Shown here piece by piece: positions 1 through 64,000 of a DNA stretch of 64,000 nt. The position numbers and the translations under genes are program-made. The DNA lies in the IMG/VR virus record IMGVR_UViG_3300046542_000248, positions 182,902 to 246,901 of that record, one strand, 5' to 3'. The notes beneath the pieces are model-generated. The model was not told where the DNA came from. It made no database searches and was given only the letters and a program-made list of their open reading frames with translations. Position 1 is the first letter of the stretch. Every line of letters starts with the position of its first letter.

Positions 1-195
1 GTGTGGCTTAAAGAAAATTGGAAAGCCCTCTTTAATGAGGAACCTGTTGATATTAGGACTGAAATAGCCGAGACTCTAGTGAGATTCGGCTATAATACTT
101 ACACAGATTCTATCGGAGATAAGATCATAGCTATTATGAATATTAGCGGTGAGTCTGTAGAGCAAACTGTAAAATCTATATTAGGGGTGAGCTAA
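1..195 (+). CDS. hypothetical protein, WLKxxWK tandem paralog 1 (possibly 5'-truncated)
   Basis: WLKENWK start and LGY motif shared with the next two ORFs. Confidence 0.6.
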   Translation: MWLKENWKALFNEEPVDIRTEIAETLVRFGYNTYTDSIGDKIIAIMNISGESVEQTVKSILGVS

Positions 196-492
196 ATGAT
201 TAGAGTATGGCTTAAACCTGATTGGAAGCAAATTCTTGGAGAAAAAGTTGCAATAGTCCAAATAGCGGGTGGGAATGTAGTTTCATACGAAAGCCCACCC
301 AATATAAGATTAACTATCATTGACCATGATAGTCTTCAAGAAGAAATTCCTGAAGTTCTTGATGATTTAGGTTATAAGTACAATGATGATGAAGACTTCT
401 TATCTGATTTACACGATGATGTAGTTCATGTCATTGCTAAGACTGGAAATGAGGATATCAAAAGTATTATTAAAGATATCCTAAAATTATAA
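196..492 (+). CDS. hypothetical protein, tandem paralog 2
   Basis: MIRVWLKPDWK; SD ggggtgag; aligns with 508..855. Confidence 0.75.
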   Translation: MIRVWLKPDWKQILGEKVAIVQIAGGNVVSYESPPNIRLTIIDHDSLQEEIPEVLDDLGYKYNDDEDFLSDLHDDVVHVIAKTGNEDIKSIIKDILKL

Positions 493-507
493 TCTGGAGG
501 ATGATCT

Positions 508-855
508 ATGTTTAGAGTGTGGTTAAAAGATAACTGGAAAGAGATCTTTGCAAGTAAAACGGTAATAATTGAAATTGCAGATGGAGAAATTGCAGATTTC
601 GAAATTCCCGAACACATGGATCTTATCGTTATCAATCACGATAATTTATATGATGATCTACCAATTGCATTAGAAAATTTAGGATATGAAGATTCTGTTA
701 CTATGGCTCAAGAGATACATGATTTAGTTGCTGACGTTATGCGAGAAACTCAGAATGAAAATCTCGAAGCGGCAATAAAAGCTGTTCTTGCTGAGCATTA
801 TATTGAAATAGATGATGAGGATGAAGAGGTTCTCATCACAATTGTTGAAGATTAA
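508..855 (+). CDS. hypothetical protein, tandem paralog 3
   Basis: MFRVWLKDNWK; SD ggagg; acidic. Confidence 0.75.
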   Translation: MFRVWLKDNWKEIFASKTVIIEIADGEIADFEIPEHMDLIVINHDNLYDDLPIALENLGYEDSVTMAQEIHDLVADVMRETQNENLEAAIKAVLAEHYIEIDDEDEEVLITIVED

Positions 856-953
856 TGTATTAAGGCTATGGGAGTGTACTCATAGCCTTGTTTATATTAT
901 TATTTATTTCCCCTTGGAATATAGATAAATACTAACTGAAAAGAGGTAATTGA

Positions 954-2405
954 ATGTCATATGGCATGGATTCTCACATGGAAGAAGCATTATTAAAACT
1001 GGTAAACGAAAAACTGGATAAGAAAGATCAGCTCAAGATCAAGAAGTATCAAATGAGCGTACTATATGTATACGACCCAACCATTATCAAACAAATCTTG
1101 AAAGCCTGTAAATTCAAGGATGTTGGTAATATTTATGACTATCCGAAAGTATTCCCTAAGATGCGGATGGTTAACGGCTTCGATCTTACTGCCAATTTTG
1201 AATCATTCTTACGGATTGGCGTATCCAAGAAATTAAACACGGCGGTTATCTATAACTTCCAAGAGTATTCGTACTATTGTGTCTTCATGATTGACACTAA
1301 GATGCTCAAGAAGTTCGCCAAAGTCACTAAGCCGATCATTCAACAAGATTTATCTCAAATCAATATTTTCCAAGACGTTAGCTTCAAATGCAAACCTGGA
1401 CAATATCTTGAGGTATCTAAAGCGATCGGTAATCAAACAAAACCAGTTAATGCCGTTAAGAAAACTGTCTCTGATGAGAAGCTTGTCTTCGAAGAGAAGT
1501 CAGTTGTAAGTGAAGTTTTGGATGATATCACAAATTTCTTTACCGACGAAACCAAAGACTTCTATAAGAAAATGGATATTCCATTTAAACGTGGTTCTAT
1601 TCTTCATGGGCCGCCAGGAACAGGAAAATCTGCCGCTGTTCGTGAATTGATTCGTCGAATCGGTTCCGACGTTAGTAAAATCATTATCAGTCCAAACGTG
1701 GGATATGAGATTACGCATATCTTAGCATCAATGCTTCGTGCCTTGGACGGCAAGCCTGCAATTATCATTATTGAGGATATGGATTCTCTCATCAATGAAG
1801 AGAATCGCTCCGAGTTCCTCAATATCCTTGATGGTGTAGATGTTAAATCTGGTTCCTACATTATCGGTACTACAAACTACCCTGAACGTATTGACCCTGC
1901 ATTCGTTAATCGGTCTGGTCGATTTGATCGTGCATTTAAGATCGACAATCCGACACATGCAACTAGAAAACTCTTCTTTGAGAGTAAGAATCTTAAAGAG
2001 GTTTTCAATACTGAAGAGGACATTGCTGAGATCTTCGCTAAGTTTACTGAAGGTCTTCCAATGGCTACATTGAAAGAAGTTATCACAACTGCAAAGTACA
2101 CTCTTGCAGGTAATCCAAAACTGACTGTGACAGAAGCTGTCGAAGGTGCTACCAATAAGTTGAAATCCGACAAAGTGAAGCATATCGACGCTCACAAGCA
2201 GTTTAAGAATAAGAAGAAGAAAAATAAATTTGGATTCCAATCCAATGATGATGATGATGTGGAAGAGTTCGATACAGACAGCCTCGATGTTGTAACTGCG
2301 GCTACTGTTGAAGCGGTCAAAGTTGCTGGTAATGAAAAAGCAACTGGCTATATCAAGATCGTGAAGAAGGAAAACGCAGAAGTTGTCTTCGCTATGATTC
2401 CTTAG
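954..2405 (+). CDS. AAA+ ATPase
   Basis: Walker A GPPGTGKS, Walker B IIIIEDMD, sensor TTNYPERIDPAF, SRH RSGRFD. Confidence 0.92.
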   Translation: MSYGMDSHMEEALLKLVNEKLDKKDQLKIKKYQMSVLYVYDPTIIKQILKACKFKDVGNIYDYPKVFPKMRMVNGFDLTANFESFLRIGVSKKLNTAVIYNFQEYSYYCVFMIDTKMLKKFAKVTKPIIQQDLSQINIFQDVSFKCKPGQYLEVSKAIGNQTKPVNAVKKTVSDEKLVFEEKSVVSEVLDDITNFFTDETKDFYKKMDIPFKRGSILHGPPGTGKSAAVRELIRRIGSDVSKIIISPNVGYEITHILASMLRALDGKPAIIIIEDMDSLINEENRSEFLNILDGVDVKSGSYIIGTTNYPERIDPAFVNRSGRFDRAFKIDNPTHATRKLFFESKNLKEVFNTEEDIAEIFAKFTEGLPMATLKEVITTAKYTLAGNPKLTVTEAVEGATNKLKSDKVKHIDAHKQFKNKKKKNKFGFQSNDDDDVEEFDTDSLDVVTAATVEAVKVAGNEKATGYIKIVKKENAEVVFAMIP

Positions 2406-2423
2406 TCAACCATCATAAACAAC

Positions 2424-2466
2424 GACTACCTATATGTAAAAGTATAGGTAGTCTTATTTTTTTTTT
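2424..2466 (+). terminator. intrinsic terminator
   Basis: stem gactacctata/tataggtagtc followed by a T run. Confidence 0.85.
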
Positions 2467-2490
2467 GCCGCAAGTAGTAGCGTATATAGG

Positions 2491-2500
2491 TATATATTAT
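2491..2500 (+). promoter_or_regulatory. putative early (virion RNAP) promoter TATATATTAT
   Basis: motif recurs in ~10 intergenic positions upstream of accessory genes; resembles the phiKZ early TATATTAC core. Confidence 0.7.
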
Positions 2501-2572
2501 TGATGAGTATAAGATAGAAATATAATCTATCTCATAACTCTGCTAAACATATGAAGGAGAGCTGCTAATCTT

Positions 2573-3019
2573 ATGATTACAACGACAGTAACAGCAATTG
2601 CTACACAAAAAATGGTGGATATGGAATTCGTATTCCCTACAACGGATTATGCAAAACCGATTGAATTCAAGTATGAACATGCTGAAGAATTGAAAAAAGT
2701 TTTAGCGTTCCTAGCTGAGAGAGAAGAAATTATCGTGCATGATGATCATAATAGCGGCACTGATACTCGTAAGCTTTCGGCTATTGTGGTTCTTGCAACT
2801 GGTCATATCTGTGAATCATTTACAACTTCACGTCACTGTTTAAATCCTGTATATATTGATGACGCGAATAATAATTTGCATCTTTCAACTCTATCTTGTG
2901 CAGGTAATATTTATACAACTGACGATCCTAAGTATTATCGTAATGCAATCGCTGAATACAATAAAGGCATGCTTGGTTGGATGCCTAGTAAAAGAATTAT
3001 CGCTTACAAAATATTCTAA
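2573..3019 (+). CDS. hypothetical early protein
   Basis: 148-aa ORF, SD gaaggag, downstream of early motif. Confidence 0.7.
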   Translation: MITTTVTAIATQKMVDMEFVFPTTDYAKPIEFKYEHAEELKKVLAFLAEREEIIVHDDHNSGTDTRKLSAIVVLATGHICESFTTSRHCLNPVYIDDANNNLHLSTLSCAGNIYTTDDPKYYRNAIAEYNKGMLGWMPSKRIIAYKIF

Positions 3020-3041
3020 TTAGAGAAAAGGATGATAACCC

Positions 3042-3353
3042 ATGAAAAACTTTATCAAAGAAGCAATTAAACTTATATATATTAAATTCGGATATTTCTT
3101 AATGATCCTTCTTGGTCTTAGTATTATCTTTAACAGAACTTCTGAAATCAATGGCTGGATTGGAATGCCAATCGTAGTTATCATTATGCTAACTGCATTA
3201 TTCACTATGGTGATGGTTGAGTTTAATGATGATAAAGATTCATTCACAGTTAGATTCCTTAGAAGATTCACAAAGATAGATGTACTGCTTGCTTGTGTAT
3301 TAATAATCTTCTACATAGGCGCTTGTAATGGCTGGGTAGATATGGTACAATAG
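3042..3353 (+). CDS. small membrane protein (about 3 TM)
   Basis: hydrophobic segments; SD aaaggatg. Confidence 0.7.
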   Translation: MKNFIKEAIKLIYIKFGYFLMILLGLSIIFNRTSEINGWIGMPIVVIIMLTALFTMVMVEFNDDKDSFTVRFLRRFTKIDVLLACVLIIFYIGACNGWVDMVQ

Positions 3354-3394
3354 ATTCATAGGAAAGAGTTACCGCAAGTAGTGGGCTTCACAGC

Positions 3395-3404
3395 TATATA
3401 TTAT
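3395..3404 (+). promoter_or_regulatory. putative early promoter TATATATTAT
   Basis: exact motif; flanks duplicated with 2467-2531. Confidence 0.7.
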
Positions 3405-3473
3405 TATTGGGTATAAGATAGAAATATAATCTATCTTAACTATAAACTAACTAGCCTTAAGGAGGCAAACAAA

Positions 3474-3941
3474 ATGAAAATCACTATTAACAAAACAGAA
3501 ATGGTAAAAATCAACGGACTGGTAAAAACAATCTTTGAAAAGGTAGTCGCTGATCTTGGATTAACGGCAGGAATTGAAGCTGGTGCTTTCGATGTAATCG
3601 TTGATATGTTCAACCAAGAAGGTCCGGTTGATACTGGAACTGCAATTGTCACTGTATCTGTAACTGGCGAAGAATTAACAGTTGAAATCAAGGAAGAGTT
3701 CCTTGATAACTACTTAGAATTAATGAACGACATTGCAACTGACGTGCTGGCATTTGCAGTTACACATAAAGAAATCCTAATGCTTGGTGCTAGAAAAGCT
3801 GTAAACTCAATCGTTGGAAAAATGAGAGCGGTAGTAATGTCCACAATGTACAAATACTTCTTGCCAATCATGGAACCAGGTAAAGCGCTTATGGTTACAG
3901 TTCAAGGAAGATTCGAGAAGTTCGTTGAGAAATGCCTATAA
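3474..3941 (+). CDS. hypothetical early protein
   Basis: 155 aa; strong SD taaggagg. Confidence 0.75.
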   Translation: MKITINKTEMVKINGLVKTIFEKVVADLGLTAGIEAGAFDVIVDMFNQEGPVDTGTAIVTVSVTGEELTVEIKEEFLDNYLELMNDIATDVLAFAVTHKEILMLGARKAVNSIVGKMRAVVMSTMYKYFLPIMEPGKALMVTVQGRFEKFVEKCL

Positions 3942-3959
3942 TATCGCATTCATAAAATG

Positions 3960-3992
3960 GAGAATGGGACTTCGGTTCCATTCTCTTTATTT
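3960..3992 (+). terminator. intrinsic terminator with cUUCGg loop
   Basis: gagaatggga-cttcgg-ttccattctc-tttattt. Confidence 0.85.
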
Positions 3993-4038
3993 AATTTAAA
4001 ATTTTTTCTACGTTCCACGAGTCGAAAGTCGTATAAAA

Positions 4039-4048
4039 TATATATTAT
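4039..4048 (+). promoter_or_regulatory. putative early promoter TATATATTAT
   Basis: exact motif after a terminator. Confidence 0.65.
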
Positions 4049-4164
4049 TATAGAGTATCCCACATAGATGATTAATGCCATCTTAATTTATTTTATCAGA
4101 TGGACCAATAATCCAGAGATACTGGTGAGGTTTATGAAAGGAATCTATTGTGGGTGATTTAGCT

Positions 4165-4482
4165 ATGAAGTACGAGTTTAAAGGTATTGATTTTGATATT
4201 GATGAAGAGAAAGATGAGAATGGAGTTGTAGTATTTTCATGTATTAACGAAGCACATATACATCCAGTATTTCTCCGTACAAACAATGTAAACATGTTTC
4301 AGTACAAAATTGGAGATGGAGATGACGACGAAGTTGAATGGGGTTGCTGCACAAGCAAGACTCAACTTGTAGAAAATTTTATAGATGCCGCTAATATATG
4401 TGATAGACTAGATGGTGATTTCACTATTCCTAGTTGGTATGATAGCACTGATGCTTTACTGCATTACATAGAGTGGGTATGA
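4165..4482 (+). CDS. hypothetical acidic protein
   Basis: start moved to the ATG after ggtgat. Confidence 0.65.
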   Translation: MKYEFKGIDFDIDEEKDENGVVVFSCINEAHIHPVFLRTNNVNMFQYKIGDGDDDEVEWGCCTSKTQLVENFIDAANICDRLDGDFTIPSWYDSTDALLHYIEWV

Positions 4483-4592
4483 CTCACTTAGAGGAGAGAT
4501 ATAATTCTCTCCTCTTTATTTTTTATAGACAAGGAAAAATTAATTTTGTCCAAAACTTTCTATTAGAAAGTAAACTTAAAGGAGTGAAATAT

Positions 4593-4907
4593 ATGTTAAT
4601 GAAGCCACGCCCATGTGCTTATTGTGATTCTCTTGCATATGCAATTGATCCTATTAGATTTTGGATGACCCACAGATATGATGGCTTCTTTAATTCTACA
4701 AGACGAATAGCTTTACCATATGCTGGCTGTTCACGTTGCCATAGAAAAGTAACTGGTATGACTAAGGATGAAGCTATTAAAAATTGGAATAAAATAACAA
4801 ATTTCATAGCACCATTACTTTATAATAATTCGCATAGTTATTTCAATAATCTACGTAAAGCAGGAGGTCTATATGGAAGCTATACTTCATTCATGCCCGT
4901 TCTGTGA
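4593..4907 (+). CDS. Lar-like (restriction alleviation) zinc-finger protein
   Basis: PCAYCD...CSRC...TKDEAIKNWN pattern; SD aaggag before ATG 4593. Confidence 0.65.
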   Translation: MLMKPRPCAYCDSLAYAIDPIRFWMTHRYDGFFNSTRRIALPYAGCSRCHRKVTGMTKDEAIKNWNKITNFIAPLLYNNSHSYFNNLRKAGGLYGSYTSFMPVL

Positions 4908-5229
4908 TTTTAGTGCAGAGATTAAAAAGACCATAGATCTATATGCAGATAATCCGCATTTATTTGTGCAAGATAGATCTAGAAAATTTGTTATTCATTG
5001 TACTAATTGTAAAGTGGAAATGTTTGGATCATCCAAGGAAGCATTAATTGAAACATGGAATAATCAACGAGATAGAATATCAATGCTACAATATGCAAAT
5101 TTACGCACTCATTTCCAAAAATTAATTAAAGAAGTCCTTGGACTTGATTACTATAATGAGGGAATGGATGTTTATATGTGCGATGAATTTTCATGTCGTG
5201 ACATTAAACAAAAATTAAAGAAGAAGTAA
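4873..5229 (+). CDS. Lar-like zinc-finger protein with C-terminal extension
   Basis: SCPFCD...CTNC...SKEALIETWN. Confidence 0.7.
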   Translation: MEAILHSCPFCDFSAEIKKTIDLYADNPHLFVQDRSRKFVIHCTNCKVEMFGSSKEALIETWNNQRDRISMLQYANLRTHFQKLIKEVLGLDYYNEGMDVYMCDEFSCRDIKQKLKKK

Positions 5230-5240
5230 ACCTTTATATG
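5229..5240 (+). promoter_or_regulatory. putative nvRNAP promoter, AACC-N6-TG class
   Basis: AACC tttata TG, 23 nt before the SbcC start. Confidence 0.55.
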
Positions 5241-5263
5241 ATCTTGGGAGAGGGTGAATATAA

Positions 5264-7990
5264 TTGTATCGTTTAAAGACCTTCGAAGCTAATAACTTTA
5301 TAGGATTTTATAATGGTCTGAGTAAGAAGAAAATTACTTTAGATCTTAGTCGTTTTAGAGACAAATCTGTTTTTGTTATCATTGGTGCAAATACCAAAGG
5401 AAAGTCAACACTAGCATCTATTCTTCATCCATTCTCTGGCACTACTGATAATCGTGATAAATTTATCAGAGAAGAGAAAGAAGGATATAAGCTATTAGTT
5501 TATGAAGATATGTATGACGAAAGTCGTCAGATAAAAATAAAGCATGTTTATATTCCTAATAAGTCTGGCTCTCATTCTACCAAATCATACATATTTAAGA
5601 TTGAAAATGGTGAGGAGCTGGATTTAAACCCTAATGGTAATGTATCATCATTTCTATTAGCGGTAGATCAAGAGTTCGGTATTGATCAGGATTTCCTGAG
5701 ACTATCCACTCAAAATGAAGATATGGTTGGTTTAGTTAAAATGACTGGAGCCAATCGTAAAGATCATATCTATAAATTTGTACCTAAAGCTGATGACAGT
5801 ACAATTTATCAACGAATTATTACCAAGAAGCATAGGGATGTGGCTTCATTCCTCAAATCAATTATTGACAAACTTGGTAAGATGGACGATGAAGTCACTG
5901 TTAGTGAAAAACTGAAAGAGATTGAGACTGCTACAAATGAACTCGTTGAGAAGCGAGATAAAACTATAGGAAAGATTAACAAGTACCAAGCAGAATTAGA
6001 TCAGATTGATCCTGATGGTAAACTTGAGTCTGACTATAAGGAAATCAAATCTACATTGAAAGATCTTGAGAGAACTCAAGAGAAACTATTATCCAGACTT
6101 GAAGGGATTCGAGAAAGATTTAGTATTGAATCTCTGATGGAATGTGATAAGAAACTGAATGATATCATTGCTACTCGTAATAAAGCATGGGAGCAATTGA
6201 TTGATCTTAGATCACGATTAAACTCGAAGAAGTATCTGAAGTCAACTCTATTAGACCAGATTACTGAAAAGGAATCATTCCTAAATCAGATATCTGGAGA
6301 TTATTCCAAATCAGATCTTGAAAAGTTGATGGATGAATACATTGCGACAGTTAAGAACTTTGACTCCAGAACTAAGAAGCTTAATAGCTCTTTGTCTGCT
6401 GATGATTTAAGACAAGGTATTACTGTCATTGAAAATCTCAGAGAATTTATGGTTGATGTTTATAATAACTGTGACAGTGCATCTATGCTTGAAGAAGCTA
6501 TTGGATACATATTCACAAATAAGCTTGAAGCTAAATATGCTGATACTAAAGAAAAGCATGATAAGATTAGGGAGAAAGTCGAAGGACTAACTTCCAATAT
6601 CACAAAACTATCTGCTTTTGAACACATGAAAAACAGTATAAGTAAACGTCCAAAAGACTGTACTATTGATTCATGTGAGTTCCTACAAGACTATCACAAG
6701 TGGATTCAAATTGATAAGAAGATTAAACAGTTTGAGTCTGATCTTGGTGAAGTTGATTCTGATTATAAAGATTTGATGGATAAAGTAAAGCGATATGCTG
6801 AGATGATCAATGTAAAAGGTAAAGTTGAAAACCTTGTGAATATCTACAAGAGTCAGCATTATCTTATTTCTAAGCTACCGTTCAATGACTCATTCTCTAC
6901 TCAAGAGAAACTTTTAAAGATCCTAGAGAAGTATAACTCAATCGAGAATGTAGAGAATCAATACTACGACTTGATTGAGATTCTTCAGGATAAGGCTGAG
7001 TATGAAGAAATTAAGAATATCAAAATTCCTAAGATTAAGATTGAGCTTGAGAAGTTTGATACTAATAAGAATATGATAGACACTATTAAGAAAGATCTTA
7101 CATCTCTAAATAGCAAGTATGATGAGGTATTTGCAGATATTAAGAAAGAAGATAAAGAGCTAGAAGACCTTGAAGAATTATATGAGGAACTTAACTCTAA
7201 GTCTGAAACTCTTACTGAAGCCAGAGATCAATTTGTTAAGCTTCAAGATGGTAAAGACAGCATCATTAAACTCTCTGATAAGTTTGATTCTATTAAGAAT
7301 AAAACTACTCGGATTGATGAGCTGCATGAGAATCTTGATGAGAAGAAAGATAAACTCAAAAGTATTGATTCTAAACTAAAACCTTTAACTACTGAGAGGG
7401 ACAAGTATAAGTATCAAGAAATCCGAATAAGAGAATATAATCTTGAAAAGGAAGTTCTTGAACAAAACTTTAAGATTATTGGCTTAATCAGAAAAGCACT
7501 ATCTACTGATAAGGGTATGGCTGTAAGTCTATTGAATATGTATGTGGATGAAATCAGAAGAACAGCAAATCTCTTACTTAGTGAGACATTTGATGGTACT
7601 CTACATCTACATCCGTTTAATATTGATGAGAAGGAGTTTGCAATTCCATTTAGTCATAATGGAGAAACTGTAGATGATATCTCTAAAGGTTCCACATCAG
7701 AAAGAGCATTTATGTCAACCTGTCTATCAATGTCACTTATCGAGCAAGTAATTGCTGAGTATGGTATATTGACACTAGATGAAGTTGATGCTGGATTCTC
7801 TGAGCAGAATAAAGCAGTATACTGTAATATTCTGATGAAACAAATCAAACGTATTGGAATCTCTCAGGTCTTCATGATTACTCATGCTAGACAGTACTAT
7901 GAGAACTACAAAGATTCTGTATGCTTCATCCTGTTCCCTGAACATGGTATGGACAAATTTGATTCAAGCAGTATGATTAAAATCGCCTAA
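5264..7990 (+). CDS. sbcC: SbcC/Rad50-like SMC ATPase
   Basis: Walker A GANTKGKST, long coiled coils, central Cys pair CTIDSC, signature SKGSTSE, Walker B LTLDEVD, H-loop MITH. Confidence 0.92.
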   Translation: MYRLKTFEANNFIGFYNGLSKKKITLDLSRFRDKSVFVIIGANTKGKSTLASILHPFSGTTDNRDKFIREEKEGYKLLVYEDMYDESRQIKIKHVYIPNKSGSHSTKSYIFKIENGEELDLNPNGNVSSFLLAVDQEFGIDQDFLRLSTQNEDMVGLVKMTGANRKDHIYKFVPKADDSTIYQRIITKKHRDVASFLKSIIDKLGKMDDEVTVSEKLKEIETATNELVEKRDKTIGKINKYQAELDQIDPDGKLESDYKEIKSTLKDLERTQEKLLSRLEGIRERFSIESLMECDKKLNDIIATRNKAWEQLIDLRSRLNSKKYLKSTLLDQITEKESFLNQISGDYSKSDLEKLMDEYIATVKNFDSRTKKLNSSLSADDLRQGITVIENLREFMVDVYNNCDSASMLEEAIGYIFTNKLEAKYADTKEKHDKIREKVEGLTSNITKLSAFEHMKNSISKRPKDCTIDSCEFLQDYHKWIQIDKKIKQFESDLGEVDSDYKDLMDKVKRYAEMINVKGKVENLVNIYKSQHYLISKLPFNDSFSTQEKLLKILEKYNSIENVENQYYDLIEILQDKAEYEEIKNIKIPKIKIELEKFDTNKNMIDTIKKDLTSLNSKYDEVFADIKKEDKELEDLEELYEELNSKSETLTEARDQFVKLQDGKDSIIKLSDKFDSIKNKTTRIDELHENLDEKKDKLKSIDSKLKPLTTERDKYKYQEIRIREYNLEKEVLEQNFKIIGLIRKALSTDKGMAVSLLNMYVDEIRRTANLLLSETFDGTLHLHPFNIDEKEFAIPFSHNGETVDDISKGSTSERAFMSTCLSMSLIEQVIAEYGILTLDEVDAGFSEQNKAVYCNILMKQIKRIGISQVFMITHARQYYENYKDSVCFILFPEHGMDKFDSSSMIKIA

Positions 7991-8008
7991 CGGTTTAATG
8001 CAATTATC

Positions 8009-8020
8009 AACATTTATATA
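8009..8020 (+). promoter_or_regulatory. putative late promoter AACA-N6-TA
   Basis: AACA tttata TA; matches the AR9 late consensus. Confidence 0.65.
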
Positions 8021-8051
8021 GATTTTAATTAAAAAAGGATGGTGATTCACT

Positions 8052-8525
8052 ATGGGCAGTAATAAAGAAGATCGTCGCAGTCCTTCAACTTCATTTATTC
8101 ACGGTATAAAAGTTCGTAAAAGCGTGGCACAAGCTGCTCCAGTGAGTGGTACTGATGCAATTGTTACATGGGATGTAGAGGATTGGGATAGTGTTGCAGT
8201 TGGTGAATCTAAATACCATAGCATTGTAACTAACACTACCCAACTGATTGCTCCTCGTGAAGGGAAGTATACTCTTAAAGCTTCCTTGGATTATGCAGCA
8301 AACGCAACAGGTCTTCGTTCTGTTGGTTACAAAGTTAATGGCGGAGCAACTCTGCTATTCACTTCTATCACAGCGGCTGCTTCGGACACGGTTGCAGGGT
8401 TTGTTGATATTGCACTTGCTGAGGGTGATTATGTTGAAATCGTGGCAAATCATACAGCAGGCGCTACTTTAGATGTTGAAGCAACTGTGCGTACATTTGC
8501 TACATTGCAATTTAACGGTTACTAA
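8052..8525 (+). CDS. beta-sandwich (C1q/TNF-like) protein, likely virion fibre or decoration
   Basis: all-beta pattern with APREGKYTLKAS and LAEGDYVEI; late promoter. Confidence 0.55.
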   Translation: MGSNKEDRRSPSTSFIHGIKVRKSVAQAAPVSGTDAIVTWDVEDWDSVAVGESKYHSIVTNTTQLIAPREGKYTLKASLDYAANATGLRSVGYKVNGGATLLFTSITAAASDTVAGFVDIALAEGDYVEIVANHTAGATLDVEATVRTFATLQFNGY

Positions 8526-8528
8526 TAA

Positions 8529-8571
8529 AATAACGGTATAGGATTAATTTCCTATACCGTTATTTTTTTTT
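8529..8571 (+). terminator. intrinsic terminator
   Basis: 15-bp stem aataacggtatagga/tcctataccgttatt plus T run. Confidence 0.85.
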
Positions 8572-8599
8572 GTTTAATGCAGATTCATAGAGTAAAGAG

Positions 8600-8609
8600 T
8601 ATATATTAT
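8600..8609 (+). promoter_or_regulatory. putative early promoter TATATATTAT
   Basis: exact motif. Confidence 0.65.
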
Positions 8610-8652
8610 TCTCCTGATATAGTAAGAATAATTAATATTAGGAGGTTTATAT

Positions 8653-9141
8653 ATGGAATATAAAGTTGAGGATTGGATTGTTGGTAAAGAAAAGATTCTA
8701 TTTATTACTGGGTATAGTGGATCAGGTAAATCTACTTTAGCTGATCAAATGGCACGAACTCATAATGCTTATCATATTGAATTGGATATGGTTAATATTA
8801 ATCTTAAGTTAATGTATGGTGAAGATGTTTATCATGGCTGGACACATCCTCAATATTCAGCAGCCGTATTTCATTGGTTAGAATTATGGTTTCTAAATGA
8901 AAGAGTTGTAGTTGAAGGTGGTCAGGTATTAAAGTTAGATTTTAATTGGGTTAGTAAGCATTCTTTTATAATAACTAAAGCTGGGATTATAAAATCTTCG
9001 GTTATGGCAATAATAAGAGATTTTAAGAAAGAGCATTGGGCTAGATATAAATCTATCACACCGTTATATCATATCAAAAAGAATCTAGTTTGGCGTAAGC
9101 GATTAGAAAGATTTATAGTATTAGCGGACACATTCCTTTAA
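8653..9141 (+). CDS. P-loop nucleotide kinase-like protein
   Basis: ILFITGYSGSGKST; VVVEGG; similar to the N-terminal half of 62303..63805. Confidence 0.8.
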   Translation: MEYKVEDWIVGKEKILFITGYSGSGKSTLADQMARTHNAYHIELDMVNINLKLMYGEDVYHGWTHPQYSAAVFHWLELWFLNERVVVEGGQVLKLDFNWVSKHSFIITKAGIIKSSVMAIIRDFKKEHWARYKSITPLYHIKKNLVWRKRLERFIVLADTFL

Positions 9142-9163
9142 CGTAAGTACAAGCCTATATAGG

Positions 9164-9173
9164 TATATATTAT
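9164..9173 (+). promoter_or_regulatory. putative early promoter TATATATTAT
   Basis: exact motif preceded by tataggta, as at 2491. Confidence 0.7.
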
Positions 9174-9218
9174 TATTGTGTAATAACTAATTATATTTGG
9201 GAGAGGAGGTGAGTATCA

Positions 9219-9278
9219 ATGGTTAAAGTAGCTCTATTCGTTATCAAAACCGCAGTAAAAGTATTGGTTAAGAAGTAA
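9219..9278 (+). CDS. 19-aa cationic amphipathic peptide MVKVALFVIKTAVKVLVKK
   Basis: below the ORF-track cutoff; very strong SD gagaggaggtgag; first ORF after an early motif. Confidence 0.65.
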   Translation: MVKVALFVIKTAVKVLVKK

Positions 9279-9355
9279 TCTCGTACATATTTATCTCTGC
9301 TATTATTGGCTTTACTCTACTAAAAATAATTCACTTAGAAAAGGATGATTATCCC

Positions 9356-9568
9356 ATGATGCAAAAATTTATCCAAACTGCTCAAAATCTACAAACTACT
9401 GCTAATACAACACAAGAGGCTGTAAAATGTTTTGCTATGTCCTGTAACATATGCTGTAAACGTGGTATTAAAATGGATTGCGATCGCTGTCCAGTTAAAG
9501 TAAGCCACGAATTGGTTGTTGCAGTATTCGCTGATCTGGAAGAATACGATAGAAACAAGAACTCATAA
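9356..9568 (+). CDS. small Cys-rich protein
   Basis: CFAMSCNICC...CDRC; SD aaaggatg. Confidence 0.7.
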   Translation: MMQKFIQTAQNLQTTANTTQEAVKCFAMSCNICCKRGIKMDCDRCPVKVSHELVVAVFADLEEYDRNKNS

Positions 9569-9644
9569 TATTATTCTATTTTACTGATAACGAACAAATC
9601 GGGAATATGGAGAAATTCTCTATGTTCCCTTTACTAAATATAAG

Positions 9645-10112
9645 GTGGTAACCTACATGACTATTAATCTTATTCCTACTTTTGATCAGGAATCATTGGA
9701 AGAAACTTACGCACAGCTTAAAGAAAATGGATATACAGGTGTAAGATATACACCTGAAGGACATAAAGCTCTATTAATCGAAATTCCTCATATTGTAACA
9801 AAAGCTATCCGTAACTTTATATCTCAAAATGTAACTAAGATGGATGCTATATCTTATATGGAGCATCTTCTGTATAAAGATAAACAAATTCCAAATAAGT
9901 TAGCTTTATCTGCTGATGCTTCTTTCGCTAATTTTCAGTTCATACTCCGCCATGATCGGATTGATCTTAAGATTTATAAAAATCAGCTACAAAAATATCC
10001 AGAAGCATTCAAACTGCTACAATCAGCACATGACATGTATACTATAATTAATATCGCATTTGAACATGCTGAAAAAATTTTAATCACCCTGAGCACACGT
10101 GATGCTCCATAA
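9645..10112 (+). CDS. hypothetical protein
   Basis: 155-aa ORF in a co-directional run. Confidence 0.65.
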   Translation: MVTYMTINLIPTFDQESLEETYAQLKENGYTGVRYTPEGHKALLIEIPHIVTKAIRNFISQNVTKMDAISYMEHLLYKDKQIPNKLALSADASFANFQFILRHDRIDLKIYKNQLQKYPEAFKLLQSAHDMYTIINIAFEHAEKILITLSTRDAP

Positions 10113-10132
10113 CCTATAGGAGAGTGTTAGTT

Positions 10133-10594
10133 ATGCAAATTATTGATGATAAGCTTCAAGGACGTTACGGTAATAAAGGAGTCATCACTACGATTACTCC
10201 TGATAATATAATGCCAATGGCTTTTGACGGTGTACAGCCACAAATAATATTTTCACCACTGTCGATTCTAAATAGAATTGATGACGAAGAGTTAGAAAAT
10301 CTTATTATTGAAAGACTTAAACTAAATCATATTGCTCGTTTGGTTGATGAATTCTATCATCAAGTTAAAGCTCAGTATGGATTAGAAACTGTATTCCTAT
10401 CTGAGAAGAAAGTATCTGCTATGATCGCAATTGAAATGAGTGATAGATTATCTTACGTTTTTGAAAATACATTATACTTAGATGATGAAGTATTATTTGA
10501 TGATATAATGCTTGAACTATTTTCTGAAGGTGTTGAAGATGAAAGAGATATTGTACAAAGTATGATTTCATATATTAATATTAAGAGGAGGTAA
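10133..10594 (+). CDS. protein with an N-terminal RNA polymerase beta-subunit fragment
   Basis: DDKLQGRYGNKGVITTITPDNIMP...DG...IIFSPLSILNR matches the beta GDK..GRHGNKG..MP..DG..NP..R block; the rest is unrelated. Confidence 0.75.
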   Translation: MQIIDDKLQGRYGNKGVITTITPDNIMPMAFDGVQPQIIFSPLSILNRIDDEELENLIIERLKLNHIARLVDEFYHQVKAQYGLETVFLSEKKVSAMIAIEMSDRLSYVFENTLYLDDEVLFDDIMLELFSEGVEDERDIVQSMISYINIKRR

Positions 10595-10601
10595 ACCTAC
10601 T

Positions 10602-10994
10602 ATGCCTACTACTTGGACTAAATTTGATAAGAATAATATCCCTCCATCAGATGTACAATATTTGATCACTGATGGATTCGTTACGGAGATAAGCCGTTGG
10701 CCGTCTGAAGATTGGGGATTGTTTTATGGCGGTATAAGAAAGGTGAAAGATGTTACTCATTATTCAATTATAACATTACCTTGTAAACATCTCATCATTG
10801 AAAACTTAATGGGTGGAGTTGCATGGATTCATTTTGAATGTGAAAGTGAAATTGATGCAAATCTATTCTATAAAGAAATGGCTGCTCATGCACCACATAG
10901 CCGATATCAATTAATGACTATCAGTATTAGTGCATTGGAAGAATGTATTAACACAGGTGTTATGCAATATCTCGAAGATACTATTAAAATGTAA
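10602..10994 (+). CDS. hypothetical protein (DUF551-like N terminus)
   Basis: W...P...YLITDG...VTHY pattern; SD aggaggt. Confidence 0.6.
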   Translation: MPTTWTKFDKNNIPPSDVQYLITDGFVTEISRWPSEDWGLFYGGIRKVKDVTHYSIITLPCKHLIIENLMGGVAWIHFECESEIDANLFYKEMAAHAPHSRYQLMTISISALEECINTGVMQYLEDTIKM

Positions 10995-11019
10995 TCTATT
11001 TATAATGGAGGAATTACAT

Positions 11020-11298
11020 ATGTTAACAATTGCTAAAATGTTTCAATTTGCCACTACTAAAGTTCATCAGCCAATTACTATTATAACTAATGAATTCGTT
11101 TTAGATGAGCACTATGCTCAAGCAATAATTGATCTGGAGAAAAGAACAATTGCGCGTGCTGCTAGATTGACAGTTCTTCTTAAACGCCGCACTTATTTCA
11201 ACTACTTCAATGTACGTAAGCGTTATGGATTAACATTTAAAAACTTTAACTATAAAGTTGATAATGGTCTATGGGCTGAACTTGTAGCTGATAAATAA
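11020..11298 (+). CDS. hypothetical protein
   Basis: start moved to the ATG after ggagg. Confidence 0.65.
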   Translation: MLTIAKMFQFATTKVHQPITIITNEFVLDEHYAQAIIDLEKRTIARAARLTVLLKRRTYFNYFNVRKRYGLTFKNFNYKVDNGLWAELVADK

Positions 11299-11314
11299 GA
11301 AATAAACTGACGAG

Positions 11315-11767
11315 GTGTATGAAATGGAACTAACTGAAAAGCAAAAAGAAGTTTTTGAAAATCTTAGGAAAATATTTATAGATGCTTTTAAGATTGAGCT
11401 TACTGATGATAATTATTTAATTATTACTTATAAAGATGAATCATTTACTACTTCTACTGATATTGCTGGTATAACAACTCTTGTTGAAAAACATAATCAG
11501 CCAATTGAAGGTATAGCTACTGCTTTAGTAGGGTTATTTTCTAAAATGCAGATTGAGAGTCGAGCTAAGAAATTAGTCGGGATTAAGATTAATTTGAATG
11601 ATCCATTAATGATGTCGACTCAAGAAGCTGCTAAAAAATGGAATATCGACGATTCAAATATTCGTCAACGTATCAAATCTTTTCCTCAAGGAAGTATTCG
11701 TAAGTTTGGTAAACAATGGGTTGTCACTGAATATGGTATGCGGTGTGTATTTGGTGAACCAAGATGA
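11315..11767 (+). CDS. C-terminal helix-turn-helix DNA-binding protein
   Basis: MSTQEAAKKWNIDDSNIRQRI...RKFGKQWVVT, an excisionase/MerR-like winged HTH. Confidence 0.75.
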   Translation: MYEMELTEKQKEVFENLRKIFIDAFKIELTDDNYLIITYKDESFTTSTDIAGITTLVEKHNQPIEGIATALVGLFSKMQIESRAKKLVGIKINLNDPLMMSTQEAAKKWNIDDSNIRQRIKSFPQGSIRKFGKQWVVTEYGMRCVFGEPR

Positions 11768-11774
11768 AAGACAA

Positions 11775-11822
11775 AATAACTCACAAAGGATTTGATTTCC
11801 TTTGTGAGTTATTATTTTTTTG
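11775..11822. terminator. bidirectional terminator between convergent genes
   Basis: 16-bp stem aataactcacaaagga/tcctttgtgagttatt. Confidence 0.85.
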
Positions 11823-11823
11823 C

Positions 11824-13062
11824 TTAATATAGATGTGGAACTGAGATAACTTGGAATACCTGATCTGTACGTTTACATTTCATGATATCCTTATCGTCAT
11901 CCCATTTAGGATCAAGGTCTTTCTTCTTAGGAAGAAGTCCTGGATAATCATCTTTAAATCCTCTAAGAATCTTTCCATGATTATCAAGAGCAATTACTTG
12001 CCAGTCATCAGTTTTAAAGGATTTCATGATGGCAACTTTATATTTGCCTTCCATGCTAATAGCAAGTTCATGAGGAGACATATCAATGTCACCGCTCTTA
12101 ATGAGCTTAGTAACTCGTTTCTCGAAACTCTCCTCTTGACCTCTGTCCTTCAGCTTATTTTTTTTATTTTTACCTTTATCTTTCTTACCGTTATCATCAT
12201 CGTCATCTTTAGACTTTCCTTTAGAACTGAAAGCACCAGATGCAAGAAGTTGAGGGAAGAACTTATTCATCATGGCGATGTTTTTAGTTTTCTCATCACC
12301 TTGAGTACCTTTATCTTTAACACGTTTAAGCTCAAGATCAATTCTCGATTTCTGAATATCGGCAATGGATCTTGCACTTGATGCCCTTGCGTTAAACAAG
12401 TTTACTTTAGCAGAGATAAGATCTTTAAGCATAATGTGCTTGCTTCTAGATCTTGATTCTTTAGTCTCTTTAACCATATCATTGATATCGGTAAGAGCTT
12501 CAGACATATCAATTAAGTTCTCCCTAATAAGTGCAAGAGGTTCTTCGAATTTCTTATCGAATTCCTTTTGCTCCTTTTCAAGAGCACGTTTCTCAACGTC
12601 TTCCTCACTGAGTTCAACTTTCTTTGCACCTTTTTCTTTCGATGTGACACCAGAGAATTGTTCACCTTTCTTACCTTTTTTACCACCATGGAACTTATCT
12701 TTATATTCCTTGATAGCACCATGAAGAAGTTTAGCAGATTCAGGCATCTTACTAAGTTTTTTCTTTTCTTTCTTACGCTTCTTCTTTTCCTCTTTAAGCT
12801 TTTTCTTTTCTTTCTTGGATAAACCCTTCTCCTCGATTTCTTCGAGTGCAGAATGTTTCTTACGAAGAGATTCTAATTCCTTTCTCTTCTCCTCGATCTT
12901 GTCTTCCATATTTTTATTAAGCATGGAAGCGCCCCAAGCAGATAATGAAACTTTGATATAGCCATTACCAGAACGTTTGTCTTCATGAAAATCCTTCTTC
13001 AGTCCCTGTTCTTCCATTTCATCATCAGAGATATTGATTCTAGAAACTTTAGCTCTTGGCAT
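11824..13062 (-). CDS. Lys/Glu-rich coiled-coil hypothetical protein (late)
   Basis: 412 aa, low complexity; AACA-N6-TA upstream. Confidence 0.8.
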   Translation of the reverse strand: MPRAKVSRINISDDEMEEQGLKKDFHEDKRSGNGYIKVSLSAWGASMLNKNMEDKIEEKRKELESLRKKHSALEEIEEKGLSKKEKKKLKEEKKKRKKEKKKLSKMPESAKLLHGAIKEYKDKFHGGKKGKKGEQFSGVTSKEKGAKKVELSEEDVEKRALEKEQKEFDKKFEEPLALIRENLIDMSEALTDINDMVKETKESRSRSKHIMLKDLISAKVNLFNARASSARSIADIQKSRIDLELKRVKDKGTQGDEKTKNIAMMNKFFPQLLASGAFSSKGKSKDDDDDNGKKDKGKNKKNKLKDRGQEESFEKRVTKLIKSGDIDMSPHELAISMEGKYKVAIMKSFKTDDWQVIALDNHGKILRGFKDDYPGLLPKKKDLDPKWDDDKDIMKCKRTDQVFQVISVPHLY

Positions 13063-13100
13063 ATAACTCAGTCCTTCCTGTCTATTAATGAATAATAAGT

Positions 13101-13112
13101 TATTACGATGTT
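13101..13112 (-). promoter_or_regulatory. putative late promoter AACA-N6-TA
   Basis: minus strand AACA tcgtaa TA. Confidence 0.65.
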
Positions 13113-13168
13113 TTTAATGTAAAAATGTAATATGGAATGCAGGAAGCCCCACATTCCATATCTTATAA

Positions 13169-14401
13169 TTAAAGTTTTTCTAGAGTGTCCAGAGTGTTAT
13201 TCACACTTCTTAGGAATACTCCGTTCAAGCTAATGAAGTAAGCAATGAAATCATTGATTTCTTTTGTAATAACCGAAAGTGCTCTATAGGATTTTCTATC
13301 CATCATACCAGCTTCAACAACAGCTTTTTCAGAATCTTTCAACCCGTTCAAAGCATCATTGGATAAACCATCCAATAGTTGTCTATTCTTCTCAACAACG
13401 TCTGTCAGATGTTTTAAACCATTAAGAATTTCTTGAGTGGTGAGTTCTTGTGAACCATTTAAGCGTTTCCATTTATCACCATCTTCTTCTTTTTCAAATG
13501 TAGCTAAAGAACCAACTACACCTGATAGCTTTTTACCAATATCATCTTTCCGATTTTCCCCAGAAATAAATTGTTCAAGAGCGAATTTTACATTCTCATT
13601 GAAGTCCTCATCACTTTTATCAAGTTTATTAAGTCCTTCAATTCCGTCGAATGCATCTTGTTTACGAACTACGTTGTGTAGAACTTTATCTTGAATAGTT
13701 TTCACTTTATTGATATATACTTCCATCGTTTCCATCTTTGCAAATGTTAACGGTATTCTAATAGTTCTAGCTTGTTGCTTTGTAAACTTAGCATCGTCTT
13801 CTTCTCTTTTCTTACGTTTTGCTTCAGCCGCAGCCTCTTTCTTTTCTTTCTCAAGTTGAGCCAGCTTTTCTTGTTCTTCTTTTAACTGCTTTAGCTTTGC
13901 TTCGTATTCTGCATTTTCTTTATCTTTTAATTCTTTCATTTGATCTTTTAATTTATCCAGATTGGCTGCAACAGCATCAGTCATTGCAGTAAGTTTTTTC
14001 TCGGTTTGTGCATGAATTTCATCAGCTTTAACACCTTTAAATTCCGACTTCTTCATTCCTTCAGGTTGAGCCAACTTCTTTTCCACATCTTGTATTCTAA
14101 CTTTAGTATCTTTTACATTTTTGGAAAACTTGGATCGGATAAAGTTAACGAAGAGTCTAATTTTATCTCCAATCCATTTAAAGAATTTCTTAATGCCTTC
14201 GATAAACTTATTATCATCCGATTCTGTCAAATAAGTGCCAGACCAAGCTTCGAATAAGATATTATCGGTTGTAGTTGATTCATACATCAATGACTCTAGA
14301 GTCACAGGCTCAGGCATAACAAGTTCTGGGACATTTCCAGAACTAATTTCACCCATATTATATCCTTCCATAATGTAACGCAGTTTTGTTGAAATTTCCA
14401 T
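13169..14401 (-). CDS. internal head protein, KLxLIxEG family
   Basis: MEISTKLRYIMEG; repeated ES/EA sites; amphipathic FFKWIGDKIRLFVNFIRSKF. Confidence 0.7.
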   Translation of the reverse strand: MEISTKLRYIMEGYNMGEISSGNVPELVMPEPVTLESLMYESTTTDNILFEAWSGTYLTESDDNKFIEGIKKFFKWIGDKIRLFVNFIRSKFSKNVKDTKVRIQDVEKKLAQPEGMKKSEFKGVKADEIHAQTEKKLTAMTDAVAANLDKLKDQMKELKDKENAEYEAKLKQLKEEQEKLAQLEKEKKEAAAEAKRKKREEDDAKFTKQQARTIRIPLTFAKMETMEVYINKVKTIQDKVLHNVVRKQDAFDGIEGLNKLDKSDEDFNENVKFALEQFISGENRKDDIGKKLSGVVGSLATFEKEEDGDKWKRLNGSQELTTQEILNGLKHLTDVVEKNRQLLDGLSNDALNGLKDSEKAVVEAGMMDRKSYRALSVITKEINDFIAYFISLNGVFLRSVNNTLDTLEKL

Positions 14402-14429
14402 TTACTTTAACCTCCTATATAAAATATTC

Positions 14430-14441
14430 TATTTATATGTC
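14430..14441 (-). promoter_or_regulatory. putative late promoter GACA-N6-TA
   Basis: minus strand GACA tataaa TA. Confidence 0.55.
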
Positions 14442-14465
14442 ATCCAGTCTCTTATAAGCGTTAAA

Positions 14466-14475
14466 TATATATTAT
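14466..14475 (+). promoter_or_regulatory. putative early promoter TATATATTAT
   Basis: exact motif. Confidence 0.65.
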
Positions 14476-14515
14476 TAATATGACTATAACTATATCATAT
14501 TGGAGGAGGTAGGAA

Positions 14516-14758
14516 ATGTTTAAAACTCATGTAATTAAACTTAAATGCACAGGTAAAGACTGTAAAGACCATCAGAAGATTGAACTACAACCTGAACATT
14601 ATAACTCGGTAGCAACTGATATTAATCACTGGAAATCTATCGCTTTATGTGATGATTGCTTACAAAAGAAAATGGCTAAACGTGCCAAAGAATTTAGGAA
14701 TTTTATGGGTGATCCCAATGCAACTTTGGCTGAAATTTTAAATGGCCGCAGAAGATAA
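14516..14758 (+). CDS. small zinc-binding protein
   Basis: CTGKDC and CDDC; SD ggaggagg. Confidence 0.7.
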   Translation: MFKTHVIKLKCTGKDCKDHQKIELQPEHYNSVATDINHWKSIALCDDCLQKKMAKRAKEFRNFMGDPNATLAEILNGRRR

Positions 14759-14780
14759 AATACATTTTCAGAGTTATCAA

Positions 14781-14792
14781 AACCCTTAGATA
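14781..14792 (+). promoter_or_regulatory. putative nvRNAP promoter, AACC-N6-TA class
   Basis: AACC cttaga TA before the DNA polymerase. Confidence 0.55.
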
Positions 14793-14824
14793 ATAAATCT
14801 ACTCTATAGGAAAGGGCGCTGAGA

Positions 14825-17800
14825 ATGGCTGACAGTGGCTTATTATTACCAAAACCAGTATTAACCTTGCCAGAGGGTAAGGACAATGTGCTAATTACCA
14901 ACGTGCAATATATGAAGTCGCGTAAGTTAGATAACGGCTCATACTCTGATGATAAATTGTACGTAGTCTACAGAGACTTCGATACAAATAAGAAGAACCT
15001 GCAAATTATCAGTAATCCAACTACAAACTATTATACTACTAAACCTGAATATCGAGATGATTTTAAAACTCAAAGGGAGTTTATGAATCTCGATCAGGTT
15101 GAGATGCAAGAAAGTCTCTATAAGAATATCCATCGAGATTTATTCAATATGCTTAAAAAAGATCAACGATCCCAAGAAGATCGGGATGTGAAGATGGTAA
15201 TTGAACGTGCTCAAGAACTTGGCAGATGGAGTGCGATCAAAGAATCAAACAAATGGAGACATGCTTATTTCTCAGATACCGATATATTAGATTACTCGTA
15301 TATTACTGCAAATCTTCACTACAAACCACAGGAGACAATCTTAACTAAGTCCTATTTTGATATAGAGACTGATATCTTGGGTCGTTCGAGATTTGATATA
15401 GACAGAGGTCGTGCACCTATTTGGGCAATGACCATGATCTATGACTATGATATCAATCTTAATAAAAAATGTAAGCCAAAGGTATTTACCTTCTTACTTA
15501 GAGATCACAAAAGATATCCACAGCAAAAGAAATTTGAAGAGCAGATGGATAAATTCATTGATCGAGTTCATGAAGAATGTGATCACAAGTATGGGGTTGC
15601 AGATTATCATGTAATGATATTCGACGATGAAGCTGAAATGCTCTACAAAATGTTCCAAATTCAGCATTTAATGAAACCTGACTTCACGGGTATCTGGAAC
15701 ATGCCGTTTGACCTTTTAACCCTACACAAGAAAGCTCAATACTTAGGAATCCCTCCTGAGATTCTATTCTCACATCCAGACTTTAAAGAAGCTTGGTGTC
15801 ATTACCATCTTGATGAGAGATACAAGAATGACTTCAAGAATCGTGGGGATAATTTTAACTGCTTATCTTATACAAAATATACAGACCAAATGATGGGTTA
15901 TGCCGCTAGACGTAAAGGTGGTAAAGACTACGGTTCAAATGGTTTGGATAACATTGCAAAGATTGAATTAAAAGAAGGAAAGCGTAAATGGGATAGATCT
16001 TCGACAAATACAATCAATTCACCAATCGAAGAGTATTTCAATGCTGTACTCTACAATATTACAGACGTTTGGCTCTTAGCTGGTATTGAAAGAAAGACTG
16101 GAGATATTGATGACCAGTTTTACAAAGGCTATGATGCTGGAACAAGATTTGATAAGGCTAATAGACAAACTGTAGCTTTGAAAAACTTATGGTCCTTGGG
16201 TTACTTTGAACAAGGATACGTAATGGGTAATAATATTAATGCTGATTATATCTCTGAATACGGTGCTCAACAAGCTGAAGTTGTCATTGATGAGGATGAT
16301 GAAGAGAAGCTTAAAGGTGCATTGGTAGGTAATCCGTTGAATCTTAATAGAACTGGTGAGAAGATATTCGGTGATAAACGATCCGATCGTCTATTCTCAG
16401 AACTACTTGATTTGGATGCCGCTGCAATGTATCCTAATAACAAACTGAAGAATAATATTGCAAGATCTACTCAATATGGTAGATTGATTATCCGAGGTAA
16501 AGTATCACATCTTGAGTACGGCTTAACTCCTGCACTTAGGGGTGGGGAGTTTGTCGATGATTATGAGACTCAAGACTGGATTAAACTCGGTGTTAAATGG
16601 TTCAAGCTCAAGAATATTGAGAAGTACTTTAATGAGTTCGAGGATTGGTCGAAGAAAGATCGAACTCTCATTTACTTTAAAGGTAAAAATACTGATGTCT
16701 TCTTCGATCTATGGTCTGAAAAGATGCTCAGCATTTTCTCAATCATGTATCCTAATAAGAAAAAGAATCTCATTAAGTCATATCTAAAATATGTCTATAA
16801 TAGAGATGTCAAAGATGCAAAAGCTACAATCTATAATAACTATGATGATATAGAGTATCAAACATCATTGCTTTCTGTAATTGATTGGATAGCTGAAGTT
16901 CGTCCAATCCTTACTGAATCTGGTACATTCTTTAAACGTCATGATGAAACTGGGTTAATCCCTGGTCTAATCATCCTTGACAATCTGCTTAAACAACGTA
17001 AGAAACTTAAAAGAATGGCTCTGAACTACAAACAAGCTGGTGAAATGGATCTGTTTAGATTGTTTGATCTTAGACAGAATCGTAAGAAAATCTTTGCGAA
17101 CTCAGAATATGGAGTTAGTGGAGCACCATCAGCATTTAACTACAATTATCATGTGGCACAGTCTGTAACAAGTAAAGGTCAGACTCTTATCAGTAATGCA
17201 ATGACCTTATTTGAAGATTTACTCACAGATACTCTTCAGTTCTATGATATGAACGAATTGTTCCACTATTGTGATAATATCATAACTGAAGCCTCGAAAT
17301 ATCAGGATGCTATAATTCTGAATGCAAATAAAACTGTTAAGGAAGTATTGAAACGTCTGAAGAAGAAATGTGATAACATTGAGAAGTTCAATGAGGATAT
17401 GGTTGAGCGCTATTTAGGGAATGTTTCTCAAGAAGGACTCAACAAAATCTTCTACAAGAATAACATCAATCAATTCCTTTCTGAAAGTGATTATGTACAA
17501 AAGCTTCTGCGTAAATTTGTGAGACAAACGTCTACATTTATGAACCCAGAGCATCCTCCTAAACGTACAGCAGGTATTCTGAAAGAGTTTACAAATATCG
17601 TTCTAGAATACTGTCACTACAATTATCACTACTATGGACGGATTGACAGACTGATTAACAGTCCTCGAAACTCTGTACCTATTATTGATACTGATTCAAA
17701 TATTATCACTGTTAAAGATCTCTTAGATCATATTAAGACATTTGTGTCTGAAGATTCTAACAGAATTAAGATCGTAAGAAAAGATAGTGAAGAACGAGTA

Positions 17801-18646
17801 ACTGAAAGCAATAAGCTTAAGCTTATCAATATCATTGCTACAGTTCTTACTGAAGCTATCTCAAGATCTCTTCAGAAGTTTGAAGAGATTACGAATACTA
17901 CTAATACACCACTTGGAACTTATGCATTTAAGAATGAATTCTACTTCACATCACTACTGGTTGGTGAGGGTAAGAAGAGATATCTTTCTAACTACAAACT
18001 CCAAGAAGGTAAGTATTTCCCTAATGGTATTACAGACGTTAAAGGTTTTGATTTCTTGAAGATCTCCGCTGCTCCAGAAAGACTGCGGAAAGAGATTGAA
18101 TCAATTATCTTTAAACATATTGTATCTGATAAGGTAAACATTCAAAAAGCTCTTAAGAAGTTCCTTAAACTTGAGGACTCAATCAGAGCTAGTCTGTTAG
18201 AAGGAGATAAAGAACTCTTAAATATCTCTAAGGTTAATACAATGGATGCTTATGCTGATCCATTTAGTATTGGTCAATTTAAAGCAGCGTACATCTGGAA
18301 TACAATCTATCCAGATAAGGAAATTCAATTCCCTGCTGTAGTTAATTTGATCAAAGTTGATATTGCATCTGCTAAAGATATTGCTGTATTGGCTATCGAG
18401 GATAAAGAATACTTTGATATCCTAGTAGATCTGTTAAAGACACATGAGATGAGAACTGGAATTACACAAATTGCAGTACCACTCGATCAAGAAGTGCCAG
18501 AATGGTTGTTAAAGATAATGGATGTTGAAACTATGGTTCAGAAGTATATGAATCTAGTTGAACCTATTCTTGACTGTCTGGGTATTAAATCTGTATACAA
18601 AACATCCACGGGTCGATACATCTCAAATATCGTAGACGTAGGATAA
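14825..18646 (+). CDS. family B DNA polymerase, phiKZ-like, single polypeptide
   Basis: ExoI YFDIETD, ExoII NMPFD, ExoIII YNITD; motif A DLDAAAMYP, motif B KIFANSEYG, motif C DTDS. Confidence 0.93.
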   Translation: MADSGLLLPKPVLTLPEGKDNVLITNVQYMKSRKLDNGSYSDDKLYVVYRDFDTNKKNLQIISNPTTNYYTTKPEYRDDFKTQREFMNLDQVEMQESLYKNIHRDLFNMLKKDQRSQEDRDVKMVIERAQELGRWSAIKESNKWRHAYFSDTDILDYSYITANLHYKPQETILTKSYFDIETDILGRSRFDIDRGRAPIWAMTMIYDYDINLNKKCKPKVFTFLLRDHKRYPQQKKFEEQMDKFIDRVHEECDHKYGVADYHVMIFDDEAEMLYKMFQIQHLMKPDFTGIWNMPFDLLTLHKKAQYLGIPPEILFSHPDFKEAWCHYHLDERYKNDFKNRGDNFNCLSYTKYTDQMMGYAARRKGGKDYGSNGLDNIAKIELKEGKRKWDRSSTNTINSPIEEYFNAVLYNITDVWLLAGIERKTGDIDDQFYKGYDAGTRFDKANRQTVALKNLWSLGYFEQGYVMGNNINADYISEYGAQQAEVVIDEDDEEKLKGALVGNPLNLNRTGEKIFGDKRSDRLFSELLDLDAAAMYPNNKLKNNIARSTQYGRLIIRGKVSHLEYGLTPALRGGEFVDDYETQDWIKLGVKWFKLKNIEKYFNEFEDWSKKDRTLIYFKGKNTDVFFDLWSEKMLSIFSIMYPNKKKNLIKSYLKYVYNRDVKDAKATIYNNYDDIEYQTSLLSVIDWIAEVRPILTESGTFFKRHDETGLIPGLIILDNLLKQRKKLKRMALNYKQAGEMDLFRLFDLRQNRKKIFANSEYGVSGAPSAFNYNYHVAQSVTSKGQTLISNAMTLFEDLLTDTLQFYDMNELFHYCDNIITEASKYQDAIILNANKTVKEVLKRLKKKCDNIEKFNEDMVERYLGNVSQEGLNKIFYKNNINQFLSESDYVQKLLRKFVRQTSTFMNPEHPPKRTAGILKEFTNIVLEYCHYNYHYYGRIDRLINSPRNSVPIIDTDSNIITVKDLLDHIKTFVSEDSNRIKIVRKDSEERVTESNKLKLINIIATVLTEAISRSLQKFEEITNTTNTPLGTYAFKNEFYFTSLLVGEGKKRYLSNYKLQEGKYFPNGITDVKGFDFLKISAAPERLRKEIESIIFKHIVSDKVNIQKALKKFLKLEDSIRASLLEGDKELLNISKVNTMDAYADPFSIGQFKAAYIWNTIYPDKEIQFPAVVNLIKVDIASAKDIAVLAIEDKEYFDILVDLLKTHEMRTGITQIAVPLDQEVPEWLLKIMDVETMVQKYMNLVEPILDCLGIKSVYKTSTGRYISNIVDVG

Positions 18647-18657
18647 ACAAAAAGAAA

Positions 18658-18684
18658 AGACTGGGGTCAATTAAGCCCCAGTCT
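18658..18684. terminator. bidirectional terminator
   Basis: agactgggg/ccccagtct between convergent genes. Confidence 0.7.
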
Positions 18685-19045
18685 CTTCTACTGTTTCTGT
18701 TTTAGGTATTTCTGTTACTTTCTCTTTCGTCTTCCTAGTAAGCGTAGGAAATCGGGTAGCCAACTCATTGGTATGACTGGCTGTTGCTGACACCAGAATA
18801 CCATTAGCTACCGACAGAAAGTATGTTTGCCATACGTGTAAAGCACTTGGATTGACGTTAATCTGTACAAGAATAAGAATAACGGTTGCCACAAATAGTG
18901 AATAAACATTTGTAGGAACCCATGGTGCAAAACTGCCGAGAAGTCCTTTAGTATAAGCTACAATAAGGAAACAAAGCAGAGATGCTCCTCCAATAGTTTG
19001 GAGGTTTTCAAATGTAAACATTGAATCGCCTGCCATATGATTCAC
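18671..19045 (-). CDS. putative holin (3 TM, Firmicute phage type)
   Basis: three hydrophobic helices and a charged C-tail; TxGGA..IV..TK..PT..S..VA..NG.LV pattern. Confidence 0.6.
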   Translation of the reverse strand: MNHMAGDSMFTFENLQTIGGASLLCFLIVAYTKGLLGSFAPWVPTNVYSLFVATVILILVQINVNPSALHVWQTYFLSVANGILVSATASHTNELATRFPTLTRKTKEKVTEIPKTETVEETGA

Positions 19046-19069
19046 CCCTTAAAAATTATTATATAGGAG

Positions 19070-19312
19070 TTGATTTACATGAAATGGAAAGACTCGTTTA
19101 AGAGGTTACAAAAAGTTCAAGAAAATAAGATATTTCTAACTACAATGATTGTCGTTAATTCTATTGATGAATGGGTAATTAATATTCCATTTATGTATAT
19201 TATGGGTATGATATTATTAGCATCATTTGCGGATGATATATTAAATGGTGTTTATGATGACGATGATGAGGACGATGATCGGGATGGTGGAATACCCGTT
19301 ACATCGAGCTAG
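19070..19312 (+). CDS. small membrane protein with acidic tail
   Basis: hydrophobic core then DDDDEDDD. Confidence 0.55.
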   Translation: MIYMKWKDSFKRLQKVQENKIFLTTMIVVNSIDEWVINIPFMYIMGMILLASFADDILNGVYDDDDEDDDRDGGIPVTSS

Positions 19313-19341
19313 AAATATCAATAATAATGTATTATATCTAA

Positions 19342-19353
19342 AACCAGATATTA
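19342..19353 (+). promoter_or_regulatory. putative nvRNAP promoter, AACC-N6-TA class
   Basis: AACC agatat TA. Confidence 0.55.
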
Positions 19354-19387
19354 GAGATTAATCCCAATTTGCAAAGGAGAATTAACC

Positions 19388-20233
19388 ATGCAGCAAAACA
19401 ATGAGAGAAAACCATCAGTTGAAACTTTCGGGTATAAGAGTATTAATGAAGATACTCAAACCTGTTTGGCGGTAAGATATTTCGAAAGAACTGCCGCTAT
19501 CGGTATCCATCTTCCAGTTAAAGACGGGAACAAAAGTTACCTTCAATTTGATTATAAAGGTGGAGCAATCGCATATCTACAACCGCGTGATTGTAAAGCT
19601 ATTCACAAGAAAGGTTCCAAAGTTCTCAAGAAGTTTGAAGAAACTGGAGAATTTGAATCTTTCGCTATCGGTCTGAAAAAGGGCTTGATCGAATTCGCAT
19701 CTGCCCGTGACTTGAAGAATAAATTAAAGCACCTTACAGGTGATGTTAATCCAAATGACATTTGTGCAGTTGTTTATCTCACTGGTGATGATAGCAAACG
19801 CTCGAATGAATATTTGGTTCACGTATTCAATCAAGACAAAATCGTTAAAGGATATCAACCGGATAACGGTAGCTATAGCGTTGAATATGAAAATTCCGAA
19901 TTCGATTATTTCCTTGATGCATTGTATGACTTTGCTAAGGCTATGACGAATGGATATGTTCATGCACAAAATCACGAAGATCGTTATTCACAAAAACGTC
20001 TTGAGCAAAATATCTTTATGATGCTGCAAGCATTAAACGTTGATATTTCCAAACCAATGGCTCCTGCTAAAGGTGGAAATAGTGGCGGTTCAAAAGGTAA
20101 CTGGAGTGGTGGCAATTCATTCAATTCCAATCGTGGTGGAGGTCAAAGTCAAGGTCAAGAGATCGAAACTGAGAATCCAACTGATGAGGAATTGGAAAGA
20201 ATCATTGCTCAAATGACTGAAGGCGACGAGTAA
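19388..20233 (+). CDS. putative single-stranded DNA-binding protein
   Basis: beta-rich body, Gly/Asn/Ser linker, acidic tail ending EGDE; near the polymerase. Confidence 0.55.
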   Translation: MQQNNERKPSVETFGYKSINEDTQTCLAVRYFERTAAIGIHLPVKDGNKSYLQFDYKGGAIAYLQPRDCKAIHKKGSKVLKKFEETGEFESFAIGLKKGLIEFASARDLKNKLKHLTGDVNPNDICAVVYLTGDDSKRSNEYLVHVFNQDKIVKGYQPDNGSYSVEYENSEFDYFLDALYDFAKAMTNGYVHAQNHEDRYSQKRLEQNIFMMLQALNVDISKPMAPAKGGNSGGSKGNWSGGNSFNSNRGGGQSQGQEIETENPTDEELERIIAQMTEGDE

Positions 20234-20274
20234 CATCGTCCCTTCTTCTTTTTTAACCTGAAAGAGGTGAGCAG

Positions 20275-20961
20275 ATGTTAAAGTTCTATAACGGCGAAGA
20301 GCATCAAAATATTCTTATCCTCAATTATAATACAGTCATTCTTCAATCTGTAGGATTTCTTATGTATGTAAAGAAACATCTTAAAATGGATAATCCGTTA
20401 TCTCATCTTGAAGGTACTGAATTTATAGTTAATGTATTACAATTAGCTAATAAAAACACTGCTAGTATTCTGAACGATCCTACTATAGATGAAGAGTTCT
20501 ACTTTAACTTCATCAAGAAAAAATTTGTAGAAGTTAGTGGAGAATCTCCTATTGGTGCTATGCAATCATACATCACTATCCTACTATCTCAAAACTTTGT
20601 TAATAGAATTCACATTGCTTCTCCAGCAGACGTTGGAATGAAGACTGTGTTTCCTAACATTTCTGATGTTCAGTTTGATATCTTTGATGTGGATGCAATA
20701 GTCGATTATATCAATACTCATAAAATTACTTCTCTGTACATACATGATATAGACCTACTAAAGAAAGTTATCGAACATCCTGATATGGATTCGGAACAAT
20801 TCACGTATCTATTATCAAAGATCGGTTATAACTATCGAGAGATAGAAGATGCCGCATTCTTTAAACTTCCAGAAATCATGGATCTACGAGATGAAAAACG
20901 CTTCTTATTGGGAATAGTAAATCTACTTACCACTGATGAGGCTGAAAGTTTCTTATTATAA
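20275..20961 (+). CDS. hypothetical protein
   Basis: 228 aa; SD gaggtga. Confidence 0.7.
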   Translation: MLKFYNGEEHQNILILNYNTVILQSVGFLMYVKKHLKMDNPLSHLEGTEFIVNVLQLANKNTASILNDPTIDEEFYFNFIKKKFVEVSGESPIGAMQSYITILLSQNFVNRIHIASPADVGMKTVFPNISDVQFDIFDVDAIVDYINTHKITSLYIHDIDLLKKVIEHPDMDSEQFTYLLSKIGYNYREIEDAAFFKLPEIMDLRDEKRFLLGIVNLLTTDEAESFLL

Positions 20962-20973
20962 AACCAATTCGTA
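20962..20973 (+). promoter_or_regulatory. putative nvRNAP promoter, AACC-N6-TA class
   Basis: AACC aattcg TA before the chaperonin. Confidence 0.55.
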
Positions 20974-20989
20974 AAGGGGCAATTATACA

Positions 20990-22750
20990 ATGGATCGTCA
21001 ATACTTCCGTCAAAACATTTCTAACCCGCAAACATTTCACGGGACAGTTTCCCATGTATTCGATGTACTTGAAAACACAGTTGGTGCTACATATGGACCA
21101 GGTGGTACTCACAATATCTTCATGATGGGACCTGGAGAACTTAGTTCATCCAAAGATGGGCTTGAGAATTTGACTATGATGAAAATGGACAGCACAATTG
21201 CTCGTACAGTTCATCAAATGGCTATCGAAGTTGCTCAGCGTCAAGCATCCATCGTTGGTGATGGTACAACTTCCGCTGTTCTTATAATGGCTCAAGTGTA
21301 CAAACAGCTTCGTACTTCCAAAGCATTGTGGAATAAATATACATCTTCGACGATTCATAATGCAATGAATCAAATCCAAGATGGTATTATCTCTATGCTT
21401 AAAAACGCTGCATCAAAAATCAATACCGATGAAGAAGCATTCCACCTTGCGTACACTTCAACAGATCGCAATCGTGATCTAGCGGATGTTATCGCAAAGG
21501 TTTACAAAATCACTGAAAACTTTGCTGATACGAATATTATCCTTGACTATAGTGCAACGGAACAAACGTATCATTCCAATAGCAAAGGTCTATCAATCAT
21601 GGGTCGTATGATGAACCAAGCGTTCAATAACTACGATATCGAAACTTGTAAATTGAAAGAAGTTGAAGTTGTCGTAGTTGATGGTGCTGCTACTATCACT
21701 AATGACATCCTTGAATATGCAAATCAATTGAAACTTAGCGGTAAATCCTTGTTGATTATCTGCTCTGGTATTAAGAACGAAAACTTCTATCGTTATATTG
21801 AAGCAGTTGCTCAAAAGCAACCTGCATTCTTGCATAACATGGCAGTAGTATACAGCGATGCTAATACATTGCAAAAGAAAGATACTTACTATGATTTGAT
21901 TAAATCATCTGGCTGCGCAATCCTTGAAGAAGGCGTTGAGCTGAACAGTGAAACAATTCGTGAAATCTCCAAAGGGTATGCTCAAAACGTATTGATCAAA
22001 GACAAGAAAATGACTCTTGCTGGGTTTAACCAAACTCCAGAGTTAGAAACTTGGATTGAATCAATTGCTGCTCAAATTGCAGAGATTCACACAATGAACG
22101 ATAATCCGGAAGTATCCAAAGAAGATGTTCTTCAATCTCAAATGAAGATCAATTCGTTGAAAGCTCGCCATGCTAAACTTAAAGATGGTACTACTACTAT
22201 CTATGTAGGTGGCGAAACTAGTCAACGTAAATCTATTAACTATCGTCTTGTCGAAGATGGTGTTAAAGCGTTACAAGCTGCTTTGAACACTGGTTACTTC
22301 GTAGGGTGTAATACTACTACGATGAATGTTATCTATCAACTTCTGATCAAACAGAAGCAATCTAAGGGTAATCTAGATGATGTTTACGGACAACTTCTAA
22401 CGATTATTCTTACCGCTTACATTAATGTATACAAGAAGTTGGTTACAAACCGTGTAGCAACAGCTACCGAAGAAGCATTCTATCAAATGATTATCAATGA
22501 AAAATGTGCTGATATTATCAAGCCAATGGTTGATGATGTATCAGGTATTGAAGTTGATGTCAAGTATGCTGGAACTCCTGTATTCTGCGTAGTAAATCTA
22601 GCTGATGGTGATGAACTGGCTTCTGTAGTAATCAATCCTGCATCCACTGATACACTTATTGTGGAAAAAGCAATTGATGCTGCCTTGATTCTCGCTACTG
22701 CTAATACAATCATGACCGATGAGCATAATGAATTTGAATCTGTCCTTTAA
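20990..22750 (+). CDS. groEL: phage GroEL-like chaperonin (AR9 gp228/EL gp146-like)
   Basis: TYGPGG, SKDG, GDGTTSA, IYVGGET, EDGVKA, AIDAALILAT. Confidence 0.93.
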   Translation: MDRQYFRQNISNPQTFHGTVSHVFDVLENTVGATYGPGGTHNIFMMGPGELSSSKDGLENLTMMKMDSTIARTVHQMAIEVAQRQASIVGDGTTSAVLIMAQVYKQLRTSKALWNKYTSSTIHNAMNQIQDGIISMLKNAASKINTDEEAFHLAYTSTDRNRDLADVIAKVYKITENFADTNIILDYSATEQTYHSNSKGLSIMGRMMNQAFNNYDIETCKLKEVEVVVVDGAATITNDILEYANQLKLSGKSLLIICSGIKNENFYRYIEAVAQKQPAFLHNMAVVYSDANTLQKKDTYYDLIKSSGCAILEEGVELNSETIREISKGYAQNVLIKDKKMTLAGFNQTPELETWIESIAAQIAEIHTMNDNPEVSKEDVLQSQMKINSLKARHAKLKDGTTTIYVGGETSQRKSINYRLVEDGVKALQAALNTGYFVGCNTTTMNVIYQLLIKQKQSKGNLDDVYGQLLTIILTAYINVYKKLVTNRVATATEEAFYQMIINEKCADIIKPMVDDVSGIEVDVKYAGTPVFCVVNLADGDELASVVINPASTDTLIVEKAIDAALILATANTIMTDEHNEFESVL

Positions 22751-22820
22751 TTAGTGGCAGAGAATGGACAATGGATTAATGATATCCATTGTCCATTTTA
22801 TTTATGAAGGAGCGGTTGCG

Positions 22821-23465
22821 ATGTTTGATGATCTATTTGAGCAGAGAACTGAGTTACTATTTGAATCTACTGATATGAAGGAAAGTACTGAGCCTGTATA
22901 TGTAATGCTTACTCATACGGGAACTGCACTAAGTACTCTTATTAAAAAGGCTACTGGTGTGCCTTATTCTCATGCATCTATTTCTTTCGATTCGAGTATG
23001 AAATCTATGTATTCAATGGGAAGAAAGTATAAGAAAATTGCATTCGTTGGAGTATTCGTTAAGGAAGATATTAAAGAAGGTTTGTTTAGAGATGTTGCAG
23101 ATAGTGCCACATATAGTTTATATGTGACCTTTGTAACTCCTGAAGAAAAAGAAGCAATGCTTGCTAAGCTCGAAGAACTTTCCTCAATACATTTAACGAG
23201 TAAACTAAAGTATAGCTTTCTTGGCTTGCTTTATAATAAAATGAATATAGCTAAGGATCGTGGCGATAAAAAATTCTGCTCCGAGTTCGTAGCTGTAATT
23301 CTTGAATCTGGTAAGAACTTCTTTAGCAAGCATACAAGTTTGGTTCGTCCTTATGACTATGCTAAACACAAAGAGTTTAAGTTCATCAAAAAAGGTATGG
23401 CACGGAATTATAGCCAAAAAGAAGTTGATGATCGTATTGCTCAAATCAGGATGGTGAATAAATAA
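22821..23465 (+). CDS. permuted papain-like NlpC/P60 (YiiX/YaeF-like) protein with MFDDLFE N terminus
   Basis: YSHASISFD (His) precedes FCSEFVA (Cys); start moved to the ATG after gaaggag. Confidence 0.75.
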   Translation: MFDDLFEQRTELLFESTDMKESTEPVYVMLTHTGTALSTLIKKATGVPYSHASISFDSSMKSMYSMGRKYKKIAFVGVFVKEDIKEGLFRDVADSATYSLYVTFVTPEEKEAMLAKLEELSSIHLTSKLKYSFLGLLYNKMNIAKDRGDKKFCSEFVAVILESGKNFFSKHTSLVRPYDYAKHKEFKFIKKGMARNYSQKEVDDRIAQIRMVNK

Positions 23466-24229
23466 TGGCTGATCTTTCTATTAATCAGTATGTATCAAAT
23501 CCTTTAGGTAAAGGATCTTCTGCTAGTTCTCTAAAGATTATTAAAACTGAATATGATGCTAGGTATGACGCACTCTTAGATATGTATGATGAATTTCAAA
23601 CTCATATTTATAGAAATAAGAATGCATACTACATCCATCTATTAATCCCTTCTGAAACTACTAAAGACTTATCTTATGACGTTGTACTTAAGATTGATAG
23701 AGCGTCTGCTACTAAAGAATCCAATTATATCAATTGGGCTATGAAAGCAATTAGTAACTCCCCTGCATTTGCATTTACCTTTGCTAATACCTTTAAACGG
23801 AATGGAACTTTGATTGAGGAACTTAAATCAATCATTCCTTCTCAGACTGTAAAAGAATTTGCAGAGATTCGTAACCCTCATAAGCTTCCAGGTGTAGATA
23901 AATCTATTTACTATGCTTGTAAGTATATCAAAGAGAGTTACTCTAATATTGATGAGATTGATAAATTTGCATCTGATCTTGACCTGAAGAAGCTTATCAA
24001 AGAGCTTAGAGACTTCAGTGAGATCATGAAAGCCAAAGATATTGATCAAAAGAAAAAGGCTGAAGAAAAGAAAGAACAAAAAGCTCAGGAGAAAAAGGAG
24101 CTTAATGAAAAACTACACAATAGGGAACATGTTATAGGAAAAATTACTACAAAATCTAATTCGAAAACATCAATCAAGGCAGCCACAGCTAAGAAGGCTT
24201 CCAAGGCAAAAAAAGCAAAACGTATATGA
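23465..24229 (+). CDS. hypothetical protein, Lys-rich tail
   Basis: 254 aa; YDVVL and SNSPAFAFTF motifs; between chaperonin and sigma-like gene. Confidence 0.75.
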   Translation: MADLSINQYVSNPLGKGSSASSLKIIKTEYDARYDALLDMYDEFQTHIYRNKNAYYIHLLIPSETTKDLSYDVVLKIDRASATKESNYINWAMKAISNSPAFAFTFANTFKRNGTLIEELKSIIPSQTVKEFAEIRNPHKLPGVDKSIYYACKYIKESYSNIDEIDKFASDLDLKKLIKELRDFSEIMKAKDIDQKKKAEEKKEQKAQEKKELNEKLHNREHVIGKITTKSNSKTSIKAATAKKASKAKKAKRI

Positions 24230-24243
24230 TATCTATTTCAAAA

Positions 24244-24270
24244 AAGAGAACTGAAGGGAGCAGTTCTCTT
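24244..24270 (+). terminator. intrinsic terminator-like hairpin
   Basis: aagagaactg/cagttctctt. Confidence 0.6.
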
Positions 24271-24286
24271 AAAATTTTCTACGAAA

Positions 24287-24296
24287 TATATATTAT
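24287..24296 (+). promoter_or_regulatory. putative early promoter driving the sigma-like subunit
   Basis: exact TATATATTAT. Confidence 0.7.
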
Positions 24297-24343
24297 TATA
24301 TTAGTCATCTATTATCTATTAGAGGGGAAAGTGAACGGGGAAG

Positions 24344-25858
24344 ATGAGAGCTGATGTCTGTAAACCAAATAGGTATCTAACCGAACAAACTAAACTATTC
24401 AGACTGGGAAAGAAGGACACATTCATTTGTGACTTCGAGAAAATGTTTCCCAATATCGAGAAAAAAGGCTTAAACATCTTTTACATCCCTCGTCCTGCAT
24501 TCTATAAGAAGGGAGATTTAATCTGCGATACAATCAATGTATTTATGAACTATTACGATCCAGATCGTGAGTTAATTACCTGCTATATCAATATGAAGGT
24601 TATGACCGACCTGAGTAATCTAACGTATACGTTCAAAAGCTTCATCAACGATATTGTGAACAAGGTATTCAGCAAATCAATGGTGAAGAAAGTTCGAGGC
24701 TTCGTAGAAGAACAATATCGAGTTGACCTTGAAATCTCTACAGACAAAGATGAGAAATACAAGGAAAACCCGTATCAATTTACGAACAAACATGGAAAGG
24801 TATTGATGGCGATCAGTACTGCTATCAAAATTATCATTCCAATTATCTCCCATTACTATTCAGTACGAAAAGACATGGTAGAAGATATGATCATGAAGAA
24901 ATTCTTGTATCACTGCTTCTATGCCTTATTCCCTATCTTCGAGAAAGATGAAGAGGATAGAGATAAGGATATGAATATCTATAACAAGCTTTACGCTACA
25001 GTGGACAAGATTATCGAAAACTCGACTCACACTGATAGTGGTATGTGGAAACGTAATAAGAACAAAGGTATTACGCCTTCCTCAGAAAAGACTCGGATTA
25101 CCAAAATGGTTATCCAAGATCTTCTGTACAAATATGAATTTGATAAGATCCTTATTAACTTGAATTATGTAGGTATCAGAGGTGCTCTGAAATTTACAAT
25201 TGAAGGTAAGGATACTCATGATTATTCAGATATCAATACCAAGCGTTCCGATAGTAAGATGTCCGGTCTGGAACAATTGGAAATGAACGCTGCGAGAATT
25301 GATGAGCGAGATATTATTATCTCAAGTGCGGGTAGTAAGCATAAGATCGAAAAACTTGTAAAGCAATATAAGATTGAGATCAAAGACGAGGACATGAAGT
25401 TCTATGAGAATAATCTTCAGATGTCGTCCACTCAAACTAATATGGTCTTGCAATTCTTTGCTGATGACTTTAAAGGCTTAGAGAATATGAAACTCATTAC
25501 TAGGCAAGACTTCTTTAGACTGATTATCATCTTGAAGGAAGAGTTATATAGAAGAGGATTCCGTGTGGTTCCAAATCTTATTACTGGTCGTCCTTCTAAT
25601 CGTATCAAGGGAAGAAAGATTGGAACCAAGAAATTGGCGAAGATCAAAGCATTCCCACGCTACTATAACTTGATGAAGCAATACAAAGATGTAACTTCAA
25701 GTATCAATGAAGACATCATCATCAAGTACATCGGTACGTTTATCAACAACCCTCTTACATACGTAGATCACCAAAACAAGGCTCTACTTGGAGAGGACAT
25801 CGAGATTAACGAAAATATGATCATTGATGAGACTATCCGTCTGATCGAAATGTTCTAA
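24344..25858 (+). CDS. non-virion RNAP promoter-specificity subunit (AR9 gp226/phiKZ gp68-like)
   Basis: size, position near the chaperonin as in AR9 (g226/g228), and recalled similarity (DFEKMF, YxxxDxI, SxLEQLEMN..RxD); needs HHpred confirmation. Confidence 0.72.
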   Translation: MRADVCKPNRYLTEQTKLFRLGKKDTFICDFEKMFPNIEKKGLNIFYIPRPAFYKKGDLICDTINVFMNYYDPDRELITCYINMKVMTDLSNLTYTFKSFINDIVNKVFSKSMVKKVRGFVEEQYRVDLEISTDKDEKYKENPYQFTNKHGKVLMAISTAIKIIIPIISHYYSVRKDMVEDMIMKKFLYHCFYALFPIFEKDEEDRDKDMNIYNKLYATVDKIIENSTHTDSGMWKRNKNKGITPSSEKTRITKMVIQDLLYKYEFDKILINLNYVGIRGALKFTIEGKDTHDYSDINTKRSDSKMSGLEQLEMNAARIDERDIIISSAGSKHKIEKLVKQYKIEIKDEDMKFYENNLQMSSTQTNMVLQFFADDFKGLENMKLITRQDFFRLIIILKEELYRRGFRVVPNLITGRPSNRIKGRKIGTKKLAKIKAFPRYYNLMKQYKDVTSSINEDIIIKYIGTFINNPLTYVDHQNKALLGEDIEINENMIIDETIRLIEMF

Positions 25859-25867
25859 CAATAACTG

Positions 25868-25900
25868 GAGATAGACTCGTATAGGGTCTATCTCTTATTA
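25868..25900 (+). terminator. intrinsic terminator
   Basis: gagatagac/gtctatctc-ttatta. Confidence 0.7.
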
Positions 25901-25927
25901 CTTTAAAAATATTAGGAGGAATAAGAA

Positions 25928-26761
25928 ATGTCCAATAAAATGTATATGGTTCCAGTAATGCCTAAAATTGCTGATACAAGAGTAACTCGTCAAATGCGTC
26001 ATTATATGGAGCATGCCACTGTAGATTTCACTATAACTGACCATTTCAATGAAATTTATGTTACGCTTAATTTAAAAGTGTTATATCATAAAAGTTTTCT
26101 AGAGTACTTTCGTAGTTGGATTGACGCTGATGCTGAATTTGATAACGTTCCGCATAAATATTCATCAGAAAAAGATATTACATGTGAGGTACTAACTGGT
26201 AATTTTCATGAGGATGGTAGTATTAGCGAATTAACAAATTATGTAAACTTACGAGCAGGTCATGTTCGTAGAGAAGGTGAATATTTAATAATCTCATTTA
26301 GAGGTCAAATTAAACCATTAGGTTCTAATGAAATTAAATACTTTACTGAAACTTGGCAAGAGCATTTACAATCTATAAAGGAATATATGAGTGATGTATC
26401 AACTCCTCCAAAAGCTGCTAATAATACTGTAGATTTCATGGAAAAATTAAATGAAAAAGAAGCAAAGCTTCATATGTATAAAGCTCAGATGCATTCTCAA
26501 TTATATATGGGTATAGTATTATCAATATTAGCAATTATTGATGAGAAATATTTATTACCTGAGAATGTTTCTATGCATAAGTTAAGTAAATGCTTTAATC
26601 AGGCCACTGATGAATTGCTGGCTGATGAGGAATTTATAAATACATATGGTCTGGATAAAGACTATACTCCATCAGAGCAGTTATTAATAATCAATCGTAC
26701 TGTAGATAGAGTTATCGAGTTATTTCTCGGTGATGAGTTTCAGCCTGAAAAAATTAAGTAA
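25928..26761 (+). CDS. hypothetical protein
   Basis: 277 aa; SD aggagg. Confidence 0.7.
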   Translation: MSNKMYMVPVMPKIADTRVTRQMRHYMEHATVDFTITDHFNEIYVTLNLKVLYHKSFLEYFRSWIDADAEFDNVPHKYSSEKDITCEVLTGNFHEDGSISELTNYVNLRAGHVRREGEYLIISFRGQIKPLGSNEIKYFTETWQEHLQSIKEYMSDVSTPPKAANNTVDFMEKLNEKEAKLHMYKAQMHSQLYMGIVLSILAIIDEKYLLPENVSMHKLSKCFNQATDELLADEEFINTYGLDKDYTPSEQLLIINRTVDRVIELFLGDEFQPEKIK

Positions 26762-26811
26762 TATTCTCTTGGTGACAAGAGATTATATATGAATTATTAG
26801 GAGGAAAGTCT

Positions 26812-27663
26812 ATGACATATCCAAATGAAGTTATTGCTGTATCTAATATGTATCCTATATCAGTAGAACTTAATAACGCCGTTAGATCGTCTATTGAAAA
26901 AGGTGCATCTATTACATTAGGTCCACCTGTTGATAGATCTTCTAAGATGTTAGTATATTTAACAGTGACTGAAGGGATAGACGCTTGTAAACAATATTTT
27001 GAGCAGCTATCGGAAGTTATCGAATCACATAAGAAAAATAAGCCAGGATTACAATTGATTGCTGGTGTTGATGTTATATGTGCAAAGAGGGATGAGTCCA
27101 ATAATAGCAGCTTTTGGGGAGCATCCGGTACCAGTTTTGGTTTATATGCATATACCCAACTAACTTTACTCAGTGTCATGCACAGAGAAGGTAGTACGGT
27201 TTTTGCGTTAACAGGATATTTAAAAAATATCAATGATATTGAGATTAATTATTTGGAGAAATTATTAGAAGCATATAATAAATCCAAACCAGATTTTTCA
27301 ACTAAGGTTACAATAAAACTTGAAGGTGTTGAGCTTTATGCATATCAAAAGCAAGTTGATAATCAACTTCACATAACTTTAACTACCGAAAAGAAAGCTC
27401 TAACATCCGCTCTTGATAGTAGTTTTGTAATGAATATGACTGAAGGTACATCTTTAACCTATGCATTAAATTCTGCTGCAATTCCTGATAAAATTAAACA
27501 GGCGATGGAAACTTTGAAAGAAACCAGAGATAATCTGGATTCAATGCAGGTTGGTCAGCTTCTTAATTATGTCGAAAATGTTAAGAGAGATTTATCAAGC
27601 GCTTACGATAGTTTAGATAATCTCTATTGGAGTGCTTTTTACCATATGAAGAAAGAAGGTTAA
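26812..27663 (+). CDS. hypothetical protein
   Basis: 283 aa; SD aggagg. Confidence 0.7.
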   Translation: MTYPNEVIAVSNMYPISVELNNAVRSSIEKGASITLGPPVDRSSKMLVYLTVTEGIDACKQYFEQLSEVIESHKKNKPGLQLIAGVDVICAKRDESNNSSFWGASGTSFGLYAYTQLTLLSVMHREGSTVFALTGYLKNINDIEINYLEKLLEAYNKSKPDFSTKVTIKLEGVELYAYQKQVDNQLHITLTTEKKALTSALDSSFVMNMTEGTSLTYALNSAAIPDKIKQAMETLKETRDNLDSMQVGQLLNYVENVKRDLSSAYDSLDNLYWSAFYHMKKEG

Positions 27664-27666
27664 ACA

Positions 27667-27948
27667 ATGTATTTAATTCACACTCTGAAAGTTAGTGTAG
27701 AGATCGAAGCATTTAAAAAGATCTCTGAAATTGATACACTTAAAGCTAAAGATTATCGAGTTCTGTTTCATCTGATGACGCATCTAGATGGTAGGACTGC
27801 AAAATCTATCAGTCCAAAGAAAATCGCCGAACAACTTGGACTTGATAAAGATGATGTTAAAAAGTCTTTGGTAAAATTAATCGGTGTTGAATTACTGATT
27901 ATGGAGTCTAATGAACACGTCAAAGATGGTTATAAATTCACATTTTAA
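27667..27948 (+). CDS. winged-helix DNA-binding protein
   Basis: DYRVLFHLM...SISPKKIAEQLGLDKDDVKKSLVKL. Confidence 0.75.
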   Translation: MYLIHTLKVSVEIEAFKKISEIDTLKAKDYRVLFHLMTHLDGRTAKSISPKKIAEQLGLDKDDVKKSLVKLIGVELLIMESNEHVKDGYKFTF

Positions 27949-27968
27949 CCCTTGGGAGGGGCGAACAA

Positions 27969-28289
27969 ATGAGACAACTTATTTATCAAGATCAGTGGAA
28001 ATTAACATCACGTGTATTGAGTACTATGCATTTCATATTTACAAGAAATGAAGATGGTACTGTAGTATACAATAAAAATGCTGGAAGCAATGGTAATCAA
28101 ACCAATATTTATAAGACCACTAAATCTAATGAAGAAATTGCTGCTGAAGTTGGAGAGGTTATTAACAACTTTAAAACTAAAATTGCCAGTAGCAGTCCGT
28201 TTATTAGATTCGTCCGTGCTTTTATTCATGGTACAAAATTGGATAAAGAAATTGAAAAGATATTCGATGAAGACATTACTGAATATTAA
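27969..28289 (+). CDS. hypothetical protein
   Basis: SD ggagggg. Confidence 0.65.
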   Translation: MRQLIYQDQWKLTSRVLSTMHFIFTRNEDGTVVYNKNAGSNGNQTNIYKTTKSNEEIAAEVGEVINNFKTKIASSSPFIRFVRAFIHGTKLDKEIEKIFDEDITEY

Positions 28290-28299
28290 AGGAGGATAT

Positions 28300-28662
28300 A
28301 TGAGCGATCTTCAAAAGGATATTGATAAATGGAAAAAAATAACTGAGCTGCAAGAAACATCGGGTGATCGTGTTACATGTCCAGAATGCAAAGATCAAGT
28401 TGCATTTTGTGATTGCCCTCAACGATTAGCTCAAGAAATATTAACAAAATTAGTTGAAGATGATATGATTATTACTGAGGATAAGTCTGATACCAAACCG
28501 GTAGAAAATCCTCTTAATCGGTTTGTGGATAAAACTTCTACTTTGGATGAAGAAAGTGGAATTACTACAAATCATTATAAATATCGTTCTATACTCAATC
28601 CCAAGGTTCAACCTGGCGACAGGATTACAATAAGCATTAACAATTCGAAAGGGGATAATTAA
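28300..28662 (+). CDS. hypothetical protein with Cys cluster
   Basis: CPECKDQVAFCDCP; start moved to the ATG after aaggagg. Confidence 0.65.
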   Translation: MSDLQKDIDKWKKITELQETSGDRVTCPECKDQVAFCDCPQRLAQEILTKLVEDDMIITEDKSDTKPVENPLNRFVDKTSTLDEESGITTNHYKYRSILNPKVQPGDRITISINNSKGDN

Positions 28663-28663
28663 A

Positions 28664-29020
28664 ATGGCTGGTAAACAAGTGAAGATTCGTGCAAAGAAAG
28701 ACGGTATTCTTTCGAAGAAGCTGATTAAGAAAATTAACGGTGGTCACGAGGACGATACCAAAAAGAAGAAAAAGAAAAAGAAGAAAACGTCTGAGTGGAA
28801 GCCGCACAAGAAGTTCAAAAAGAAAATTGTGCACATTGAGACTAAGAAAGGCAAGGATAAAAAGAAGAAAAAGAAAGAGCATAAAGCTCCTATCAATTTC
28901 AAGAGTTCCAAGAAGTCATCTTCGAATACATCGGACGGTGCAAGAATCTTCCAGCTCTTGAAGAAAGATATGGATATTAAACTTGAACTTACTAAGCTGC
29001 TTCAAAAGATTTTAAAGTAG
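28664..29020 (+). CDS. extremely Lys-rich basic protein, putative nucleic-acid binding
   Basis: long poly-K runs, 118 aa. Confidence 0.65.
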   Translation: MAGKQVKIRAKKDGILSKKLIKKINGGHEDDTKKKKKKKKKTSEWKPHKKFKKKIVHIETKKGKDKKKKKKEHKAPINFKSSKKSSSNTSDGARIFQLLKKDMDIKLELTKLLQKILK

Positions 29021-29045
29021 TCTGATTAATTTTCAATTATAAGTA

Positions 29046-29057
29046 AACACTTATGTG
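29046..29057 (+). promoter_or_regulatory. putative late promoter AACA-N6-TG
   Basis: AACA cttatg TG, followed by inverted repeat tgtggatat/atatccaca (29054-29082). Confidence 0.5.
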
Positions 29058-29113
29058 GATATGACTGTGGGTTATATCCACAAAAACTAACCAGCCTTAA
29101 GGAGGCAAACAAA

Positions 29114-29893
29114 ATGAACAATGTACAATCTTGGGTACCAACGAAAGAAATGAAAGTAGTAAGCTTTAAAAATGATGTAATCGTATTTCCGTTTGAACAA
29201 GCAGGATTTCCACTAACAAATCCACACTTCAAAAACGAACGTCAAAATTACAAAAAGAATTTTGACCAAATTACACATTTCATTAATTATTTTATGAATG
29301 TGTACGATGTTGCAAGTCACGTAATTGATACGTATAACTTGCATAAGATCGTCGTTGATTCTAGTCTAGCACCGCGTTTGGAATATTTCGTAAATAACTT
29401 CTATACTGATCTATTCACACAAGAAGTTATTGACAAAATTAAACAAATGGTGAAAGATAATCTGGATCATGAAAACGTTTCTAACCATGTGTATTATGAA
29501 GCTATAAAAACCGAAGATTTGCTAATTATGTCTATCGCAACCAGATTAGTTCTACCAATGATAACTCATTATGATATCATGGAGCACAATGGTTCGGGCA
29601 GAAATATATACATCTATATCAAAGAATTATTTAAACGATTTGGTTTTAATGCACTTAATACCGAACTATCTCTAATGTGTATAGATAGAGTTCGGACCAA
29701 CTATACTGATAACAGGATACTTTGGGTTCAACAAAATTATCCTCTTACGCAGATTGCTCTTAATTTATTCGAAAAAGCTATCGTCACAAATGCATTGTAT
29801 AAATTCGATTTTGATAAGAATCCATTATCATTTATGGAAATTATTATCTCGCAATCGTTACTATTTGTGACGGCATCAAAGCAACCAGAATAA
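29114..29893 (+). CDS. truncated paralog of the gp226-like sigma subunit (N-terminal domain only)
   Basis: collinear motifs shared with 24344..25858 (FE..F; YKK..D.I...IN.FMN.YD; S.A....P.I.HY; LYK..FDK). Confidence 0.75.
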   Translation: MNNVQSWVPTKEMKVVSFKNDVIVFPFEQAGFPLTNPHFKNERQNYKKNFDQITHFINYFMNVYDVASHVIDTYNLHKIVVDSSLAPRLEYFVNNFYTDLFTQEVIDKIKQMVKDNLDHENVSNHVYYEAIKTEDLLIMSIATRLVLPMITHYDIMEHNGSGRNIYIYIKELFKRFGFNALNTELSLMCIDRVRTNYTDNRILWVQQNYPLTQIALNLFEKAIVTNALYKFDFDKNPLSFMEIIISQSLLFVTASKQPE

Positions 29894-29902
29894 ACCAACA
29901 AG

Positions 29903-29942
29903 ACCTACCACTGTAACAAGTGGTAGGTTAATTTATTTTTTA
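29903..29942 (+). terminator. intrinsic terminator
   Basis: acctaccact/agtggtaggt plus T-rich tail. Confidence 0.75.
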
Positions 29943-29955
29943 AGGAGAGATAGAA

Positions 29956-30714
29956 ATGTCGAAATATATACAAATAATCCCCAATCATTTTGGGATAAAG
30001 ATGTTAGAAAATGTTGCTCGTGGAAGTGGTAAGTCTGTAACTCTTCCATCTGACGGGCTTGAATATGAATTACTCAAAGCATACGTTGCAAACTTTCCAA
30101 AGAAGAAGGAAGGTAATCTTCCTAAGAAATTTCAACATGCTGGTTCAGATACATTTGTTATCCATGCTGAGACTAATGAAAATAAACCTGTTAGAACACT
30201 GGGACCTCAAGATCCTAATGAGGTATATAGATTCTTTGGAAGAATCAAAAGAAAGAAGCTCAATCAAATCATTACTAAACATCCTTATGCCAAGGTTTTA
30301 GTTGATCTTGGAAATGGGCTTAATAAGAGGGTTCCTATTAGAATCTTTAAGAAGTTATTACAGATTAAGTTCATTATCTTTGAACGAGACTACGAGTTCT
30401 GTTCACCTGATGAACATGAGTCTGAGTCGATGAATGTTGTCTGGGAAGCACCTCCTGAGATCATAAAGGAGTATATCTACTCTATCAACCAACTACTTTA
30501 CGTTCTTACTGTAGAGAGTTCTTATGATAAAGCAGTAGAAAACTTCCTGCTATCCAAATTCTTCTTATTGGTAGGACAAGAGAAAACTCTAAAGATCATG
30601 TATCAAAATGGTAAGTGTGAGAAGATGAAACTTGATGCGTTCTTAACTGAATATGGAATTAACGTTGATGTAAACTTCAATCGTATTTGGGATAAACAAG
30701 GAAGGTGGTCATAA
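29956..30714 (+). CDS. hypothetical protein
   Basis: 252 aa; SD taaggag. Confidence 0.7.
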   Translation: MSKYIQIIPNHFGIKMLENVARGSGKSVTLPSDGLEYELLKAYVANFPKKKEGNLPKKFQHAGSDTFVIHAETNENKPVRTLGPQDPNEVYRFFGRIKRKKLNQIITKHPYAKVLVDLGNGLNKRVPIRIFKKLLQIKFIIFERDYEFCSPDEHESESMNVVWEAPPEIIKEYIYSINQLLYVLTVESSYDKAVENFLLSKFFLLVGQEKTLKIMYQNGKCEKMKLDAFLTEYGINVDVNFNRIWDKQGRWS

Positions 30715-30715
30715 T

Positions 30716-31027
30716 ATGACTATGAATATGAGAGCAGTGGGACACGGAATGCCATCTTATGCAGCAATAGCTGGTTTGTTAGCAGGTTCACATTTTAAAG
30801 GTGAAACTGAACATCCTTCTAAATCAAATCCACCATCCTCAGCAATTCAAAAAGAATTTAGAGCAAAGATGCAAGCAAAGAGAGAAGAAGATCGTAGATG
30901 TTTTCTAATCCGTAAAGGTGTTTGTCCATCTTGCCAAGGTAAATTAACCCGTGGTAAGAAGGATAAACAGATGGAATATAAACGTCAATGGGTCTGTACT
31001 CCTTGTGATAAAATTCATTATATCTAA
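30716..31027 (+). CDS. zinc-ribbon protein
   Basis: CPSC...CTPC. Confidence 0.7.
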   Translation: MTMNMRAVGHGMPSYAAIAGLLAGSHFKGETEHPSKSNPPSSAIQKEFRAKMQAKREEDRRCFLIRKGVCPSCQGKLTRGKKDKQMEYKRQWVCTPCDKIHYI

Positions 31028-31235
31028 GAAAAACAAAGAATTCGGTAGAGAGCACTTAGCCCTCTACCGAGTTTATTTTTTTTTTGTTTACTTATTAGCT
31101 ACAAATAATGAAGGATTAGTTATTAATCTAACTTGTTTAAAATACTTCTTTAATTTTCGAGAAGTCATATCTTTATATGCTGGTATATTTGTATGTACTT
31201 CTTTAGCTGATATAGCAACTGCTGGTTGTGATCTT

Positions 31236-32273
31236 TTAGACATTTGAATCGCTCCTTTTTAATAAAAGTTCTTTATTGATTTTATCTTGATCATGATTAA
31301 GCATTCGACATTGATCATCATACCATTGCTGATCTTTACCGAGTTCAAAGAAATTATACTCAATATAAACAAAGTTATTAACAGATTCTTTATTAAGTAT
31401 TTCTCTAAGAGTATCTAAATCCATCATATAATAACTATCTTCCCATTGTAAAGCACCATTAATTACATGATCTACATGAAGAGATGAATTATCATCTGTA
31501 ATGAATGAAGAAATCATAATAGAACGAATCTTATTAGAATTATACCTGGCTGACATTGCATTAGCCCTATAGAAAGCTGGGATAGAAGCAGAGAATAGAG
31601 GCTCAAAGAATTTGACACTATCAGCAAGATGATAGTATTGCACATTCATAAACAATTCTCTACCGTACCAATCTGCCTTCTGAATACTTGTAGGAATTGG
31701 TATTGTCATAACACCCGTATTTAAACGAGTATTCTTAATTTGTCTAGCTCTTTCAACCATTTTATGCGTTGTATTGAAATAGTCTGGAAGATTGTGAAGA
31801 ATTTCACCAATACGATTAAATACAGCAGCATTGTTTTCTGTATCAGGGTTAATAACTCCTACATTGCTACCATTTTCTCCGAATAGGAATAGATATGCTA
31901 GTAGTTGTCCATAAGTCAATTCCCTATGATGCTGTCTTGGAAGTCGTACAACGTGATTAAGATTATTAAACGCAGTGTACAGAATTGCAAAAGTTCCTTT
32001 ATTGATAGGAAAATGTTCTGTTGGAGTTGCACCGCCGCCCATAGTTTCAATACGAGCAACTTCTCTGAAATAATACCAGGGATTGGTTGTACATTCCAAG
32101 ATAATCTTTTGCTTCTGTACAGATGTGAGGTTTGGATCATATGGATCTACATCTTGTAAATCATTATTATGCAGATGTAACATATGCGGAACTGTTAAAC
32201 CGTGTTCCTTAAATAATTTGTACAGAGCAAGGAATGAAATGTTCTTAGTATTGTGATGATACCAATAACTCAT
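31236..32273 (-). CDS. degenerate terminase-large-subunit ATPase paralog (no nuclease domain)
   Basis: TKNISFL...VDPYDP...EC..NPWYYFREVARI, typical of jumbo-phage TerL N termini; PRQHHRELT in place of PRQxGKT; 345 aa only. Confidence 0.7.
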   Translation of the reverse strand: MSYWYHHNTKNISFLALYKLFKEHGLTVPHMLHLHNNDLQDVDPYDPNLTSVQKQKIILECTTNPWYYFREVARIETMGGGATPTEHFPINKGTFAILYTAFNNLNHVVRLPRQHHRELTYGQLLAYLFLFGENGSNVGVINPDTENNAAVFNRIGEILHNLPDYFNTTHKMVERARQIKNTRLNTGVMTIPIPTSIQKADWYGRELFMNVQYYHLADSVKFFEPLFSASIPAFYRANAMSARYNSNKIRSIMISSFITDDNSSLHVDHVINGALQWEDSYYMMDLDTLREILNKESVNNFVYIEYNFFELGKDQQWYDDQCRMLNHDQDKINKELLLKRSDSNV

Positions 32274-32557
32274 TCTGCTTCCACCTTTACATTGAAATTT
32301 TTCATTTCTTCTGCAATGATTTCATTAGCTCGTTGATCACGATGGAAGATGGTTTTAATATAATCCGCTACTTGACCTCTGTTCCTAGAAAGAGAGTTTG
32401 TAGTAGCGACAGCTCTAGAAAGCTTTTCAATATTAATAGAACCATCTTCATTTTGGAAAGTGACCGCTTTAGTAGGATTCTCTAAAAGTTGTCTAACCTT
32501 CTTTTGAATCAAGTGCTTTCTTTCAGTAGTCAAATCTTTGGTCGCTGTTTTTAACAT
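32270..32557 (-). CDS. hypothetical protein
   Basis: 95 aa; SD aggagg; overlaps the start of the TerL paralog by 4 nt. Confidence 0.65.
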   Translation of the reverse strand: MLKTATKDLTTERKHLIQKKVRQLLENPTKAVTFQNEDGSINIEKLSRAVATTNSLSRNRGQVADYIKTIFHRDQRANEIIAEEMKNFNVKVEAE

Positions 32558-32577
32558 TTGTGTAGCCTCCTATAAAA

Positions 32578-32587
32578 TATATATTAT
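32578..32587 (+). promoter_or_regulatory. putative early promoter TATATATTAT
   Basis: exact motif upstream of primase. Confidence 0.55.
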
Positions 32588-32675
32588 TAACTAGTAACAA
32601 TACCATCTATATAGCGTTTCTAAATACTTATTATTTAATAAACCTTTAATAGAGAGGAAACGAGGTGAAGACTAA

Positions 32676-33731
32676 ATGGATAGTCAGAAAGTAGAATACA
32701 TAATTAAAACTTTATTCGAATCTTTAAAGAATGTGAAATATAATACTGACCAAACTGAATTACTGTGTGTATGTCCATACTGCGCTGGTGGCCGAAAAGG
32801 GGAGCGCTCGTTCTATATATCTATACCAACTAAAGAAAAACCAAGATTCTTATACAGATGCTTCAGGGCTGGCTGTAGACATGGACAAACTAAGGGTTAT
32901 ATCACACCAGATTTCCTTAGGATGATTGACTGTAATAATTACGAAGCGAACATTTACCTTAACGGGTTGAATAGGCAAGATGTAAAAGAAAAGAGATTTA
33001 CTAAGAAAGGTGCTAGATACCTAAAGAATTTTCCTTCTCCTGAAGATAAGTTGTCTAGAGCTAAGTTGCACTATCTTAATAAAAGATTGGGTATTGATCT
33101 AAAGATGAAGGATCTAATTAAGTTAAAGATCCATACTAATATGAATGAATTGTTTAAGTATAATGATGTATCTGTAGATAAGAAGAAAGAATATTACTAT
33201 AAGAATCTTTCTGATCATGGGATTGGATTTATATCCACGTATAATGATTACATTAATATACGAAATGCCACTGGTACAGAAAAGATTAAACGCTATACAA
33301 TCGTAGATATCTTTGATGCCGATGATGACGTTGAGAAATTCAAAACGTATAATATTCCTACAAAGATAGATCTACTCTCTGATGATCCAATTGAATTAAT
33401 TCTTGCAGAGGGATCGTTCGATATACTTTCAGTCTTCTTTAATATAGAAGATGAGGATGTCTTCAATAAAGTATATTGCTCAGTCTCTGGAGCTTCATAT
33501 GAAAGAATCATTAATCATTATATAAGACAATTTGGTTTGTTGGATTTAGTAGTAAAGATCTACTCAGATTCAGAAGTTGAATTATCTTATTATGAACGAA
33601 TCTATAAAAACATCAAGAAGTTTACCAATAGTCTTGAAATGTATGTCTACTATAATAAGAAGAGTGGGCAAAAAGACTTTGGTGTAACTAGAGAAGAAAT
33701 GGATATTCAAGAGAATTATATCTGGAACTAA
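32676..33731 (+). CDS. DNA primase (zinc finger + TOPRIM)
   Basis: CPYC...CFRAGC; LILAEGSFD; YSDSE; KDFG. Confidence 0.88.
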   Translation: MDSQKVEYIIKTLFESLKNVKYNTDQTELLCVCPYCAGGRKGERSFYISIPTKEKPRFLYRCFRAGCRHGQTKGYITPDFLRMIDCNNYEANIYLNGLNRQDVKEKRFTKKGARYLKNFPSPEDKLSRAKLHYLNKRLGIDLKMKDLIKLKIHTNMNELFKYNDVSVDKKKEYYYKNLSDHGIGFISTYNDYINIRNATGTEKIKRYTIVDIFDADDDVEKFKTYNIPTKIDLLSDDPIELILAEGSFDILSVFFNIEDEDVFNKVYCSVSGASYERIINHYIRQFGLLDLVVKIYSDSEVELSYYERIYKNIKKFTNSLEMYVYYNKKSGQKDFGVTREEMDIQENYIWN

Positions 33732-33734
33732 ACA

Positions 33735-33845
33735 AACAAAAAGCCGACCATCGAGGTCGGCTTTTCTGTTTTTCACAATCTCCTTCTAGATAGAAAGGAT
33801 CACCTCCGCGCCGAAGCGCATCAAAATGATTTGTGAAGATATATC
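33735..33845 (-). ncRNA. candidate structured small RNA or 3'-UTR element
   Basis: AACA-N6-TG at 33845-33856; closing stem; GCGC-UUCG-GCGC hairpin; GGAGGUGAUCC; second hairpin; terminator. Confidence 0.5.
33738..33765. terminator. bidirectional terminator
   Basis: aaaagccgacc/ggtcggctttt. Confidence 0.85.
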
Positions 33846-33855
33846 AATTAACTGT

Positions 33856-35145
33856 TTATTTTTTTGTGGGTAATACTATTTTACCTGCCATATCCATAGT
33901 GATCTGGCTAAGACCATCTAGGAACTTCCATGCTATGGAATTATGAACTACTGTAAAGTCTGTTGCTAATTTAAACATGTAGTTGTAAAGCTTGATAAGA
34001 CTATCCAACTTAGATTTATAATCAGCAAGTACTCGTTGCTCAGCATTTACAATATTCCACTTATTAGCTTTCTTAGCATTATCAATTCTATCCAAACTTA
34101 ATTGAAGTTCTTTAGTGATCATTTGCTCATAAAGTTTAAGTTTAGCTGGAATAACCTTATCAGCATAATCAATAATTTTTTCTTGCTGCCTTTCCATATG
34201 CTTTGCTTTCTCATATAGATAATCCATATCATCTTTGGGCCATACGATCACTTTCTTATTCGGACCATAGAGATTTTCATAGATAGATTCTTCACTATAC
34301 GGAGTTTTGAATACTTCCGCAAAGATAGAATCAAGGAATCGCTTCTCATTATCAATGATAGAATCGGTGAACATTACTACCTTAGAATCAGTTTGAGTTA
34401 AACCAATGATTCTTTGGATACGATCATCAAAGATATCAAATACCTTTTCGATCCCTTTAGCAAAGAAATCATAATCAGGTTTATCATACACATGAGAATG
34501 AACTGTCATCTCATAATTGATACTCTTCATATCAACTAACTTTGCAAGCTCTGGGTACTTCTCTTTCCATTCCGATTTAGCTTCATCAGCTTTACTTTTC
34601 TTACGAGAAAACTTACTCTTTAAGAAAGCAATAAACTGAAGTACTTTCTCTTTAATCCATTTAAAGAACCTACTGATATAAGATAAGAATCCACCATTAG
34701 AACTCTCAGTCAAAATATCCATAACAGATTCTGTAACATAATCGTTATTAATTAAAAGAAAATCAGGCAATGAGGATTCATGCAACTTATGTAATTCTTC
34801 CTCAAGTTCTGCAATTCTTTCCTTATTAGCCTCAGCACCAGATCTTTTCAGTAAGAAAATCTTATGACTAATTTCTTTCTTTTGCTGTGAAGTTGATGGT
34901 GGAGTTGAAGATACAATCTCATCATAACGCTTTTGAAGTTCCTCAATCTGTTTAGCAATCTCATCACTATGACCATGAAGTTGCTGCTGTCTAAGTTTGC
35001 CGATTCTAGTTTTAATTTGCTGCTTTTCATGTGTTACACGATTCTCATCTTTCCATTGAGGTAATGGGAAGTTAAATGATGATTCGTTTATTTCCTGAAA
35101 AGAATATCCTTCTTGAATAAGAAGTAGTTTAGAAGTTACATCCAT
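33856..35145 (-). CDS. internal head protein, KLxLIQEG family
   Basis: MDVTSKLLLIQEG; LTES; FFKWIKEKVLQF; start moved to follow SD ggaggg. Confidence 0.75.
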   Translation of the reverse strand: MDVTSKLLLIQEGYSFQEINESSFNFPLPQWKDENRVTHEKQQIKTRIGKLRQQQLHGHSDEIAKQIEELQKRYDEIVSSTPPSTSQQKKEISHKIFLLKRSGAEANKERIAELEEELHKLHESSLPDFLLINNDYVTESVMDILTESSNGGFLSYISRFFKWIKEKVLQFIAFLKSKFSRKKSKADEAKSEWKEKYPELAKLVDMKSINYEMTVHSHVYDKPDYDFFAKGIEKVFDIFDDRIQRIIGLTQTDSKVVMFTDSIIDNEKRFLDSIFAEVFKTPYSEESIYENLYGPNKKVIVWPKDDMDYLYEKAKHMERQQEKIIDYADKVIPAKLKLYEQMITKELQLSLDRIDNAKKANKWNIVNAEQRVLADYKSKLDSLIKLYNYMFKLATDFTVVHNSIAWKFLDGLSQITMDMAGKIVLPTKK

Positions 35146-35235
35146 TGCTATCCCTCCATAATTGATTATTCTAATTATAAGTTTTACATGCAAAAAGCCA
35201 TCTACATTTTTAGTAGATGACCTCTATTATGCAGA

Positions 35236-36298
35236 TTAAAGATTTTTACCTTTTTCAACGATTTTCGTATACTCAGCGTTAGCAATCTGTTCAGTCTTCG
35301 AAAGAAGACTCTCAGTGATGCTACCATGAGTTACAATGAAATCGTTAGTAATTTTGATCAGGTAGTTGAAAGATTTAACTACGAAACTTAATTTACGTTT
35401 CATTGTCATGATCTCTTTACCTGCTTGAGTTGCAGCGTCATGATCTTGAGAACTATTTGCTTTGTTCAATTTCTCTGTAGCTAGAGCAATTTGAGTATCA
35501 AATGCTCTCTTGTAATGACCAAGTTCTTCTTTGAGGGTTTTCTCTGAGAAATTAATGATACGATTACTTTGATCTTGCATATGACGCAATTTTGCTACCA
35601 ATTTAGTCATATCGAAAACGGTAACGGTTTCTTTCTTAGCGTCACCGTATACCAGTTTAATCAAATTCTCTTTACTATAATCAATACCAAGAGCAGACTT
35701 GAAAAGAGAATCAAGGAATTTCTGCTCATTATTAATTGCAGTGTCGTTGATTCCTTTTGCGCTGTCATTAGGAGTAGACACAATTGAAGATACGCTGTCT
35801 TTAACTGTGCTGTAAACTTTTCCTAAACCAATTTGCCAAGAAATCTACATTGTCTTTATCGTATACATTAGTATACGTTTCAACTTCATAGTCAGTAACC
35901 GATTTGCCAACAGTTGCTTTGAATTTCGGACTTTCAATTATTGCTACTTGCTCTTTAACTTTCTCTTCAACTTTATCGGTTCTAGTTTTAGTAGTACCGC
36001 CAGTGAATTTACTTTTAACGAACTTAACGAATTGTGCAATTTTATCAGCAATCCATTGGAATAGCTTAGCTACTGTAGCAAGGAATCCTTTGCTTTGAGC
36101 AGCACCATCACTCTCAGTGAGAGAACCGATTGTTAAATCAGCCATAAAGTTAATATCAGTTGAAACGCTCTCAATGAATAGTGAGAATTCATCACCAGCA
36201 GCTTCTGTTACTAGCTCTGTGAAACTTTTAGCACCAGAATTGATTTCTCCGATAGAGAAACCTTCCTGAATAAGTTGTAGTTTTTTTGCAATTTCCAT
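35236..36298 (-). pseudogene. KLxLIQEG family head protein interrupted by a +1 frameshift near 35830
   Basis: removing one base joins MEIAKKLQLIQEG...DFLAN to GLGKVYSTVKDS...INNEQKFLDS, collinear with neighbours. Confidence 0.75.
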
Positions 36299-36344
36299 GA
36301 CGTTTCCGCCTCCCATTATAATATTGTACACTAATTAGAAGTTG

Positions 36345-37367
36345 TTAAACGTTAACTGTAACTACAATATCACTGCGCAGTTTATCGGTCACAGTTTTAT
36401 GAGCCATCATAAATTCATTTGCAAGTTTAAATGTGTATTTGTATAGCTTAGAAATTTGCTGCACTTTAACTCTATTTACTTCCATCAAGTAATTTTGTTT
36501 GGCAATGGTTTGAGCATCCATATTCTTTGCCAGTATTTCAGTCTCATGATCCTGTATTTCAGGATTATTGATTCTATTAATCTTTTCCTCAGCTCTTGCA
36601 ATATGTATATTCAGAGCTGCTTCATAGTTTGAAAAATCTTTAGATATAGTTGATTTAACGAAATTAACAATCGCCCACTCTTGTGATTCCAAATGACTCA
36701 ATCTTGTATACAGAGTAAGTAGATTAGCACTGGAAGCATTAACCTTTTTGATAGGTCCATATATAATATCAAATATAGCGTTATTGCTATAATTAACATC
36801 AAAGCAGTCATTAAAGATAGTATTCATGAATTTTTGTTCATTATCAATATCAGGATTAACTGTAGTTGGATCTCCTGATGAATCGTGAAGTACTTCTAGA
36901 GCACGTTTATTCAGTACTTCAAAAACTATATTCACACCATTTCCAAAGTAGTCTTCTTTTTCATAATCAAATACATTACTGTATACATCAATTTGCTTTA
37001 CACCTTGAGCTTCAAACTTTATTCTAAACTCAGGCATCTGTATTCTATCAATAGATTCTTTGATAGACTTATTAATCTTAGTAGTATCAATTCTATTAGA
37101 TGAAAACTTATGTGTAATAAATTTAATAAATTGTGATATCTTTTCTCTAATCCAAGCAAGGAATTTTTTAATCTGTACCAAGATTCCAGTACCTGAACTT
37201 TCATAGATCATCATTACTGACATACTGTCAATATCGGAGATAACACCTTCAGTGAATAGTGATAGGCTATCGCTATTAATTGATTCAAATATTGATACTT
37301 TGCCAGCATTAATATCTTCAATAGAATTACCTTCTTGAATTAAACGTAGTTTTCTTGAAATATCCAT
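36345..37367 (-). CDS. internal head protein, KLxLIQEG family
   Basis: MDISRKLRLIQEG; YES; FLAWIREKISQF. Confidence 0.75.
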   Translation of the reverse strand: MDISRKLRLIQEGNSIEDINAGKVSIFESINSDSLSLFTEGVISDIDSMSVMMIYESSGTGILVQIKKFLAWIREKISQFIKFITHKFSSNRIDTTKINKSIKESIDRIQMPEFRIKFEAQGVKQIDVYSNVFDYEKEDYFGNGVNIVFEVLNKRALEVLHDSSGDPTTVNPDIDNEQKFMNTIFNDCFDVNYSNNAIFDIIYGPIKKVNASSANLLTLYTRLSHLESQEWAIVNFVKSTISKDFSNYEAALNIHIARAEEKINRINNPEIQDHETEILAKNMDAQTIAKQNYLMEVNRVKVQQISKLYKYTFKLANEFMMAHKTVTDKLRSDIVVTVNV

Positions 37368-37450
37368 ATTTGTACCTCCGTTATTATAATTTTCTATCAT
37401 AGGTTTCATAAATAAGATCATCTACCGCGAAGTAGATGATCTCTTAATTT

Positions 37451-38329
37451 TTACATATACTTCTCAATCATCGTTAATTTATTAATATGTGCATTCACGT
37501 ATGAAAGAATCTCTGGATATGTGTGTAACATTGTTTCACACAGAAGTTGAATGATCTTGAAACTGTCATCAGCCATTGCACTAAGATTCTCTATTTGAGT
37601 TTCGTAGTAACCTAATGCCTGATGCATATCTTTCCATAGATCATAGAATGAATCAGTGAATATGATAATATTTTGAATTTGCTCTTTGGACTGTATCCGA
37701 ACAGCGGCTGATTTATTAAGCGATAAATCAAGTGCATTCGGTGTGACATTTTTATCATAGGAAATTGGCGCTCCATTGAGTACCTTTCTCCAGATAATAC
37801 TTTGCATTCCGTTAACATCAGTACTGGATGTAATTTCGGAATTATAACCAGCACCAGTATACGCATAATCAACGTAATCAGCATTGACATCTTCGAATTT
37901 ACCAACCAAATTTTTTAGAACTGTCATTGCAGCATTTGGATCATTGACAATCATATCAAAATTGTCTGGAACCATAAATGGATGAAATTCTTTACTCATT
38001 ATCTTTTTCAAACTGGATGTAGTTTGTATGTGAGTTTCATGTTTCTTCTTTTGAAACATGTGCATTATGAAAGTTTTAAATTGACGAATCTTTTCGAGTA
38101 TCCAATTAATGAACTTTCTAAGAACGCTGGTTTTATCGCCATCACTCTCTTTGAGTATATTCATACTCATTTGAGAAACGTAGCTAAAATCAACAGCGAC
38201 ACTTTCTATGAATAATTGAAGTTCATCAGCGGATTCATTGATACTGGAGAATGATTTAGCTTCTCCTGAATTGATTTCTCCGATTGAGAAACCTTCTTGA
38301 ATAAGACGAAGTTTCGATGTTACGCTCAT
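37451..38329 (-). CDS. internal head protein, KLxLIQEG family
   Basis: MSVTSKLRLIQEG; LKES; FINWILEKIRQF. Confidence 0.75.
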   Translation of the reverse strand: MSVTSKLRLIQEGFSIGEINSGEAKSFSSINESADELQLFIESVAVDFSYVSQMSMNILKESDGDKTSVLRKFINWILEKIRQFKTFIMHMFQKKKHETHIQTTSSLKKIMSKEFHPFMVPDNFDMIVNDPNAAMTVLKNLVGKFEDVNADYVDYAYTGAGYNSEITSSTDVNGMQSIIWRKVLNGAPISYDKNVTPNALDLSLNKSAAVRIQSKEQIQNIIIFTDSFYDLWKDMHQALGYYETQIENLSAMADDSFKIIQLLCETMLHTYPEILSYVNAHINKLTMIEKYM

Positions 38330-38354
38330 GGTATATAAACCTCCCGAATTATAT

Positions 38355-39227
38355 TTAAGTCATATTTCTATCTAGTGTAACTAAACGTCCTAAATGTGAA
38401 TCAACGTATTTAAGAATTTCTGGAAGTGTATACAAGATAGTCTCACATACAAGCCTTATTGATCTAAAGCTTTCGTCCGAGAGACTTCTTAGTTTTTTCA
38501 ATTGACCTTCGTAATAAGATAAAGATTCATTGATATCTTTCCATAGATCATAAAAATTACCAGCAAACTCAACGATATTTTGAACTTGATATGATGAGTT
38601 AATTTCGACCGATGGCACTCGTTTAAGTGTAATATCTATCGCAGATTTAGTGATGTTATTATCACTTGTAATATTGCGACCAATTATCACTTGACCCCAA
38701 GTAACTTTTCTAAGATCAGAAATACTTTGATACCGAGTCATCTCAGCAGTATCTCCATTATATACAGCATCAAATCTTCTAACCAATGAATCTTCAAATC
38801 TTTCCATTACATCTTTGAGATTTTTAATGGCATCTTTAGGAGAATATACCACATCTTCAAAAGTATCATAAAAAACAAAAGGTGTAAAATTCTTACCTAA
38901 TAGAGATTGTAATTTTGCTAGATGAGTATAAGTTAATTCTTGTTTTTTCTTTCTAAACAAATTCATTAGTAGCATTTTAAATTGACCTATTTTCTGAACG
39001 ATCATATCCAGAATTCTTCTGAAGATAAGATCTTTATTAGGTCGGTTAACAGGTACATCACTCTCTTGTAAGAGAGAATTACTCATCTCAGAAATATACT
39101 CCAAATCAATAAAAAGACTGGAGAAAAGTAAAGAGAAGTCATCTTTTGGAAGTGTAATATGTCCTGTATTTATATCACTTATGGTATATCCTTCTTGGAT
39201 GAGTCGAAGCTTGGATTGTATGTCCAT
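38355..39227 (-). CDS. internal head protein, KLxLIQEG family
   Basis: MDIQSKLRLIQEG; LQES; close paralog of 37451..38329. Confidence 0.75.
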   Translation of the reverse strand: MDIQSKLRLIQEGYTISDINTGHITLPKDDFSLLFSSLFIDLEYISEMSNSLLQESDVPVNRPNKDLIFRRILDMIVQKIGQFKMLLMNLFRKKKQELTYTHLAKLQSLLGKNFTPFVFYDTFEDVVYSPKDAIKNLKDVMERFEDSLVRRFDAVYNGDTAEMTRYQSISDLRKVTWGQVIIGRNITSDNNITKSAIDITLKRVPSVEINSSYQVQNIVEFAGNFYDLWKDINESLSYYEGQLKKLRSLSDESFRSIRLVCETILYTLPEILKYVDSHLGRLVTLDRNMT

Positions 39228-39288
39228 CACTAGGCAACCTCCTGTCAACGAATAATTTTTACTCCGTTGTAATTATAATTACAGGTTA

Positions 39289-39300
39289 AACACATCAATA
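39289..39300 (+). promoter_or_regulatory. putative late promoter AACA-N6-TA
   Basis: AACA catcaa TA. Confidence 0.6.
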
Positions 39301-39322
39301 ACGGTGATTTTTTTAAAAGTAA

Positions 39323-39360
39323 GTATAAAATATTATAAAGTGTGTATAAAATATTATAAA
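39323..39360 (+). repeat. 17-bp direct repeat gtataaaatattataaa x2, 21-bp period
   Basis: exact copies at 39323-39339 and 39344-39360. Confidence 0.9.
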
Positions 39361-39373
39361 AGGATGTGTAACT

Positions 39374-40657
39374 ATGAAAGTATTAAATGTTCAAAATTTA
39401 ATTGAAACTCAGGCTAATCTACGGCAGGAGAGAAATCTAAGTCAGTTCGTAAGATTCCTTGATACAAACCCTGTGCCATCGACTTATTACTCTATTAATA
39501 ACCCAGAATCTACCACTGAAATTGGTACTGGGGATGTTATGTCCTATGTGGCTGAAGATTCGCCAGTTCGATATAACAAAATTCTTAATCTACCTTTATT
39601 TTCAGTAAATGCAATCACTGCTACTATTACCTACGATGAAACAACTGGTACTTATACTGAATATGCTGATCAGGCTCAGGTATTGAATCAAACGATTCAG
39701 CCTAACCCTGGTGATGCATTCATTATCGGCTCATTTAATCCTGAAATTATCTTCATGATCACAGCAGTAGGTATCCGTGCTATTAAAGGTAAAGATCATT
39801 ATATCATTGAGTATTCGGTTGTACCTACTTCTCGAATCAAAAGAATCGAGAATCAAGTTACTGATACTTATGAAACAATTTACAGAAATATCGGTACTGA
39901 AGATAAAGCTATCATTAGAAGAGAAGATTATAATCTTCTTGAACAATGTGTAGATTCTTATGGTAAACTTCTTGACCGATACCTTGAGGAGAATTATGAT
40001 GACGATATTGGCTATTTACGAACTCCTGACAATCTATCAGATGATATTTTGGGAATGGGTACTTGTAAATATCTTATAAAGTTCCTTACCGATAATAGAG
40101 TAATCTATTTCGATGAGATTCTTGAAATGATCTTTGCATTTGAAACTCCATTAGCATTTGAACCTAAACACAATCGTAATTATAATAGAACTTTCTTCCT
40201 TCAAAAGTTTATTACTAAAACTATGGAGAAAGATATGATGAGTTATGTATCATTCAGATCTCTTCCTGTAAGTTTATTCAAAGAGATCGAAGATGTCACT
40301 CTATACCAATCTATTGAATTTGATTATTTACCAATTCAATGGGTAGAACCTACTCCAGACCCTGAACTAGAAACGCCTCCTGAAGAGGGAGAATTAGAAC
40401 TTGTATTACCTGAAGCTCCTTATGGTTCTATGCTATTATTAGATTATCTTTATACTAATAGTATCATTGATAAAAACTATGAAGGATTAAGTGGTTTGAA
40501 ACTTGTAGTTGCTAAAGCATACAATGATGAGAAAATTACTGTAGATGAATTTAATACAGCAATTAATGATTATGATGCTACAGACTTCGAACGTTTCTAT
40601 CTTATCCCATATGTATTATTTATTCTTAAAGTAAAGATCAAAGCCCTACAAAAATAA
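39374..40657 (+). CDS. virion structural protein (jumbo-phage neck/connector-like)
   Basis: TYYSIN..ESTT..G...Y...DSP.RYNKI and QPNPGDAF pattern; late promoter. Confidence 0.6.
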   Translation: MKVLNVQNLIETQANLRQERNLSQFVRFLDTNPVPSTYYSINNPESTTEIGTGDVMSYVAEDSPVRYNKILNLPLFSVNAITATITYDETTGTYTEYADQAQVLNQTIQPNPGDAFIIGSFNPEIIFMITAVGIRAIKGKDHYIIEYSVVPTSRIKRIENQVTDTYETIYRNIGTEDKAIIRREDYNLLEQCVDSYGKLLDRYLEENYDDDIGYLRTPDNLSDDILGMGTCKYLIKFLTDNRVIYFDEILEMIFAFETPLAFEPKHNRNYNRTFFLQKFITKTMEKDMMSYVSFRSLPVSLFKEIEDVTLYQSIEFDYLPIQWVEPTPDPELETPPEEGELELVLPEAPYGSMLLLDYLYTNSIIDKNYEGLSGLKLVVAKAYNDEKITVDEFNTAINDYDATDFERFYLIPYVLFILKVKIKALQK

Positions 40658-40667
40658 ATTATCAATC

Positions 40668-40679
40668 AACAATCGAATA
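40668..40679 (+). promoter_or_regulatory. putative late promoter AACA-N6-TA
   Basis: AACA atcgaa TA. Confidence 0.6.
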
Positions 40680-40712
40680 AGGCCTGATATAAATAAGAAA
40701 GGTGGCAAACCA

Positions 40713-41015
40713 ATGTTCAATTCTCTTGCACAAGCGCGAAAGCAACGAATGGTAAATGCTTTTCATAACCAACTTATCCGCGAGTCTGTATTAGATCTCG
40801 TTGAAGATGACGGAACTGGTGAAATTGGAATTGATTCCTCTCCGCTGCTAATGGACCCTGAAACTGATATTCCGGACGATGTATTGGATTCAGTTGAAGC
40901 CCGAGTTGATGAAGTAATTGCTGGTTTGGATATCAGCAATATGACAGAAGAAGAGTTGGATGCTGTAGCTGATCAAATCATTGCAGGTCTAAACACAACT
41001 TCTTCTGAAAACTAA
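40713..41015 (+). CDS. small acidic late protein (scaffold or internal-peptide-like)
   Basis: 100 aa, very acidic after IRES. Confidence 0.65.
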   Translation: MFNSLAQARKQRMVNAFHNQLIRESVLDLVEDDGTGEIGIDSSPLLMDPETDIPDDVLDSVEARVDEVIAGLDISNMTEEELDAVADQIIAGLNTTSSEN

Positions 41016-41040
41016 ACTAAAACGAAAAGAGGAATAATCA

Positions 41041-41775
41041 ATGTCTAACCAAGAAGAGCAAGTACAAGAAGTACAAGGACCGACTCATAAGTGGATCGTA
41101 GTAAACGATCTTAACCGTGAACTTTCCCCGATCGGGTACGGATTCCAAAGTCCGATTTATCGCCCATCGCTATTTCCGGTAGACATTATCGGTCAGCTTC
41201 TGAACGTTTCCAAAGTAACGGCAATGTTCGAAGTGTATGAACAAGATCACACGCTACAAGTTCCATTAAACAATGCTAACTTCCGCAAACCGTTTGATGT
41301 AATTTGGGCAGAAGTAAATCCAGAAACTCCATTCCCTTGGACAAATACAGTTGAAACTGTTGCAGCTCCTGCTGCTTCTACACCTGTACCAGCGGATATT
41401 GAACAGACCGAAGTTATTGGTTCTGTTACATTGACTGGTAAAGTGGATCTTCCTGCTGGCACTACTGTTGGTGGTGAAGAAATCGTTACAGCAAAAACTG
41501 ATGCTGATCCTGCCGCTGAAGTAGTTGAAGGTAGCGAAGCTGCTATTACTGAAACAGGTACAACTGAAGGAGCTTCGGAACAAACTGACGCATCCGCTAG
41601 TGAAACTGTTACAGAGCAAACCGATGCACCTGCTGCTGCTGAAGTAGTTGAAGGTGGAGAAACTGTAGTTAAAGAAACTGCTGAGAAAGTTGCTGATGTT
41701 GCTCCTGCTACAACAGAAACTACTCAACCTGCTGCTGGCAATAAACAACAAAAAGCTCAACAACAACGTCGTTAA
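41041..41775 (+). CDS. late protein with Ala/Glu/Thr-rich repetitive C-terminus
   Basis: AAEVVEG x2, EQTDA x2. Confidence 0.7.
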   Translation: MSNQEEQVQEVQGPTHKWIVVNDLNRELSPIGYGFQSPIYRPSLFPVDIIGQLLNVSKVTAMFEVYEQDHTLQVPLNNANFRKPFDVIWAEVNPETPFPWTNTVETVAAPAASTPVPADIEQTEVIGSVTLTGKVDLPAGTTVGGEEIVTAKTDADPAAEVVEGSEAAITETGTTEGASEQTDASASETVTEQTDAPAAAEVVEGGETVVKETAEKVADVAPATTETTQPAAGNKQQKAQQQRR

Positions 41776-41784
41776 TAAAACAAG

Positions 41785-41820
41785 CTCCAAGAGTCTTTCG
41801 AGGCTCTTGGAGTTTTATTT
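41785..41820 (+). terminator. intrinsic terminator
   Basis: ctccaagag/ctcttggag-ttttattt. Confidence 0.8.
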
Positions 41821-41834
41821 GTTATTATTCAAAA

Positions 41835-41846
41835 AACCTTTAATTA
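41835..41846 (+). promoter_or_regulatory. putative nvRNAP promoter, AACC-N6-TA class
   Basis: AACC tttaat TA before RusA. Confidence 0.55.
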
Positions 41847-41862
41847 GAATTATAGCAAAGGT

Positions 41863-42564
41863 GTGATTATACTGGCTAAACGACGATTTAAAAATAAGAA
41901 AACTAAAATATCAGAATACAATACAAAGTATCATGATATTCCTAAAGATGATCCAGTTGCAAGAGTAATGCATTGTATTGGTGATAAACTAACTGAAAGA
42001 CGAGTGAAAGAAATCATTCGTAGAAAGAATAAGATTCTTGCTGAACGTACTTATTCCTGTATCAATCTTACTCTTTATGAAGAGCCAAGTGGTAGTGAAC
42101 GACCACGTCATCGCTCTATCGGTGATATGATTACTACTTATGTACCTAATGCTAAAGATAATAAGAATTACATATTAAACTTTGTCAAGAAACTGAATAA
42201 AGATATTCAAACTGTTCATACTCCTATCTTTATCAAGATTGATATCTATCATCCGATGCCATCTAGTGCATCTATTGAAGAGCAGGTTTTATTTGAAGCA
42301 AAGATTATTCCTCCTGCTACTAAACCTGATATTGATAACGTCTATAAAGCATATACTGATAACTTGATCGAAATCTTATTCTTGGATGACGATCTCATTT
42401 ATAAAGCTAATCTGGAGAAATTCTATTCATTCCTTCCTAGGATTGAAATGAAGATCTATTATGCTGATCAATTTACTTCTAAATATATTTATGATAAGAT
42501 TCGAAACAGAAAGAGTTTCAAGCGAATCTCTAGTAAGATCGAACTATCTAAGCTAATTATGTAA
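41863..42564 (+). CDS. rusA: RusA-like Holliday junction resolvase
   Basis: KPDIDNVYKAYTD...DDDLIY catalytic motif. Confidence 0.85.
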   Translation: MIILAKRRFKNKKTKISEYNTKYHDIPKDDPVARVMHCIGDKLTERRVKEIIRRKNKILAERTYSCINLTLYEEPSGSERPRHRSIGDMITTYVPNAKDNKNYILNFVKKLNKDIQTVHTPIFIKIDIYHPMPSSASIEEQVLFEAKIIPPATKPDIDNVYKAYTDNLIEILFLDDDLIYKANLEKFYSFLPRIEMKIYYADQFTSKYIYDKIRNRKSFKRISSKIELSKLIM

Positions 42565-42599
42565 GTATATATTCTTGATAAGAAGAGAGGATTTATTTC

Positions 42600-42866
42600 A
42601 TGCAAAATAATGTCGAGATTCTTCAAAAGATGACAAAAATGGTACTAGAAGAAGCTGAGAAAAATACTTTTGATTTTTCAAATTCTCAAGATAGTAAGTT
42701 GGAAAACATGATGGACAATGTTTATAATCGCGTAGCTCATTATCTTGCTAGACATGAAGGAGAAGTTATCCTTGCCCCAAGATGTATTATGAAAAATTCA
42801 AAGATTTACATAGTATCAATAGATCTCTGTAAACGCCCTGTTGACATTGATTTTAATATCAAATAA
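42600..42866 (+). CDS. hypothetical early protein
   Basis: TATATATTCT variant at 42566-42575; SD gagagg. Confidence 0.6.
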   Translation: MQNNVEILQKMTKMVLEEAEKNTFDFSNSQDSKLENMMDNVYNRVAHYLARHEGEVILAPRCIMKNSKIYIVSIDLCKRPVDIDFNIK

Positions 42867-42875
42867 TTATCTTAA

Positions 42876-42887
42876 AACCTTATATTA
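42876..42887 (+). promoter_or_regulatory. putative nvRNAP promoter, AACC-N6-TA class
   Basis: AACC ttatat TA before the lysin. Confidence 0.55.
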
Positions 42888-42912
42888 ATCCACTGAAAGG
42901 AATGATTAATTA

Positions 42913-44127
42913 ATGAGCAGCATTTTCGGTTATGATCGTGGCGGAGCACTTAGTTCAACTCAATTGAAATCTCTTGCAACGTATGAAGGAGGTAAGTTCA
43001 GTAAGTTCTTTATTCGTTATCTTGCTGAATCTTATTCTTGGAAATACTTCTCCTGGCCCGAGGTAGAAAGACTTTTGGCAGAAGGTTATATGATCGGATC
43101 TGTATTCGAAGACGGTGCAGATAGTATTAACGAAGGTTATGAAGCTGGTAAAGCGGCTGCTGGTAGATCCAAAGCAACTGCAATCCGCGTTGGTCAACCT
43201 AAGAAAAGTGGAATCTTCTATGCAGTAGATTATGATGCACCTGCATCTGATTACGATGCAATTGAAGCATTCCTTAAAGGGGCACAAGAAGTTCTCGGTG
43301 ATGACTTCTTTGCTGGTGTTTACGGTAAGTATGATGTAATTGAAGAAATGGGTAAACGGAAAGCATGTAAATACTTCTGGCAAACTCTTGCTTGGAGTCG
43401 TGGTAAACTTTCCGAATTTGCTGATATGTATCAATACAAAATTGATACTCCTGCAAACGGAATTAACGTTGACTTCAATGAATGTTTCAATCCTGAGTTC
43501 CTTTGGGGTCAATACAAAGAACCAGTTCCAGTTCCACCTGTTGTAGTGGTACCTCCGAAGATTGTAACTCTTTCGATGTATGATGATGTACCAGTAGATC
43601 ACTGGGCAGCATCGGCTATTGAAAAAGCTTTTAAGAAAAACTTTATGAGTGGCGTTTCGGATAGAAAGTTTGGTCTTAACCAAGAAGTTACTCGTGAACA
43701 ACTTGCGGTAGCTCTTGATAAAGCTGGTCTTTTAGAATCTGATGCTTTTGCTAAAACATCTGCAAGCTTAGTATATAGTGATGTGCCTGAATCTCACTGG
43801 GCAGCATCTGCTATTATGAAAGCTTTTAACAAAAATGTTATGAGTGGTGTTGGTGGTGGTAAGTTTGGTCTGGGTGAAGAACTCACTCGTGAACAATTTA
43901 CTACAGTTCTAGCTAACCTTGGTCTTATTACAATGGGTGAATCCTATTGGAAAATTCCAGATATTTACACAGATGTGCCGTCCGATCACTGGGCAGTTAA
44001 ATCCATCAAAAACGCATACCTTAAAGGTGTGATTGTTGGTGTGGGTGAACACCAGTTCGGTATGGGTGAAGCTGTAATGCGCGAACAACTTGCAAAAGTA
44101 TTCGACAACATGGGTAAACTGGATTAA
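42913..44127 (+). CDS. peptidoglycan hydrolase: GH25-like (DUF1906/Rv2525c-type) domain + three SLH domains
   Basis: FIRYL, FYAVDYD, GVYG, FWQTLAWS; three DVP..HWA..I...G....FG....TREQ repeats. Confidence 0.85.
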   Translation: MSSIFGYDRGGALSSTQLKSLATYEGGKFSKFFIRYLAESYSWKYFSWPEVERLLAEGYMIGSVFEDGADSINEGYEAGKAAAGRSKATAIRVGQPKKSGIFYAVDYDAPASDYDAIEAFLKGAQEVLGDDFFAGVYGKYDVIEEMGKRKACKYFWQTLAWSRGKLSEFADMYQYKIDTPANGINVDFNECFNPEFLWGQYKEPVPVPPVVVVPPKIVTLSMYDDVPVDHWAASAIEKAFKKNFMSGVSDRKFGLNQEVTREQLAVALDKAGLLESDAFAKTSASLVYSDVPESHWAASAIMKAFNKNVMSGVGGGKFGLGEELTREQFTTVLANLGLITMGESYWKIPDIYTDVPSDHWAVKSIKNAYLKGVIVGVGEHQFGMGEAVMREQLAKVFDNMGKLD

Positions 44128-44135
44128 TAATTAAT

Positions 44136-44170
44136 AAAGGTTAGTGGGATTTATTTCCCACTAACCTTTT
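44136..44170. terminator. bidirectional terminator
   Basis: aaaggttagtggga/tcccactaaccttt. Confidence 0.85.
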
Positions 44171-44195
44171 ATACTGAAATAAATAATTGTAATAA

Positions 44196-44933
44196 TTATT
44201 TGCCGGTCCACATATCCATCATTAATTTTTTAAGGGTAGCTTCAGTCATTACGAAATAACCGTTTTGACCCCAATTTTTACCCCAACTGTTGAGAATTTT
44301 GTAATATGTCGTTGTGCCCTTTGTATAGTAATCTACGATTAATACCTCATGACCACCAAGTTGCTGTTCTCCACGCTTAGGTGTCGGAACAATACCAGTT
44401 GTTGCAACCTTTTGGGATTCAAAGGAATTATAAACGAGCATTCCAAGTGCTACAACATCACCGGCTGCTAAGGCGGCTTTAAGCATTGATGCATCTGCAA
44501 TACGATGATATTCACTAATTTTATATTTAGCAGCTTCAGTTTCAGCAAGAGCTGATGGTTTAGTTGTGAAATCAGTATCATGGTATGGCATCAAACTGTC
44601 GGTACATACACCAAGGGTGTTAAGTACTTTCATACCATCACGAGGATAAGCGCCAGAATCCTGTGATATGGTCCCTTCAATAAGACGCTCATGCCAATAA
44701 ATGTAGGAACGGGATACAACCACAAATGGTACACCAGCTTGTTTTAGACGATACATTTTGAGACTTGCCAATGCATTGCCAGTACATGAACCTTGCTGTC
44801 CCTGATCAAAAACCCAATCAATTAATATCGCATTGTTGGTTTGTTTCGGTAGCAGTGATGTATCACTAACCGTTGCACGATAAAATTTGTCTTTCAAATT
44901 CTGCTTATCTTTCAATACTGGATACTTTTTCAT
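44196..44933 (-). CDS. papain-like C1A cysteine peptidase
   Basis: DQGQQGSC, GGHEV, LNSWGKNWGQNGYF. Confidence 0.92.
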   Translation of the reverse strand: MKKYPVLKDKQNLKDKFYRATVSDTSLLPKQTNNAILIDWVFDQGQQGSCTGNALASLKMYRLKQAGVPFVVVSRSYIYWHERLIEGTISQDSGAYPRDGMKVLNTLGVCTDSLMPYHDTDFTTKPSALAETEAAKYKISEYHRIADASMLKAALAAGDVVALGMLVYNSFESQKVATTGIVPTPKRGEQQLGGHEVLIVDYYTKGTTTYYKILNSWGKNWGQNGYFVMTEATLKKLMMDMWTGK

Positions 44934-44967
44934 TTTATCACCACTCCTATGATTATAAATTATCGTA

Positions 44968-44979
44968 CATCAGAATGTT
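44968..44979 (-). promoter_or_regulatory. putative late promoter AACA-N6-TG
   Basis: minus strand AACA ttctga TG. Confidence 0.55.
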
Positions 44980-44983
44980 CTAA

Positions 44984-45508
44984 ATGAAAAAGGAGGAGAA
45001 AAGAATTATGGATGAAATTCAATTGATAAATATTTTTGAAGAGAACGTAGTTATCCATCCCAACATGAATAGCCTCATCAAGAAAGAATTTAACAGTAGC
45101 AGGATTCAAGATCTTATCAGAAAAGATTCATTCTATGGTGAAGCTTTAGATAGTGATATGATCCTAGCAAGATCTGTATCTGATTTGAATATGATTCAAG
45201 ATAGAACTTCAGCGATTCAAATTCTTTCTCTTAAAGAAGATGGAGAATCACTTAAAGTTACTTTTAAATTCCTAGAGAATAACTTTGCTCAAGAGGTAAA
45301 ACAAACCTACATAGAAAATCCTCAATCCTATAAAATTCGCGCAAGAGCATTTACTGATTCTGGTCAAATGACATTCTTTCTAGTGACTTTTGATCTTATT
45401 CCTAATTTCCCATTTAGAACTGTGGGAACTGTTACACGAACTGAAAAAGGATTTTCTTTAAGAGCAATTGATTATGCAATGAAAGAAACCGAAAGGAATG
45501 ATAACTAA
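44984..45508 (+). CDS. hypothetical protein
   Basis: 174-aa ORF coupled to the kinase start. Confidence 0.6.
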   Translation: MKKEEKRIMDEIQLINIFEENVVIHPNMNSLIKKEFNSSRIQDLIRKDSFYGEALDSDMILARSVSDLNMIQDRTSAIQILSLKEDGESLKVTFKFLENNFAQEVKQTYIENPQSYKIRARAFTDSGQMTFFLVTFDLIPNFPFRTVGTVTRTEKGFSLRAIDYAMKETERNDN

Positions 45509-46305
45509 TGGCTGTAACTGGAAAACGGATGAAGAAGTGGAAATTTAAAAAACCTTATGTCATCGGAATCGAGGGATTAGATGGTACAGGTAAGGAAACT
45601 AGCACTAAAGGTTTAAAAACTCTTTTGGAATCTAAGGGATATAAGGTTAAGATGGTTTCTTTTCCTATGTATCATAAATGGCATGCATTCTTGGTTAGCT
45701 ATTTCTTAAAAGGGAAGTTTGGTAATTCTCCATATTCAGTTTCACCAAGAATTGCATCATTATTTTACGCCATTGATCGCTTCTTTGGTTATCATTTTGG
45801 AATCAAGCAGGGTATTAAAGCAGAAGCCGAAGCTACTGGTCATCCTTATAACTTCTTGATCTTTGATAGATATAGCACTTCAAATATGTTATACCAAGGT
45901 GCTAAAGGTAAAACGATTAAGAAAGGTTTGAGGATTGCTAAGTTTGTTGATTTTGTTGAGCACACCTTATTCAGATTACCACGTCCTAATAAAGTTTTTT
46001 CATTAATATCATCTGCTGAACAATCTAGGGATGGTATGAAGAATAGAGAAGCCCTTGATATATTGGAGAAAGATCTGGACTATCAGCGCAAAGTACGGAA
46101 ATTCATGAATACTTTAATCATGGAGTATAAATGGTTTCCAGTTGCTACTAGGAAAGATGAAGCTCCATATGAATGGTATCCTGTAGAAGATATTGCAGAA
46201 GTTATGTATTCTTTTATTGATTTCCCTGCATTGGCTGCAATGAAACTTTCCAGTGGTACTGAAATTGGTATCGTTGATTCTATTACAATTACGAAACACA
46301 GATAA
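45508..46305 (+). CDS. tmk: thymidylate kinase-like (deoxy)nucleotide kinase
   Basis: IEGLDGTGKET, SFP, LIFDRYSTSN..YQG, LPRP. Confidence 0.85.
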   Translation: MAVTGKRMKKWKFKKPYVIGIEGLDGTGKETSTKGLKTLLESKGYKVKMVSFPMYHKWHAFLVSYFLKGKFGNSPYSVSPRIASLFYAIDRFFGYHFGIKQGIKAEAEATGHPYNFLIFDRYSTSNMLYQGAKGKTIKKGLRIAKFVDFVEHTLFRLPRPNKVFSLISSAEQSRDGMKNREALDILEKDLDYQRKVRKFMNTLIMEYKWFPVATRKDEAPYEWYPVEDIAEVMYSFIDFPALAAMKLSSGTEIGIVDSITITKHR

Positions 46306-46306
46306 A

Positions 46307-46347
46307 ACGGATAGGGAGAAATCCCTATCCGTCTTTCTTATTTTTTT
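46307..46347. terminator. bidirectional terminator
   Basis: acggataggga/tccctatccgt. Confidence 0.8.
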
Positions 46348-48642
46348 TTAGATTTTGTTTCTGTAGTAATCTTGTGTAAGCTTATTGATTTTGGATTGAT
46401 CATAGTCACCGAATTTCATCGTGTTGAAAGTTTCATGGATTGTATACAGTGTAACTGTTTCAGCCATGATAGTTTCTTTTTGACTATTGATATCAAATCC
46501 AGTTCCAAGATGAGTTGCTTCTTGGATATATTTCTTGGAGCGGCTCATAACGATAGCTTCAAATAGACTCGCTGGTCCAGTGACAGCACCTTTATGGCTT
46601 TGTACCGCTTCTTGAATAGCTTCTCCACCTTCGGGGATCTTCTTGGAAAGTTTGGACAGAAGTTTTTGCTCATCCGCCTCAAGTTTCTCCATACGAGTTT
46701 CCTCAGCTTCGATAACTCCAATGATTTTGGATTTAACCACTTCAACTACTTTATCTTTACCAGTAGCAGATGCGATCGAGTCGATAAGTTTCTTCTCGTC
46801 ATCATCCAAGAAGTCATTAAGTTTAGGATACTTACCTTGTTTCAACTCTGCACTAGCAGCTTCCGAGATACCATTCGGATTAGCCATGTAAAGTTTTTTG
46901 TAAACAGCAGCTTCAAGGCAAGCCAATTGACCATGAATTTCTGGTGATGCAGTATCTTCAACTGATTCACGCATAGTTCTGATCATAACAGGAAGATCTT
47001 GTTTAACATCGAGGCTAGAATCATCAGATTCATTTACGATATTAACAATGTGCGCAATATCAGAAGCACTTGCTTCATACAGTTCGAAGAATTGAGCAGC
47101 TTCGAATACTGTGTTTGCAAGCATATCCATACCGACTTTGTGATCAAGTGAAAGAAGAGGAGAAATGCTTTCGCGAATCATCTTCTTACCACCACGGTTA
47201 AGATCAACTTGATTTAAGAAGGATTCAAGACGAACTCCTTGCTTAATCATGTTTGTAACTTCATAACCATGACGACGACCAGTTTCAACCACGGAAGAAA
47301 GGTTACTACGGTAAGCTCTACCTTCCTTAACGTATTGATCTTTTACCTTGTCAGGTAAGTTAGGAAGTTTAAGTGCTTTAATAATCAAGAGGGTAATGTT
47401 GGAACCAGAGTTACCATGTTTGATGAATTCATTGTGATAATTGGAATCTCCTGTAATGCGGTTAGCAAGTTTAAGATTTTCCAATCCTTGGTAAGCATCA
47501 AGGTCAATCATCGAAGTGCTGATCTTTTGCTTCAGACCAGTGATAATATCTTCGTGATTTACTGAAGTATTGGAAGTTGCATCAGCTTCTGTCAAAAACT
47601 CAACGAAAGACATTTCGTGAAGCTGTTTAGTTTGTTGCTTCTCAATCAACGATTGACGATATTGATTGATTACAACGATTGCTTTGTAAATAGAAACGAT
47701 CCGCTCGCCGACTTTCAAGTATTCTTTGGAATCGACAGGATAGTTCTTTTGAAGCTTTTTAAGAGTGATTGCTACGTCAATTGCTACATAGTAATAGCTA
47801 TCAACTTCAGCAAGAGTTTTGCGTAGAAGCTTATCTCTCAAAGTATCAGTGGATTCTTTACCAAATACGCCATTTACTACAGATAGAAGTTTATCTATAA
47901 CTGTATAGATACTTTTATCTACAGCAACTCCGCAACGAAGAACGATAATTGCTGCTTGAATGATTTTATGAGCAGAAGCTACCTTTTGCTCAAGAGTAAA
48001 GCGTTGGAACTCAGATGTGAGTTGGTCTACAACCGCACGAGCTTTATTCACTTTCTCCTCTTCAGTAATAGGAGTGACTGCAGAATGTACATGGTGGTGA
48101 TCATGAACAGATTCACCAATTACTTGTAGAGCATCAATGATTACGCTATCCAAAGATGTGCTGTTGAATTCATTCTCAAGAAGTGCAGTATATACACCTT
48201 CGTTCATTGATACGAGATTTTCAGCCCGTTCAATAACGTTCTCGATGATGATATTAGAATTCTTAGTGAATTCTTTAAACTTACCAAGAGTAGTAATATC
48301 ATTCTCTTTCAGAACTTGATAGAAGTAAGTTTCGAAAAGAGTTTTGATATTCTCTTGATACTCTGCTTTAGCAGATTCATCAAGTAGCAATGCGGATTCA
48401 AAGATTCCATACATTGCATCTTTCACTACGCTAATTACTGCACCTTCACGTAGGAATTTACGTTCAATACTTCTTGAAGCTTCTGTGTTATAAGTACGAT
48501 CGTACTCAGACGCAAGAGCATCAATTGAACTTTCAAGAAAACGGCGGTGAGCCTTCGTTGCTGCAAGCTCAGCTTCCATCATTACTTTACGATTATGATT
48601 CATAATACTTTTTTGAAGTTCAAAACTCGATAGATCGAACAT
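46348..48642 (-). CDS. virion (head) protein with many xxE processing-type sites
   Basis: 764 aa; frequent ES/EA motifs; late promoter at 48680-48691. Confidence 0.6.
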   Translation of the reverse strand: MFDLSSFELQKSIMNHNRKVMMEAELAATKAHRRFLESSIDALASEYDRTYNTEASRSIERKFLREGAVISVVKDAMYGIFESALLLDESAKAEYQENIKTLFETYFYQVLKENDITTLGKFKEFTKNSNIIIENVIERAENLVSMNEGVYTALLENEFNSTSLDSVIIDALQVIGESVHDHHHVHSAVTPITEEEKVNKARAVVDQLTSEFQRFTLEQKVASAHKIIQAAIIVLRCGVAVDKSIYTVIDKLLSVVNGVFGKESTDTLRDKLLRKTLAEVDSYYYVAIDVAITLKKLQKNYPVDSKEYLKVGERIVSIYKAIVVINQYRQSLIEKQQTKQLHEMSFVEFLTEADATSNTSVNHEDIITGLKQKISTSMIDLDAYQGLENLKLANRITGDSNYHNEFIKHGNSGSNITLLIIKALKLPNLPDKVKDQYVKEGRAYRSNLSSVVETGRRHGYEVTNMIKQGVRLESFLNQVDLNRGGKKMIRESISPLLSLDHKVGMDMLANTVFEAAQFFELYEASASDIAHIVNIVNESDDSSLDVKQDLPVMIRTMRESVEDTASPEIHGQLACLEAAVYKKLYMANPNGISEAASAELKQGKYPKLNDFLDDDEKKLIDSIASATGKDKVVEVVKSKIIGVIEAEETRMEKLEADEQKLLSKLSKKIPEGGEAIQEAVQSHKGAVTGPASLFEAIVMSRSKKYIQEATHLGTGFDINSQKETIMAETVTLYTIHETFNTMKFGDYDQSKINKLTQDYYRNKI

Positions 48643-48679
48643 ATTTTATTTCCTCCTTAAGAATAATTAATTTTTTCCT

Positions 48680-48691
48680 TATAAGACTGTT
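48680..48691 (-). promoter_or_regulatory. putative late promoter AACA-N6-TA
   Basis: minus strand AACA gtctta TA. Confidence 0.65.
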
Positions 48692-48743
48692 TAAAGTAGT
48701 AAAGAAAACCGTATAGGAAATAAAGATCCTATACGGCTTTTCG

Positions 48744-51700
48744 TTATACCGGAATGACCTCAATATCAATCTTACTAATATCAAGTTTAACGAATTCAGG
48801 TACATATTGCAGTAATTGATCTTTGTTCATAATATCAAGAGAAGGAGTTGTATTGATTAGGGATTGATACAGAAGTCCGAAATCATTAATCTGTCTAAGT
48901 TCAAATGCAAGAATACGAGATTGTTTGTATTTGAACTCATTCTCTACTTGAGTAATGATATTCGAGAAGTAAATACTTTCATTGATACTCATACTGGAAA
49001 CGTTAATAGTTTCGATCAGAGGTTGAATAAAAGCTTTTAAGTCTGCAACCAATGTGGTATCAGTTCTAGTAGAAAGCATACGAACTCTAAACTTCATCTT
49101 AATATCAAGACGGTCAAGAGATGTTACAGTATTTTCCATTCTAAAGTAATTAGATTTTCCATAAGTTGCATAGAACTTGAAGTCAATCGAAGAGTTATTC
49201 TTGATCTGATTCAAGATAATCTTTAAAGTTTCGTTACTATTCTTAATAACGTTAGATACTCGATCAATATCGGCTCGAAGCTCAGTATACTTGATCAAAG
49301 GAATCTGTTTAACGCTAAAGTCCATATCACTGCCACCAGAAGGCACATAGTTAATGATAGACTGTACCAATCGAGTCATATTAACCATTAATGTGACCTT
49401 ATCAAATTCATTAGTATAAATATTAAGAAGACCATAGTTTGCCATATTAGGAACGACGTTATTGTAAGTACCTTTATCTGTATAATTACCATCATTATAG
49501 TAGATACCGATACCAATCTTCACATCGTTCAAGGGACTAATATGATCATATATCAGATCCGAACCTTCAGTATAGATGCTGTCTTTGATACGTAATTCAT
49601 CATTAAGAGTGATATAATCATCAGTCTTTAATTCAGCAGATACTACAAAGTAGTTATCGTTCTTATTATAAGAAACGATCTTCATATTGAAATATCCTAC
49701 AATATTATTAGCATCAGTGGCAGAGTATACATAGCCGAACAATTTGAACATTGAAACGTCTATGATATTGCCGCTACTATCAATAATTCCATTAGGTAAA
49801 GCACTTGTAGGGACGATATTAAGATTAATCTTATAAGAAAATTCATTATCAATTGCATTCCGTGAAATCGTGAATTTGTTAATAATGAATTGTAATGGAG
49901 CATTAGTATTCGAGTAAGCAATCGAAACTGTATGCTCTTTATTAATACTATTAAGATAGTATGAGATTGAAGGTGGGTCTTCATTGATTATCATAAGATA
50001 CGGACAGCCGAAGAGGAACTTATTTGCATTTTCCTCTAATGAAGAAATTAATGTCGCATTACGTTTAAGAGGTACGAAATCATTCACTGTATTGCCCTGA
50101 ATGTTTTCAGTTGCAATAACTTCAAATTTTCTTGGGTTGATAATTGAAACCCATGTACCATCAGACCCATTAGCATTAGTTCCTGCTGAATCTTCATATT
50201 GAACTTCTACAGAACCTAGTGCATAGCTTCTGATATCGCTGTATGGAGTTGCCATAGTTATACCAGAAAGTAATGTAGGAGTTGCCATAGTTATAATAAC
50301 TTCAGTAAATTTAGTAGGATCATTCAACGCACTAGTATTACCTGCTGTCCAGAAAGTTGCTGGATCACCATCGAACATGTTGTCGATAGACCCTGTAGCA
50401 AGATCAATAGTACCAGTATGATTTGCACCTTGAGTAAATGTAAATGCAGTTCGAGGTAATACATTCGAATACATATCAATTACGTTAAGTACTCTAAAGT
50501 TAGATTCATTGTTGATCGTATTACCGGACAATCTCAGTCTGATACGTTTTACTTTATAATAAACGGTATCATTCTTTGCAATCTTGAAATTTTGTCCGTC
50601 TATCAGTGAATAAGCAGTTGATGGGTATATTATGCGTCGCGATGTTTGAGGATAATAAGCATTAACATCAGCAGCTTTGATTACACCATCAAGAGAATTT
50701 GTTGAAATAACGTTTCCATTCACATTACGCATAATCATGAATGCCGTATATTTCTTCTCATAGATATCAATCCGTTTCTTGATAAAAATGGTGTTATTAA
50801 CAACGTCGGTATTTTTAAAGAATCGGTTTAAATCATTCTCAGTATCAATAGATCTGAGAGTAGATTTGTAGTTAATAACTCTTGCTCTAATTTCTTCAGT
50901 AGTTAATGTATCAGTACCACCGAGAGAGTTACTAATAATAATCATATTAAAGTAACTTCCAGTATAGTCGATAGTATTAAGATATGATTCTGGAGAAATT
51001 TCAATTGTACCACCATTGTACGTGAAGTTGGCAGCCTTACCTTTAGTGGTAAACATATCTACTCTAATTTCACCATTGAAGTTGAAATTAAATGCAGCAG
51101 GAATAGATAGTCTAATCTTCCCAGGTTCTGTATCATTATAATACAGATATTTATTATTTTCCGATGTTAATTTAGAAGTATAGTAGAACTTGTCTACTTT
51201 GATAAATTCAGCATTATCATTATTTCTATAGAATACATTGAAATATGCAAGCTGATCATCGTATTTGAACTCAATACCCTGTAATGGAATTCGTTCAGTT
51301 TCAGTGATATTGTAAGTATCGTATTTCTTACGAACCTGTAAAAGATTTGTATTAAATAGAAGATACTTTTCAGAATCAATGGAAAGATTCTGTGTGATCA
51401 GGAATGGGTTAGTAATGTTAGAGATAGAGTTTTCTCCATCAAGTGTATATTGAGCACTGTATGAGAAATTACCATTAACTTTTCTACCCAAAATGTTTAC
51501 TGTAAATGGAAGCATAAAAGTAAATCCTGAAATTGTGATTATCGAATCTTTATGGAGAGTGAATCGAATATTAGACGAATCAACGGCCCATTTAGTTTCA
51601 AGATAACTAACAGGAACACCAATACTCACATTGATCGAAGCAGGTACAGCACCAGGCAATGTAAGCTCTGGATAACTTGCAGCTTCTTGAATGAGCGTTG

Positions 51701-51902
51701 GTTTTGTAGCTGTGATAGTTAATTTTTCTTTTGCTTTGATAGCATTATTTACGATTGAGTTTTCGTATATAGTTCCCATAGTTTCAGCAACCATACCGAA
51801 TACACCAATCCTATTTTTAGATAATTCTGCGAAATCATCATCAAAATACTTTGGTGCAATGTCATTGATAATTTTATTGATTATATCCACATTTAAAAGC
51901 AT
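48744..51902 (-). CDS. baseplate wedge-like structural protein with inserted discoidin-like domain
   Basis: 1052 aa; TTKGKAANF, SLGGTD.LT.EE.R baseplate-J/gp6-like pattern; MFDGDPATFW insert. Confidence 0.7.
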   Translation of the reverse strand: MLLNVDIINKIINDIAPKYFDDDFAELSKNRIGVFGMVAETMGTIYENSIVNNAIKAKEKLTITATKPTLIQEAASYPELTLPGAVPASINVSIGVPVSYLETKWAVDSSNIRFTLHKDSIITISGFTFMLPFTVNILGRKVNGNFSYSAQYTLDGENSISNITNPFLITQNLSIDSEKYLLFNTNLLQVRKKYDTYNITETERIPLQGIEFKYDDQLAYFNVFYRNNDNAEFIKVDKFYYTSKLTSENNKYLYYNDTEPGKIRLSIPAAFNFNFNGEIRVDMFTTKGKAANFTYNGGTIEISPESYLNTIDYTGSYFNMIIISNSLGGTDTLTTEEIRARVINYKSTLRSIDTENDLNRFFKNTDVVNNTIFIKKRIDIYEKKYTAFMIMRNVNGNVISTNSLDGVIKAADVNAYYPQTSRRIIYPSTAYSLIDGQNFKIAKNDTVYYKVKRIRLRLSGNTINNESNFRVLNVIDMYSNVLPRTAFTFTQGANHTGTIDLATGSIDNMFDGDPATFWTAGNTSALNDPTKFTEVIITMATPTLLSGITMATPYSDIRSYALGSVEVQYEDSAGTNANGSDGTWVSIINPRKFEVIATENIQGNTVNDFVPLKRNATLISSLEENANKFLFGCPYLMIINEDPPSISYYLNSINKEHTVSIAYSNTNAPLQFIINKFTISRNAIDNEFSYKINLNIVPTSALPNGIIDSSGNIIDVSMFKLFGYVYSATDANNIVGYFNMKIVSYNKNDNYFVVSAELKTDDYITLNDELRIKDSIYTEGSDLIYDHISPLNDVKIGIGIYYNDGNYTDKGTYNNVVPNMANYGLLNIYTNEFDKVTLMVNMTRLVQSIINYVPSGGSDMDFSVKQIPLIKYTELRADIDRVSNVIKNSNETLKIILNQIKNNSSIDFKFYATYGKSNYFRMENTVTSLDRLDIKMKFRVRMLSTRTDTTLVADLKAFIQPLIETINVSSMSINESIYFSNIITQVENEFKYKQSRILAFELRQINDFGLLYQSLINTTPSLDIMNKDQLLQYVPEFVKLDISKIDIEVIPV

Positions 51903-51922
51903 TTAGTTTACCACCTTTCTTA

Positions 51923-53014
51923 TTATCTTGCCGAATCGTGAATATTCCAACTTAAGAAATACTTTCCTGCATACTTCTGAATGATCGGATTACTTACAAA
52001 CGGATAACCCATATCAACATAACCAGTATTGCCAATTCTATAACTATTATCGGCAATAGTATTAGGTTTCTGATGATGTAAAGCTGATAACTTATTCAAT
52101 TCAGAAAGAATATACGGATCTAAGATACCCGACTTACTCTTCATTGAATATTTGAATTGTACTGAAAATTCAGGATATGCAAATTGATCTATGGTAGTTG
52201 CAAATGCACTATCTGGTCTTGTAATAGGAAATACCCCAAGAAGTTTTTCCGAATATACAATTTCTAGAGCACTTTTATTGATTATGCCACCTGATTGCTG
52301 AATCTCTGGTCCAATATGATCACGAGTTACTACATAATACATAGCAACTGCATAATCCAAAATACCAGATTTAATATAATATTCATTAGGTGCATGATCA
52401 CCAAGAAAGACTGCTTCAATATAATCAGTCCATAATGCAATTGTCTTATAGATTGGGAAGTCTCTAGTGTCTGCGAAGTTTAAAGTAATAGTCCCAGACG
52501 TTCTTGAATTCATGGAGTGTTTTGCATAACTTAAACGCATTCCATGAAGCGTATCTCCCTTCTCCACAGTATCTAAAACTTGATCTTCGGGAGTATAACC
52601 TTTAACTCCATTAGAAAGAGAAGGCATGAATGCTGAAGGATGACCAGTATTTTGCTGGAGCTGTTTCATTACAACTTTATTTGCAGTTACTTTAATACCT
52701 TCAACGCTATCACTGTTTTCTTCAATGAATGCAGAGAAGCCAGATCTACCTCTAAGTTTTTCTCTAAGAGGTAATGCTTTATTATCTATATCCATAAGAT
52801 TACAGTCAGGTCTTGTAAAGAATATATGACCTCTTAAACCACCTGGGTGCAAAAATCCCTCAGGTAAATAATATCTGTTAAACATTTCAAGATGAAACCA
52901 TGGGTTAGAAGCATGATTACCTATAAGAGCACGTTCATCTTGTCGTAAAGAAAACTCACTATTTGTTAATCCACTTCTAGCACTGACAATATCTGACCAG
53001 GTTAAAAAGCTCAT
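51923..53014 (-). CDS. tail/baseplate structural protein
   Basis: GHIFFTRPDCNL motif seen in jumbo-phage tube/hub-like proteins; late promoter. Confidence 0.55.
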   Translation of the reverse strand: MSFLTWSDIVSARSGLTNSEFSLRQDERALIGNHASNPWFHLEMFNRYYLPEGFLHPGGLRGHIFFTRPDCNLMDIDNKALPLREKLRGRSGFSAFIEENSDSVEGIKVTANKVVMKQLQQNTGHPSAFMPSLSNGVKGYTPEDQVLDTVEKGDTLHGMRLSYAKHSMNSRTSGTITLNFADTRDFPIYKTIALWTDYIEAVFLGDHAPNEYYIKSGILDYAVAMYYVVTRDHIGPEIQQSGGIINKSALEIVYSEKLLGVFPITRPDSAFATTIDQFAYPEFSVQFKYSMKSKSGILDPYILSELNKLSALHHQKPNTIADNSYRIGNTGYVDMGYPFVSNPIIQKYAGKYFLSWNIHDSAR

Positions 53015-53047
53015 TTATAAAACATCTCCTTCCTTAAAATATACGGT

Positions 53048-53059
53048 TATTCAGGTGTT
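53048..53059 (-). promoter_or_regulatory. putative late promoter AACA-N6-TA
   Basis: minus strand AACA cctgaa TA. Confidence 0.65.
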
Positions 53060-53104
53060 CCTTTCATATAAATACACCCATTAAAACTTCAATATTAAAA
53101 GGAA

Positions 53105-53114
53105 TATATATTAT
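53105..53114 (+). promoter_or_regulatory. putative early promoter TATATATTAT
   Basis: exact motif. Confidence 0.65.
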
Positions 53115-53145
53115 TACTATAGATAAAGAGAAAGGAATTGATCAT

Positions 53146-53361
53146 ATGATTAAGATCACACTTAATATCGAGAATTTTGAGAAGCTAAAAAACGGCACTT
53201 ATAATGATACTAAGAAAACTAATGTATTGAAACCTGTTATAGCAGCGGCTGGAGTTGGAGTACTTGCTGGTACTTTGCTAGAATTAGCATCAAGAGCTGA
53301 TACCAAGATTGGTAAAACGGCTAAACTCCTTAAAGAACTTGTAAGAATCTTCAGCAATTAA
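53146..53361 (+). CDS. small early protein with hydrophobic helix
   Basis: VIAAAGVGVLAGTLL; SD aaagga. Confidence 0.65.
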   Translation: MIKITLNIENFEKLKNGTYNDTKKTNVLKPVIAAAGVGVLAGTLLELASRADTKIGKTAKLLKELVRIFSN

Positions 53362-53542
53362 TATTATTTCTATTGCATTCCATTTGCCACCCTCTTGTCA
53401 TCATCTATAAAGATGAAAACTAATAATTTACAAATGGTCATCGGAAATAGTATTAATTCAATTATACAGCCTTTAAAGGTTGTATAAAAAAGAAGATAAG
53501 GATTATTTTTTTCTAAAATTAAATATCCAACATAGTTATTTA

Positions 53543-53554
53543 AACACACAAATA
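53543..53554 (+). promoter_or_regulatory. putative late promoter AACA-N6-TA
   Basis: AACA cacaaa TA. Confidence 0.55.
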
Positions 53555-53588
53555 ATATTAATTTATTAATTTCCCCGAACTGGAAGGA

Positions 53589-54719
53589 GTGTTGAGTTTT
53601 ATGATCATCGAAGATCTAATTATGCTCGGGAAAAAGGTGATTAAGGATAATATCTTAAAATCCAAAAAAGTCACTTTATCCCAACGATTCAAGTCACTAT
53701 CACAGGCTTCGACTGAATCTACTTATTTTTTCCCAATTGCATGCTCGGAACAAGCTACGCCTGATGAGATTGCAATGTCTATGAAGTTATTTGAGAGGAA
53801 CTATGCTATCTTTACACGAACGGCGTTCTCTCTCATCCCGTATGTCGAAATGTCTAGCTCGGAGTATGGTATTAAGGAGCATCTTTCCAAGGTTCATCAA
53901 AACATTGGAGTTATGCCGAATATGGGTTCTTACAAGTATTCACTTGAAGCATCTACTGAAAATATTAACTATGGTGTACTGAATGAGAACAATGCTTCCA
54001 ATGCATTCGTAAACCATGTTAAAGCGAAAGTATCTAATGACAATACTAGTATTGTAGGTAATTCAAGAGGTCAGAATGGTCAAGCAGCACCGATCACTGT
54101 TGACTATGAGTGGAAGAAAGCAAATGAAGTTCTTCCTACTACGGTAAATATTCCGCTTCGAGTTAATGGTGACAATATGGATCTTCCGGTTCATATTAAA
54201 GCCAATGTTCACAAAGTTCCTACATCTGTATTGGTGCAGGATATTGTTAAAAGTATGAATCAAAGTAAAGGTTTCCTAAACTTTGTTCAATACGTTTCTG
54301 GCGAACAAAAATCTCTAGTCGATTTCCTATTTGGCGTATCCAATATGAAGGAAGATATTTTGAAAACAAATTCTTCTCCTTGGTTGGATGCATTCAAACG
54401 TAGAAAACGTCTTGCTAATCTTGCATGGGGTACAGTTGCTGATAATTATAAACCGATCGGTACAATTGTATTGACCATGAATGAAGTAAACATCTTAAAG
54501 AATCAATATGAAATTGACGTTTTTGTGGAGGCTAAGAAGATTATGACGCAGTACTTCCTGCTTGGATTTATGATCCTCGATCAGACAAATGAAACTGCTC
54601 ATATTCTATTTGATTCCTTCCCAGGATTCCAAGAGTATCCATACAAAACTCTTGAACGTGAAGCTAGTAATCAAGACAAAACATTACGCGATATGATTCG
54701 TGCAATGGGTCGTATCTAA
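53589..54719 (+). CDS. virion structural protein
   Basis: 376 aa; late promoter; structural context. Confidence 0.6.
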   Translation: MLSFMIIEDLIMLGKKVIKDNILKSKKVTLSQRFKSLSQASTESTYFFPIACSEQATPDEIAMSMKLFERNYAIFTRTAFSLIPYVEMSSSEYGIKEHLSKVHQNIGVMPNMGSYKYSLEASTENINYGVLNENNASNAFVNHVKAKVSNDNTSIVGNSRGQNGQAAPITVDYEWKKANEVLPTTVNIPLRVNGDNMDLPVHIKANVHKVPTSVLVQDIVKSMNQSKGFLNFVQYVSGEQKSLVDFLFGVSNMKEDILKTNSSPWLDAFKRRKRLANLAWGTVADNYKPIGTIVLTMNEVNILKNQYEIDVFVEAKKIMTQYFLLGFMILDQTNETAHILFDSFPGFQEYPYKTLEREASNQDKTLRDMIRAMGRI

Positions 54720-54739
54720 AGAAGGGTGGTAAAGTCCAA

Positions 54740-55726
54740 ATGCAATTACAACGAGCTGACCTTGAATTACATGGATTGATTCAAGAGAATTACACTGGAA
54801 CTCTTACTATGCATAAGTTTATGAATTTGACAGAATCTGATAAGGTTTCCATCAGCAAAGGACTCATTGATCAAATCTATGTGACTATTGCTGAACGGTA
54901 TAACTCTATCAACTTCGAAATGGTTCCTAAATCTCTTGGTAAGATTAAAACCATGAAAGAGTATGAAAATCTTAGAGCTTCAATCGACTTGCTTATTGGT
55001 ATTGCTAATGAATCTAAGCAGCCGATCCCTGAAGTTGAGATTATCAGACAATCACTTGATAATTTGGTCATGTTTGAAGAAGCATTCTTCACTGGTTATA
55101 TGAAGAAAAATGCTCCTATCATCATGACTTACAATCTTCTTGCAATGGCAGTATTCTGTAGTACCTCACTTATGATATCCGTATTGGTTGATTTTATTAA
55201 TCAAGGAGCAAGTGGCGGCGATGCAAGACCTTCAGAATCTGTTGATATTATTATCAATCAGAAATACAAACGTCATCAAAATTATTTGATGATTGATGCA
55301 TTGAAGAAATTCAATGATCAAGTTGGTAATGGTAGTTTTGCTCAAACACTTCAAACGTACAATAGACAAAATGCCCAGAACTTAAATGAATCAGCAATCT
55401 TGACTACTGGTTTAGTAATTATCGGTATTGTGTTTATCCTGAAATTCATTCCTCTTGTAAAAGAACTTATCTACCTCTTCTATTACACGAGATTGAAACT
55501 TAGTGATGCACTTGCTATCCAAGCCGACCTTATCAATGGTAACATTGAAGCTCTTAAAAATAAGGGCGTTAGTAAAGATAGCAAGATATTCAAAATTCAA
55601 AAATGGTTTAGTGATAAGCTTACGGATCTTTCCAATAAGTTTGCTTTCACTTATGAAAAAGGCGAAAAACAGGCTGAGATTGAATCTAGGGTGAAACTTA
55701 CACCTGAAGATGTCATGCTCTTTTAG
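54740..55726 (+). CDS. virion structural protein with TM segment
   Basis: LNESAILTTGLVIIGIVFILKFIP; co-transcribed. Confidence 0.6.
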   Translation: MQLQRADLELHGLIQENYTGTLTMHKFMNLTESDKVSISKGLIDQIYVTIAERYNSINFEMVPKSLGKIKTMKEYENLRASIDLLIGIANESKQPIPEVEIIRQSLDNLVMFEEAFFTGYMKKNAPIIMTYNLLAMAVFCSTSLMISVLVDFINQGASGGDARPSESVDIIINQKYKRHQNYLMIDALKKFNDQVGNGSFAQTLQTYNRQNAQNLNESAILTTGLVIIGIVFILKFIPLVKELIYLFYYTRLKLSDALAIQADLINGNIEALKNKGVSKDSKIFKIQKWFSDKLTDLSNKFAFTYEKGEKQAEIESRVKLTPEDVMLF

Positions 55727-55728
55727 AT

Positions 55729-56223
55729 ATGTTTAATGATGTATTTGATAGATTCCATGATAGGAAGAAACTAATCTTTCTGGGCGGTACCTGTAATGAA
55801 ACCACCTGGAGAGATAAACTTATTCCTAAACTGGATGCTGACTATCATATGCCACTTGACTTTACCTGGGATAAAGATGTTACTAAATTAAGTAACGATA
55901 GTTTTAATCCAGTTGTAAAAAATTGGACCCCTGCTGACTATCAGAAAGAGCTTGAAGTTCGAGCATCTGCTGATTATCTTGTATATGTAATCACTCCTGC
56001 AATGAGCGGAGTTTATAGTATTGCGGAAGTAATTGATGATAGTAATAAGAAACCGTCCAAAACGATCTTCTGCTATCTTCGTACTGACGAAGTAAAAGGT
56101 AAGTTTTATAAATTCAACGAGGGACAATGTAGATCATTGGATGCTGTTGGTAAGATGGTTGTAACTAACGGTGCTAAATGGTTCAAATCACTCGATGAAA
56201 TTATTTCTTATCTAAATTCCTAA
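55729..56223 (+). CDS. nucleoside 2-deoxyribosyltransferase-like protein
   Basis: IFLGGTC..WR, FNPVV, ADYLVYVI, YSIAE. Confidence 0.75.
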   Translation: MFNDVFDRFHDRKKLIFLGGTCNETTWRDKLIPKLDADYHMPLDFTWDKDVTKLSNDSFNPVVKNWTPADYQKELEVRASADYLVYVITPAMSGVYSIAEVIDDSNKKPSKTIFCYLRTDEVKGKFYKFNEGQCRSLDAVGKMVVTNGAKWFKSLDEIISYLNS

Positions 56224-56273
56224 ACCTGTGAAGTGAGAGTCGCTTTTTTAGTGACTCTTGCTTTATATTTGCC

Positions 56274-56285
56274 GACAATAAGATA
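56274..56285 (+). promoter_or_regulatory. putative late promoter GACA-N6-TA
   Basis: GACA ataaga TA. Confidence 0.55.
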
Positions 56286-56310
56286 TATCATATAAGGGGA
56301 TGGTGTACAC

Positions 56311-56544
56311 ATGAGTATTGAAACTAAACTTAAATGCATTCTAGAGGGAACATTCATAGAAGAAACTGTATTAACTAGCAGTGAAACCGACGAACTTTAT
56401 GATTTAAAGGATAAAGTTAAGACAGCTAGAGATAGAATGCTGTTCATAAAAGATCCTTCTGAGAAACGTAGTCGTCAAGCAGAACTTGAGCATATGGAGG
56501 ATAGACTACATTCTCTTAGGTCCAAAGCCTTTGCAAGAGGATGA
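56311..56544 (+). CDS. small tagged internal head protein
   Basis: MSIETKLKCILEG then a helical hairpin. Confidence 0.65.
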   Translation: MSIETKLKCILEGTFIEETVLTSSETDELYDLKDKVKTARDRMLFIKDPSEKRSRQAELEHMEDRLHSLRSKAFARG

Positions 56545-56555
56545 GGAGGTTTGAA

Positions 56556-57680
56556 ATGGATATTAAAGAAAAGTTAAAGTATATACAAGAAGGACACTCC
56601 TTCAGCGAAATCGTTTCGGATAATTTCACTCCACTTAATCAAGTATTGAAAGAATCTCATGAGCTATTCATGGAATCTTTTATGGCTGATGCTAAATACA
56701 TTATCGAGATGGGCGAAGATCTCAAATCTAAAGCTACATTCTTTGATCATGTTAAAAATGTATTGAAATGGTTACGTGATAAAGTAGTTCAGTTCATTAA
56801 CTTTATACGTCAAAAGCTATTCTCTTCAGGTAAAGGTACTAAACAAACTGTTAAGAATGTGAAAGATACTGCTGCTAAGATGGAGATCATTGGTCGTAAA
56901 CCATCAAAACGTATTAATCCTGAAGATGAGCCAGATACATATAGTGATAATTCTGAAGATCATGGGATTCTTCATAAAGATGGAACTCTTCACTATAATC
57001 CAGAAAATCATGAGATTACTATATTCTCTAAAGTTCTGGATACTGATAACTTCTTCGATTCTGGATACAAGAGGATATATAATACTCTTCATGAGTATAT
57101 TTCCAAACTGGAGCAGAATCCAAGTAATCATGATCAAATAATTTCTGTAGATGATGTGATTAATACAAAACCTTTTCTCAATAAGGTATTCAAAGAATCA
57201 CTCTCAGTTAATTATGATAAACTAGAAATCTTTAAAAAGATTTATGGTGATCTTATCACTAAACCTATTACAGTTCGTGAGCTAACACTCTTAGCTGATA
57301 AGCTGTATAGTATGGATGAAGAATCTACTGTATTTGCTAATTGGATACAGAAATCTTTACCCAGAGCATTGGATGATGTTGAAAGACACTTTACTAGAAA
57401 TATGCAACTGATTAAAGATAAACTTGAAGTCGGCTCATCTAAAAATGTTCAAGCTGATACTGAGATGGTTAATAATCTTAATGATGCATTAGCTAAAGTT
57501 ATTAAGCTTATGAATATGCAAATGTCGGTTATTCAAATATTTGCCCAAATGCACGTTGAAGTATTTGTGCATCTTAAGGGTGAGATTGAACATTATGACT
57601 GGGTATTGAATCCATCTAATCAAGATTACGATCAGGATGACTTTAATAGCTATGATAATCATGACGGGTTAATTCATTAG
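56556..57680 (+). CDS. internal head protein, KLxxIQEG family
   Basis: MDIKEKLKYIQEG; LKES; VLKWLRDKVVQFINF. Confidence 0.72.
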   Translation: MDIKEKLKYIQEGHSFSEIVSDNFTPLNQVLKESHELFMESFMADAKYIIEMGEDLKSKATFFDHVKNVLKWLRDKVVQFINFIRQKLFSSGKGTKQTVKNVKDTAAKMEIIGRKPSKRINPEDEPDTYSDNSEDHGILHKDGTLHYNPENHEITIFSKVLDTDNFFDSGYKRIYNTLHEYISKLEQNPSNHDQIISVDDVINTKPFLNKVFKESLSVNYDKLEIFKKIYGDLITKPITVRELTLLADKLYSMDEESTVFANWIQKSLPRALDDVERHFTRNMQLIKDKLEVGSSKNVQADTEMVNNLNDALAKVIKLMNMQMSVIQIFAQMHVEVFVHLKGEIEHYDWVLNPSNQDYDQDDFNSYDNHDGLIH

Positions 57681-57684
57681 TACA

Positions 57685-57715
57685 GAGAGATACTTCTAAG
57701 GGAGTATCTCTTTTC
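57685..57715 (+). terminator. intrinsic terminator
   Basis: gagagatact/agtatctct-ttt. Confidence 0.7.
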
Positions 57716-57723
57716 ACTTTGAA

Positions 57724-57735
57724 AACATCGTTATA
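57724..57735 (+). promoter_or_regulatory. putative late promoter AACA-N6-TA
   Basis: AACA tcgtta TA. Confidence 0.65.
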
Positions 57736-57746
57736 ATACTTATTAT

Positions 57747-58820
57747 ATGGAGGGATACAATTTGTTCAATATCGAGCGTAAAGCTAACCGACTTAATGAA
57801 TCTATTTCTATCAACCTTGGTAAAAATACATTCAAAGATACTCTCCTTGAAGCTGGTCTTGATCACTTGAAACTTGATTCAGTGATTACTACAGCTCTGC
57901 AAGAATCTAATCAAGTATATGATGGACATGTGCAAAATAGTTTAAGAGAATACTCTATAGAATCTCTTAACAAAGCTATGGGAATTCTTGAAACTACTAT
58001 TGATATTATTTCAGCATTCAAGAATATCGTTGCTGGAGAAATGGCTCAATTTAAAGCTATCAATAAACGGGTTATTGAAACTTATGAACCTTTATTGAAA
58101 CGACTTGATCGTCACAAGTATGGATATCAAATTCCTGAATACAATCTTGAAAATTTGGAAGCTATTGATATTCTTACTCGTGTACTGAATCTACTCTCTA
58201 AGAAATTCAATTTCAATTTATATGGACCTGGTGCTATAAATTGCGATGAAGTAGAAAGTGCCATTACTAGATTTAAAAGAAATTACAATGAGTATCATGA
58301 GGATCTGAAACGTGCAATTCTTGGAGTTCCTAACTCTGCAAGTATTGATGACTTCCCAGGAATTGTAAGATCCTTCCTAGTAAGTGATAACAATCTTCAG
58401 ATGAAACGTATCGGAGATGACATATTTAATGATCTTCGGTCTGCTGAGATTGGAATTGATTCACTTGATAATGTGATAGGATTGCTGCAAAAAGAAATCT
58501 TTGGCATCCTTGAGCATAAAGCAGTCGTTGAAAATGGTACTGGTAATGATTATGTCAATAGTGTATATACAAATGCTATTATAATTCGTACCAATTTAAT
58601 TGCATCAAGTTTAACCTATATTGAAGATATTATTAAGATCAAAATACACATTGCTGAAGAAATGTGTATCAATCATCGGAAAGTAATCATCGACGGATAT
58701 GAAAAAATATCGAAGGACCCAGAAAGTAACGAGGGTATTTATCTGCCTAACAACGATCCAGAGATCGTTAAAACGCATTCAGAATACCTTAGTGGGCATT
58801 GGATTGGCGCTTCGAAATGA
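57747..58820 (+). CDS. internal head protein (related family)
   Basis: LNES, LLEA, LQES sites; helical. Confidence 0.6.
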   Translation: MEGYNLFNIERKANRLNESISINLGKNTFKDTLLEAGLDHLKLDSVITTALQESNQVYDGHVQNSLREYSIESLNKAMGILETTIDIISAFKNIVAGEMAQFKAINKRVIETYEPLLKRLDRHKYGYQIPEYNLENLEAIDILTRVLNLLSKKFNFNLYGPGAINCDEVESAITRFKRNYNEYHEDLKRAILGVPNSASIDDFPGIVRSFLVSDNNLQMKRIGDDIFNDLRSAEIGIDSLDNVIGLLQKEIFGILEHKAVVENGTGNDYVNSVYTNAIIIRTNLIASSLTYIEDIIKIKIHIAEEMCINHRKVIIDGYEKISKDPESNEGIYLPNNDPEIVKTHSEYLSGHWIGASK

Positions 58821-58870
58821 ATTATGAGTTTAGTAACATCTGATTGTAACAAATAACTTCTTTTTTTTGT

Positions 58871-58882
58871 AACATAGGTATA
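58871..58882 (+). promoter_or_regulatory. putative late promoter AACA-N6-TA
   Basis: AACA taggta TA. Confidence 0.7.
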
Positions 58883-58920
58883 AGGAAAATTAATTTTTAA
58901 CCCCCTAAGGAGGAAACCAC

Positions 58921-60090
58921 ATGTTTAAAGATCTTTTTGAAAGTTCCACAGGTGCAAGCGCTGGTACTCTGCAACTTGAGTCTGCATTTGATTCCGCTGA
59001 ATTCTCTCTTTACCTGAACGAAACTGATTCCACAATTAATGGATTGGTTGATTCCTACCGCGGCGTAATGACAGAAGCTCTTACTGAGAGCGCTGGCATT
59101 ATGAACGAAAGCGTTAACCTTGTTCTTGAACAAGCTAACGAGCATGTTGGTAACAAAATCGTAGCAGCTTTGAAAAAGCTGTGGAACTGGATCGTTAAGA
59201 TCGTTGATAGCTCTATCAACTTCGTAATGACTCTAGTAACAAGCAACAAAAAATTCATCGAAAAGATCAAACCGGAAGTTGCTAAAAAGAACCTTTCCGC
59301 TGAAGATCTTGCAAAAATCACGATGACTTCGTATAACTACAAGCCACAAGCTATCAGCACTGAAAAAGTGACGACTGTATTGGGTGAAGTTGATGCTGAA
59401 GCTCGTGCTGATTACAGCGCAGCAAACAAAGAAAAGCTTGACAAAGTTGTAGAAACTTACAACGAAAACAAACGTAAATCTGCTGGTTGGGAAAAAATCT
59501 CCCTGGCAAACCGTTTGACAAACGTTAGCATGCATGAGGTACAAGACTGGGCACGTTATAAAGACGAGCTTCGTGTATCTCTTCAAGGCGGCGAGAAGAA
59601 AACTACGAAGACTTTCTCCATGGATTTCTTCAAAGTTATCGAAACTTATTCCCAAAATGCCGAAGCAATCAAAGGCATTATGTCCAAATCCAAAGAAGAT
59701 TTCAAGAAAACCATCGACCACATCATCCAAAAAGCTGGATATGCTAAGGCCGAAGGTAAAGGCGAAGGTGCTGATGCTAAAGCTGCATCCGGTCGCGTAG
59801 CTTTCTTGAACTACTTGCGTGCAAGAACTGCTGCTACAGCAGATGCGTTTGCAGAATTGATGAGCATGAAGCTCTCCATTCTTAAACGTGAAGTAGGCGA
59901 AGCTCGTTCATTCTGTATGCATGCGGCTCGCTACAATCCGAAAAAAGCAGAAGGCGCTGCATCCGTGAAAAACGAATCCGCCGCTGTTATTCCTTTCGAT
60001 CCATTATTCGAAGATGCTGAAGAAGTAACTGAAGCTGGTTCGCTTACTGAAGGTGCACAAGGCGGCGCTGCTGCTTCTGTAACTTTCTAA
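58921..60090 (+). CDS. abundant internal head protein (MFKDLFES N terminus)
   Basis: strong SD taaggagg, own promoter and terminator, high-expression-type codons, ES sites at both ends, LWNWIVKIV helix. Confidence 0.65.
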   Translation: MFKDLFESSTGASAGTLQLESAFDSAEFSLYLNETDSTINGLVDSYRGVMTEALTESAGIMNESVNLVLEQANEHVGNKIVAALKKLWNWIVKIVDSSINFVMTLVTSNKKFIEKIKPEVAKKNLSAEDLAKITMTSYNYKPQAISTEKVTTVLGEVDAEARADYSAANKEKLDKVVETYNENKRKSAGWEKISLANRLTNVSMHEVQDWARYKDELRVSLQGGEKKTTKTFSMDFFKVIETYSQNAEAIKGIMSKSKEDFKKTIDHIIQKAGYAKAEGKGEGADAKAASGRVAFLNYLRARTAATADAFAELMSMKLSILKREVGEARSFCMHAARYNPKKAEGAASVKNESAAVIPFDPLFEDAEEVTEAGSLTEGAQGGAAASVTF

Positions 60091-60105
60091 TAGCGTAACG
60101 ATAAG

Positions 60106-60137
60106 AGAGCATACTCCTTGTGAGTATGCTCTTTTTT
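60106..60137 (+). terminator. intrinsic terminator
   Basis: agagcatactc/gagtatgctct-ttttt. Confidence 0.85.
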
Positions 60138-60205
60138 ATTGGATTAAAAAGTATAAGTAGCCAGTATAGGCTACTTATTTTTTCGTCTTTATCTTCTTAT
60201 TTACC

Positions 60206-60217
60206 GACCCTTAAATA
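60206..60217 (+). promoter_or_regulatory. putative nvRNAP promoter GACC-N6-TA
   Basis: GACC cttaaa TA. Confidence 0.45.
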
Positions 60218-60250
60218 AGTAATTGTTACTATTTTAAGGGAGGCTACATA

Positions 60251-60583
60251 ATGAACACACAGCAAAAGCTAAAGTTAATAATGGAAGGTGCTATTCTCAA
60301 TGAAGGCGATGTTATTCAGTTTGGCGATCATCATTTGAGAGAAAGAAGATATCAAGAGGAATTAGATAGACTTCAAACCGAGTTCAATAGATTTATTGAT
60401 GACTTGGCACAAACTATTGCTTATCTCAGCAGAAAGAAAGAAGATGGTTCATTATCCAATGATGAATATCTTGCTAAGATGGGTGAACTTGAATCTCGAC
60501 GAGCATTGATGATTACTTATAATAGTAAGATTAATCATCTTAAGCATGAGATACAAACGATGCAGCAAAGTCGAGGGCATTAA
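60251..60583 (+). CDS. small tagged coiled-coil protein 1
   Basis: MNTQQKLKLIMEGAILNEGDVI. Confidence 0.75.
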   Translation: MNTQQKLKLIMEGAILNEGDVIQFGDHHLRERRYQEELDRLQTEFNRFIDDLAQTIAYLSRKKEDGSLSNDEYLAKMGELESRRALMITYNSKINHLKHEIQTMQQSRGH

Positions 60584-60585
60584 GT

Positions 60586-60909
60586 ATGGATATTAAAAAT
60601 GCCCTTAATCTAATCATGGAAGGTGTCATTCTAAATGAATCTGATGTGATAGATTTTACCGCAAGACAGAGAGTAAAGACATACGAAAATCAAATCAGAG
60701 AATATACAGCACAAGTTACAAAGATGACTGCTGAAGTTCATCGTCAATGGACTATTCTTGAAAGTAAAAAGAAATCTGGTCTTCTAACTGGTGAACAGTT
60801 TATAGAGCAGATGATGGCACTTCAACCTACAACTAGTAGGATTCGTGAAATAGAAACTCAAATTAATATTCTTCAAGATAAAATAGATGGATTATCAAGC
60901 CATGCTTAA
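60586..60909 (+). CDS. small tagged coiled-coil protein 2
   Basis: MDIKNALNLIMEGVILNESDVI. Confidence 0.75.
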   Translation: MDIKNALNLIMEGVILNESDVIDFTARQRVKTYENQIREYTAQVTKMTAEVHRQWTILESKKKSGLLTGEQFIEQMMALQPTTSRIREIETQINILQDKIDGLSSHA

Positions 60910-60923
60910 GGAGGAATAGTACT

Positions 60924-61250
60924 GTGGATACTGTAAAAAAGTGTTTAAAGTTAATTATGGAAGGTACTATTCTTAATGAAAGCGATGTCGTAGATTTTAC
61001 ATCCAGACATAATGCACAAAGATATGAAGAAGATATTCATAACTTCCAACTTCAGCTAAATAAAGTTACTATTGAAGTACGTGAAGCTGAGGATAAGTAC
61101 GATCGACAAAAGAATTCTGGAGAGATTACTACTCATGAATTCGTAGCTAAGAAATTGGCTCTTGAGCCTAAGAAAAAATTAATTCAGTATTATACTCGCC
61201 GAATAGGTGATGCGAAGGTAAATCTTCAATCACTACAGGCACATGCATAA
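60924..61250 (+). CDS. small tagged coiled-coil protein 3
   Basis: KCLKLIMEGTILNESDVV. Confidence 0.75.
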   Translation: MDTVKKCLKLIMEGTILNESDVVDFTSRHNAQRYEEDIHNFQLQLNKVTIEVREAEDKYDRQKNSGEITTHEFVAKKLALEPKKKLIQYYTRRIGDAKVNLQSLQAHA

Positions 61251-61311
61251 TAAAAAGTGAATAGTTCCTATGCCTAGGGAACTATTCATTTCTATATTTT
61301 ATTTTAAGTAA

Positions 61312-61323
61312 AACCTCTAATTA
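61312..61323 (+). promoter_or_regulatory. putative nvRNAP promoter, AACC-N6-TA class
   Basis: AACC tctaat TA. Confidence 0.5.
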
Positions 61324-61332
61324 ATATAATAA

Positions 61333-62301
61333 ATGAAGGGTGGAATTATCTTGAGTATCTTCTCTAAAATTGATACAGGATTGTATATGGACAAGGATAT
61401 TTCTGAAGAAATCACGACCATGTTAGAATCTATAACCAGCACCGATGCACTTATTAATGCATACATGGTAGAAAGTTCTACTATTATTAATGAGGGTGCC
61501 ATTACCGACAGCATTCAAGCTGTTATTGCTAAGCTTATTAGCTTTATCAGGGGATTGTATGAGAAATTTATTTCTCTATTCTTGACCCAATCAGATTATA
61601 TCAAGTATATCCTTGATAAACATTCTGCAAGATTGCATGAATTAACTGATGCAGAATTGAAGACTATTGTATATCAATACACTCAATTCAATATCAGTAA
61701 AGATCTTCCAATATTTGGATATATTGACAATGTGCAAAAGTACATTGATAAACTATCCTCTTTCAAAATTAGCTTCTCAGATATTGAAGACTTTAAAGAT
61801 ATCTTCTCTGAAGAATTATCTGTGATCCGAGGTAAAATTCTTGGTAAAAATGAGAAAATCGCTGAATATGACTTTATTGCTAAAACTCGTGGAATCTTTA
61901 GACCGAATACTGAAGTATTTATGAAGCATATGTCTAAAGCTGATCTGAATAGCATCATTAGCGGGGTTAGTAGTTATAAGAATACTAAATCCATGATCGA
62001 ATCTAATAAAGATTCTCTTACTAGAGAATATAATAAATACTTTAAAGTAATATCCAGTCTAATGAGCGTTAAGTATTCTGATGATGCTCTTGGAGCTACG
62101 ATTACTAATAATAACGGCGATAAAGAGACTGTTGATTTGATTACTGTGAATAAGCATAAGACTTATCAATCATTAATCGTATCTTTCATCTCTCAAATCG
62201 GAGAAGTTTACTCCATTGTATATCGTGAAAAACTTCTTGCTATTAAAGATAAATACGAAATGGAAATGACTATACTATCTCAAGTAATCAGATTGGTGTA
62301 G
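61333..62301 (+). CDS. internal head protein (related family)
   Basis: MLES, MVES, INEG sites, then amphipathic IAKLISFIRGLYEKF. Confidence 0.6.
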   Translation: MKGGIILSIFSKIDTGLYMDKDISEEITTMLESITSTDALINAYMVESSTIINEGAITDSIQAVIAKLISFIRGLYEKFISLFLTQSDYIKYILDKHSARLHELTDAELKTIVYQYTQFNISKDLPIFGYIDNVQKYIDKLSSFKISFSDIEDFKDIFSEELSVIRGKILGKNEKIAEYDFIAKTRGIFRPNTEVFMKHMSKADLNSIISGVSSYKNTKSMIESNKDSLTREYNKYFKVISSLMSVKYSDDALGATITNNNGDKETVDLITVNKHKTYQSLIVSFISQIGEVYSIVYREKLLAIKDKYEMEMTILSQVIRLV

Positions 62302-62302
62302 T

Positions 62303-63805
62303 ATGTTTGACGATCTCTTTGTAGAGGCGAATCTTGTCCTCAATACGGATGATATCTACTATAAATTTGATGAGTGGAAACCTCAGAAAAATAAGAATAT
62401 CCTGTTAGTTACTGGATTATCTGGCAGTGGTAAATCCACATTAGCTAATGATTTATATGAAAAATATAAAGCTAAAGTTGTGTATCTGGATGCATTTGAT
62501 CAGCTAGATACTTCTGCTGGTAATACTTATATGATTGAGGATTTCTTTGCTAAGAAGAAAATAGATTATACTCAATATAAAAGAGTATGGGATATACCTG
62601 ATATAGAATATGATAATATCTTAAATGAATTCTTTGAATTCTGTGTATCAGAAATATATAAAGATCCACACAATCTATACATTATAGAAGGATTACAACT
62701 GTATGCTTATATTGATAAAGCTGCAATTGAAAATCTTCCTATGGTTATTAAAGGAACCAGTTATCTCACTTCTCAATATAGAAGATTAATGAGAGATAAT
62801 AGTGATTCCAAAAATGTAATTAGACCGATAATCTCTGAATTAAAGCATATTGGTTTAGCTGCATTTAAAATCAATCTTAAAGATCAACGAATATTAAAGA
62901 AACTTAAAACAGAGCTACAGCCTAAAAAGAGAGGATCTGATGGAATGTTTGGAGATTTGTTAAGAGAGGCTTCGATGCCTAATGAGTATTACCTACCTAA
63001 TGATGGTGGGAAGATCAAAGCATTTGAGGATGCTTTTGGTGATGATGAAATTAAGAAAAGTATTGCTTACGGTTTCTCTAGTAGTCATGAATATGATGCA
63101 CCAGAGAAAAAGAAAGATGCAGTTAAATCCTGTATCAAATTCGTAAACAACTACGACTGGAAGAAACGTGATCATAAAGTTGAAGATATCGAAGCATTTA
63201 ATAAGCCTCTCAATATGAAGAAGGTTTATAACATTGCTAAGACTATCGAAGAAAAAGGAAATACTGAGCCGTTGATTACTGTGGATAAGATTCACGGATT
63301 CAACTGGCAGTCCAAAGGTAAATCAATTCTCACTGACGGTAATCACCGACTTGGTGCTATTAAAGTATTGGAACAGAAAACATGTCCAGTATATCACGGT
63401 ATATATAGTGGTAATGCTGAGAGAGATCATCAGGATTTCCTTCCTACTATTGAAGATGATAGTGAGGTGGAAAGTGATGAAGAAAATTCAATGCATGAAT
63501 CAAGCAACTTTATTACTGAAGCTGTATTTGAAAATGTAGATAATGTGAAGAACTTCTTCATCGAGTCTGCTAACGAATTCAAACTTCTTCAAGAAGCAAG
63601 TAAGAAAAGAAAGATTGAACGTGTTTCTTTAACTGAAGAGGAACGAGCAGCGGTTGAAGCTAAGTATGGTAAGAACCATGTACTATTTGCTAAGGACGGG
63701 AAGTCCGGTAAGTACTACTGTGCAGCCAGAGCAACGAGTAAATTATATGATTCACCAACTGATATCCCTATGGATGCGGTTAGATTTGTAGCAAGTACAG
63801 CTTAA
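62303..63805 (+). CDS. P-loop kinase + ParB/Srx-like domain fusion with MFDDLF tags
   Basis: LVTGLSGSGKST; IIEGLQ; ILTDGNHRL; internal MFGDLLREA. Confidence 0.75.
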   Translation: MFDDLFVEANLVLNTDDIYYKFDEWKPQKNKNILLVTGLSGSGKSTLANDLYEKYKAKVVYLDAFDQLDTSAGNTYMIEDFFAKKKIDYTQYKRVWDIPDIEYDNILNEFFEFCVSEIYKDPHNLYIIEGLQLYAYIDKAAIENLPMVIKGTSYLTSQYRRLMRDNSDSKNVIRPIISELKHIGLAAFKINLKDQRILKKLKTELQPKKRGSDGMFGDLLREASMPNEYYLPNDGGKIKAFEDAFGDDEIKKSIAYGFSSSHEYDAPEKKKDAVKSCIKFVNNYDWKKRDHKVEDIEAFNKPLNMKKVYNIAKTIEEKGNTEPLITVDKIHGFNWQSKGKSILTDGNHRLGAIKVLEQKTCPVYHGIYSGNAERDHQDFLPTIEDDSEVESDEENSMHESSNFITEAVFENVDNVKNFFIESANEFKLLQEASKKRKIERVSLTEEERAAVEAKYGKNHVLFAKDGKSGKYYCAARATSKLYDSPTDIPMDAVRFVASTA

Positions 63806-63831
63806 TATATTATGATGAGAGGGTGATAACT

Positions 63832-63975
63832 ATGAAACGTGGAAACCTTAAACGTTTGTCAGTAGTTAGTGCAATTATTTTGATGGCTTCATTGAGCGGA
63901 CCAATAACAATTCCGGCGATTGAAGCTGAACGGTTGCGTATGCCTACAAATGAATACGCAAAGGAGATTTCATAA
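63832..63975 (+). CDS. 47-aa secreted pro-peptide (Phr/AimP-like architecture)
   Basis: MKRGNLKR n-region, hydrophobic h-region, AIEA cleavage site; SD gagagggtga; AATATATTAT at 63804-63813. Confidence 0.6.
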   Translation: MKRGNLKRLSVVSAIILMASLSGPITIPAIEAERLRMPTNEYAKEIS

Positions 63976-64000
63976 GATGGATACAGTATTTCTTTCACCA

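What the first reader, a model, noticed from the sequence alone, without database searches (positions are those of the whole stretch)
5229..61323. Two nvRNAP promoter classes differing at one base (AACC versus AACA) sort by gene function
AAC-N7-T[AG] occurs just upstream of many genes. AACC precedes SbcC (5229), PolB (14781), SSB (19342), chaperonin (20962), RusA (41835), lysin (42876) and 61333 (61312); primase has a near match at 32641. AACA/GACA precedes virion genes (8009, 13101, 14430, 39289, 40668, 48680, 53048, 53543, 56274, 57724, 58871). AACA-N6-TA/G is the established AR9 late consensus. The replication-biased AACC variant suggests a middle class, possibly tied to the two sigma-like proteins. 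Exceptions exist (lysin, 61333, 60206).
Basis: partly seen in the sequence, partly recalled or inferred. Interest (0 to 1): 0.75.

Follow-up and report, generated by a model that had tools for sequence, protein, structure and literature searches.

The report
Second conserved late-promoter variant (AACC)
An uncultured giant phage related to Bacillus phage AR9 carries, besides the known AACA late-promoter motif, a second evolutionarily conserved variant with C (or T/G) in place of the last A, found mainly before DNA-replication genes; this suggests a way of tuning gene expression but has not been tested experimentally.

Summary
All cited motif sites are present at the stated coordinates. The loose pattern AAC-N7-TR is not enriched in the window as a whole. 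In the 8-65 nt upstream of start codons, on the sense strand, AACA-N6-TR (41 observed, about 14 expected) and AACC-N6-TR (17 observed, about 7 expected) are enriched. The tighter form AACC-N4-WWTA occurs 12 times against 2.5 expected. AACG and AACT are not clearly enriched.

The window is the last 64 kb of a 247-kb AR9-like jumbo phage. It has AR9-type early promoters, nvRNAP subunits and a gp226 (sigma-like) homologue.

In a relative with 62% mean protein identity, the -8 base is kept at orthologous promoters: 29 AACA/AACA and 5 AACC/AACC pairs, plus C/T and C/G exchanges. There is no A/C exchange. AACC before PolB is invariant in four lineages. AR9 itself has no AACC enrichment.

AACC sites favour replication genes (Fisher p about 0.01-0.03) and positions inside early operons (9/17 versus 7/41). 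Exceptions include a virion protein, the portal operon, the lysin and GroEL.

A truncated second gp226-like gene exists, but it is absent from relatives that keep the AACC sites. I rate this a new variant of a known promoter type. Its timing and the factor that reads it are untested.

The parts
5229..5240 (+). AACC-type site AACCTTTATATG, 24 nt before SbcC (5264-7990)
   Evidence: Site. SbcC. AACC-N6-TG is also before SbcC in lineages L034 and L037; G001 has AACT.
14781..14792 (+). AACC-type site AACCCTTAGATA, 33 nt before PolB (14825-18646). It lies downstream of the early promoter at 14463.
   Evidence: AACC-N6-TA is invariant in 4 lineages while the spacer and flanks diverge.
19342..19353 (+).
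   Evidence: AACC is kept in G001 and L034. The SSB identity is unconfirmed.
20962..20973 (+). AACC-type site AACCAATTCGTA, 17 nt before the GroEL-like chaperonin (20990-22750)
   Evidence: Site and gene. It is not conserved in G001 or L034, so it is a weaker candidate.
32641..32652 (+). Near match AACCTTTAATAG before primase (32676-33731). The early promoter at 32575 lies upstream.
   Evidence: There is no counterpart in G001.
39276..39287 (-). AACC-type site AACCTGTAATTA, 49 nt before the 290-aa gene 38355-39227(-).
41835..41846 (+). AACC-type site AACCTTTAATTA, 17 nt before RusA (41863-42564). It comes directly after the intrinsic terminator at 41782-41815.
   Evidence: G001 has AACG at this position.
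42876..42887 (+). AACC-type site AACCTTATATTA, 26 nt before the endolysin (42913-44127)
   Evidence: The sequence tcttaaAACCTTATAT is identical in G001.
61312..61323 (+). AACC-type site AACCTCTAATTA before 61333-62301 (unknown function; a P-loop ATPase at 62303 follows). It comes after the terminator at 61255-61291.
   Evidence: G001 has AACCTACAATTA upstream of the orthologue.
60206..60217 (+). GACC variant GACCCTTAAATA before 60251-60583, after the terminator at 60153-60178
8009..8020 (+). AACA late-type site before 8052-8525 (virion structural PHROG)
13101..13112 (-). AACA late-type site before 11824-13062(-)
   Evidence: AACA is kept in G001, L034 and L037.
14430..14441 (-). GACA variant before 13169-14401(-)
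   Evidence: GACA is a conserved variant class.
39289..39300 (+). AACA site 74 nt before 39374-40657 (homologue of AR9 virion protein g165)
   Evidence: G001 has AACA at 76 nt.
40668..40679 (+). AACA site before 40713-41015
48680..48691 (-). AACA site before 46348-48642(-)
53048..53059 (-). AACA site before 51923-53014(-) (homologue of AR9 virion protein g213)
53543..53554 (+). AACA site before 53601-54719 (homologue of AR9 g214 minor virion protein)
56274..56285 (+). GACA variant before 56311-56544
   Evidence: GACA is kept in G001.
57724..57735 (+). AACA site before 57762-58820
58871..58882 (+). AACA site before 58921-60090
   Evidence: The same 12-mer is present in G001.
24344..25858 (+). 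gp226 homologue (504 aa), the sigma-like promoter-specificity subunit of nvRNAP. It is preceded by the early promoter at 24284.
   Evidence: PDB 7S01_A E 6e-19 over the full length. phrog_25005. It has Gly at the position of AR9 V206.
29114..29893 (+). N-terminal-domain-only paralogue of gp226 (259 aa)
   Evidence: phmmer E 1e-8 to the 504-aa protein. hhalign probability 96%, aligned to columns 46-284. Absent from G001 and L034.
14463..14475 (+). Example of the AR9-type early (vRNAP) promoter AAATATATATTAT-N6-G. Others in the window start at 2488, 3392, 4036, 8597, 9161, 24284, 32575 and 53102.
   Evidence: The consensus is as in PMC5312081.

Best explanation
The AACC sites (more exactly AAC-[C/T/G]-N6-T-A/G) are most likely genuine promoters of the phage's own non-virion RNA polymerase. 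I infer they are read by the same gp226-like sigma subunit that reads the AACA-N6-TA late promoters.

They form a conserved sub-class in which the -8 base is deliberately not A. Many sit inside operons started by AR9-type early promoters, in front of replication and recombination genes (PolB, SbcC, gyrB, DnaB, primase). There they would add polymerase-switch-independent transcription, probably weaker, as the internal late promoters do for AR9's 'continuously expressed' genes. Others stand alone after terminators (RusA, the lysin, 61333).

Shown:
- the motif, its position and its enrichment;
- its conservation across lineages, with no exchange with AACA;
- the presence of the polymerase and its sigma-like subunit.

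Inferred:
- that the sites start transcription;
- that the same holoenzyme reads both variants;
- that the -8 base sets strength or timing.
For: - Enrichment in the sense-strand promoter zone only.
- Same spacing, T at -1, A/G at +1, and A at -12 as the AACA sites.
- Flank similarity to AACA sites is higher than for AACT or AACG sites in the same zones.
- Orthologous conservation: AACC/AACC 5 against 0.4 expected, AACA/AACA 29 against 5.4 expected, and A/C exchanges 0 against about 3.3 expected by chance.
- The PolB site is invariant in 4 lineages with a divergent spacer. The SbcC site is kept in 3 of 4 lineages even though its position moved.
- For RusA and 61333 the AACC site lies between a strong terminator and the gene.
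- 9 of 17 AACC sites lie downstream of an early promoter in the same strand block, against 7 of 41 AACA sites (p 0.009).
- AR9 orthologues PolB, SbcC, DnaB, gyrB and primase are low-level 'continuous' genes with early plus internal late promoters.
- A few TSS-mapped AR9 late promoters do carry AACC or AACT (g074, g057, g202, g246).
- A gp226 homologue and nvRNAP subunits are present.
- The 2.1bis helix, against which AR9 packs the -8 base, differs strongly here: SGMWKRNKNK against VVIWTYLKNM (PMC9209446).
Against: - There is no transcript data, so no site is shown to be a start site.
- In AR9, substitutions at -8 abolish nvRNAP transcription in vitro (PMC5449584).
- The numbers are small: 12-17 sites.
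- Some sites are not conserved: GroEL, the primase near-match, and RusA (which becomes AACG).
- One AACC match, at genome position 37451, lies in a terminator loop.
- Enrichment in relative G001 alone is weak (11 against 6.2, z 1.9).
- Function sorting has clear exceptions.
Confidence: 0.55

Rival explanations
1. The AACC sites are a true separate (middle) class that needs another specificity factor, for instance the N-terminal-domain-only gp226 paralogue or a modified holoenzyme. This would resemble the phiKZ middle promoters, which purified nvRNAP does not read in vitro.
For: - There is no A/C exchange at -8 in orthologous sites.
- Neighbouring positions co-vary: T at -7 (p 0.017) and T at -2 (p 0.019).
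- There is a replication-gene bias.
- A second gp226-like gene exists.
- There is a phiKZ precedent for two nvRNAP promoter classes (PMC5312081 discussion).
Against: - The paralogue is missing from G001 and L034, which keep AACC before PolB, the 281-aa gene, gyrB, the g205-like gene and the lysin.
- No other sigma-like gene was found.
- The -8 base varies among C, T and G, which fits loss of a contact better than a new specific contact.
- Late functions (lysin, portal operon, virion protein) also use the variant.
Confidence: 0.13
2. The AACC motifs are not promoters. They are conserved for another reason (a 5'-UTR or RNA-processing element, or the binding site of a regulator), or are partly chance matches in AT-rich spacers.
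For: - There is no TSS data.
- The numbers are modest.
- One match lies in a terminator loop.
- Several tails are the palindromic TAATTA.
- AR9 mutagenesis says -8 is essential (PMC5449584).
Against: - The sites are strand-specific (12 sense against 1 antisense for the tight pattern).
- They have the same N6 spacing to TA and the same distance to start codons as the AACA sites.
- The core and the TA are conserved while the spacer diverges.
- Some sites sit right after terminators.
- Host-type sigma70 promoters are not enriched.
Confidence: 0.2
3. The AACC sites are simply decayed, neutral versions of AACA late promoters with no class meaning.
For: AR9 tolerates a few AACY promoters in vivo.
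Against: - Neutral drift would give A/C exchanges between lineages, and none is seen in 46 matched sites.
- The PolB and SbcC sites keep C in 3-4 lineages.
- AACC is enriched over AACG and AACT.
Confidence: 0.1

Closest known systems
AR9 late promoters, AACA-N6-T-A/G(+1), read on the template strand by nvRNAP with gp226 (PMC5312081, PMC5449584, PMC9209446)
   Same: - The AAC core at -11 to -9, the N6 spacing, T at -1 and A/G at +1.
- The position 10-60 nt before start codons.
- A gp226 homologue and split beta/beta' nvRNAP subunits are encoded.
- AR9-type early promoters are also present.
- Internal late-type promoters sit inside early operons before replication genes.
   Different: - The -8 base is C (or T/G), not A. 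In AR9 that change abolishes transcription in vitro.
- AACC is not enriched in AR9 (4 against 3.6).
- AR9 orthologues (DnaB, RusA, primase, portal, vRNAP beta-C, amidases) use AACA.
- The genome here probably contains T, not dU: it has ThyX and dUTPase, and Gly at the V206 position.
phiKZ middle versus late promoters (both attributed to nvRNAP; only the late class is read in vitro)
   Same: Two promoter consensus types are apparently served by one non-virion polymerase, with replication-type genes in the non-late class.
   Different: - The phiKZ consensus sequences are unrelated (late TATG).
- Here the two types differ at a single core base.
- Temporal behaviour here is unknown.
AR9 'continuously expressed' genes (tandem early plus late promoters)
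   Same: Replication genes lie in early operons and have an internal late-type promoter. 9 of 17 AACC sites have this layout.
   Different: In AR9 the internal promoters are ordinary AACA. Here they are preferentially the non-A variant.

Membership tests
AR9-type nvRNAP late promoter | AACA at -11 to -8 | tested here: not met
   The AACC sites carry C at -8. The AACA sites in the same genome meet this feature (41 in promoter zones).
AR9-type nvRNAP late promoter | N6 spacer followed by T(-1) and A/G(+1) | tested here: met
   All 17 zone AACC sites meet this by construction. The tight tail WWTA occurs in 12 against 2.5 expected. The TA is invariant in the 4-lineage PolB alignment.
AR9-type nvRNAP late promoter | Lies a short distance upstream of a gene on the sense strand | tested here: met
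   Distances are 10-56 nt. For the tight pattern, 12 sites are sense and 1 antisense.
AR9-type nvRNAP late promoter | The genome encodes nvRNAP subunits and the gp226 specificity subunit | tested here: met
   tblastn gives hits to AR9 g270, g154, g105 and g089. The gp226 homologue matches PDB 7S01_A at E 6e-19.
AR9-type nvRNAP late promoter | Transcription starts at the A/G, is late, and depends on nvRNAP | not testable with these tools
   There is no transcript data for this uncultured phage.
AR9-type nvRNAP late promoter | Requires deoxyuridine at template positions -11 and -10 | tested here: inconclusive
   G000 encodes ThyX and dUTPase. The gp226 homologue has Gly where AR9 has the U-discriminating V206. 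This suggests T is accepted, but base composition was not measured.
AR9-type early (vRNAP) promoter AAATATATATTAT-N6-G | Extended AT-rich 13-mer with G 6 nt downstream | tested here: not met
   The AACC sites do not contain it. Separate early promoters (about 45 genome-wide) were mapped, often upstream in the same operon.
phiKZ-type middle promoter class | Distinct timing and failure of purified nvRNAP to use it | not testable with these tools
   This needs kinetics and in vitro transcription.
Host sigma70-type promoter | TTGACA-N16-18-TATAAT enrichment | tested here: not met
   76 found against 82 expected in window 41500-61400.

The most novel reading that the evidence does not exclude
The -8 base is a genuine class switch. 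On this reading, AACA promoters are opened by the gp226 N-terminal domain gripping the non-template A(-8). AAC-[not A] promoters lack that grip and fire only on DNA that is already unwound (replicating or heavily transcribed early operons), or with a helper such as the N-terminal-domain-only gp226 paralogue. That would give a replication-coupled 'middle' programme in an AR9-like phage that has also switched from U- to T-containing promoters.
Probability: 0.12. Interest if true: 0.75.

Novelty: new variant of a known kind. Interest (0 to 1): 0.48.

Why it matters
AR9's non-virion RNA polymerase is the only multisubunit polymerase known to read its -10-like element on the template strand, and its consensus has been treated as a fixed AACA.

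This natural lineage differs in three ways. It keeps the same machinery but maintains a second core variant under purifying selection. It uses that variant preferentially for replication genes. It also carries the very V206-to-Gly change that was engineered to make AR9's enzyme accept thymine.

That gives ready-made natural templates and protein variants for asking how the -8 base is read. It also lets one ask how a phage with only two polymerases builds more than two expression levels or times. Practically, it improves promoter annotation in uncultured AR9-like jumbo phages, where late promoters have been hard to predict.

Tried and rejected
- Whole-window enrichment of AAC-N7-TR: none (258 against 303). 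Only position-restricted tests are informative.
- AACG and AACT as equal partners: not enriched overall. A few individual AACT sites (DnaB, 117279, 18671-) are conserved.
- The AACC sites as AR9-type early promoters or host sigma70 promoters: rejected.
- The genome 37451 AACC match as a promoter: rejected because it sits in a terminator loop.
- PHROG and Pfam annotation of AACA- and AACC-driven genes: many gave no hit. Function sorting therefore rests on about 25 annotated genes.
- 'SSB' label: not confirmed. There is only a weak Whirly/PurA lead.
- The paralogue as the AACC factor: disfavoured because it is absent from G001 and L034.
- Searching the metagenome records through the genome search: those records are not held. 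I used the look-up of encoding contigs instead.
- A second scan of viral contigs with an alignment: found only the same relative.
- PDB sequence search with the 259-aa paralogue: no hit. Homology rests on phmmer and hhalign.
- No structure prediction was run.


Full report
**What the window is.** The window is the last 64 kb of a single 246,901-bp virus record (G000, 35% G+C). Its PolB is only about 27% identical to those of Bacillus phages AR9, PBS1 and BpSp, and no phage record matches at the DNA level. tblastn against AR9 (KU878088.1, fetched) finds 52 homologous genes. These include:
- all four split nvRNAP core subunits and vRNAP subunits;
- the major capsid protein, portal, sheath, tape measure and terminase;
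- SbcC/D, DnaB, gyrase, UvsX, ligase and NrdEF.

I called 244 genes with a simple ORF, hexamer and RBS procedure. The ribosome-binding sites are strong GGAGG types.

**Check of the observation.** The loose pattern AAC-N7-TR is not enriched over the whole window: 258 matches against 303 expected. The signal appears only when position is taken into account. I defined a promoter zone as motif end 8-65 nt before a start codon, on the sense strand. Counts there, compared with order-1 and order-2 Markov simulations of the same zones:

| Pattern | Observed | Expected | Comment |
|---|---|---|---|
| AACA-N6-TR | 41 | about 14 | z about 7 |
| AACC-N6-TR | 17 | about 7 | z 3.6-4.5 |
| AACC-N4-WWTA | 12 | 2.5 | 0 of 500 simulations reach 12; 1 antisense |
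| AACG-N6-TR | 9 | about 5.5 | not enriched (z about 1.5) |
| AACT-N6-TR | 23 | 15-16 | marginal (z 1.6-2.1) |

An unbiased dyad search recovers three signals: the ribosome-binding site, an AT-rich motif, and AACA-N5-ATA or AACA-N6-TAA. After masking those, AACC-N6-TAA and AACC-N5-TTA are the best dyads that are not T-runs.

'SSB' (281 aa) has no Pfam or PHROG hit and only a weak Whirly/PurA-like lead. About five of the eleven 'virion' genes have homology support.

**The transcription system around it.** The AT-rich motif is the AR9 early (virion-polymerase) promoter AAATATATATTAT-N6-G, almost unchanged, in about 45 copies (consensus from PMC5312081). AACA-N6-T-A/G is the AR9 late consensus (PMC5312081), read on the template strand by nvRNAP through the sigma-like gp226 (PMC5449584, PMC9209446).

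The window encodes a gp226 homologue at 24344-25858. It matches PDB 7S01_A at E 6e-19 over its full length and phrog_25005. As in AR9, an early promoter precedes it. Host-type sigma70 promoters are not enriched.

**Is the AACC variant a real, selected feature?** A relative, IMGVR_UViG_3300025530_000275 (G001, 207 kb), shares 143 reciprocal best hits at a mean 62% protein identity. I matched promoter-like sites by distance in orthologous upstream regions and compared the counts with random pairing of non-orthologous regions:

| Core in G000 / G001 | Observed | Expected |
|---|---|---|
| AACA / AACA | 29 | 5.4 |
| AACC / AACC | 5 | 0.4 |
| GACA / GACA | 5 | 0.15 |
| AACC / AACT | 4 | 0.9 |
| AACC / AACG | 3 | 0.3 |
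| AACT / AACT | 3 | 0.5 |
| AACA / AACC | 0 | about 3.3 by chance alone |
| AACA / GACA | 0 | not tabulated |

Two more lineages were recovered from metagenomes (L034 and L037).
- The PolB site is AACC-N6-TA in all four lineages, with different spacers (CTTAGA, CCTAAT, ATAAGA, CATATA) and divergent flanks.
- SbcC has AACC-N6-TG in three of four lineages, although the site has moved relative to the start codon.
- The 281-aa gene has AACC in three of three lineages.
- A neighbouring 412-aa gene has AACA in four of four.

Not every site is conserved. The GroEL site is G000-only, RusA is AACG in G001, and the primase near-match has no counterpart. One AACC match (genome 37451) lies in a terminator loop and is probably not a promoter.

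RusA and gene 61333 are each separated from the upstream gene by a 15-bp-stem terminator. The AACC site lies between that terminator and the gene.

**How the variant differs from AACA.**
- The AACC sites share the A at -12 and the T-A-A-T around the start with the AACA sites. They resemble the AACA flanks more than AACT or AACG sites in the same zones do.
- They prefer T at -7 (10/17 against 10/41, p 0.017) and T at -2 (11/16 against 12/37, p 0.019).
- Because orthologous sites exchange C, T and G but not A, the class is better described as 'not A at -8'. DnaB helicase carries AACT in both genomes.
- GACA is a further conserved variant: 13 sense against 0 antisense in promoter zones.

The picture is therefore a family of core variants, each held fixed at its site, rather than exactly two classes.

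**Sorting by function.** Among genes with a homology-based category:
- AACC precedes SbcC, PolB, RusA and gyrB, plus the primase near-match and DnaB (AACT).
- AACC also precedes a g205-like virion protein (genome 102231), the portal operon (171743), vRNAP beta-C (with N5 spacing), the lysin and GroEL.
- AACA precedes about 14 virion or packaging genes, but also UvsX and a g233-like nuclease.

Fisher tests of replication against virion genes give p 0.025 for strict sites and 0.010 with the near matches. This is a real tendency with clear exceptions.

A second regularity is layout. 9 of 17 AACC sites lie downstream of an early promoter in the same strand block, against 7 of 41 AACA sites (p 0.009). 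This mirrors AR9's 'continuously expressed' genes, where replication genes sit in early operons and carry an internal late promoter (PMC5312081). The AR9 orthologues PolB, SbcC, DnaB, gyrB and primase are low-abundance continuous genes.

**Comparison with AR9.**
- In AR9, AACA is strongly enriched (80 against 21) and AACC is not (4 against 3.6).
- The AR9 orthologues DnaB, RusA, primase, portal, vRNAP beta-C and the amidases all use AACA.
- Only about four of AR9's 118 TSS-mapped late promoters carry AACC or AACT (g074, g057, g202, g246).
- Substitutions at -8 abolish AR9 nvRNAP transcription in vitro (PMC5449584).

The expanded non-A class is thus a feature of this lineage. I found no paper describing it.

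**The 'two sigma-like proteins'.** A second gp226-like gene does exist at window 29114-29893 (259 aa). It aligns to the N-terminal domain, including the sigma2-like part, of the gp226 family: phmmer E 1e-8 and hhalign probability 96%. It lacks the C-terminal domain that anchors gp226 to the polymerase (domain limits from PMC9209446). It is absent from G001 and from L034, both of which keep AACC before PolB, the 281-aa gene and other genes. It therefore cannot be required for the class. Its role is open.

**Mechanism, as far as it can be inferred.** In AR9 the template -8 base is pressed by the beta' lid against the gp226 2.1bis helix, and the non-template A(-8) is held by the gp226 N-terminal domain during opening (PMC9209446). 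In this lineage the 2.1bis helix reads SGMWKRNKNK instead of VVIWTYLKNM, so a changed or relaxed reading of -8 is plausible. This is inference.

The most economical model is one holoenzyme and two or more core variants of different strength or opening requirement. The non-A variant would be used where modest, sustained expression is wanted. A separate factor or replication-coupled opening is possible but less likely.

**Side observation.** The Gly in that helix sits exactly where AR9 has V206, whose V206G change lets the AR9 enzyme accept thymine (PMC9209446). G000 encodes ThyX and a dUTPase. No homologue of AR9's UGI or dCMP deaminase was found. This lineage probably has thymine DNA and an nvRNAP naturally adapted to it.

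**Verdict.**
There is a conserved, function-biased second core variant, but it is not C-specific, not exclusive to replication genes, and not tied to the second sigma-like gene. Its timing is untested.
- It is a new variant of a known promoter type, of moderate interest.

Noticed in passing
window 24344-25858 (residue about 233); genome 177931-178392 and 36884-37426: The gp226 homologue has Gly where AR9 gp226 has V206, the residue whose V206G change lets AR9 nvRNAP accept thymine. The same Gly is present in G001 and L034. The genome also encodes ThyX and a dUTPase and lacks detectable AR9-like UGI or dCMP deaminase. This AR9-like lineage therefore probably has T-DNA and a naturally T-tolerant nvRNAP.
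   Followed up: partly
window 29114-29893: A 259-aa paralogue of gp226 comprises only the N-terminal (sigma2-like) domain (hhalign 96%). It is absent from the two relatives examined. Its function is unknown; it could be a decoy, a helper or a remnant.
   Followed up: partly
window 14430(-), 22767, 26774, 56274; genome-wide: GACA-N6-TR is a third conserved core variant. It occurs 13 times sense against 0 antisense in promoter zones. There are 5 GACA/GACA orthologous pairs against 0.15 expected, and none exchanges with AACA.
   Followed up: partly
genome 156638 (MCP) and 111770 (vRNAP beta-C) upstream regions (L009, L006): Both appear to use an N5 spacing: AACAAAGAATAAAT before the MCP and AACCTTAAATAAAT before vRNAP beta-C. 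Both are conserved in G001.
   Followed up: no
window 2488, 3392, 4036, 8597, 9161, 14463, 24284, 32575, 53102: Early promoters are almost identical to AR9's AAATATATATTAT-N6-G despite only about 25-30% protein identity between the phages. There are about 45 copies genome-wide.
   Followed up: yes
window 31236-32273 (-): A 345-aa ORF resembles only the N-terminal part of AR9 terminase g121. A full-length large terminase lies elsewhere (genome 161269-163431). It may be a duplicated or split terminase-like nuclease or ATPase.
   Followed up: no
genome 37451-37462 (L002): An AACC-N6-TA match sits in the loop of a conserved terminator hairpin (cacgAACC...GGTTcgtg followed by a T-run). This is a reminder that some motif matches are not promoters.
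   Followed up: partly
window 19388-20233: The 281-aa 'SSB' has no Pfam or PHROG hit. The protein-atlas neighbours include Whirly and PurA ssDNA-binding folds at low scores, so SSB remains a plausible but unproven label.
   Followed up: partly

What the first reader, a model, noticed from the sequence alone, without database searches (positions are those of the whole stretch)
10133..10594. Isolated RNA polymerase beta active-site-region fragment fused to an unrelated helical domain
About 48 residues reproduce the beta block GDK-x2-GR(H/Y)GNKG-x9-MP-x3-DG-x4-I-x2-P-x5-R, including both NTP-contacting lysines. The sequence then switches to an unrelated acidic region. It is far too short for a subunit and lies among accessory genes. 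It could be a recombination relic or a mimic that poisons or decoys RNAP assembly or host defence sensors.
Basis: partly seen in the sequence, partly recalled or inferred. Interest (0 to 1): 0.62.

Follow-up and report, generated by a model that had tools for sequence, protein, structure and literature searches.

The report
Polymerase active-site fragment in phage gene
A small early gene of an uncultured soil jumbo phage begins with a captured 70-residue piece of the phage-type RNA polymerase beta subunit, catalytic loop included, joined to a separate conserved domain; it is a curiosity of gene birth and not a polymerase subunit.

Summary
ORF 10133-10594 (153 aa) matches Pfam RNA_pol_Rpb2_6 above the curated cut-off, and K7, R11 and K15 align to E. 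coli beta K1065, R1069 and K1073. The genome is a 247-kb AR9/PBS1-like jumbo phage from rhizosphere metagenomes. It has its own intact non-virion beta-C gene and a virion beta-like gene, so this is a third, ectopic copy of the block. It is not a recent copy: 45% aa and 55% nt identity to its own beta-C, synonymous sites saturated, a long branch outside its own clade. Residues 73-153 are a separate domain with two metagenomic orthologs at the same locus. One is complete and has lost the beta motif through deletions. The shared C-terminal end shows dN/dS about 0.2. Four other relatives lack the gene. In related Bacillus and Staphylococcus jumbo phages, introns or gene splits cluster at five sites in or beside this block, and one split ORF starts almost where this one does. 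That suggests capture of a broken beta-C piece. Best reading: a lineage-restricted early accessory gene built on an exapted beta fragment. A mimic or decoy role is neither supported nor excluded.

The parts
8600..8616 (+). AR9-type early (virion RNAP) promoter-like motif TATATATTAT-(6N)-G at the head of the transcription unit
   Evidence: Exact match. The AR9 early consensus AAATATATATTAT-(6N)-G comes from PMC5312081. A terminator-like hairpin at 8527-8566 lies just upstream.
9164..9180 (+). Second AR9-type early promoter-like motif inside the unit
   Evidence: Exact match.
9601..9629 (+). Conserved 13-bp RNA hairpin after the 70-aa Cys-rich gene
   Evidence: dG -19.8 kcal/mol, z -4.1. Nearly the same sequence follows the ortholog of that gene in L012 6117-6147.
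9657..10112 (+). ORFan directly upstream of the finding, absent at this place in the relative L012 (an indel next to the fragment gene's RBS)
   Evidence: No tblastn match in L012 or the other relatives or in the phage collection. Weak HPF/YfiA-like hits only.
10118..10122 (+). Shine-Dalgarno AGGAG, 10 nt before the ATG
   Evidence: Read from the sequence.
10133..10594 (+). The gene: 153-aa protein P0001 (stop included)
   Evidence: The ortholog P0002 starts at the equivalent ATG (M)MQI.
10139..10348 (+). Segment homologous to nvRNAP beta-C (residues about 3-72, corresponding to own beta-C 370-433 and AR9 gp089 364-429)
   Evidence: BLASTP to own beta-C: 25/55 identical, E 1e-12. HMM of six beta-C proteins: 46 bits, residues 6-80. 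hhalign probability 97.4%. PDB 7S00_C.
10145..10294 (+). Pfam RNA_pol_Rpb2_6 match (residues 5-54)
   Evidence: 34.8 bits against cut-off 23.4. The genome-wide scan lists it as one of three matches.
10151..10177 (+). Catalytic-loop codons K7, R11, Y12, K15, G16 (equivalent to E. coli beta K1065, R1069, H1070, K1073, G1074)
   Evidence: Alignment to E. coli beta 1064-1108. These columns are invariant in the beta-C family.
10349..10591 (+). C-terminal acidic domain (residues 73-153) shared with P0002 and L025; no significant similarity to beta
   Evidence: 46% identity to P0002, the only other cluster among 1.84 billion representatives. L025 is a third, truncated member. dN/dS 0.21 for L012 against L025 over 40 codons. 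No Pfam family.
10602..10994 (+). Downstream gene 7 nt after the stop. Its C-terminal half has an ortholog next to P0002 in L012. Together with the fragment gene it forms the cassette missing from other relatives.
11775..11813 (.). Bidirectional terminator-like hairpin closing the unit after the HTH_59 gene

Best explanation
The ORF is a real, lineage-restricted accessory gene, probably early, of an AR9/PBS1-like jumbo phage. Its first roughly 70 codons derive from an internal piece of a phage-type non-virion RNA polymerase beta-C gene: the catalytic Lys/Arg loop, the following strands of the active-site barrel, and the next helix. This piece sits in front of an unrelated conserved domain of about 80 residues. 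The protein cannot be a polymerase subunit or a catalyst, because it has about 70 of the roughly 690 beta-C residues and no partner-binding domains. The part shown to be under selection is the C-terminal domain, which I take to be the working part. The beta piece is an exapted N-terminal extension that one sister lineage has already lost. Inferred origin: illegitimate capture of a beta-C piece that was already broken at this spot. In related phages the block is a hot spot for group I introns and gene splits, and one natural split ORF starts within two residues of this one. Shown: the homology and its limits, the orthologs, the loss in the ortholog, the absence from other relatives, and that it is not a recent copy. 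Inferred: expression timing, the capture route, and the role of the C-terminal domain.
For: Identity and limits of the beta piece. The genome has an intact beta-C (692 aa, with its own motif) and a vRNAP beta-like gene; there is no similarity to the latter. Not a recent copy: 45% aa and 55% nt identity, third codon positions 25/55; 40-57% identity to every beta-C found; a mosaic of clade-specific residues; a long branch outside its own clade, which is monophyletic at 98/95. Orthologs: P0002 at the syntenic locus in L012, where flanking SbcC-like, 412-aa and PolB genes are 76-81% identical, and L025. Selection on the C-terminal end: dN/dS 0.21, against 0.25 and 0.11 for the neighbours. The block is lost in P0002: no Pfam or beta-C HMM hit. 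Its N-terminus is still collinear with ours, with 6 of 5000 shuffles scoring as high. The gene is absent from L019/L020, L021, L022 and L023, where the flanking small genes abut. Hot spot: twin group I introns in BpSp (83 and 82 bits) flank a 32-aa mini-exon equal to this block. Internexus has an insertion at RLN^PS. Madawaska and MarsHill have exon joints at GS^K and RYG^GKG. The third PB50 ORF starts MKFINTNAKISTRYGGKG. Early-type promoter motifs and a terminator bracket the unit.
Against: If P0002's N-terminus really shares ancestry with the block, capture predates a split deep enough to saturate silent sites. L012 and L025 already have dS of about 0.4 at 95% identity of the flanking 412-aa gene product. 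A neutral block should then be unrecognisable, yet 17 of 26 family-conserved columns, including K7, R11 and K15, are kept against 8 of 45 variable ones. This points to continuing constraint on the block in this phage, or to a later re-acquisition, so 'mere extension' may understate it. No intron or homing-endonuclease remnant flanks the gene, so the capture route is conjecture. There is no expression evidence: only DNA metagenome runs hold the sequence. The dN/dS rests on 40 codons of the sister lineage, not on this gene.
Confidence: 0.55

Rival explanations
1. RNA polymerase mimic or decoy. The retained half of the beta active-site barrel still docks onto its natural partner (the beta-prime catalytic barrel of the phage nvRNAP, or host RNAP) or onto a factor that recognises beta, such as a defence sensor or a homing endonuclease. 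The protein would then modulate polymerase assembly or activity, or divert that factor.
For: Family-conserved residues, including the non-structural K7, R11 and K15, are kept preferentially: 17 of 26 conserved columns against 8 of 45 variable ones. Silent sites between the two gene lineages should be saturated, which argues for constraint on the block in this phage. The early-type promoter motifs would place it with the early genes, the class expected to include the nvRNAP subunit genes (PMC5312081; the class of those genes is my inference).
Against: Only about 70 residues from the interior of a 690-residue subunit are present. The block is predicted disordered on its own (pLDDT about 30). The one complete ortholog has lost the motif yet keeps the gene. 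The gene is absent from four close relatives. The block sits on a long branch of 3.1 changes per site against a median of 0.11. No binding evidence exists; the homodimer prediction gave no answer.
Confidence: 0.17
2. Neutral relic. The beta block is filler DNA from a recombination or repair accident that happens to lie in frame at the head of a functional small gene. It has no role and is simply less decayed here than in the sister lineage, for example because it was acquired or replaced after the two lineages split.
For: The block is lost in P0002. It sits on a long branch, has no fold of its own, and is a lone occurrence among 5.8 and 1.84 billion proteins searched. There is an indel (ORF 9657-10112) immediately upstream of the gene relative to L012.
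Against: The shared start MQI.D and the collinear remnants KG..P..ILN.ID..K.N in P0002 (6 of 5000 shuffles) argue that the block was already there before the split. A neutral block of that age should have been erased. Identities concentrate on family-conserved columns.
Confidence: 0.2
3. Exon or piece of a split beta gene. The ORF supplies the active-site block to a polymerase whose main beta gene lacks it, by splicing or as a separate subunit, as in intron-split beta-C genes of related phages.
For: Related phages do carry beta-C in pieces broken exactly here.
Against: This phage's own beta-C is one uninterrupted 692-aa ORF with its own complete block. Rfam finds no group I intron beside the gene or above threshold anywhere in the genome; the best hit is 13.5 bits against a threshold of 50. 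The sequence after residue 72 is not beta. The virion beta-like gene has its own, divergent, motif region.
Confidence: 0.03

Closest known systems
Non-virion RNA polymerase beta-C subunit of AR9-like jumbo phages (AR9 gp089, PDB 7S00 chain C; this phage's own copy at genome 143.5 kb)
   Same: Residues 6-72 align to gp089 364-429 (E 7e-7), with the K-x3-R-Y-G-N-K-G loop, MP, DG and the following E-L-N-x-I helix. GRYGNKG with Tyr is the form found in AR9, phiR1-37 and LPJP1 (the Staphylococcus phages have RYGGKG); IIFS.LS is the form found in this phage's own clade.
   Different: 153 residues against 665-692. Everything before the block and after the helix is missing. 40-57% identity to all known members, on a long branch outside its own clade. 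Ectopic position 50 kb from the real gene.
Exon ORFs of intron-split or fragmented beta-C genes in Staphylococcus and Bacillus jumbo phages (PB50, Madawaska, MarsHill, vB_BpuM-BpSp, Internexus)
   Same: These are short ORFs that start at or within a few codons of the same catalytic block. PB50's piece 3 starts 8 residues before the first Lys; this ORF starts 6 before. The BpSp mini-exon is essentially this block.
   Different: Those pieces lie within the beta-C locus, are collinear with the rest of the gene and, in BpSp, are flanked by recognisable group I introns. This one is ectopic, has no intron flanks, continues into non-beta sequence, and coexists with an intact beta-C.
Small phage-encoded RNA polymerase-binding regulators (e.g. 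T7 Gp2, T4 AsiA, Xp10 P7; recalled from general knowledge, not tested here)
   Same: Small acidic early phage proteins; only the 'works like' analogy for the mimic reading.
   Different: None of them is derived from a polymerase subunit fragment. No sequence or structural similarity was found or tested, and no binding evidence exists here.

Membership tests
Pfam PF00562 RNA_pol_Rpb2_6 (beta/Rpb2 domain 6) | Score above the curated gathering threshold | tested here: met
   34.8 bits against 23.4. Also over the cut-off in the genome scan.
Pfam PF00562 RNA_pol_Rpb2_6 (beta/Rpb2 domain 6) | Presence of the whole domain (373 profile positions) | tested here: not met
   Only profile positions 224-273 are matched. 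The beta-C family HMM covers 367-441 of 661.
Functional RNAP beta (or beta-C) subunit | Catalytic-loop residues K1065, R1069 and K1073 (E. coli numbering) | tested here: met
   K7, R11 and K15 align to them. These columns are invariant in beta-C.
Functional RNAP beta (or beta-C) subunit | Remaining beta modules: the sequence before the block, and the C-terminal conserved blocks (HEP.GK.S.RS, clamp/anchor region) | tested here: not met
   153 aa. No other Rpb2 domain. Residues 73-153 give no significant match to the post-motif beta-C profile, p 0.34-0.40 by shuffles.
Exon of an intron-split beta-C gene | Flanking self-splicing intron and/or a main gene that lacks the block | tested here: not met
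   No Rfam group I intron in window 8594-11788 or above threshold in the genome. The phage's own beta-C is intact.
Conserved orthologous accessory gene family (P0001/P0002/L025) | Syntenic orthologs with an open frame and purifying selection | tested here: met
   P0002 lies in the same gene order between the SbcC-like gene and PolB. L025 is a third member. dN/dS 0.21 over 40 codons.
Conserved orthologous accessory gene family (P0001/P0002/L025) | Beta block conserved across members | tested here: not met
   P0002 has no Pfam or beta-C HMM match. Two deletions remove the GRYG segment and the DG...PLS segment. The N-terminus of L025 is cut off by the contig end.
RNAP-binding mimic/decoy | Physical binding to an RNAP subunit or to a sensor | not testable with these tools
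   Only a homodimer prediction was run, and it gave no answer. No partner was tested.

The most novel reading that the evidence does not exclude
The half-barrel carrying the two catalytic lysines and the arginine is kept by selection in this phage as a working module. It would be a free-standing mimic of the beta active-site surface that docks on the beta-prime catalytic barrel of the phage's (or a competitor's or the host's) polymerase, or that titrates a factor aimed at this most conserved stretch of beta. That factor could be a homing endonuclease or a defence sensor in the intron-driven conflicts documented for jumbo-phage RNAP genes. The acidic C-terminal domain would act as effector or anchor. 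A further unproven twist: the C-terminal domain may itself descend from the beta-C segment just upstream of the block (circular permutation by tandem duplication). Every profile method hit that same segment, but only at p of about 0.01-0.07.
Probability: 0.15. Interest if true: 0.75.

Novelty: new variant of a known kind. Interest (0 to 1): 0.36.

Why it matters
This is a clean, datable example of how a jumbo phage makes a new small gene from a piece of an essential core gene. It also ties that event to a feature of this phage group that has had little attention: the catalytic loop of the non-virion RNAP beta subunit is a hot spot for mobile introns and gene splits, with five sites within about 55 codons across Bacillus and Staphylococcus phages. 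If the block proves to be maintained by selection, it would be the first free-standing active-site fragment of a multisubunit RNAP with a role of its own. It would also give a handle on polymerase assembly, or on intron and homing-endonuclease conflict between co-infecting jumbo phages. If not, it is an ordinary recombination by-product and should be annotated as 'hypothetical protein with an RpoB-derived N-terminal segment', never as an RNAP subunit.

Tried and rejected
1. Recent copy of the phage's own beta genes: rejected (45% aa and 55% nt identity, third positions saturated; no similarity to the vRNAP beta-like protein; outside its own clade in the tree).

2. Homology extending upstream of the ATG across a TGA (the Pfam-based genome scan reported 10094-10288): not reproduced by the closer beta-C family HMM, which starts at residue 5. 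That stretch lies inside ORF 9657-10112, which L012 lacks. I treat it as unsupported.

3. C-terminal domain as a collinear continuation of beta-C (post-motif helical insert). A tblastn alignment to PB50 looked collinear, but the post-motif profile gives p 0.34-0.40. Rejected as unproven.

4. C-terminal domain as the permuted pre-motif beta-C segment (about 289-374). It recurred in hmmsearch, hhalign and phmmer, but only at p of about 0.01-0.07, partly chosen after the fact. The predicted secondary structure does not obviously agree. Kept only as a lead.

5. AlphaFold2 on the two-sequence alignment: mean pLDDT 41, unusable, so no fold search was run.

6. Homodimer prediction (half-barrel dimer idea): 'no answer'. 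This is neither evidence for nor against.

7. ESM Atlas. The part query gave two short Rpb2_6-bearing clusters at 0.85 and 0.83, below the 0.9 lead level, and it still contained the beta-like helix. P0002 gave nothing usable.

8. Searches that found no further members: phage collection by DNA and protein, IMG/VR, word-indexed protein search. A neighbour-gene scan of IMG/VR was also blank.

9. Population variation and expression. Four rhizosphere DNA runs were found, one of them the likely source. There were no variants and no RNA runs (5001 letters laid, within the operators' limit).

10. Group I intron remnants near the gene or in the genome: none.

11. Sigma-70 promoter scan: no enrichment.

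No alternative genetic code was used.

Full report
**The observation**

The ORF at window 10133-10594 (+) has an ATG 10 nt after an AGGAG and encodes 153 residues.
- Residues 5-54 match Pfam RNA_pol_Rpb2_6 at 34.8 bits (cut-off 23.4; E 1.3e-8), profile positions 224-273 of 373.
- PHROGs and NCBIfam rpoB models agree.
- Against solved structures, the best hit is the beta-C subunit of the Bacillus phage AR9 non-virion RNA polymerase (7S00 chain C, residues 364-429, E 7e-7).
- E. coli beta 1064-1108 aligns to residues 6-50, so K7, R11, Y12 and K15 stand for K1065, R1069, H1070 and K1073.

The block, both lysines, the short length and the acidic remainder are as described. Only the first Gly of 'GDK' differs: it is Asp here.

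**The genome**

The window is the last 64 kb of a 246.9-kb viral record rated complete by CheckV.
- It has three Rpb2_6 matches. One is an uninterrupted 692-aa beta-C gene with its own block (VIGTKLVGRHGNKGVISE...). One is a 1396-aa open frame with a very divergent motif, the virion-polymerase beta-like gene. The third is this ORF.
- The closest named relatives of the beta-C gene are AR9/PBS1 (Takahashivirus, 34% identity), the Staphylococcus jumbo phages S6, SA1 and PB50, and Yersinia phiR1-37.
- A metagenomic clade of about 16 closer beta-C proteins exists (53-84% identity).
- The DNA is found in four rhizosphere metagenome runs. No variants and no RNA runs were found.

**Not a recent copy**

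- Against the phage's own beta-C, the block is 25/55 identical in protein and 55% in DNA. Third codon positions match at 25/55, which is saturated.
- There is no similarity to the virion beta-like protein.
- It is 40-57% identical to every phage beta-C recovered and 37-42% to cellular RpoB.
- Column by column it is a mosaic. It has Tyr in GRYGNKG and Asn-Arg, as in the AR9 group, but IIFS.LS and no four-residue insert, as in its own clade.
- In a maximum-likelihood tree of the block, its own clade is monophyletic without it (98/95). The fragment sits on a branch of 3.1 changes per site against a median of 0.11. Its exact position is unresolved.

**How far the beta homology goes**

A profile of six beta-C proteins aligns residues 6-80 (46 bits). 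Good posterior support runs through IErLKLNHIARLV, after a 4-5 residue insertion. hhalign (97.4%) and phmmer against AR9 gp089 give the same end near residue 72.

Residues 73-153 show no significant similarity to the collinear post-motif part of beta-C (p 0.34-0.40 by shuffling). Every method instead gave a weak hit to the segment just upstream of the block (own beta-C about 289-374, e.g. LYLDDEVLFDDIMLELF against KWDDDGSIFDNMIMYF), at p of about 0.01-0.07. I keep this only as a lead. If real, it would imply a circular permutation through a tandem duplication.

**Orthologs**

An exhaustive HMMER scan of 1.84 billion representatives with residues 49-153 found one other cluster: P0002, 124 aa, 46% identical.
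- P0002 lies on a 30-kb JGI contig (L012) in the same gene order. The order is SbcC-like 908 aa (77% identical), the 70-aa Cys-rich gene (61%), P0002, a short ortholog of the downstream gene, the 92-aa gene (53%), the HTH_59 gene, the 412-aa gene on the other strand (76%), and DNA polymerase B (81%).
- A third member (L025) is cut by the contig end. Its last 40 codons are 82.5% identical to P0002, with 7.5 synonymous and 7.5 non-synonymous differences. That gives dN/dS 0.21, like the neighbouring genes at 0.25 and 0.11.
- The C-terminal domain is therefore a real, selected coding sequence.

P0002's N-terminus is 29 residues shorter and has no Pfam or beta-C profile match. It is still collinear with ours (MQI.D, KG, P, ILN.ID, K.N; 6 of 5000 shuffles score as high). 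This suggests the block was ancestral and was broken there by two deletions.

Four further relatives (PolB 54-76% identical) lack the gene. In L019/L020 and L021 the orthologs of the 70-aa and 92-aa genes abut; L022 and L023 carry other small ORFs at this place. In this phage an extra ORFan (9657-10112) sits directly upstream of the gene's ribosome-binding site.

**Selection on the block**

This evidence pulls two ways.
- For relaxed constraint: the long branch, the loss in P0002, the absence from relatives, and a block that AlphaFold2 leaves unfolded (pLDDT about 30; whole model 41, so no fold search was justified).
- For continued constraint: 17 of 26 family-conserved columns are kept against 8 of 45 variable ones, including K7, R11 and K15. 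If the capture predates the split from L012, silent sites have long been saturated. L012 and L025, whose flanking 412-aa gene products are 95% identical, already show dS of about 0.4. A neutral block should then have vanished.

Either the block is still constrained in this phage, or it was renewed after the split.

**Context in relatives: a hot spot for interruptions**

- In Bacillus phage BpSp the beta-C gene carries two group I introns (Rfam 83 and 82 bits). They are placed after GR and after PLG and enclose a 32-residue mini-exon that is essentially this block.
- Internexus has a 1.3-kb insertion with an ORF at RLN^PS.
- Madawaska and MarsHill are annotated with exon joints that map to GS^K and RYG^GKG.
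- PB50 is annotated as four ORFs, the third beginning MKFINTNAKISTRYGGKG.
- That makes five interruption sites within about 55 codons, and a natural ORF that starts within two residues of ours.

Homing endonucleases in jumbo-phage RNAP genes are known to act in competition between co-infecting phages (review PMC12908238). This makes capture of a broken or excised beta-C piece a plausible origin. However, no intron or endonuclease remnant flanks the gene, and the genome has no group I intron above threshold. The route is therefore inference.

**Expression context**

The gene lies in a same-strand unit, 8653-11767.
- The unit is preceded by a terminator-like hairpin and closed by a bidirectional one.
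- Exact copies of TATATATTAT-(6N)-G lie at 8600 and 9164. This matches the AR9 early, virion-polymerase promoter consensus (PMC5312081).
- I therefore expect early expression, by analogy only.

**Verdict**

- Best reading (0.55): a lineage-restricted early accessory gene born on a captured beta-C fragment. The C-terminal domain is the working part and the beta piece is an exapted extension.
- Rivals: neutral relic in frame (0.20); functional polymerase mimic or decoy (0.17); exon of a split beta gene (0.03, contradicted). The remainder is left open.
- It belongs to the Rpb2_6 family only at the level of a partial domain match and must not be annotated as an RNAP subunit.

A homodimer prediction gave no answer and is not evidence either way.

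Noticed in passing
window 2491, 3395, 4039, 8600, 9164, 14466, 32578 (+ strand): Exact copies of TATATATTAT-(6N)-G in intergenic positions. This is the core of the AR9 early (virion RNAP) promoter consensus, so this distant relative (beta-C 34% identical) seems to keep the same early promoter.
   Followed up: partly
window 9601-9629; L012 6117-6147: A 13-bp RNA hairpin with two G-U pairs (dG -19.8, z -4.1) after the 70-aa Cys-rich gene, conserved almost base for base in the relative. In L012 it is followed by a T-run, like a terminator or attenuator.
   Followed up: partly
window 9657-10112: ORFan unique to this phage. It gives weak hits to ribosome hibernation factor HPF/YfiA (Ribosomal_S30AE) in two independent libraries (Pfam E 0.096, NCBIfam TIGR00741 E 0.099), both far below their cut-offs.
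   Followed up: no
L004 (Bacillus phage vB_BpuM-BpSp) 5066-6702: The nvRNAP beta-C gene is annotated as a truncated CDS plus 'hypothetical proteins'. It in fact contains two group I introns (the first with an ORF of 229 aa) around a 32-aa mini-exon that encodes the catalytic loop.
   Followed up: partly
L006 (Staphylococcus phage PB50) 1441-4103; L026, L027: Beta-C in four ORFs separated by gaps of only 150-190 nt with no Rfam intron match. In the sister phages Madawaska and MarsHill the same gene is annotated as joined exons, one exon being only about 7 codons. The nature of these short intervening sequences is unclear.
   Followed up: partly
window 9356-9568: 70-aa protein with CxxC...CxxC spacing (probably zinc-binding). 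It is conserved in five of the six relatives' loci examined; the exception is L022.
   Followed up: no
window 5264-14401 compared with L012, L019-L023: The stretch between the SbcC-like gene and the 412-aa gene upstream of DNA polymerase B is a hypervariable island. Each relative carries a different set of small ORFs there, while the flanks stay 54-81% identical.
   Followed up: partly
window 8653-9141 against L012 5340-5828: Both phages have a 162-aa ORF at the same position, but tblastn finds no similarity between them. The window's copy is a P-loop kinase-like protein.
   Followed up: no

What the first reader, a model, noticed from the sequence alone, without database searches (positions are those of the whole stretch)
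13169..61250. Modular N-terminal tag M-x(3-5)-KLxLI(Q/M)EG on about 11 late proteins of different size
The same 13-20-aa start occurs on 13169, 33856, 35236-36298, 36345, 37451, 38355, 56311, 56556, 60251, 60586 and 60924, proteins of 77 to about 430 aa. It is followed by ES/EG/EA sites like the x-x-E cleavage sites of T4 gp21 and phiKZ gp175 prohead proteases. By analogy to the T4 internal-protein capsid-targeting sequence, this may be a portable packaging signal for cargo ejected into the host. If so it is usable for protein delivery.
Basis: partly seen in the sequence, partly recalled or inferred. Interest (0 to 1): 0.75.

Follow-up and report, generated by a model that had tools for sequence, protein, structure and literature searches.

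The report
Capsid-targeting-like N-terminal tag, jumbo phage
An uncultured 247-kb jumbo phage puts the same 13-18-residue N-terminal helix, ending in a protease-type Ile-x-Glu|Gly site, on about 19 otherwise unrelated proteins; it most likely loads them into the assembling capsid and is then cut off, as the phage T4 capsid targeting sequence is.

Summary
All 11 window genes start M-x4(5)-K-L-x-L-I-x-E-G. The 246.9-kb genome has 17 clear and 2 degenerate carriers (16 core-pattern matches against 0.19 expected), all at the extreme N-terminus with Glu at residue 12 or 13.

Conservation is at protein level: synonymous codons vary, and in orthologs from a 207-kb relative the tag core is 71% identical against 40% for the body.

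Carriers fall into at least 8 sequence-unrelated groups:
- one large paralog family whose fold and profile match AR9 and phiKZ-type virion proteins;
- small coiled-coil proteins;
- an acidic protein in the scaffold position between protease and major capsid protein;
- a zincin protease with an intact HEIGH motif;
- a protein with a membrane-like segment.

The phage is a distant AR9/PBS1 relative with a T4 gp21-family prohead protease (Pfam S77, above cut-off). The tag's invariant I-x-E|G has the P3/P1 geometry of gp21 sites and of T4's MKTYQEFIAE|A. Similar sites are conserved in the capsid-protein propeptide.

Best reading: a T4-CTS-like targeting propeptide, cut inside the tag itself. Packaging and cleavage are inferred, not shown. 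It is a new variant of a known kind.

The parts
13169..14401 (-). T04, 410 aa, family A paralog; tag residues 1-18 = 14348-14401 (MEISTKLRYIMEGYNMGE)
33856..35145 (-). T05, 429 aa, family A paralog; an 80-aa insertion separates the tag module from the family domain; tag = 35092-35145
35801..36298 (-). T06a, tagged N-terminal piece (165 aa) of a frameshifted family A paralog; tag = 36245-36298
35236..35781 (-). T06b, C-terminal piece of the same paralog in another frame; matches the C-terminal halves of T05 and T07
36345..37367 (-). T07, 340 aa, family A paralog; tag = 37314-37367
37451..38329 (-). T08, 292 aa, family A paralog; AF2 model has the tag as helix 3-11 and a disordered linker 26-34; tag = 38276-38329
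38355..39227 (-). T09, 290 aa, family A paralog, divergent neighbour of the AR9 gp164 homolog (positional equivalent of AR9 gp165 virion protein); tag = 39174-39227
56311..56544 (+). T10, 77 aa small helical protein (no detectable body similarity to T03; grouped by size and N-terminal likeness only); tag = 56311-56364
56556..57680 (+). T11, 374 aa, family A paralog (position of AR9 gp215 virion protein); tag = 56556-56609
57762..58820 (+). Untagged-looking neighbour with a degenerate tag: probable TTG start after a GGAGGG site gives MFNIERKANRLNES (Glu13)
58921..60090 (+). Distant family A-like protein (profile E = 4e-4) with only a short N-terminal L-F-E|S (residues 5-8)
60251..60583 (+). T12, 110 aa, family B small helical protein; tag = 60251-60304 (MNTQQKLKLIMEGAILNE)
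60586..60909 (+). T13, 107 aa, family B; tag = 60586-60639
60924..61250 (+). T14, 108 aa, family B, GTG start, one extra residue before the Lys; tag = 60924-60980
39374..40657 (+). Untagged virion structural protein (AR9 gp164 homolog, phrog_3013) flanking the T05-T09 cluster; context only

Best explanation
The tag is a capsid (prohead-core) targeting propeptide of the T4 CTS type.

Inferred mechanism: residues 3-11 form a short amphipathic helix (I3, L7, L9, I10 flanked by K6 and R/K8). This helix docks the newly made protein onto the assembling prohead core, whose likely scaffold (T02) carries the same tag. Once the shell closes, the gp21-family prohead protease cuts after the invariant Glu12/13 (P3 Ile, P2 any residue, P1 Glu, P1' Gly). 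It often cuts again after a second hydrophobic-x-Glu site 6-7 residues on. The 12-19-residue peptide is released and the mature cargo stays inside the head.

Cargo comprises family A internal head proteins, small helical proteins, a zincin protease and a protein with a membrane-like segment. At least part of it is probably ejected with the DNA.

Shown:
- the motif, its strict N-terminal position and its statistics;
- protein-level conservation;
- occurrence on unrelated bodies, and absence from the AR9 homolog of one of them;
- the presence of the protease;
- virion-protein relatives of the cargo.

Inferred: docking, cleavage at E12, packaging and ejection.
For: 1. Position and statistics. There are 16 core matches against 0.19 expected, all at ORF starts. 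Glu is always residue 12 or 13.

2. Protein-level selection. The invariant Leu position (-5) uses 5 different Leu codons; all 3 Ile and all 4 Gly codons occur. In G000-G001 orthologs the tag core is 71% identical, against 36% for the adjacent 29 aa and 40% for the rest.

3. Site-like conservation pattern. L(-5) 26/26, I(-2) 24/26, E 26/26, G(+1) 24/26, with P2 free. The same holds in about 42 metagenomic family A representatives.

4. Protease. Genome 154104-154970(-) matches Pfam PF03420 Peptidase_S77 at 35.6 bits against a cut-off of 27, and also phrog_207. These proteases cut after Glu (PMC5694885).

5. Independent sites. Hydrophobic-x-E|S/A/G sites are conserved in the capsid-protein propeptide of G000, G001, AR9 and LPJP1.

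6. Modularity. All 6 metagenomic homologs of the zincin T01 carry the tag plus a linker of variable length, whereas AR9 gp051 starts directly at the body. T05 has an 80-aa insert after the tag.

7. Cargo looks like head proteins. The family A profile hits AR9 gp095, a virion structural protein, at E = 1e-4. The T08 model's best fold matches are an AR9 virion protein and phiKZ-type virion or head proteins. T02 lies between the protease and the capsid protein. No tail, replication or transcription protein carries the tag.

8. Precedent. The T4 CTS is 10-19 aa with processing residues 8 and 10, and ipII/ipIII start MKTYQEFIAE|A. SPN3US gp53/54 share a 15-aa N-terminus with AXE-12, and phiKZ gp93 is cut at SLE-13.
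Against: There is no proteomic or genetic evidence, because the phage is uncultured.

No cultured relative has the strict tag. AR9 shows only a weak enrichment of N-terminal hydrophobic-L-x-E (10.6% against 5.1%, p = 1e-4) and LPJP1 shows none.

AR9 gp051, the T01 homolog, is not annotated as a virion protein.

The helical amphipathicity of the tag is only moderate, in the top 18% of control 11-mers.

Nine of the 19 carriers are paralogs of one family, so part of the sharing is plain descent.

The docking partner is unknown. The tag has no sequence similarity to the T4 CTS beyond I-x-E.
Confidence: 0.66

Rival explanations
1. Core self-assembly motif rather than an address label. The tag helices of the scaffold-like T02, family A and the small helical proteins bundle with one another to build the internal core or inner body. 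Cleavage, if any, serves to dismantle the core. Cargo enzymes such as T01 would be passengers by the same contact.
For: The candidate scaffold T02 carries the tag itself. Most carriers are helical or coiled-coil proteins. The hydrophobic positions 3, 7 and 10 fit a heptad stripe.
Against: It cannot be told apart from the best explanation by sequence, and in T4 the CTS also works by affinity for the core. An 11-residue helix is short for a stable bundle. The invariant E-G and the free P2 position are better explained by a protease site.
Confidence: 0.17
2. Inherited N-terminus of one very divergent superfamily. All carriers descend from one ancestor and the N-terminal helix is simply their slowest-evolving part, with no portable targeting role.
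For: Nine carriers are demonstrable paralogs, three more form family B, and tandem duplication is evident.
Against: T01 is a zincin protease whose AR9 homolog lacks the tag, and the linker between tag and body varies by 0-12 residues among its homologs. Bodies range from 77-aa helical proteins to an acidic low-complexity protein and a protein with a membrane-like segment, with no detectable similarity between groups.
Confidence: 0.07
3. Chaperonin-recruitment or other folding or sorting signal. The N-terminus directs proteins to the phage-encoded GroEL-like chaperonin, as the N-terminus of T4 gp23 does for host GroEL, or to the membrane.
For: The phage encodes a GroEL homolog at window 20990-22750. 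PMC10052503 cites a chaperonin-targeting role for a T4 propeptide.
Against: The capsid protein, the classic chaperonin client, lacks the tag. Helical proteins of 77-110 aa hardly need a chaperonin. The tag is not hydrophobic enough for a signal peptide, and this idea does not explain the invariant E-G.
Confidence: 0.04
4. Nucleic-acid-level element: a conserved translation-initiation region or operator for a translational regulator that overlaps the first codons.
For: All carriers have strong GGAGG sites, and 7 of 17 have TATAAT just upstream.
Against: Codons inside the tag vary freely at synonymous positions while the amino acids stay fixed. The upstream DNA is not alignable.
Confidence: 0.02

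Closest known systems
Phage T4 capsid targeting sequence (CTS) of IPI/IPII/IPIII and Alt (Mullaney and Black 1996; reviewed in PMC9026906)
   Same: Both are extreme N-terminal and 10-20 residues long, and both are shared by proteins with unrelated mature parts. Both end in hydrophobic-x-Glu followed by a small residue: T4 has MKTYQEFIAE|A and this phage has M-x4-KLxLIxE|G. Both phages have a gp21-family (Peptidase_S77) prohead protease. In both, residues upstream of the site are conserved, which in T4 are the targeting determinants.
   Different: There is no sequence similarity beyond I-x-E. The phage is an AR9/phiKZ-type jumbo phage, not a T4-like one. About 19 carriers in at least 8 groups are spread over the whole genome, against a handful in T4. 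The candidate scaffold itself carries the tag. A second site 6-7 residues later is usual. The T4 ipII and ipIII tags are identical even in DNA, whereas these differ at synonymous sites. Function is untested here.
Conserved N-termini of SPN3US gp53/gp54 and phiKZ gp93 (PMC5694885)
   Same: These are giant-phage inner-head paralogs that share a short N-terminus with a Glu at residue 12 or 13 and a second Glu site three residues later (MANFVKSKLARESVE). phiKZ gp93 is cut at SLE-13. The authors call this CTS-like.
   Different: There it is reported only for paralogs of one family and forms part of propeptides of about 125 aa. The P3 residue is A or S rather than Ile. Profile comparison finds no homology of family A to SPN3US gp53 or gp50; the similarity is only in fold and role, to phiKZ-type virion proteins.
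Encapsulin cargo-loading peptides (own knowledge, not tested here)
   Same: A short terminal peptide shared by unrelated cargo proteins that directs them into an HK97-fold shell.
   Different: They are usually C-terminal, bind the shell interior directly and are not removed by a protease.

Membership tests
T4-type capsid targeting sequence (functional class) | Located at the extreme N-terminus, 10-20 residues long | tested here: met
   All carriers have the Glu at residue 12 or 13, and the module spans about 13-19 residues.
T4-type capsid targeting sequence (functional class) | Shared by proteins whose mature parts are unrelated | tested here: met
   At least 8 groups have no detectable similarity once the tag is removed. 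The T01 family has the tag while AR9 gp051 lacks it. Nine carriers are nevertheless paralogs of one family.
T4-type capsid targeting sequence (functional class) | Ends in the cleavage motif of the prohead protease (hydrophobic-x-Glu followed by a small residue) | tested here: met
   I/L/M-x-E-G is invariant with P2 free. The same site type is conserved in the capsid-protein propeptide. The actual specificity of this protease has not been measured.
T4-type capsid targeting sequence (functional class) | The genome encodes a gp21-family (Peptidase_S77) prohead protease | tested here: met
   PF03420 scores 35.6 bits against a cut-off of 27, and phrog_207 gives 1.4e-12.
T4-type capsid targeting sequence (functional class) | The tag is necessary and sufficient for incorporation into proheads | not testable with these tools
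   This needs genetics or fusion proteins in a cultured member of the clade.
T4-type capsid targeting sequence (functional class) | The tag is removed in mature virions | not testable with these tools
   This needs virion mass spectrometry. No proteome exists for this clade, and the AR9-type proteome papers read report no N-terminal processing data.
T4 CTS (sequence homology) | Sequence similarity to MKTYQEFIAE | tested here: not met
   Only the I-x-E is shared. The tag is analogous or diverged beyond recognition.
SPN3US gp53/gp54 - phiKZ gp93 paralog family | Detectable homology of the protein body | tested here: not met
   hhalign probability is about 1% or less against SPN3US gp53 and gp50. 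There are only moderate fold matches (TM 0.3-0.5) to phiKZ-type virion proteins. phiKZ gp93 itself was not compared.
AR9/PBS1-type jumbo phages (genome kinship) | Shared core genes and gene order with AR9 | tested here: met
   52 proteins have tblastn hits to AR9 at about 21-48% identity, and the protease-capsid protein and gp164/gp165 neighbourhoods are syntenic.

The most novel reading that the evidence does not exclude
A whole uncultured clade of AR9-related jumbo phages uses one recognisable, portable address peptide to load about 8% of its genes' products into the capsid. These include an active zinc protease, a membrane-inserting protein and the scaffold itself. The complete packaged and ejected proteome of such phages could then be read directly from sequence, and new cargo would be recruited in evolution simply by acquiring the 13-residue tag. 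The tag would be a second, independent and sequence-distinct CTS system, usable for protein packaging in phages of Gram-positive-type hosts.
Probability: 0.4. Interest if true: 0.7.

Novelty: new variant of a known kind. Interest (0 to 1): 0.58.

Why it matters
How giant phages select the dozens of proteins packed inside their heads is an open question. The SPN3US and phiKZ studies could only point to long, dissimilar propeptides and one pair of paralogs with a shared N-terminus.

Here the signal is short, sharply defined and present on many unrelated proteins. That gives three things:
1. A sequence-only way to list the candidate internal and ejected proteins of an uncultured phage clade, including an enzyme likely delivered into the host.
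2. A clear, testable peptide for packaging experiments.
3. An example of how a capsid-loading tag spreads among genes.

If the tag is portable, it could serve for loading foreign proteins into phage heads, as the T4 CTS has.

Tried and rejected
- **Close or cultured relatives.** megablast of a 4.9-kb stretch and tblastn of T07 against deposited phages gave no match. The strict tag is therefore confined to uncultured relatives.
- **Protease screen.** A whole-genome screen with PF03420 missed the protease. A direct scan of the protein found it.
- **IMG/VR scans.** A back-translated tag scan gave 16 single hits, which is about chance level by my own rough estimate, apart from the one relative.
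- **Family libraries.** PHROGs and Pfam scans of the tagged proteins returned essentially nothing. The phrog_10 'major head protein' hit of T04 (E = 0.007) looks like coiled-coil noise.
- **T01 model.** It came out at low confidence (pLDDT 50), so I ran no fold search on it.
- **SPN3US comparison.** hhalign of family A against SPN3US gp53 and gp50 was negative.
- **DNA/RNA-level element.** Rejected on synonymous codon variation.
- **'MEG' start at 57747.** It looked like a tag remnant but is part of a ribosome-binding site for a TTG start.
- **AR9 N-terminal LL-x-E motif.** The enrichment is weak and includes false members such as the conserved N-terminal strand of the protease. I keep it as a lead only.
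- **Output handling.** One hmmsearch printed far too much output. Only its top hits were used.
Full report
**What the window is.** The window is bases 182,902-246,901 of a single 246,901-bp viral contig from IMG/VR, rated complete by CheckV, with about 35% G+C. It has no close relative among deposited phages.

Conserved proteins show it to be a distant relative of the AR9/PBS1-type jumbo phages. These include split multisubunit RNA polymerase pieces, a GroEL-like chaperonin, DNA polymerase and 'virion structural' families. Other relatives are jumbo phages of Staphylococcus, Listeria and Fusobacterium, and Yersinia phiR1-37, all at 25-32% identity. Fifty-two proteins have tblastn matches in AR9, often in the same gene order.

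**Check of the observation.** A loose pattern finds exactly these eleven in the six-frame translation of the window, each 4-7 residues after a start codon. Over the whole genome, a core pattern matches 16 times against 0.19 expected from shuffles, with a maximum of 2.

A motif-blind comparison of the first 15 residues of all ORFs recovers the tag as the largest N-terminal cluster. It adds these carriers:
- genome 8303+ (T01), 155805+ (T02) and 159609+ (T03);
- genome 82504+ (T15), 117938- (T16) and 118999- (T17);
- degenerate forms at 75492- (T18d) and 172592+ (T19d).

T19d's ortholog in the relative has a regular tag. The window gene at 57762 (TTG start) has a degenerate form, MFNIERKANRLNES. 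The count is therefore 17 clear and 2-3 degenerate carriers.

The '35236-36298' gene is one paralog broken by a frameshift near 35,800. I describe it but did not join its pieces.

**Anatomy of the tag.** Anchored on the Glu, 26 tags from this genome and its relative show:
- Leu at -5 in 26/26;
- Ile at -2 in 24/26;
- Glu in 26/26;
- Gly at +1 in 24/26;
- Lys or Arg at -6 in most;
- a free residue at -1.

The Glu is always residue 12 or 13. In 20 of 26 tags a second hydrophobic-x-Glu/Asp follows 6-7 residues later, for example AILNE18 or SIGE18. The full module is therefore about 18 residues with two tandem candidate sites.

Codons vary freely at synonymous positions. Five different Leu codons are used at the invariant Leu position (-5), and all Ile and Gly codons occur. 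Every carrier has a GGAGG-type ribosome-binding site. The conservation therefore acts on the peptide, not on DNA or RNA.

In the AlphaFold model of T08 (mean pLDDT 81), the tag is a helix over residues 3-11 that stops at E12-G13. A disordered linker (residues 26-34) separates the module from the helical body.

**Who carries it.** With the tag removed, the carriers fall into these groups:
- Family A: T04-T09, T11, T15 and T18d, which share a domain of about 100 aa after the tag.
- Family B: T12-T14, at 107-110 aa.
- T03 and T10: 89 and 77 aa, with coiled-coil character. They have no detectable body similarity to each other and are grouped by size and N-terminal likeness only.
- T01: a zincin with an intact HEIGH motif.
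- T02: 245 aa, pI 4.1, with an acidic low-complexity region and a helical C-terminus.
- T16: 219 aa, with a hydrophobic membrane-like segment.
- T17: 77 aa, Cys-rich.
- T19d: 168 aa, basic.

No tail, replication or transcription protein carries the tag.

**Evidence that the carriers are head proteins.**
- The genome has a prohead protease of the T4 gp21 family at 154104-154970(-). It matches Pfam Peptidase_S77 at 35.6 bits against a cut-off of 27, and also phrog_207.
- The order is protease, a 230-aa gene, T02, then the major capsid protein (phrog_20655). This mirrors AR9 gp113-gp116 and puts T02 in the scaffold position. AR9 gp115 is likewise acidic.
- The family A profile hits AR9 gp095, annotated as a virion structural protein, at E = 1e-4, over the part after the tag.
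- The T08 model's best structural match is an AR9 virion protein of 268 aa, the length of gp095. It is followed by virion or head structural proteins of 201phi2-1, Psa21, Phabio, Noxifer and others, with TM scores of 0.3-0.5.
- T09 and T11 occupy the positions of AR9 virion proteins gp165 and gp215.

**Modularity and spread.** T01 is homologous to AR9 gp051, annotated 'zincin protease', from T01 residue 21 onward. AR9 gp051 begins directly at the conserved body, MVRTLLLESYFGKNK. All six metagenomic homologs of T01 are 36-49% identical, and one lies on a 246,689-bp contig of 45% G+C. Each has the tag followed by a linker of 0-12 residues before L-x-E-A-Y-Y-G-K-N. T05 has an 80-residue insert between tag and family domain.

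A 207-kb relative, IMGVR_UViG_3300025530_000275, has nine tags on orthologs that are 37-59% identical overall. The eight-residue core is 71% identical, against 36% for the next 29 residues and 40% for the rest.

A profile of the family A N-domain finds 70 cluster representatives among 1.84 billion proteins. About 42 of them start with the tag, and more distant ones have a short form, KLLEG or KLLES.

AR9 and Listeria phage LPJP1 lack the strict tag. AR9 has only a weak excess of N-terminal hydrophobic-L-x-E.

**Mechanism.** The proteases of T4, phiKZ, 201phi2-1 and SPN3US all cut after Glu, and they differ at P3. In T4 the CTS is a 10-19-residue N-terminal propeptide. The first ten residues of IPIII suffice for packaging, residues 4 and 7 matter for targeting, and residues 8 and 10 matter for processing. 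I confirmed in the T4 genome that ipII and ipIII start MKTYQEFIAE followed by Ala.

The tag here has the same layout. Conserved upstream residues (K6, L7, L9) precede an Ile10-x-Glu12|Gly13 site, and the position between Ile and Glu is free, as expected for P2. Independently, the capsid-protein N-terminal region holds hydrophobic-x-Glu|Ser/Ala/Gly sites that are conserved among this phage, its relative, AR9 and LPJP1. One of them lies just before the conserved shell domain.

I therefore take the tag to be a core-targeting propeptide that the gp21-type protease removes after Glu12/13, probably with a second cut a few residues later. Docking, cleavage, packaging and ejection are inferences.

**Comparison with what is known.** Functionally this is the T4 CTS idea. 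In giant phages the nearest report is the identical 15-residue N-terminus of SPN3US gp53 and gp54, with AXE-12 and SXE-15 sites, and cleavage of phiKZ gp93 at SLE-13. The authors called this reminiscent of the CTS.

The present case differs in several ways:
- a distinct sequence;
- a hydrophobic P3, as in T4;
- use on about 19 proteins of at least 8 unrelated groups, including the scaffold candidate and an enzyme;
- conservation across an uncultured clade.

Family A shows no profile-level homology to SPN3US gp53 or gp50. I rate it a new variant of a known kind.

**Rivals.**
- A self-assembly motif of core proteins is a close variant that sequence cannot separate from the best explanation.
- Pure common descent is contradicted by T01 and by the diversity of bodies.
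- A chaperonin or sorting signal does not explain the invariant E-G or the untagged capsid protein.
- A nucleic-acid element is refuted by the codon data.

**Limits.** 'Late' expression is supported only by the structural-gene context and by a TATAAT hexamer upstream of 7 of 17 tagged genes, against 25 of 248 genes overall. The T01 model was too poor to use. The host is unknown. Strong GGAGG sites and Firmicute or Fusobacterium phage relatives suggest a low-G+C Gram-positive-type host, but this was not tested.

Noticed in passing
window 31236-32273 (-), and genome 161269-163431 (+), outside the window: The terminase large subunit appears to be encoded in two distant pieces on opposite strands. 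The 345-aa ATPase part is in the window. A 720-aa ORF about 51 kb away matches later exons of AR9 gp120, and AR9's own terminase is joined from 5 pieces.
   Followed up: partly
window 35236-36298 (-): Family A paralog T06 is split by a frameshift near 35,800. It could be a pseudogene, an assembly error or programmed frameshifting. The pieces were left as they are.
   Followed up: partly
window 20990-22750 (+): A phage-encoded GroEL-like chaperonin (phrog_5725, 6.7e-55), as in some other jumbo phages.
   Followed up: no
genome 8303-9574 (+), locus L061:303-1574: The tagged zincin T01 keeps the HEIGH motif. Its database gene call (413 aa, against 423 aa for T01) appears to start inside the tag; the start itself was not read and is inferred from the length. 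Two metagenomic family A entries likewise start 'MEGY...', so automatic gene calls may clip this tag.
   Followed up: partly
window 1-855 (+): Three tandem small paralogs start M-[YIF]-[KR]-V-W-L-K. This is an unrelated N-terminal cluster found by the same scan.
   Followed up: no
upstream of tagged genes, e.g. window 14402-14440, 36299-36330 and 38330-38354: A TATAAT hexamer lies just 5' of the ribosome-binding site in 7 of 17 tagged genes, against 25 of 248 genes overall. It may be a late-promoter element.
   Followed up: partly
L002 12-917 and L012 (G001 205734-206954): Both ends of the 207-kb relative carry the same repeat, which points to terminal redundancy or an assembly overlap of a circularly permuted genome.
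   Followed up: no
genome 156638-158281 (+), locus L060:6638-8281: The first ~100 residues of the major capsid protein hold hydrophobic-x-E|S/A/G sites that are conserved with AR9 and LPJP1 (E55 and E97 here). This suggests a propeptide of about 97 residues.
   Followed up: partly
AR9 (NC_031039) gp051, gp117, gp152, gp165, gp214 and gp215: Several AR9 virion proteins and both of its zincins start with a short hydrophobic-L-x-E within residues 5-15. This may be a minimal counterpart of the tag; the enrichment is weak (p = 1e-4).
   Followed up: partly
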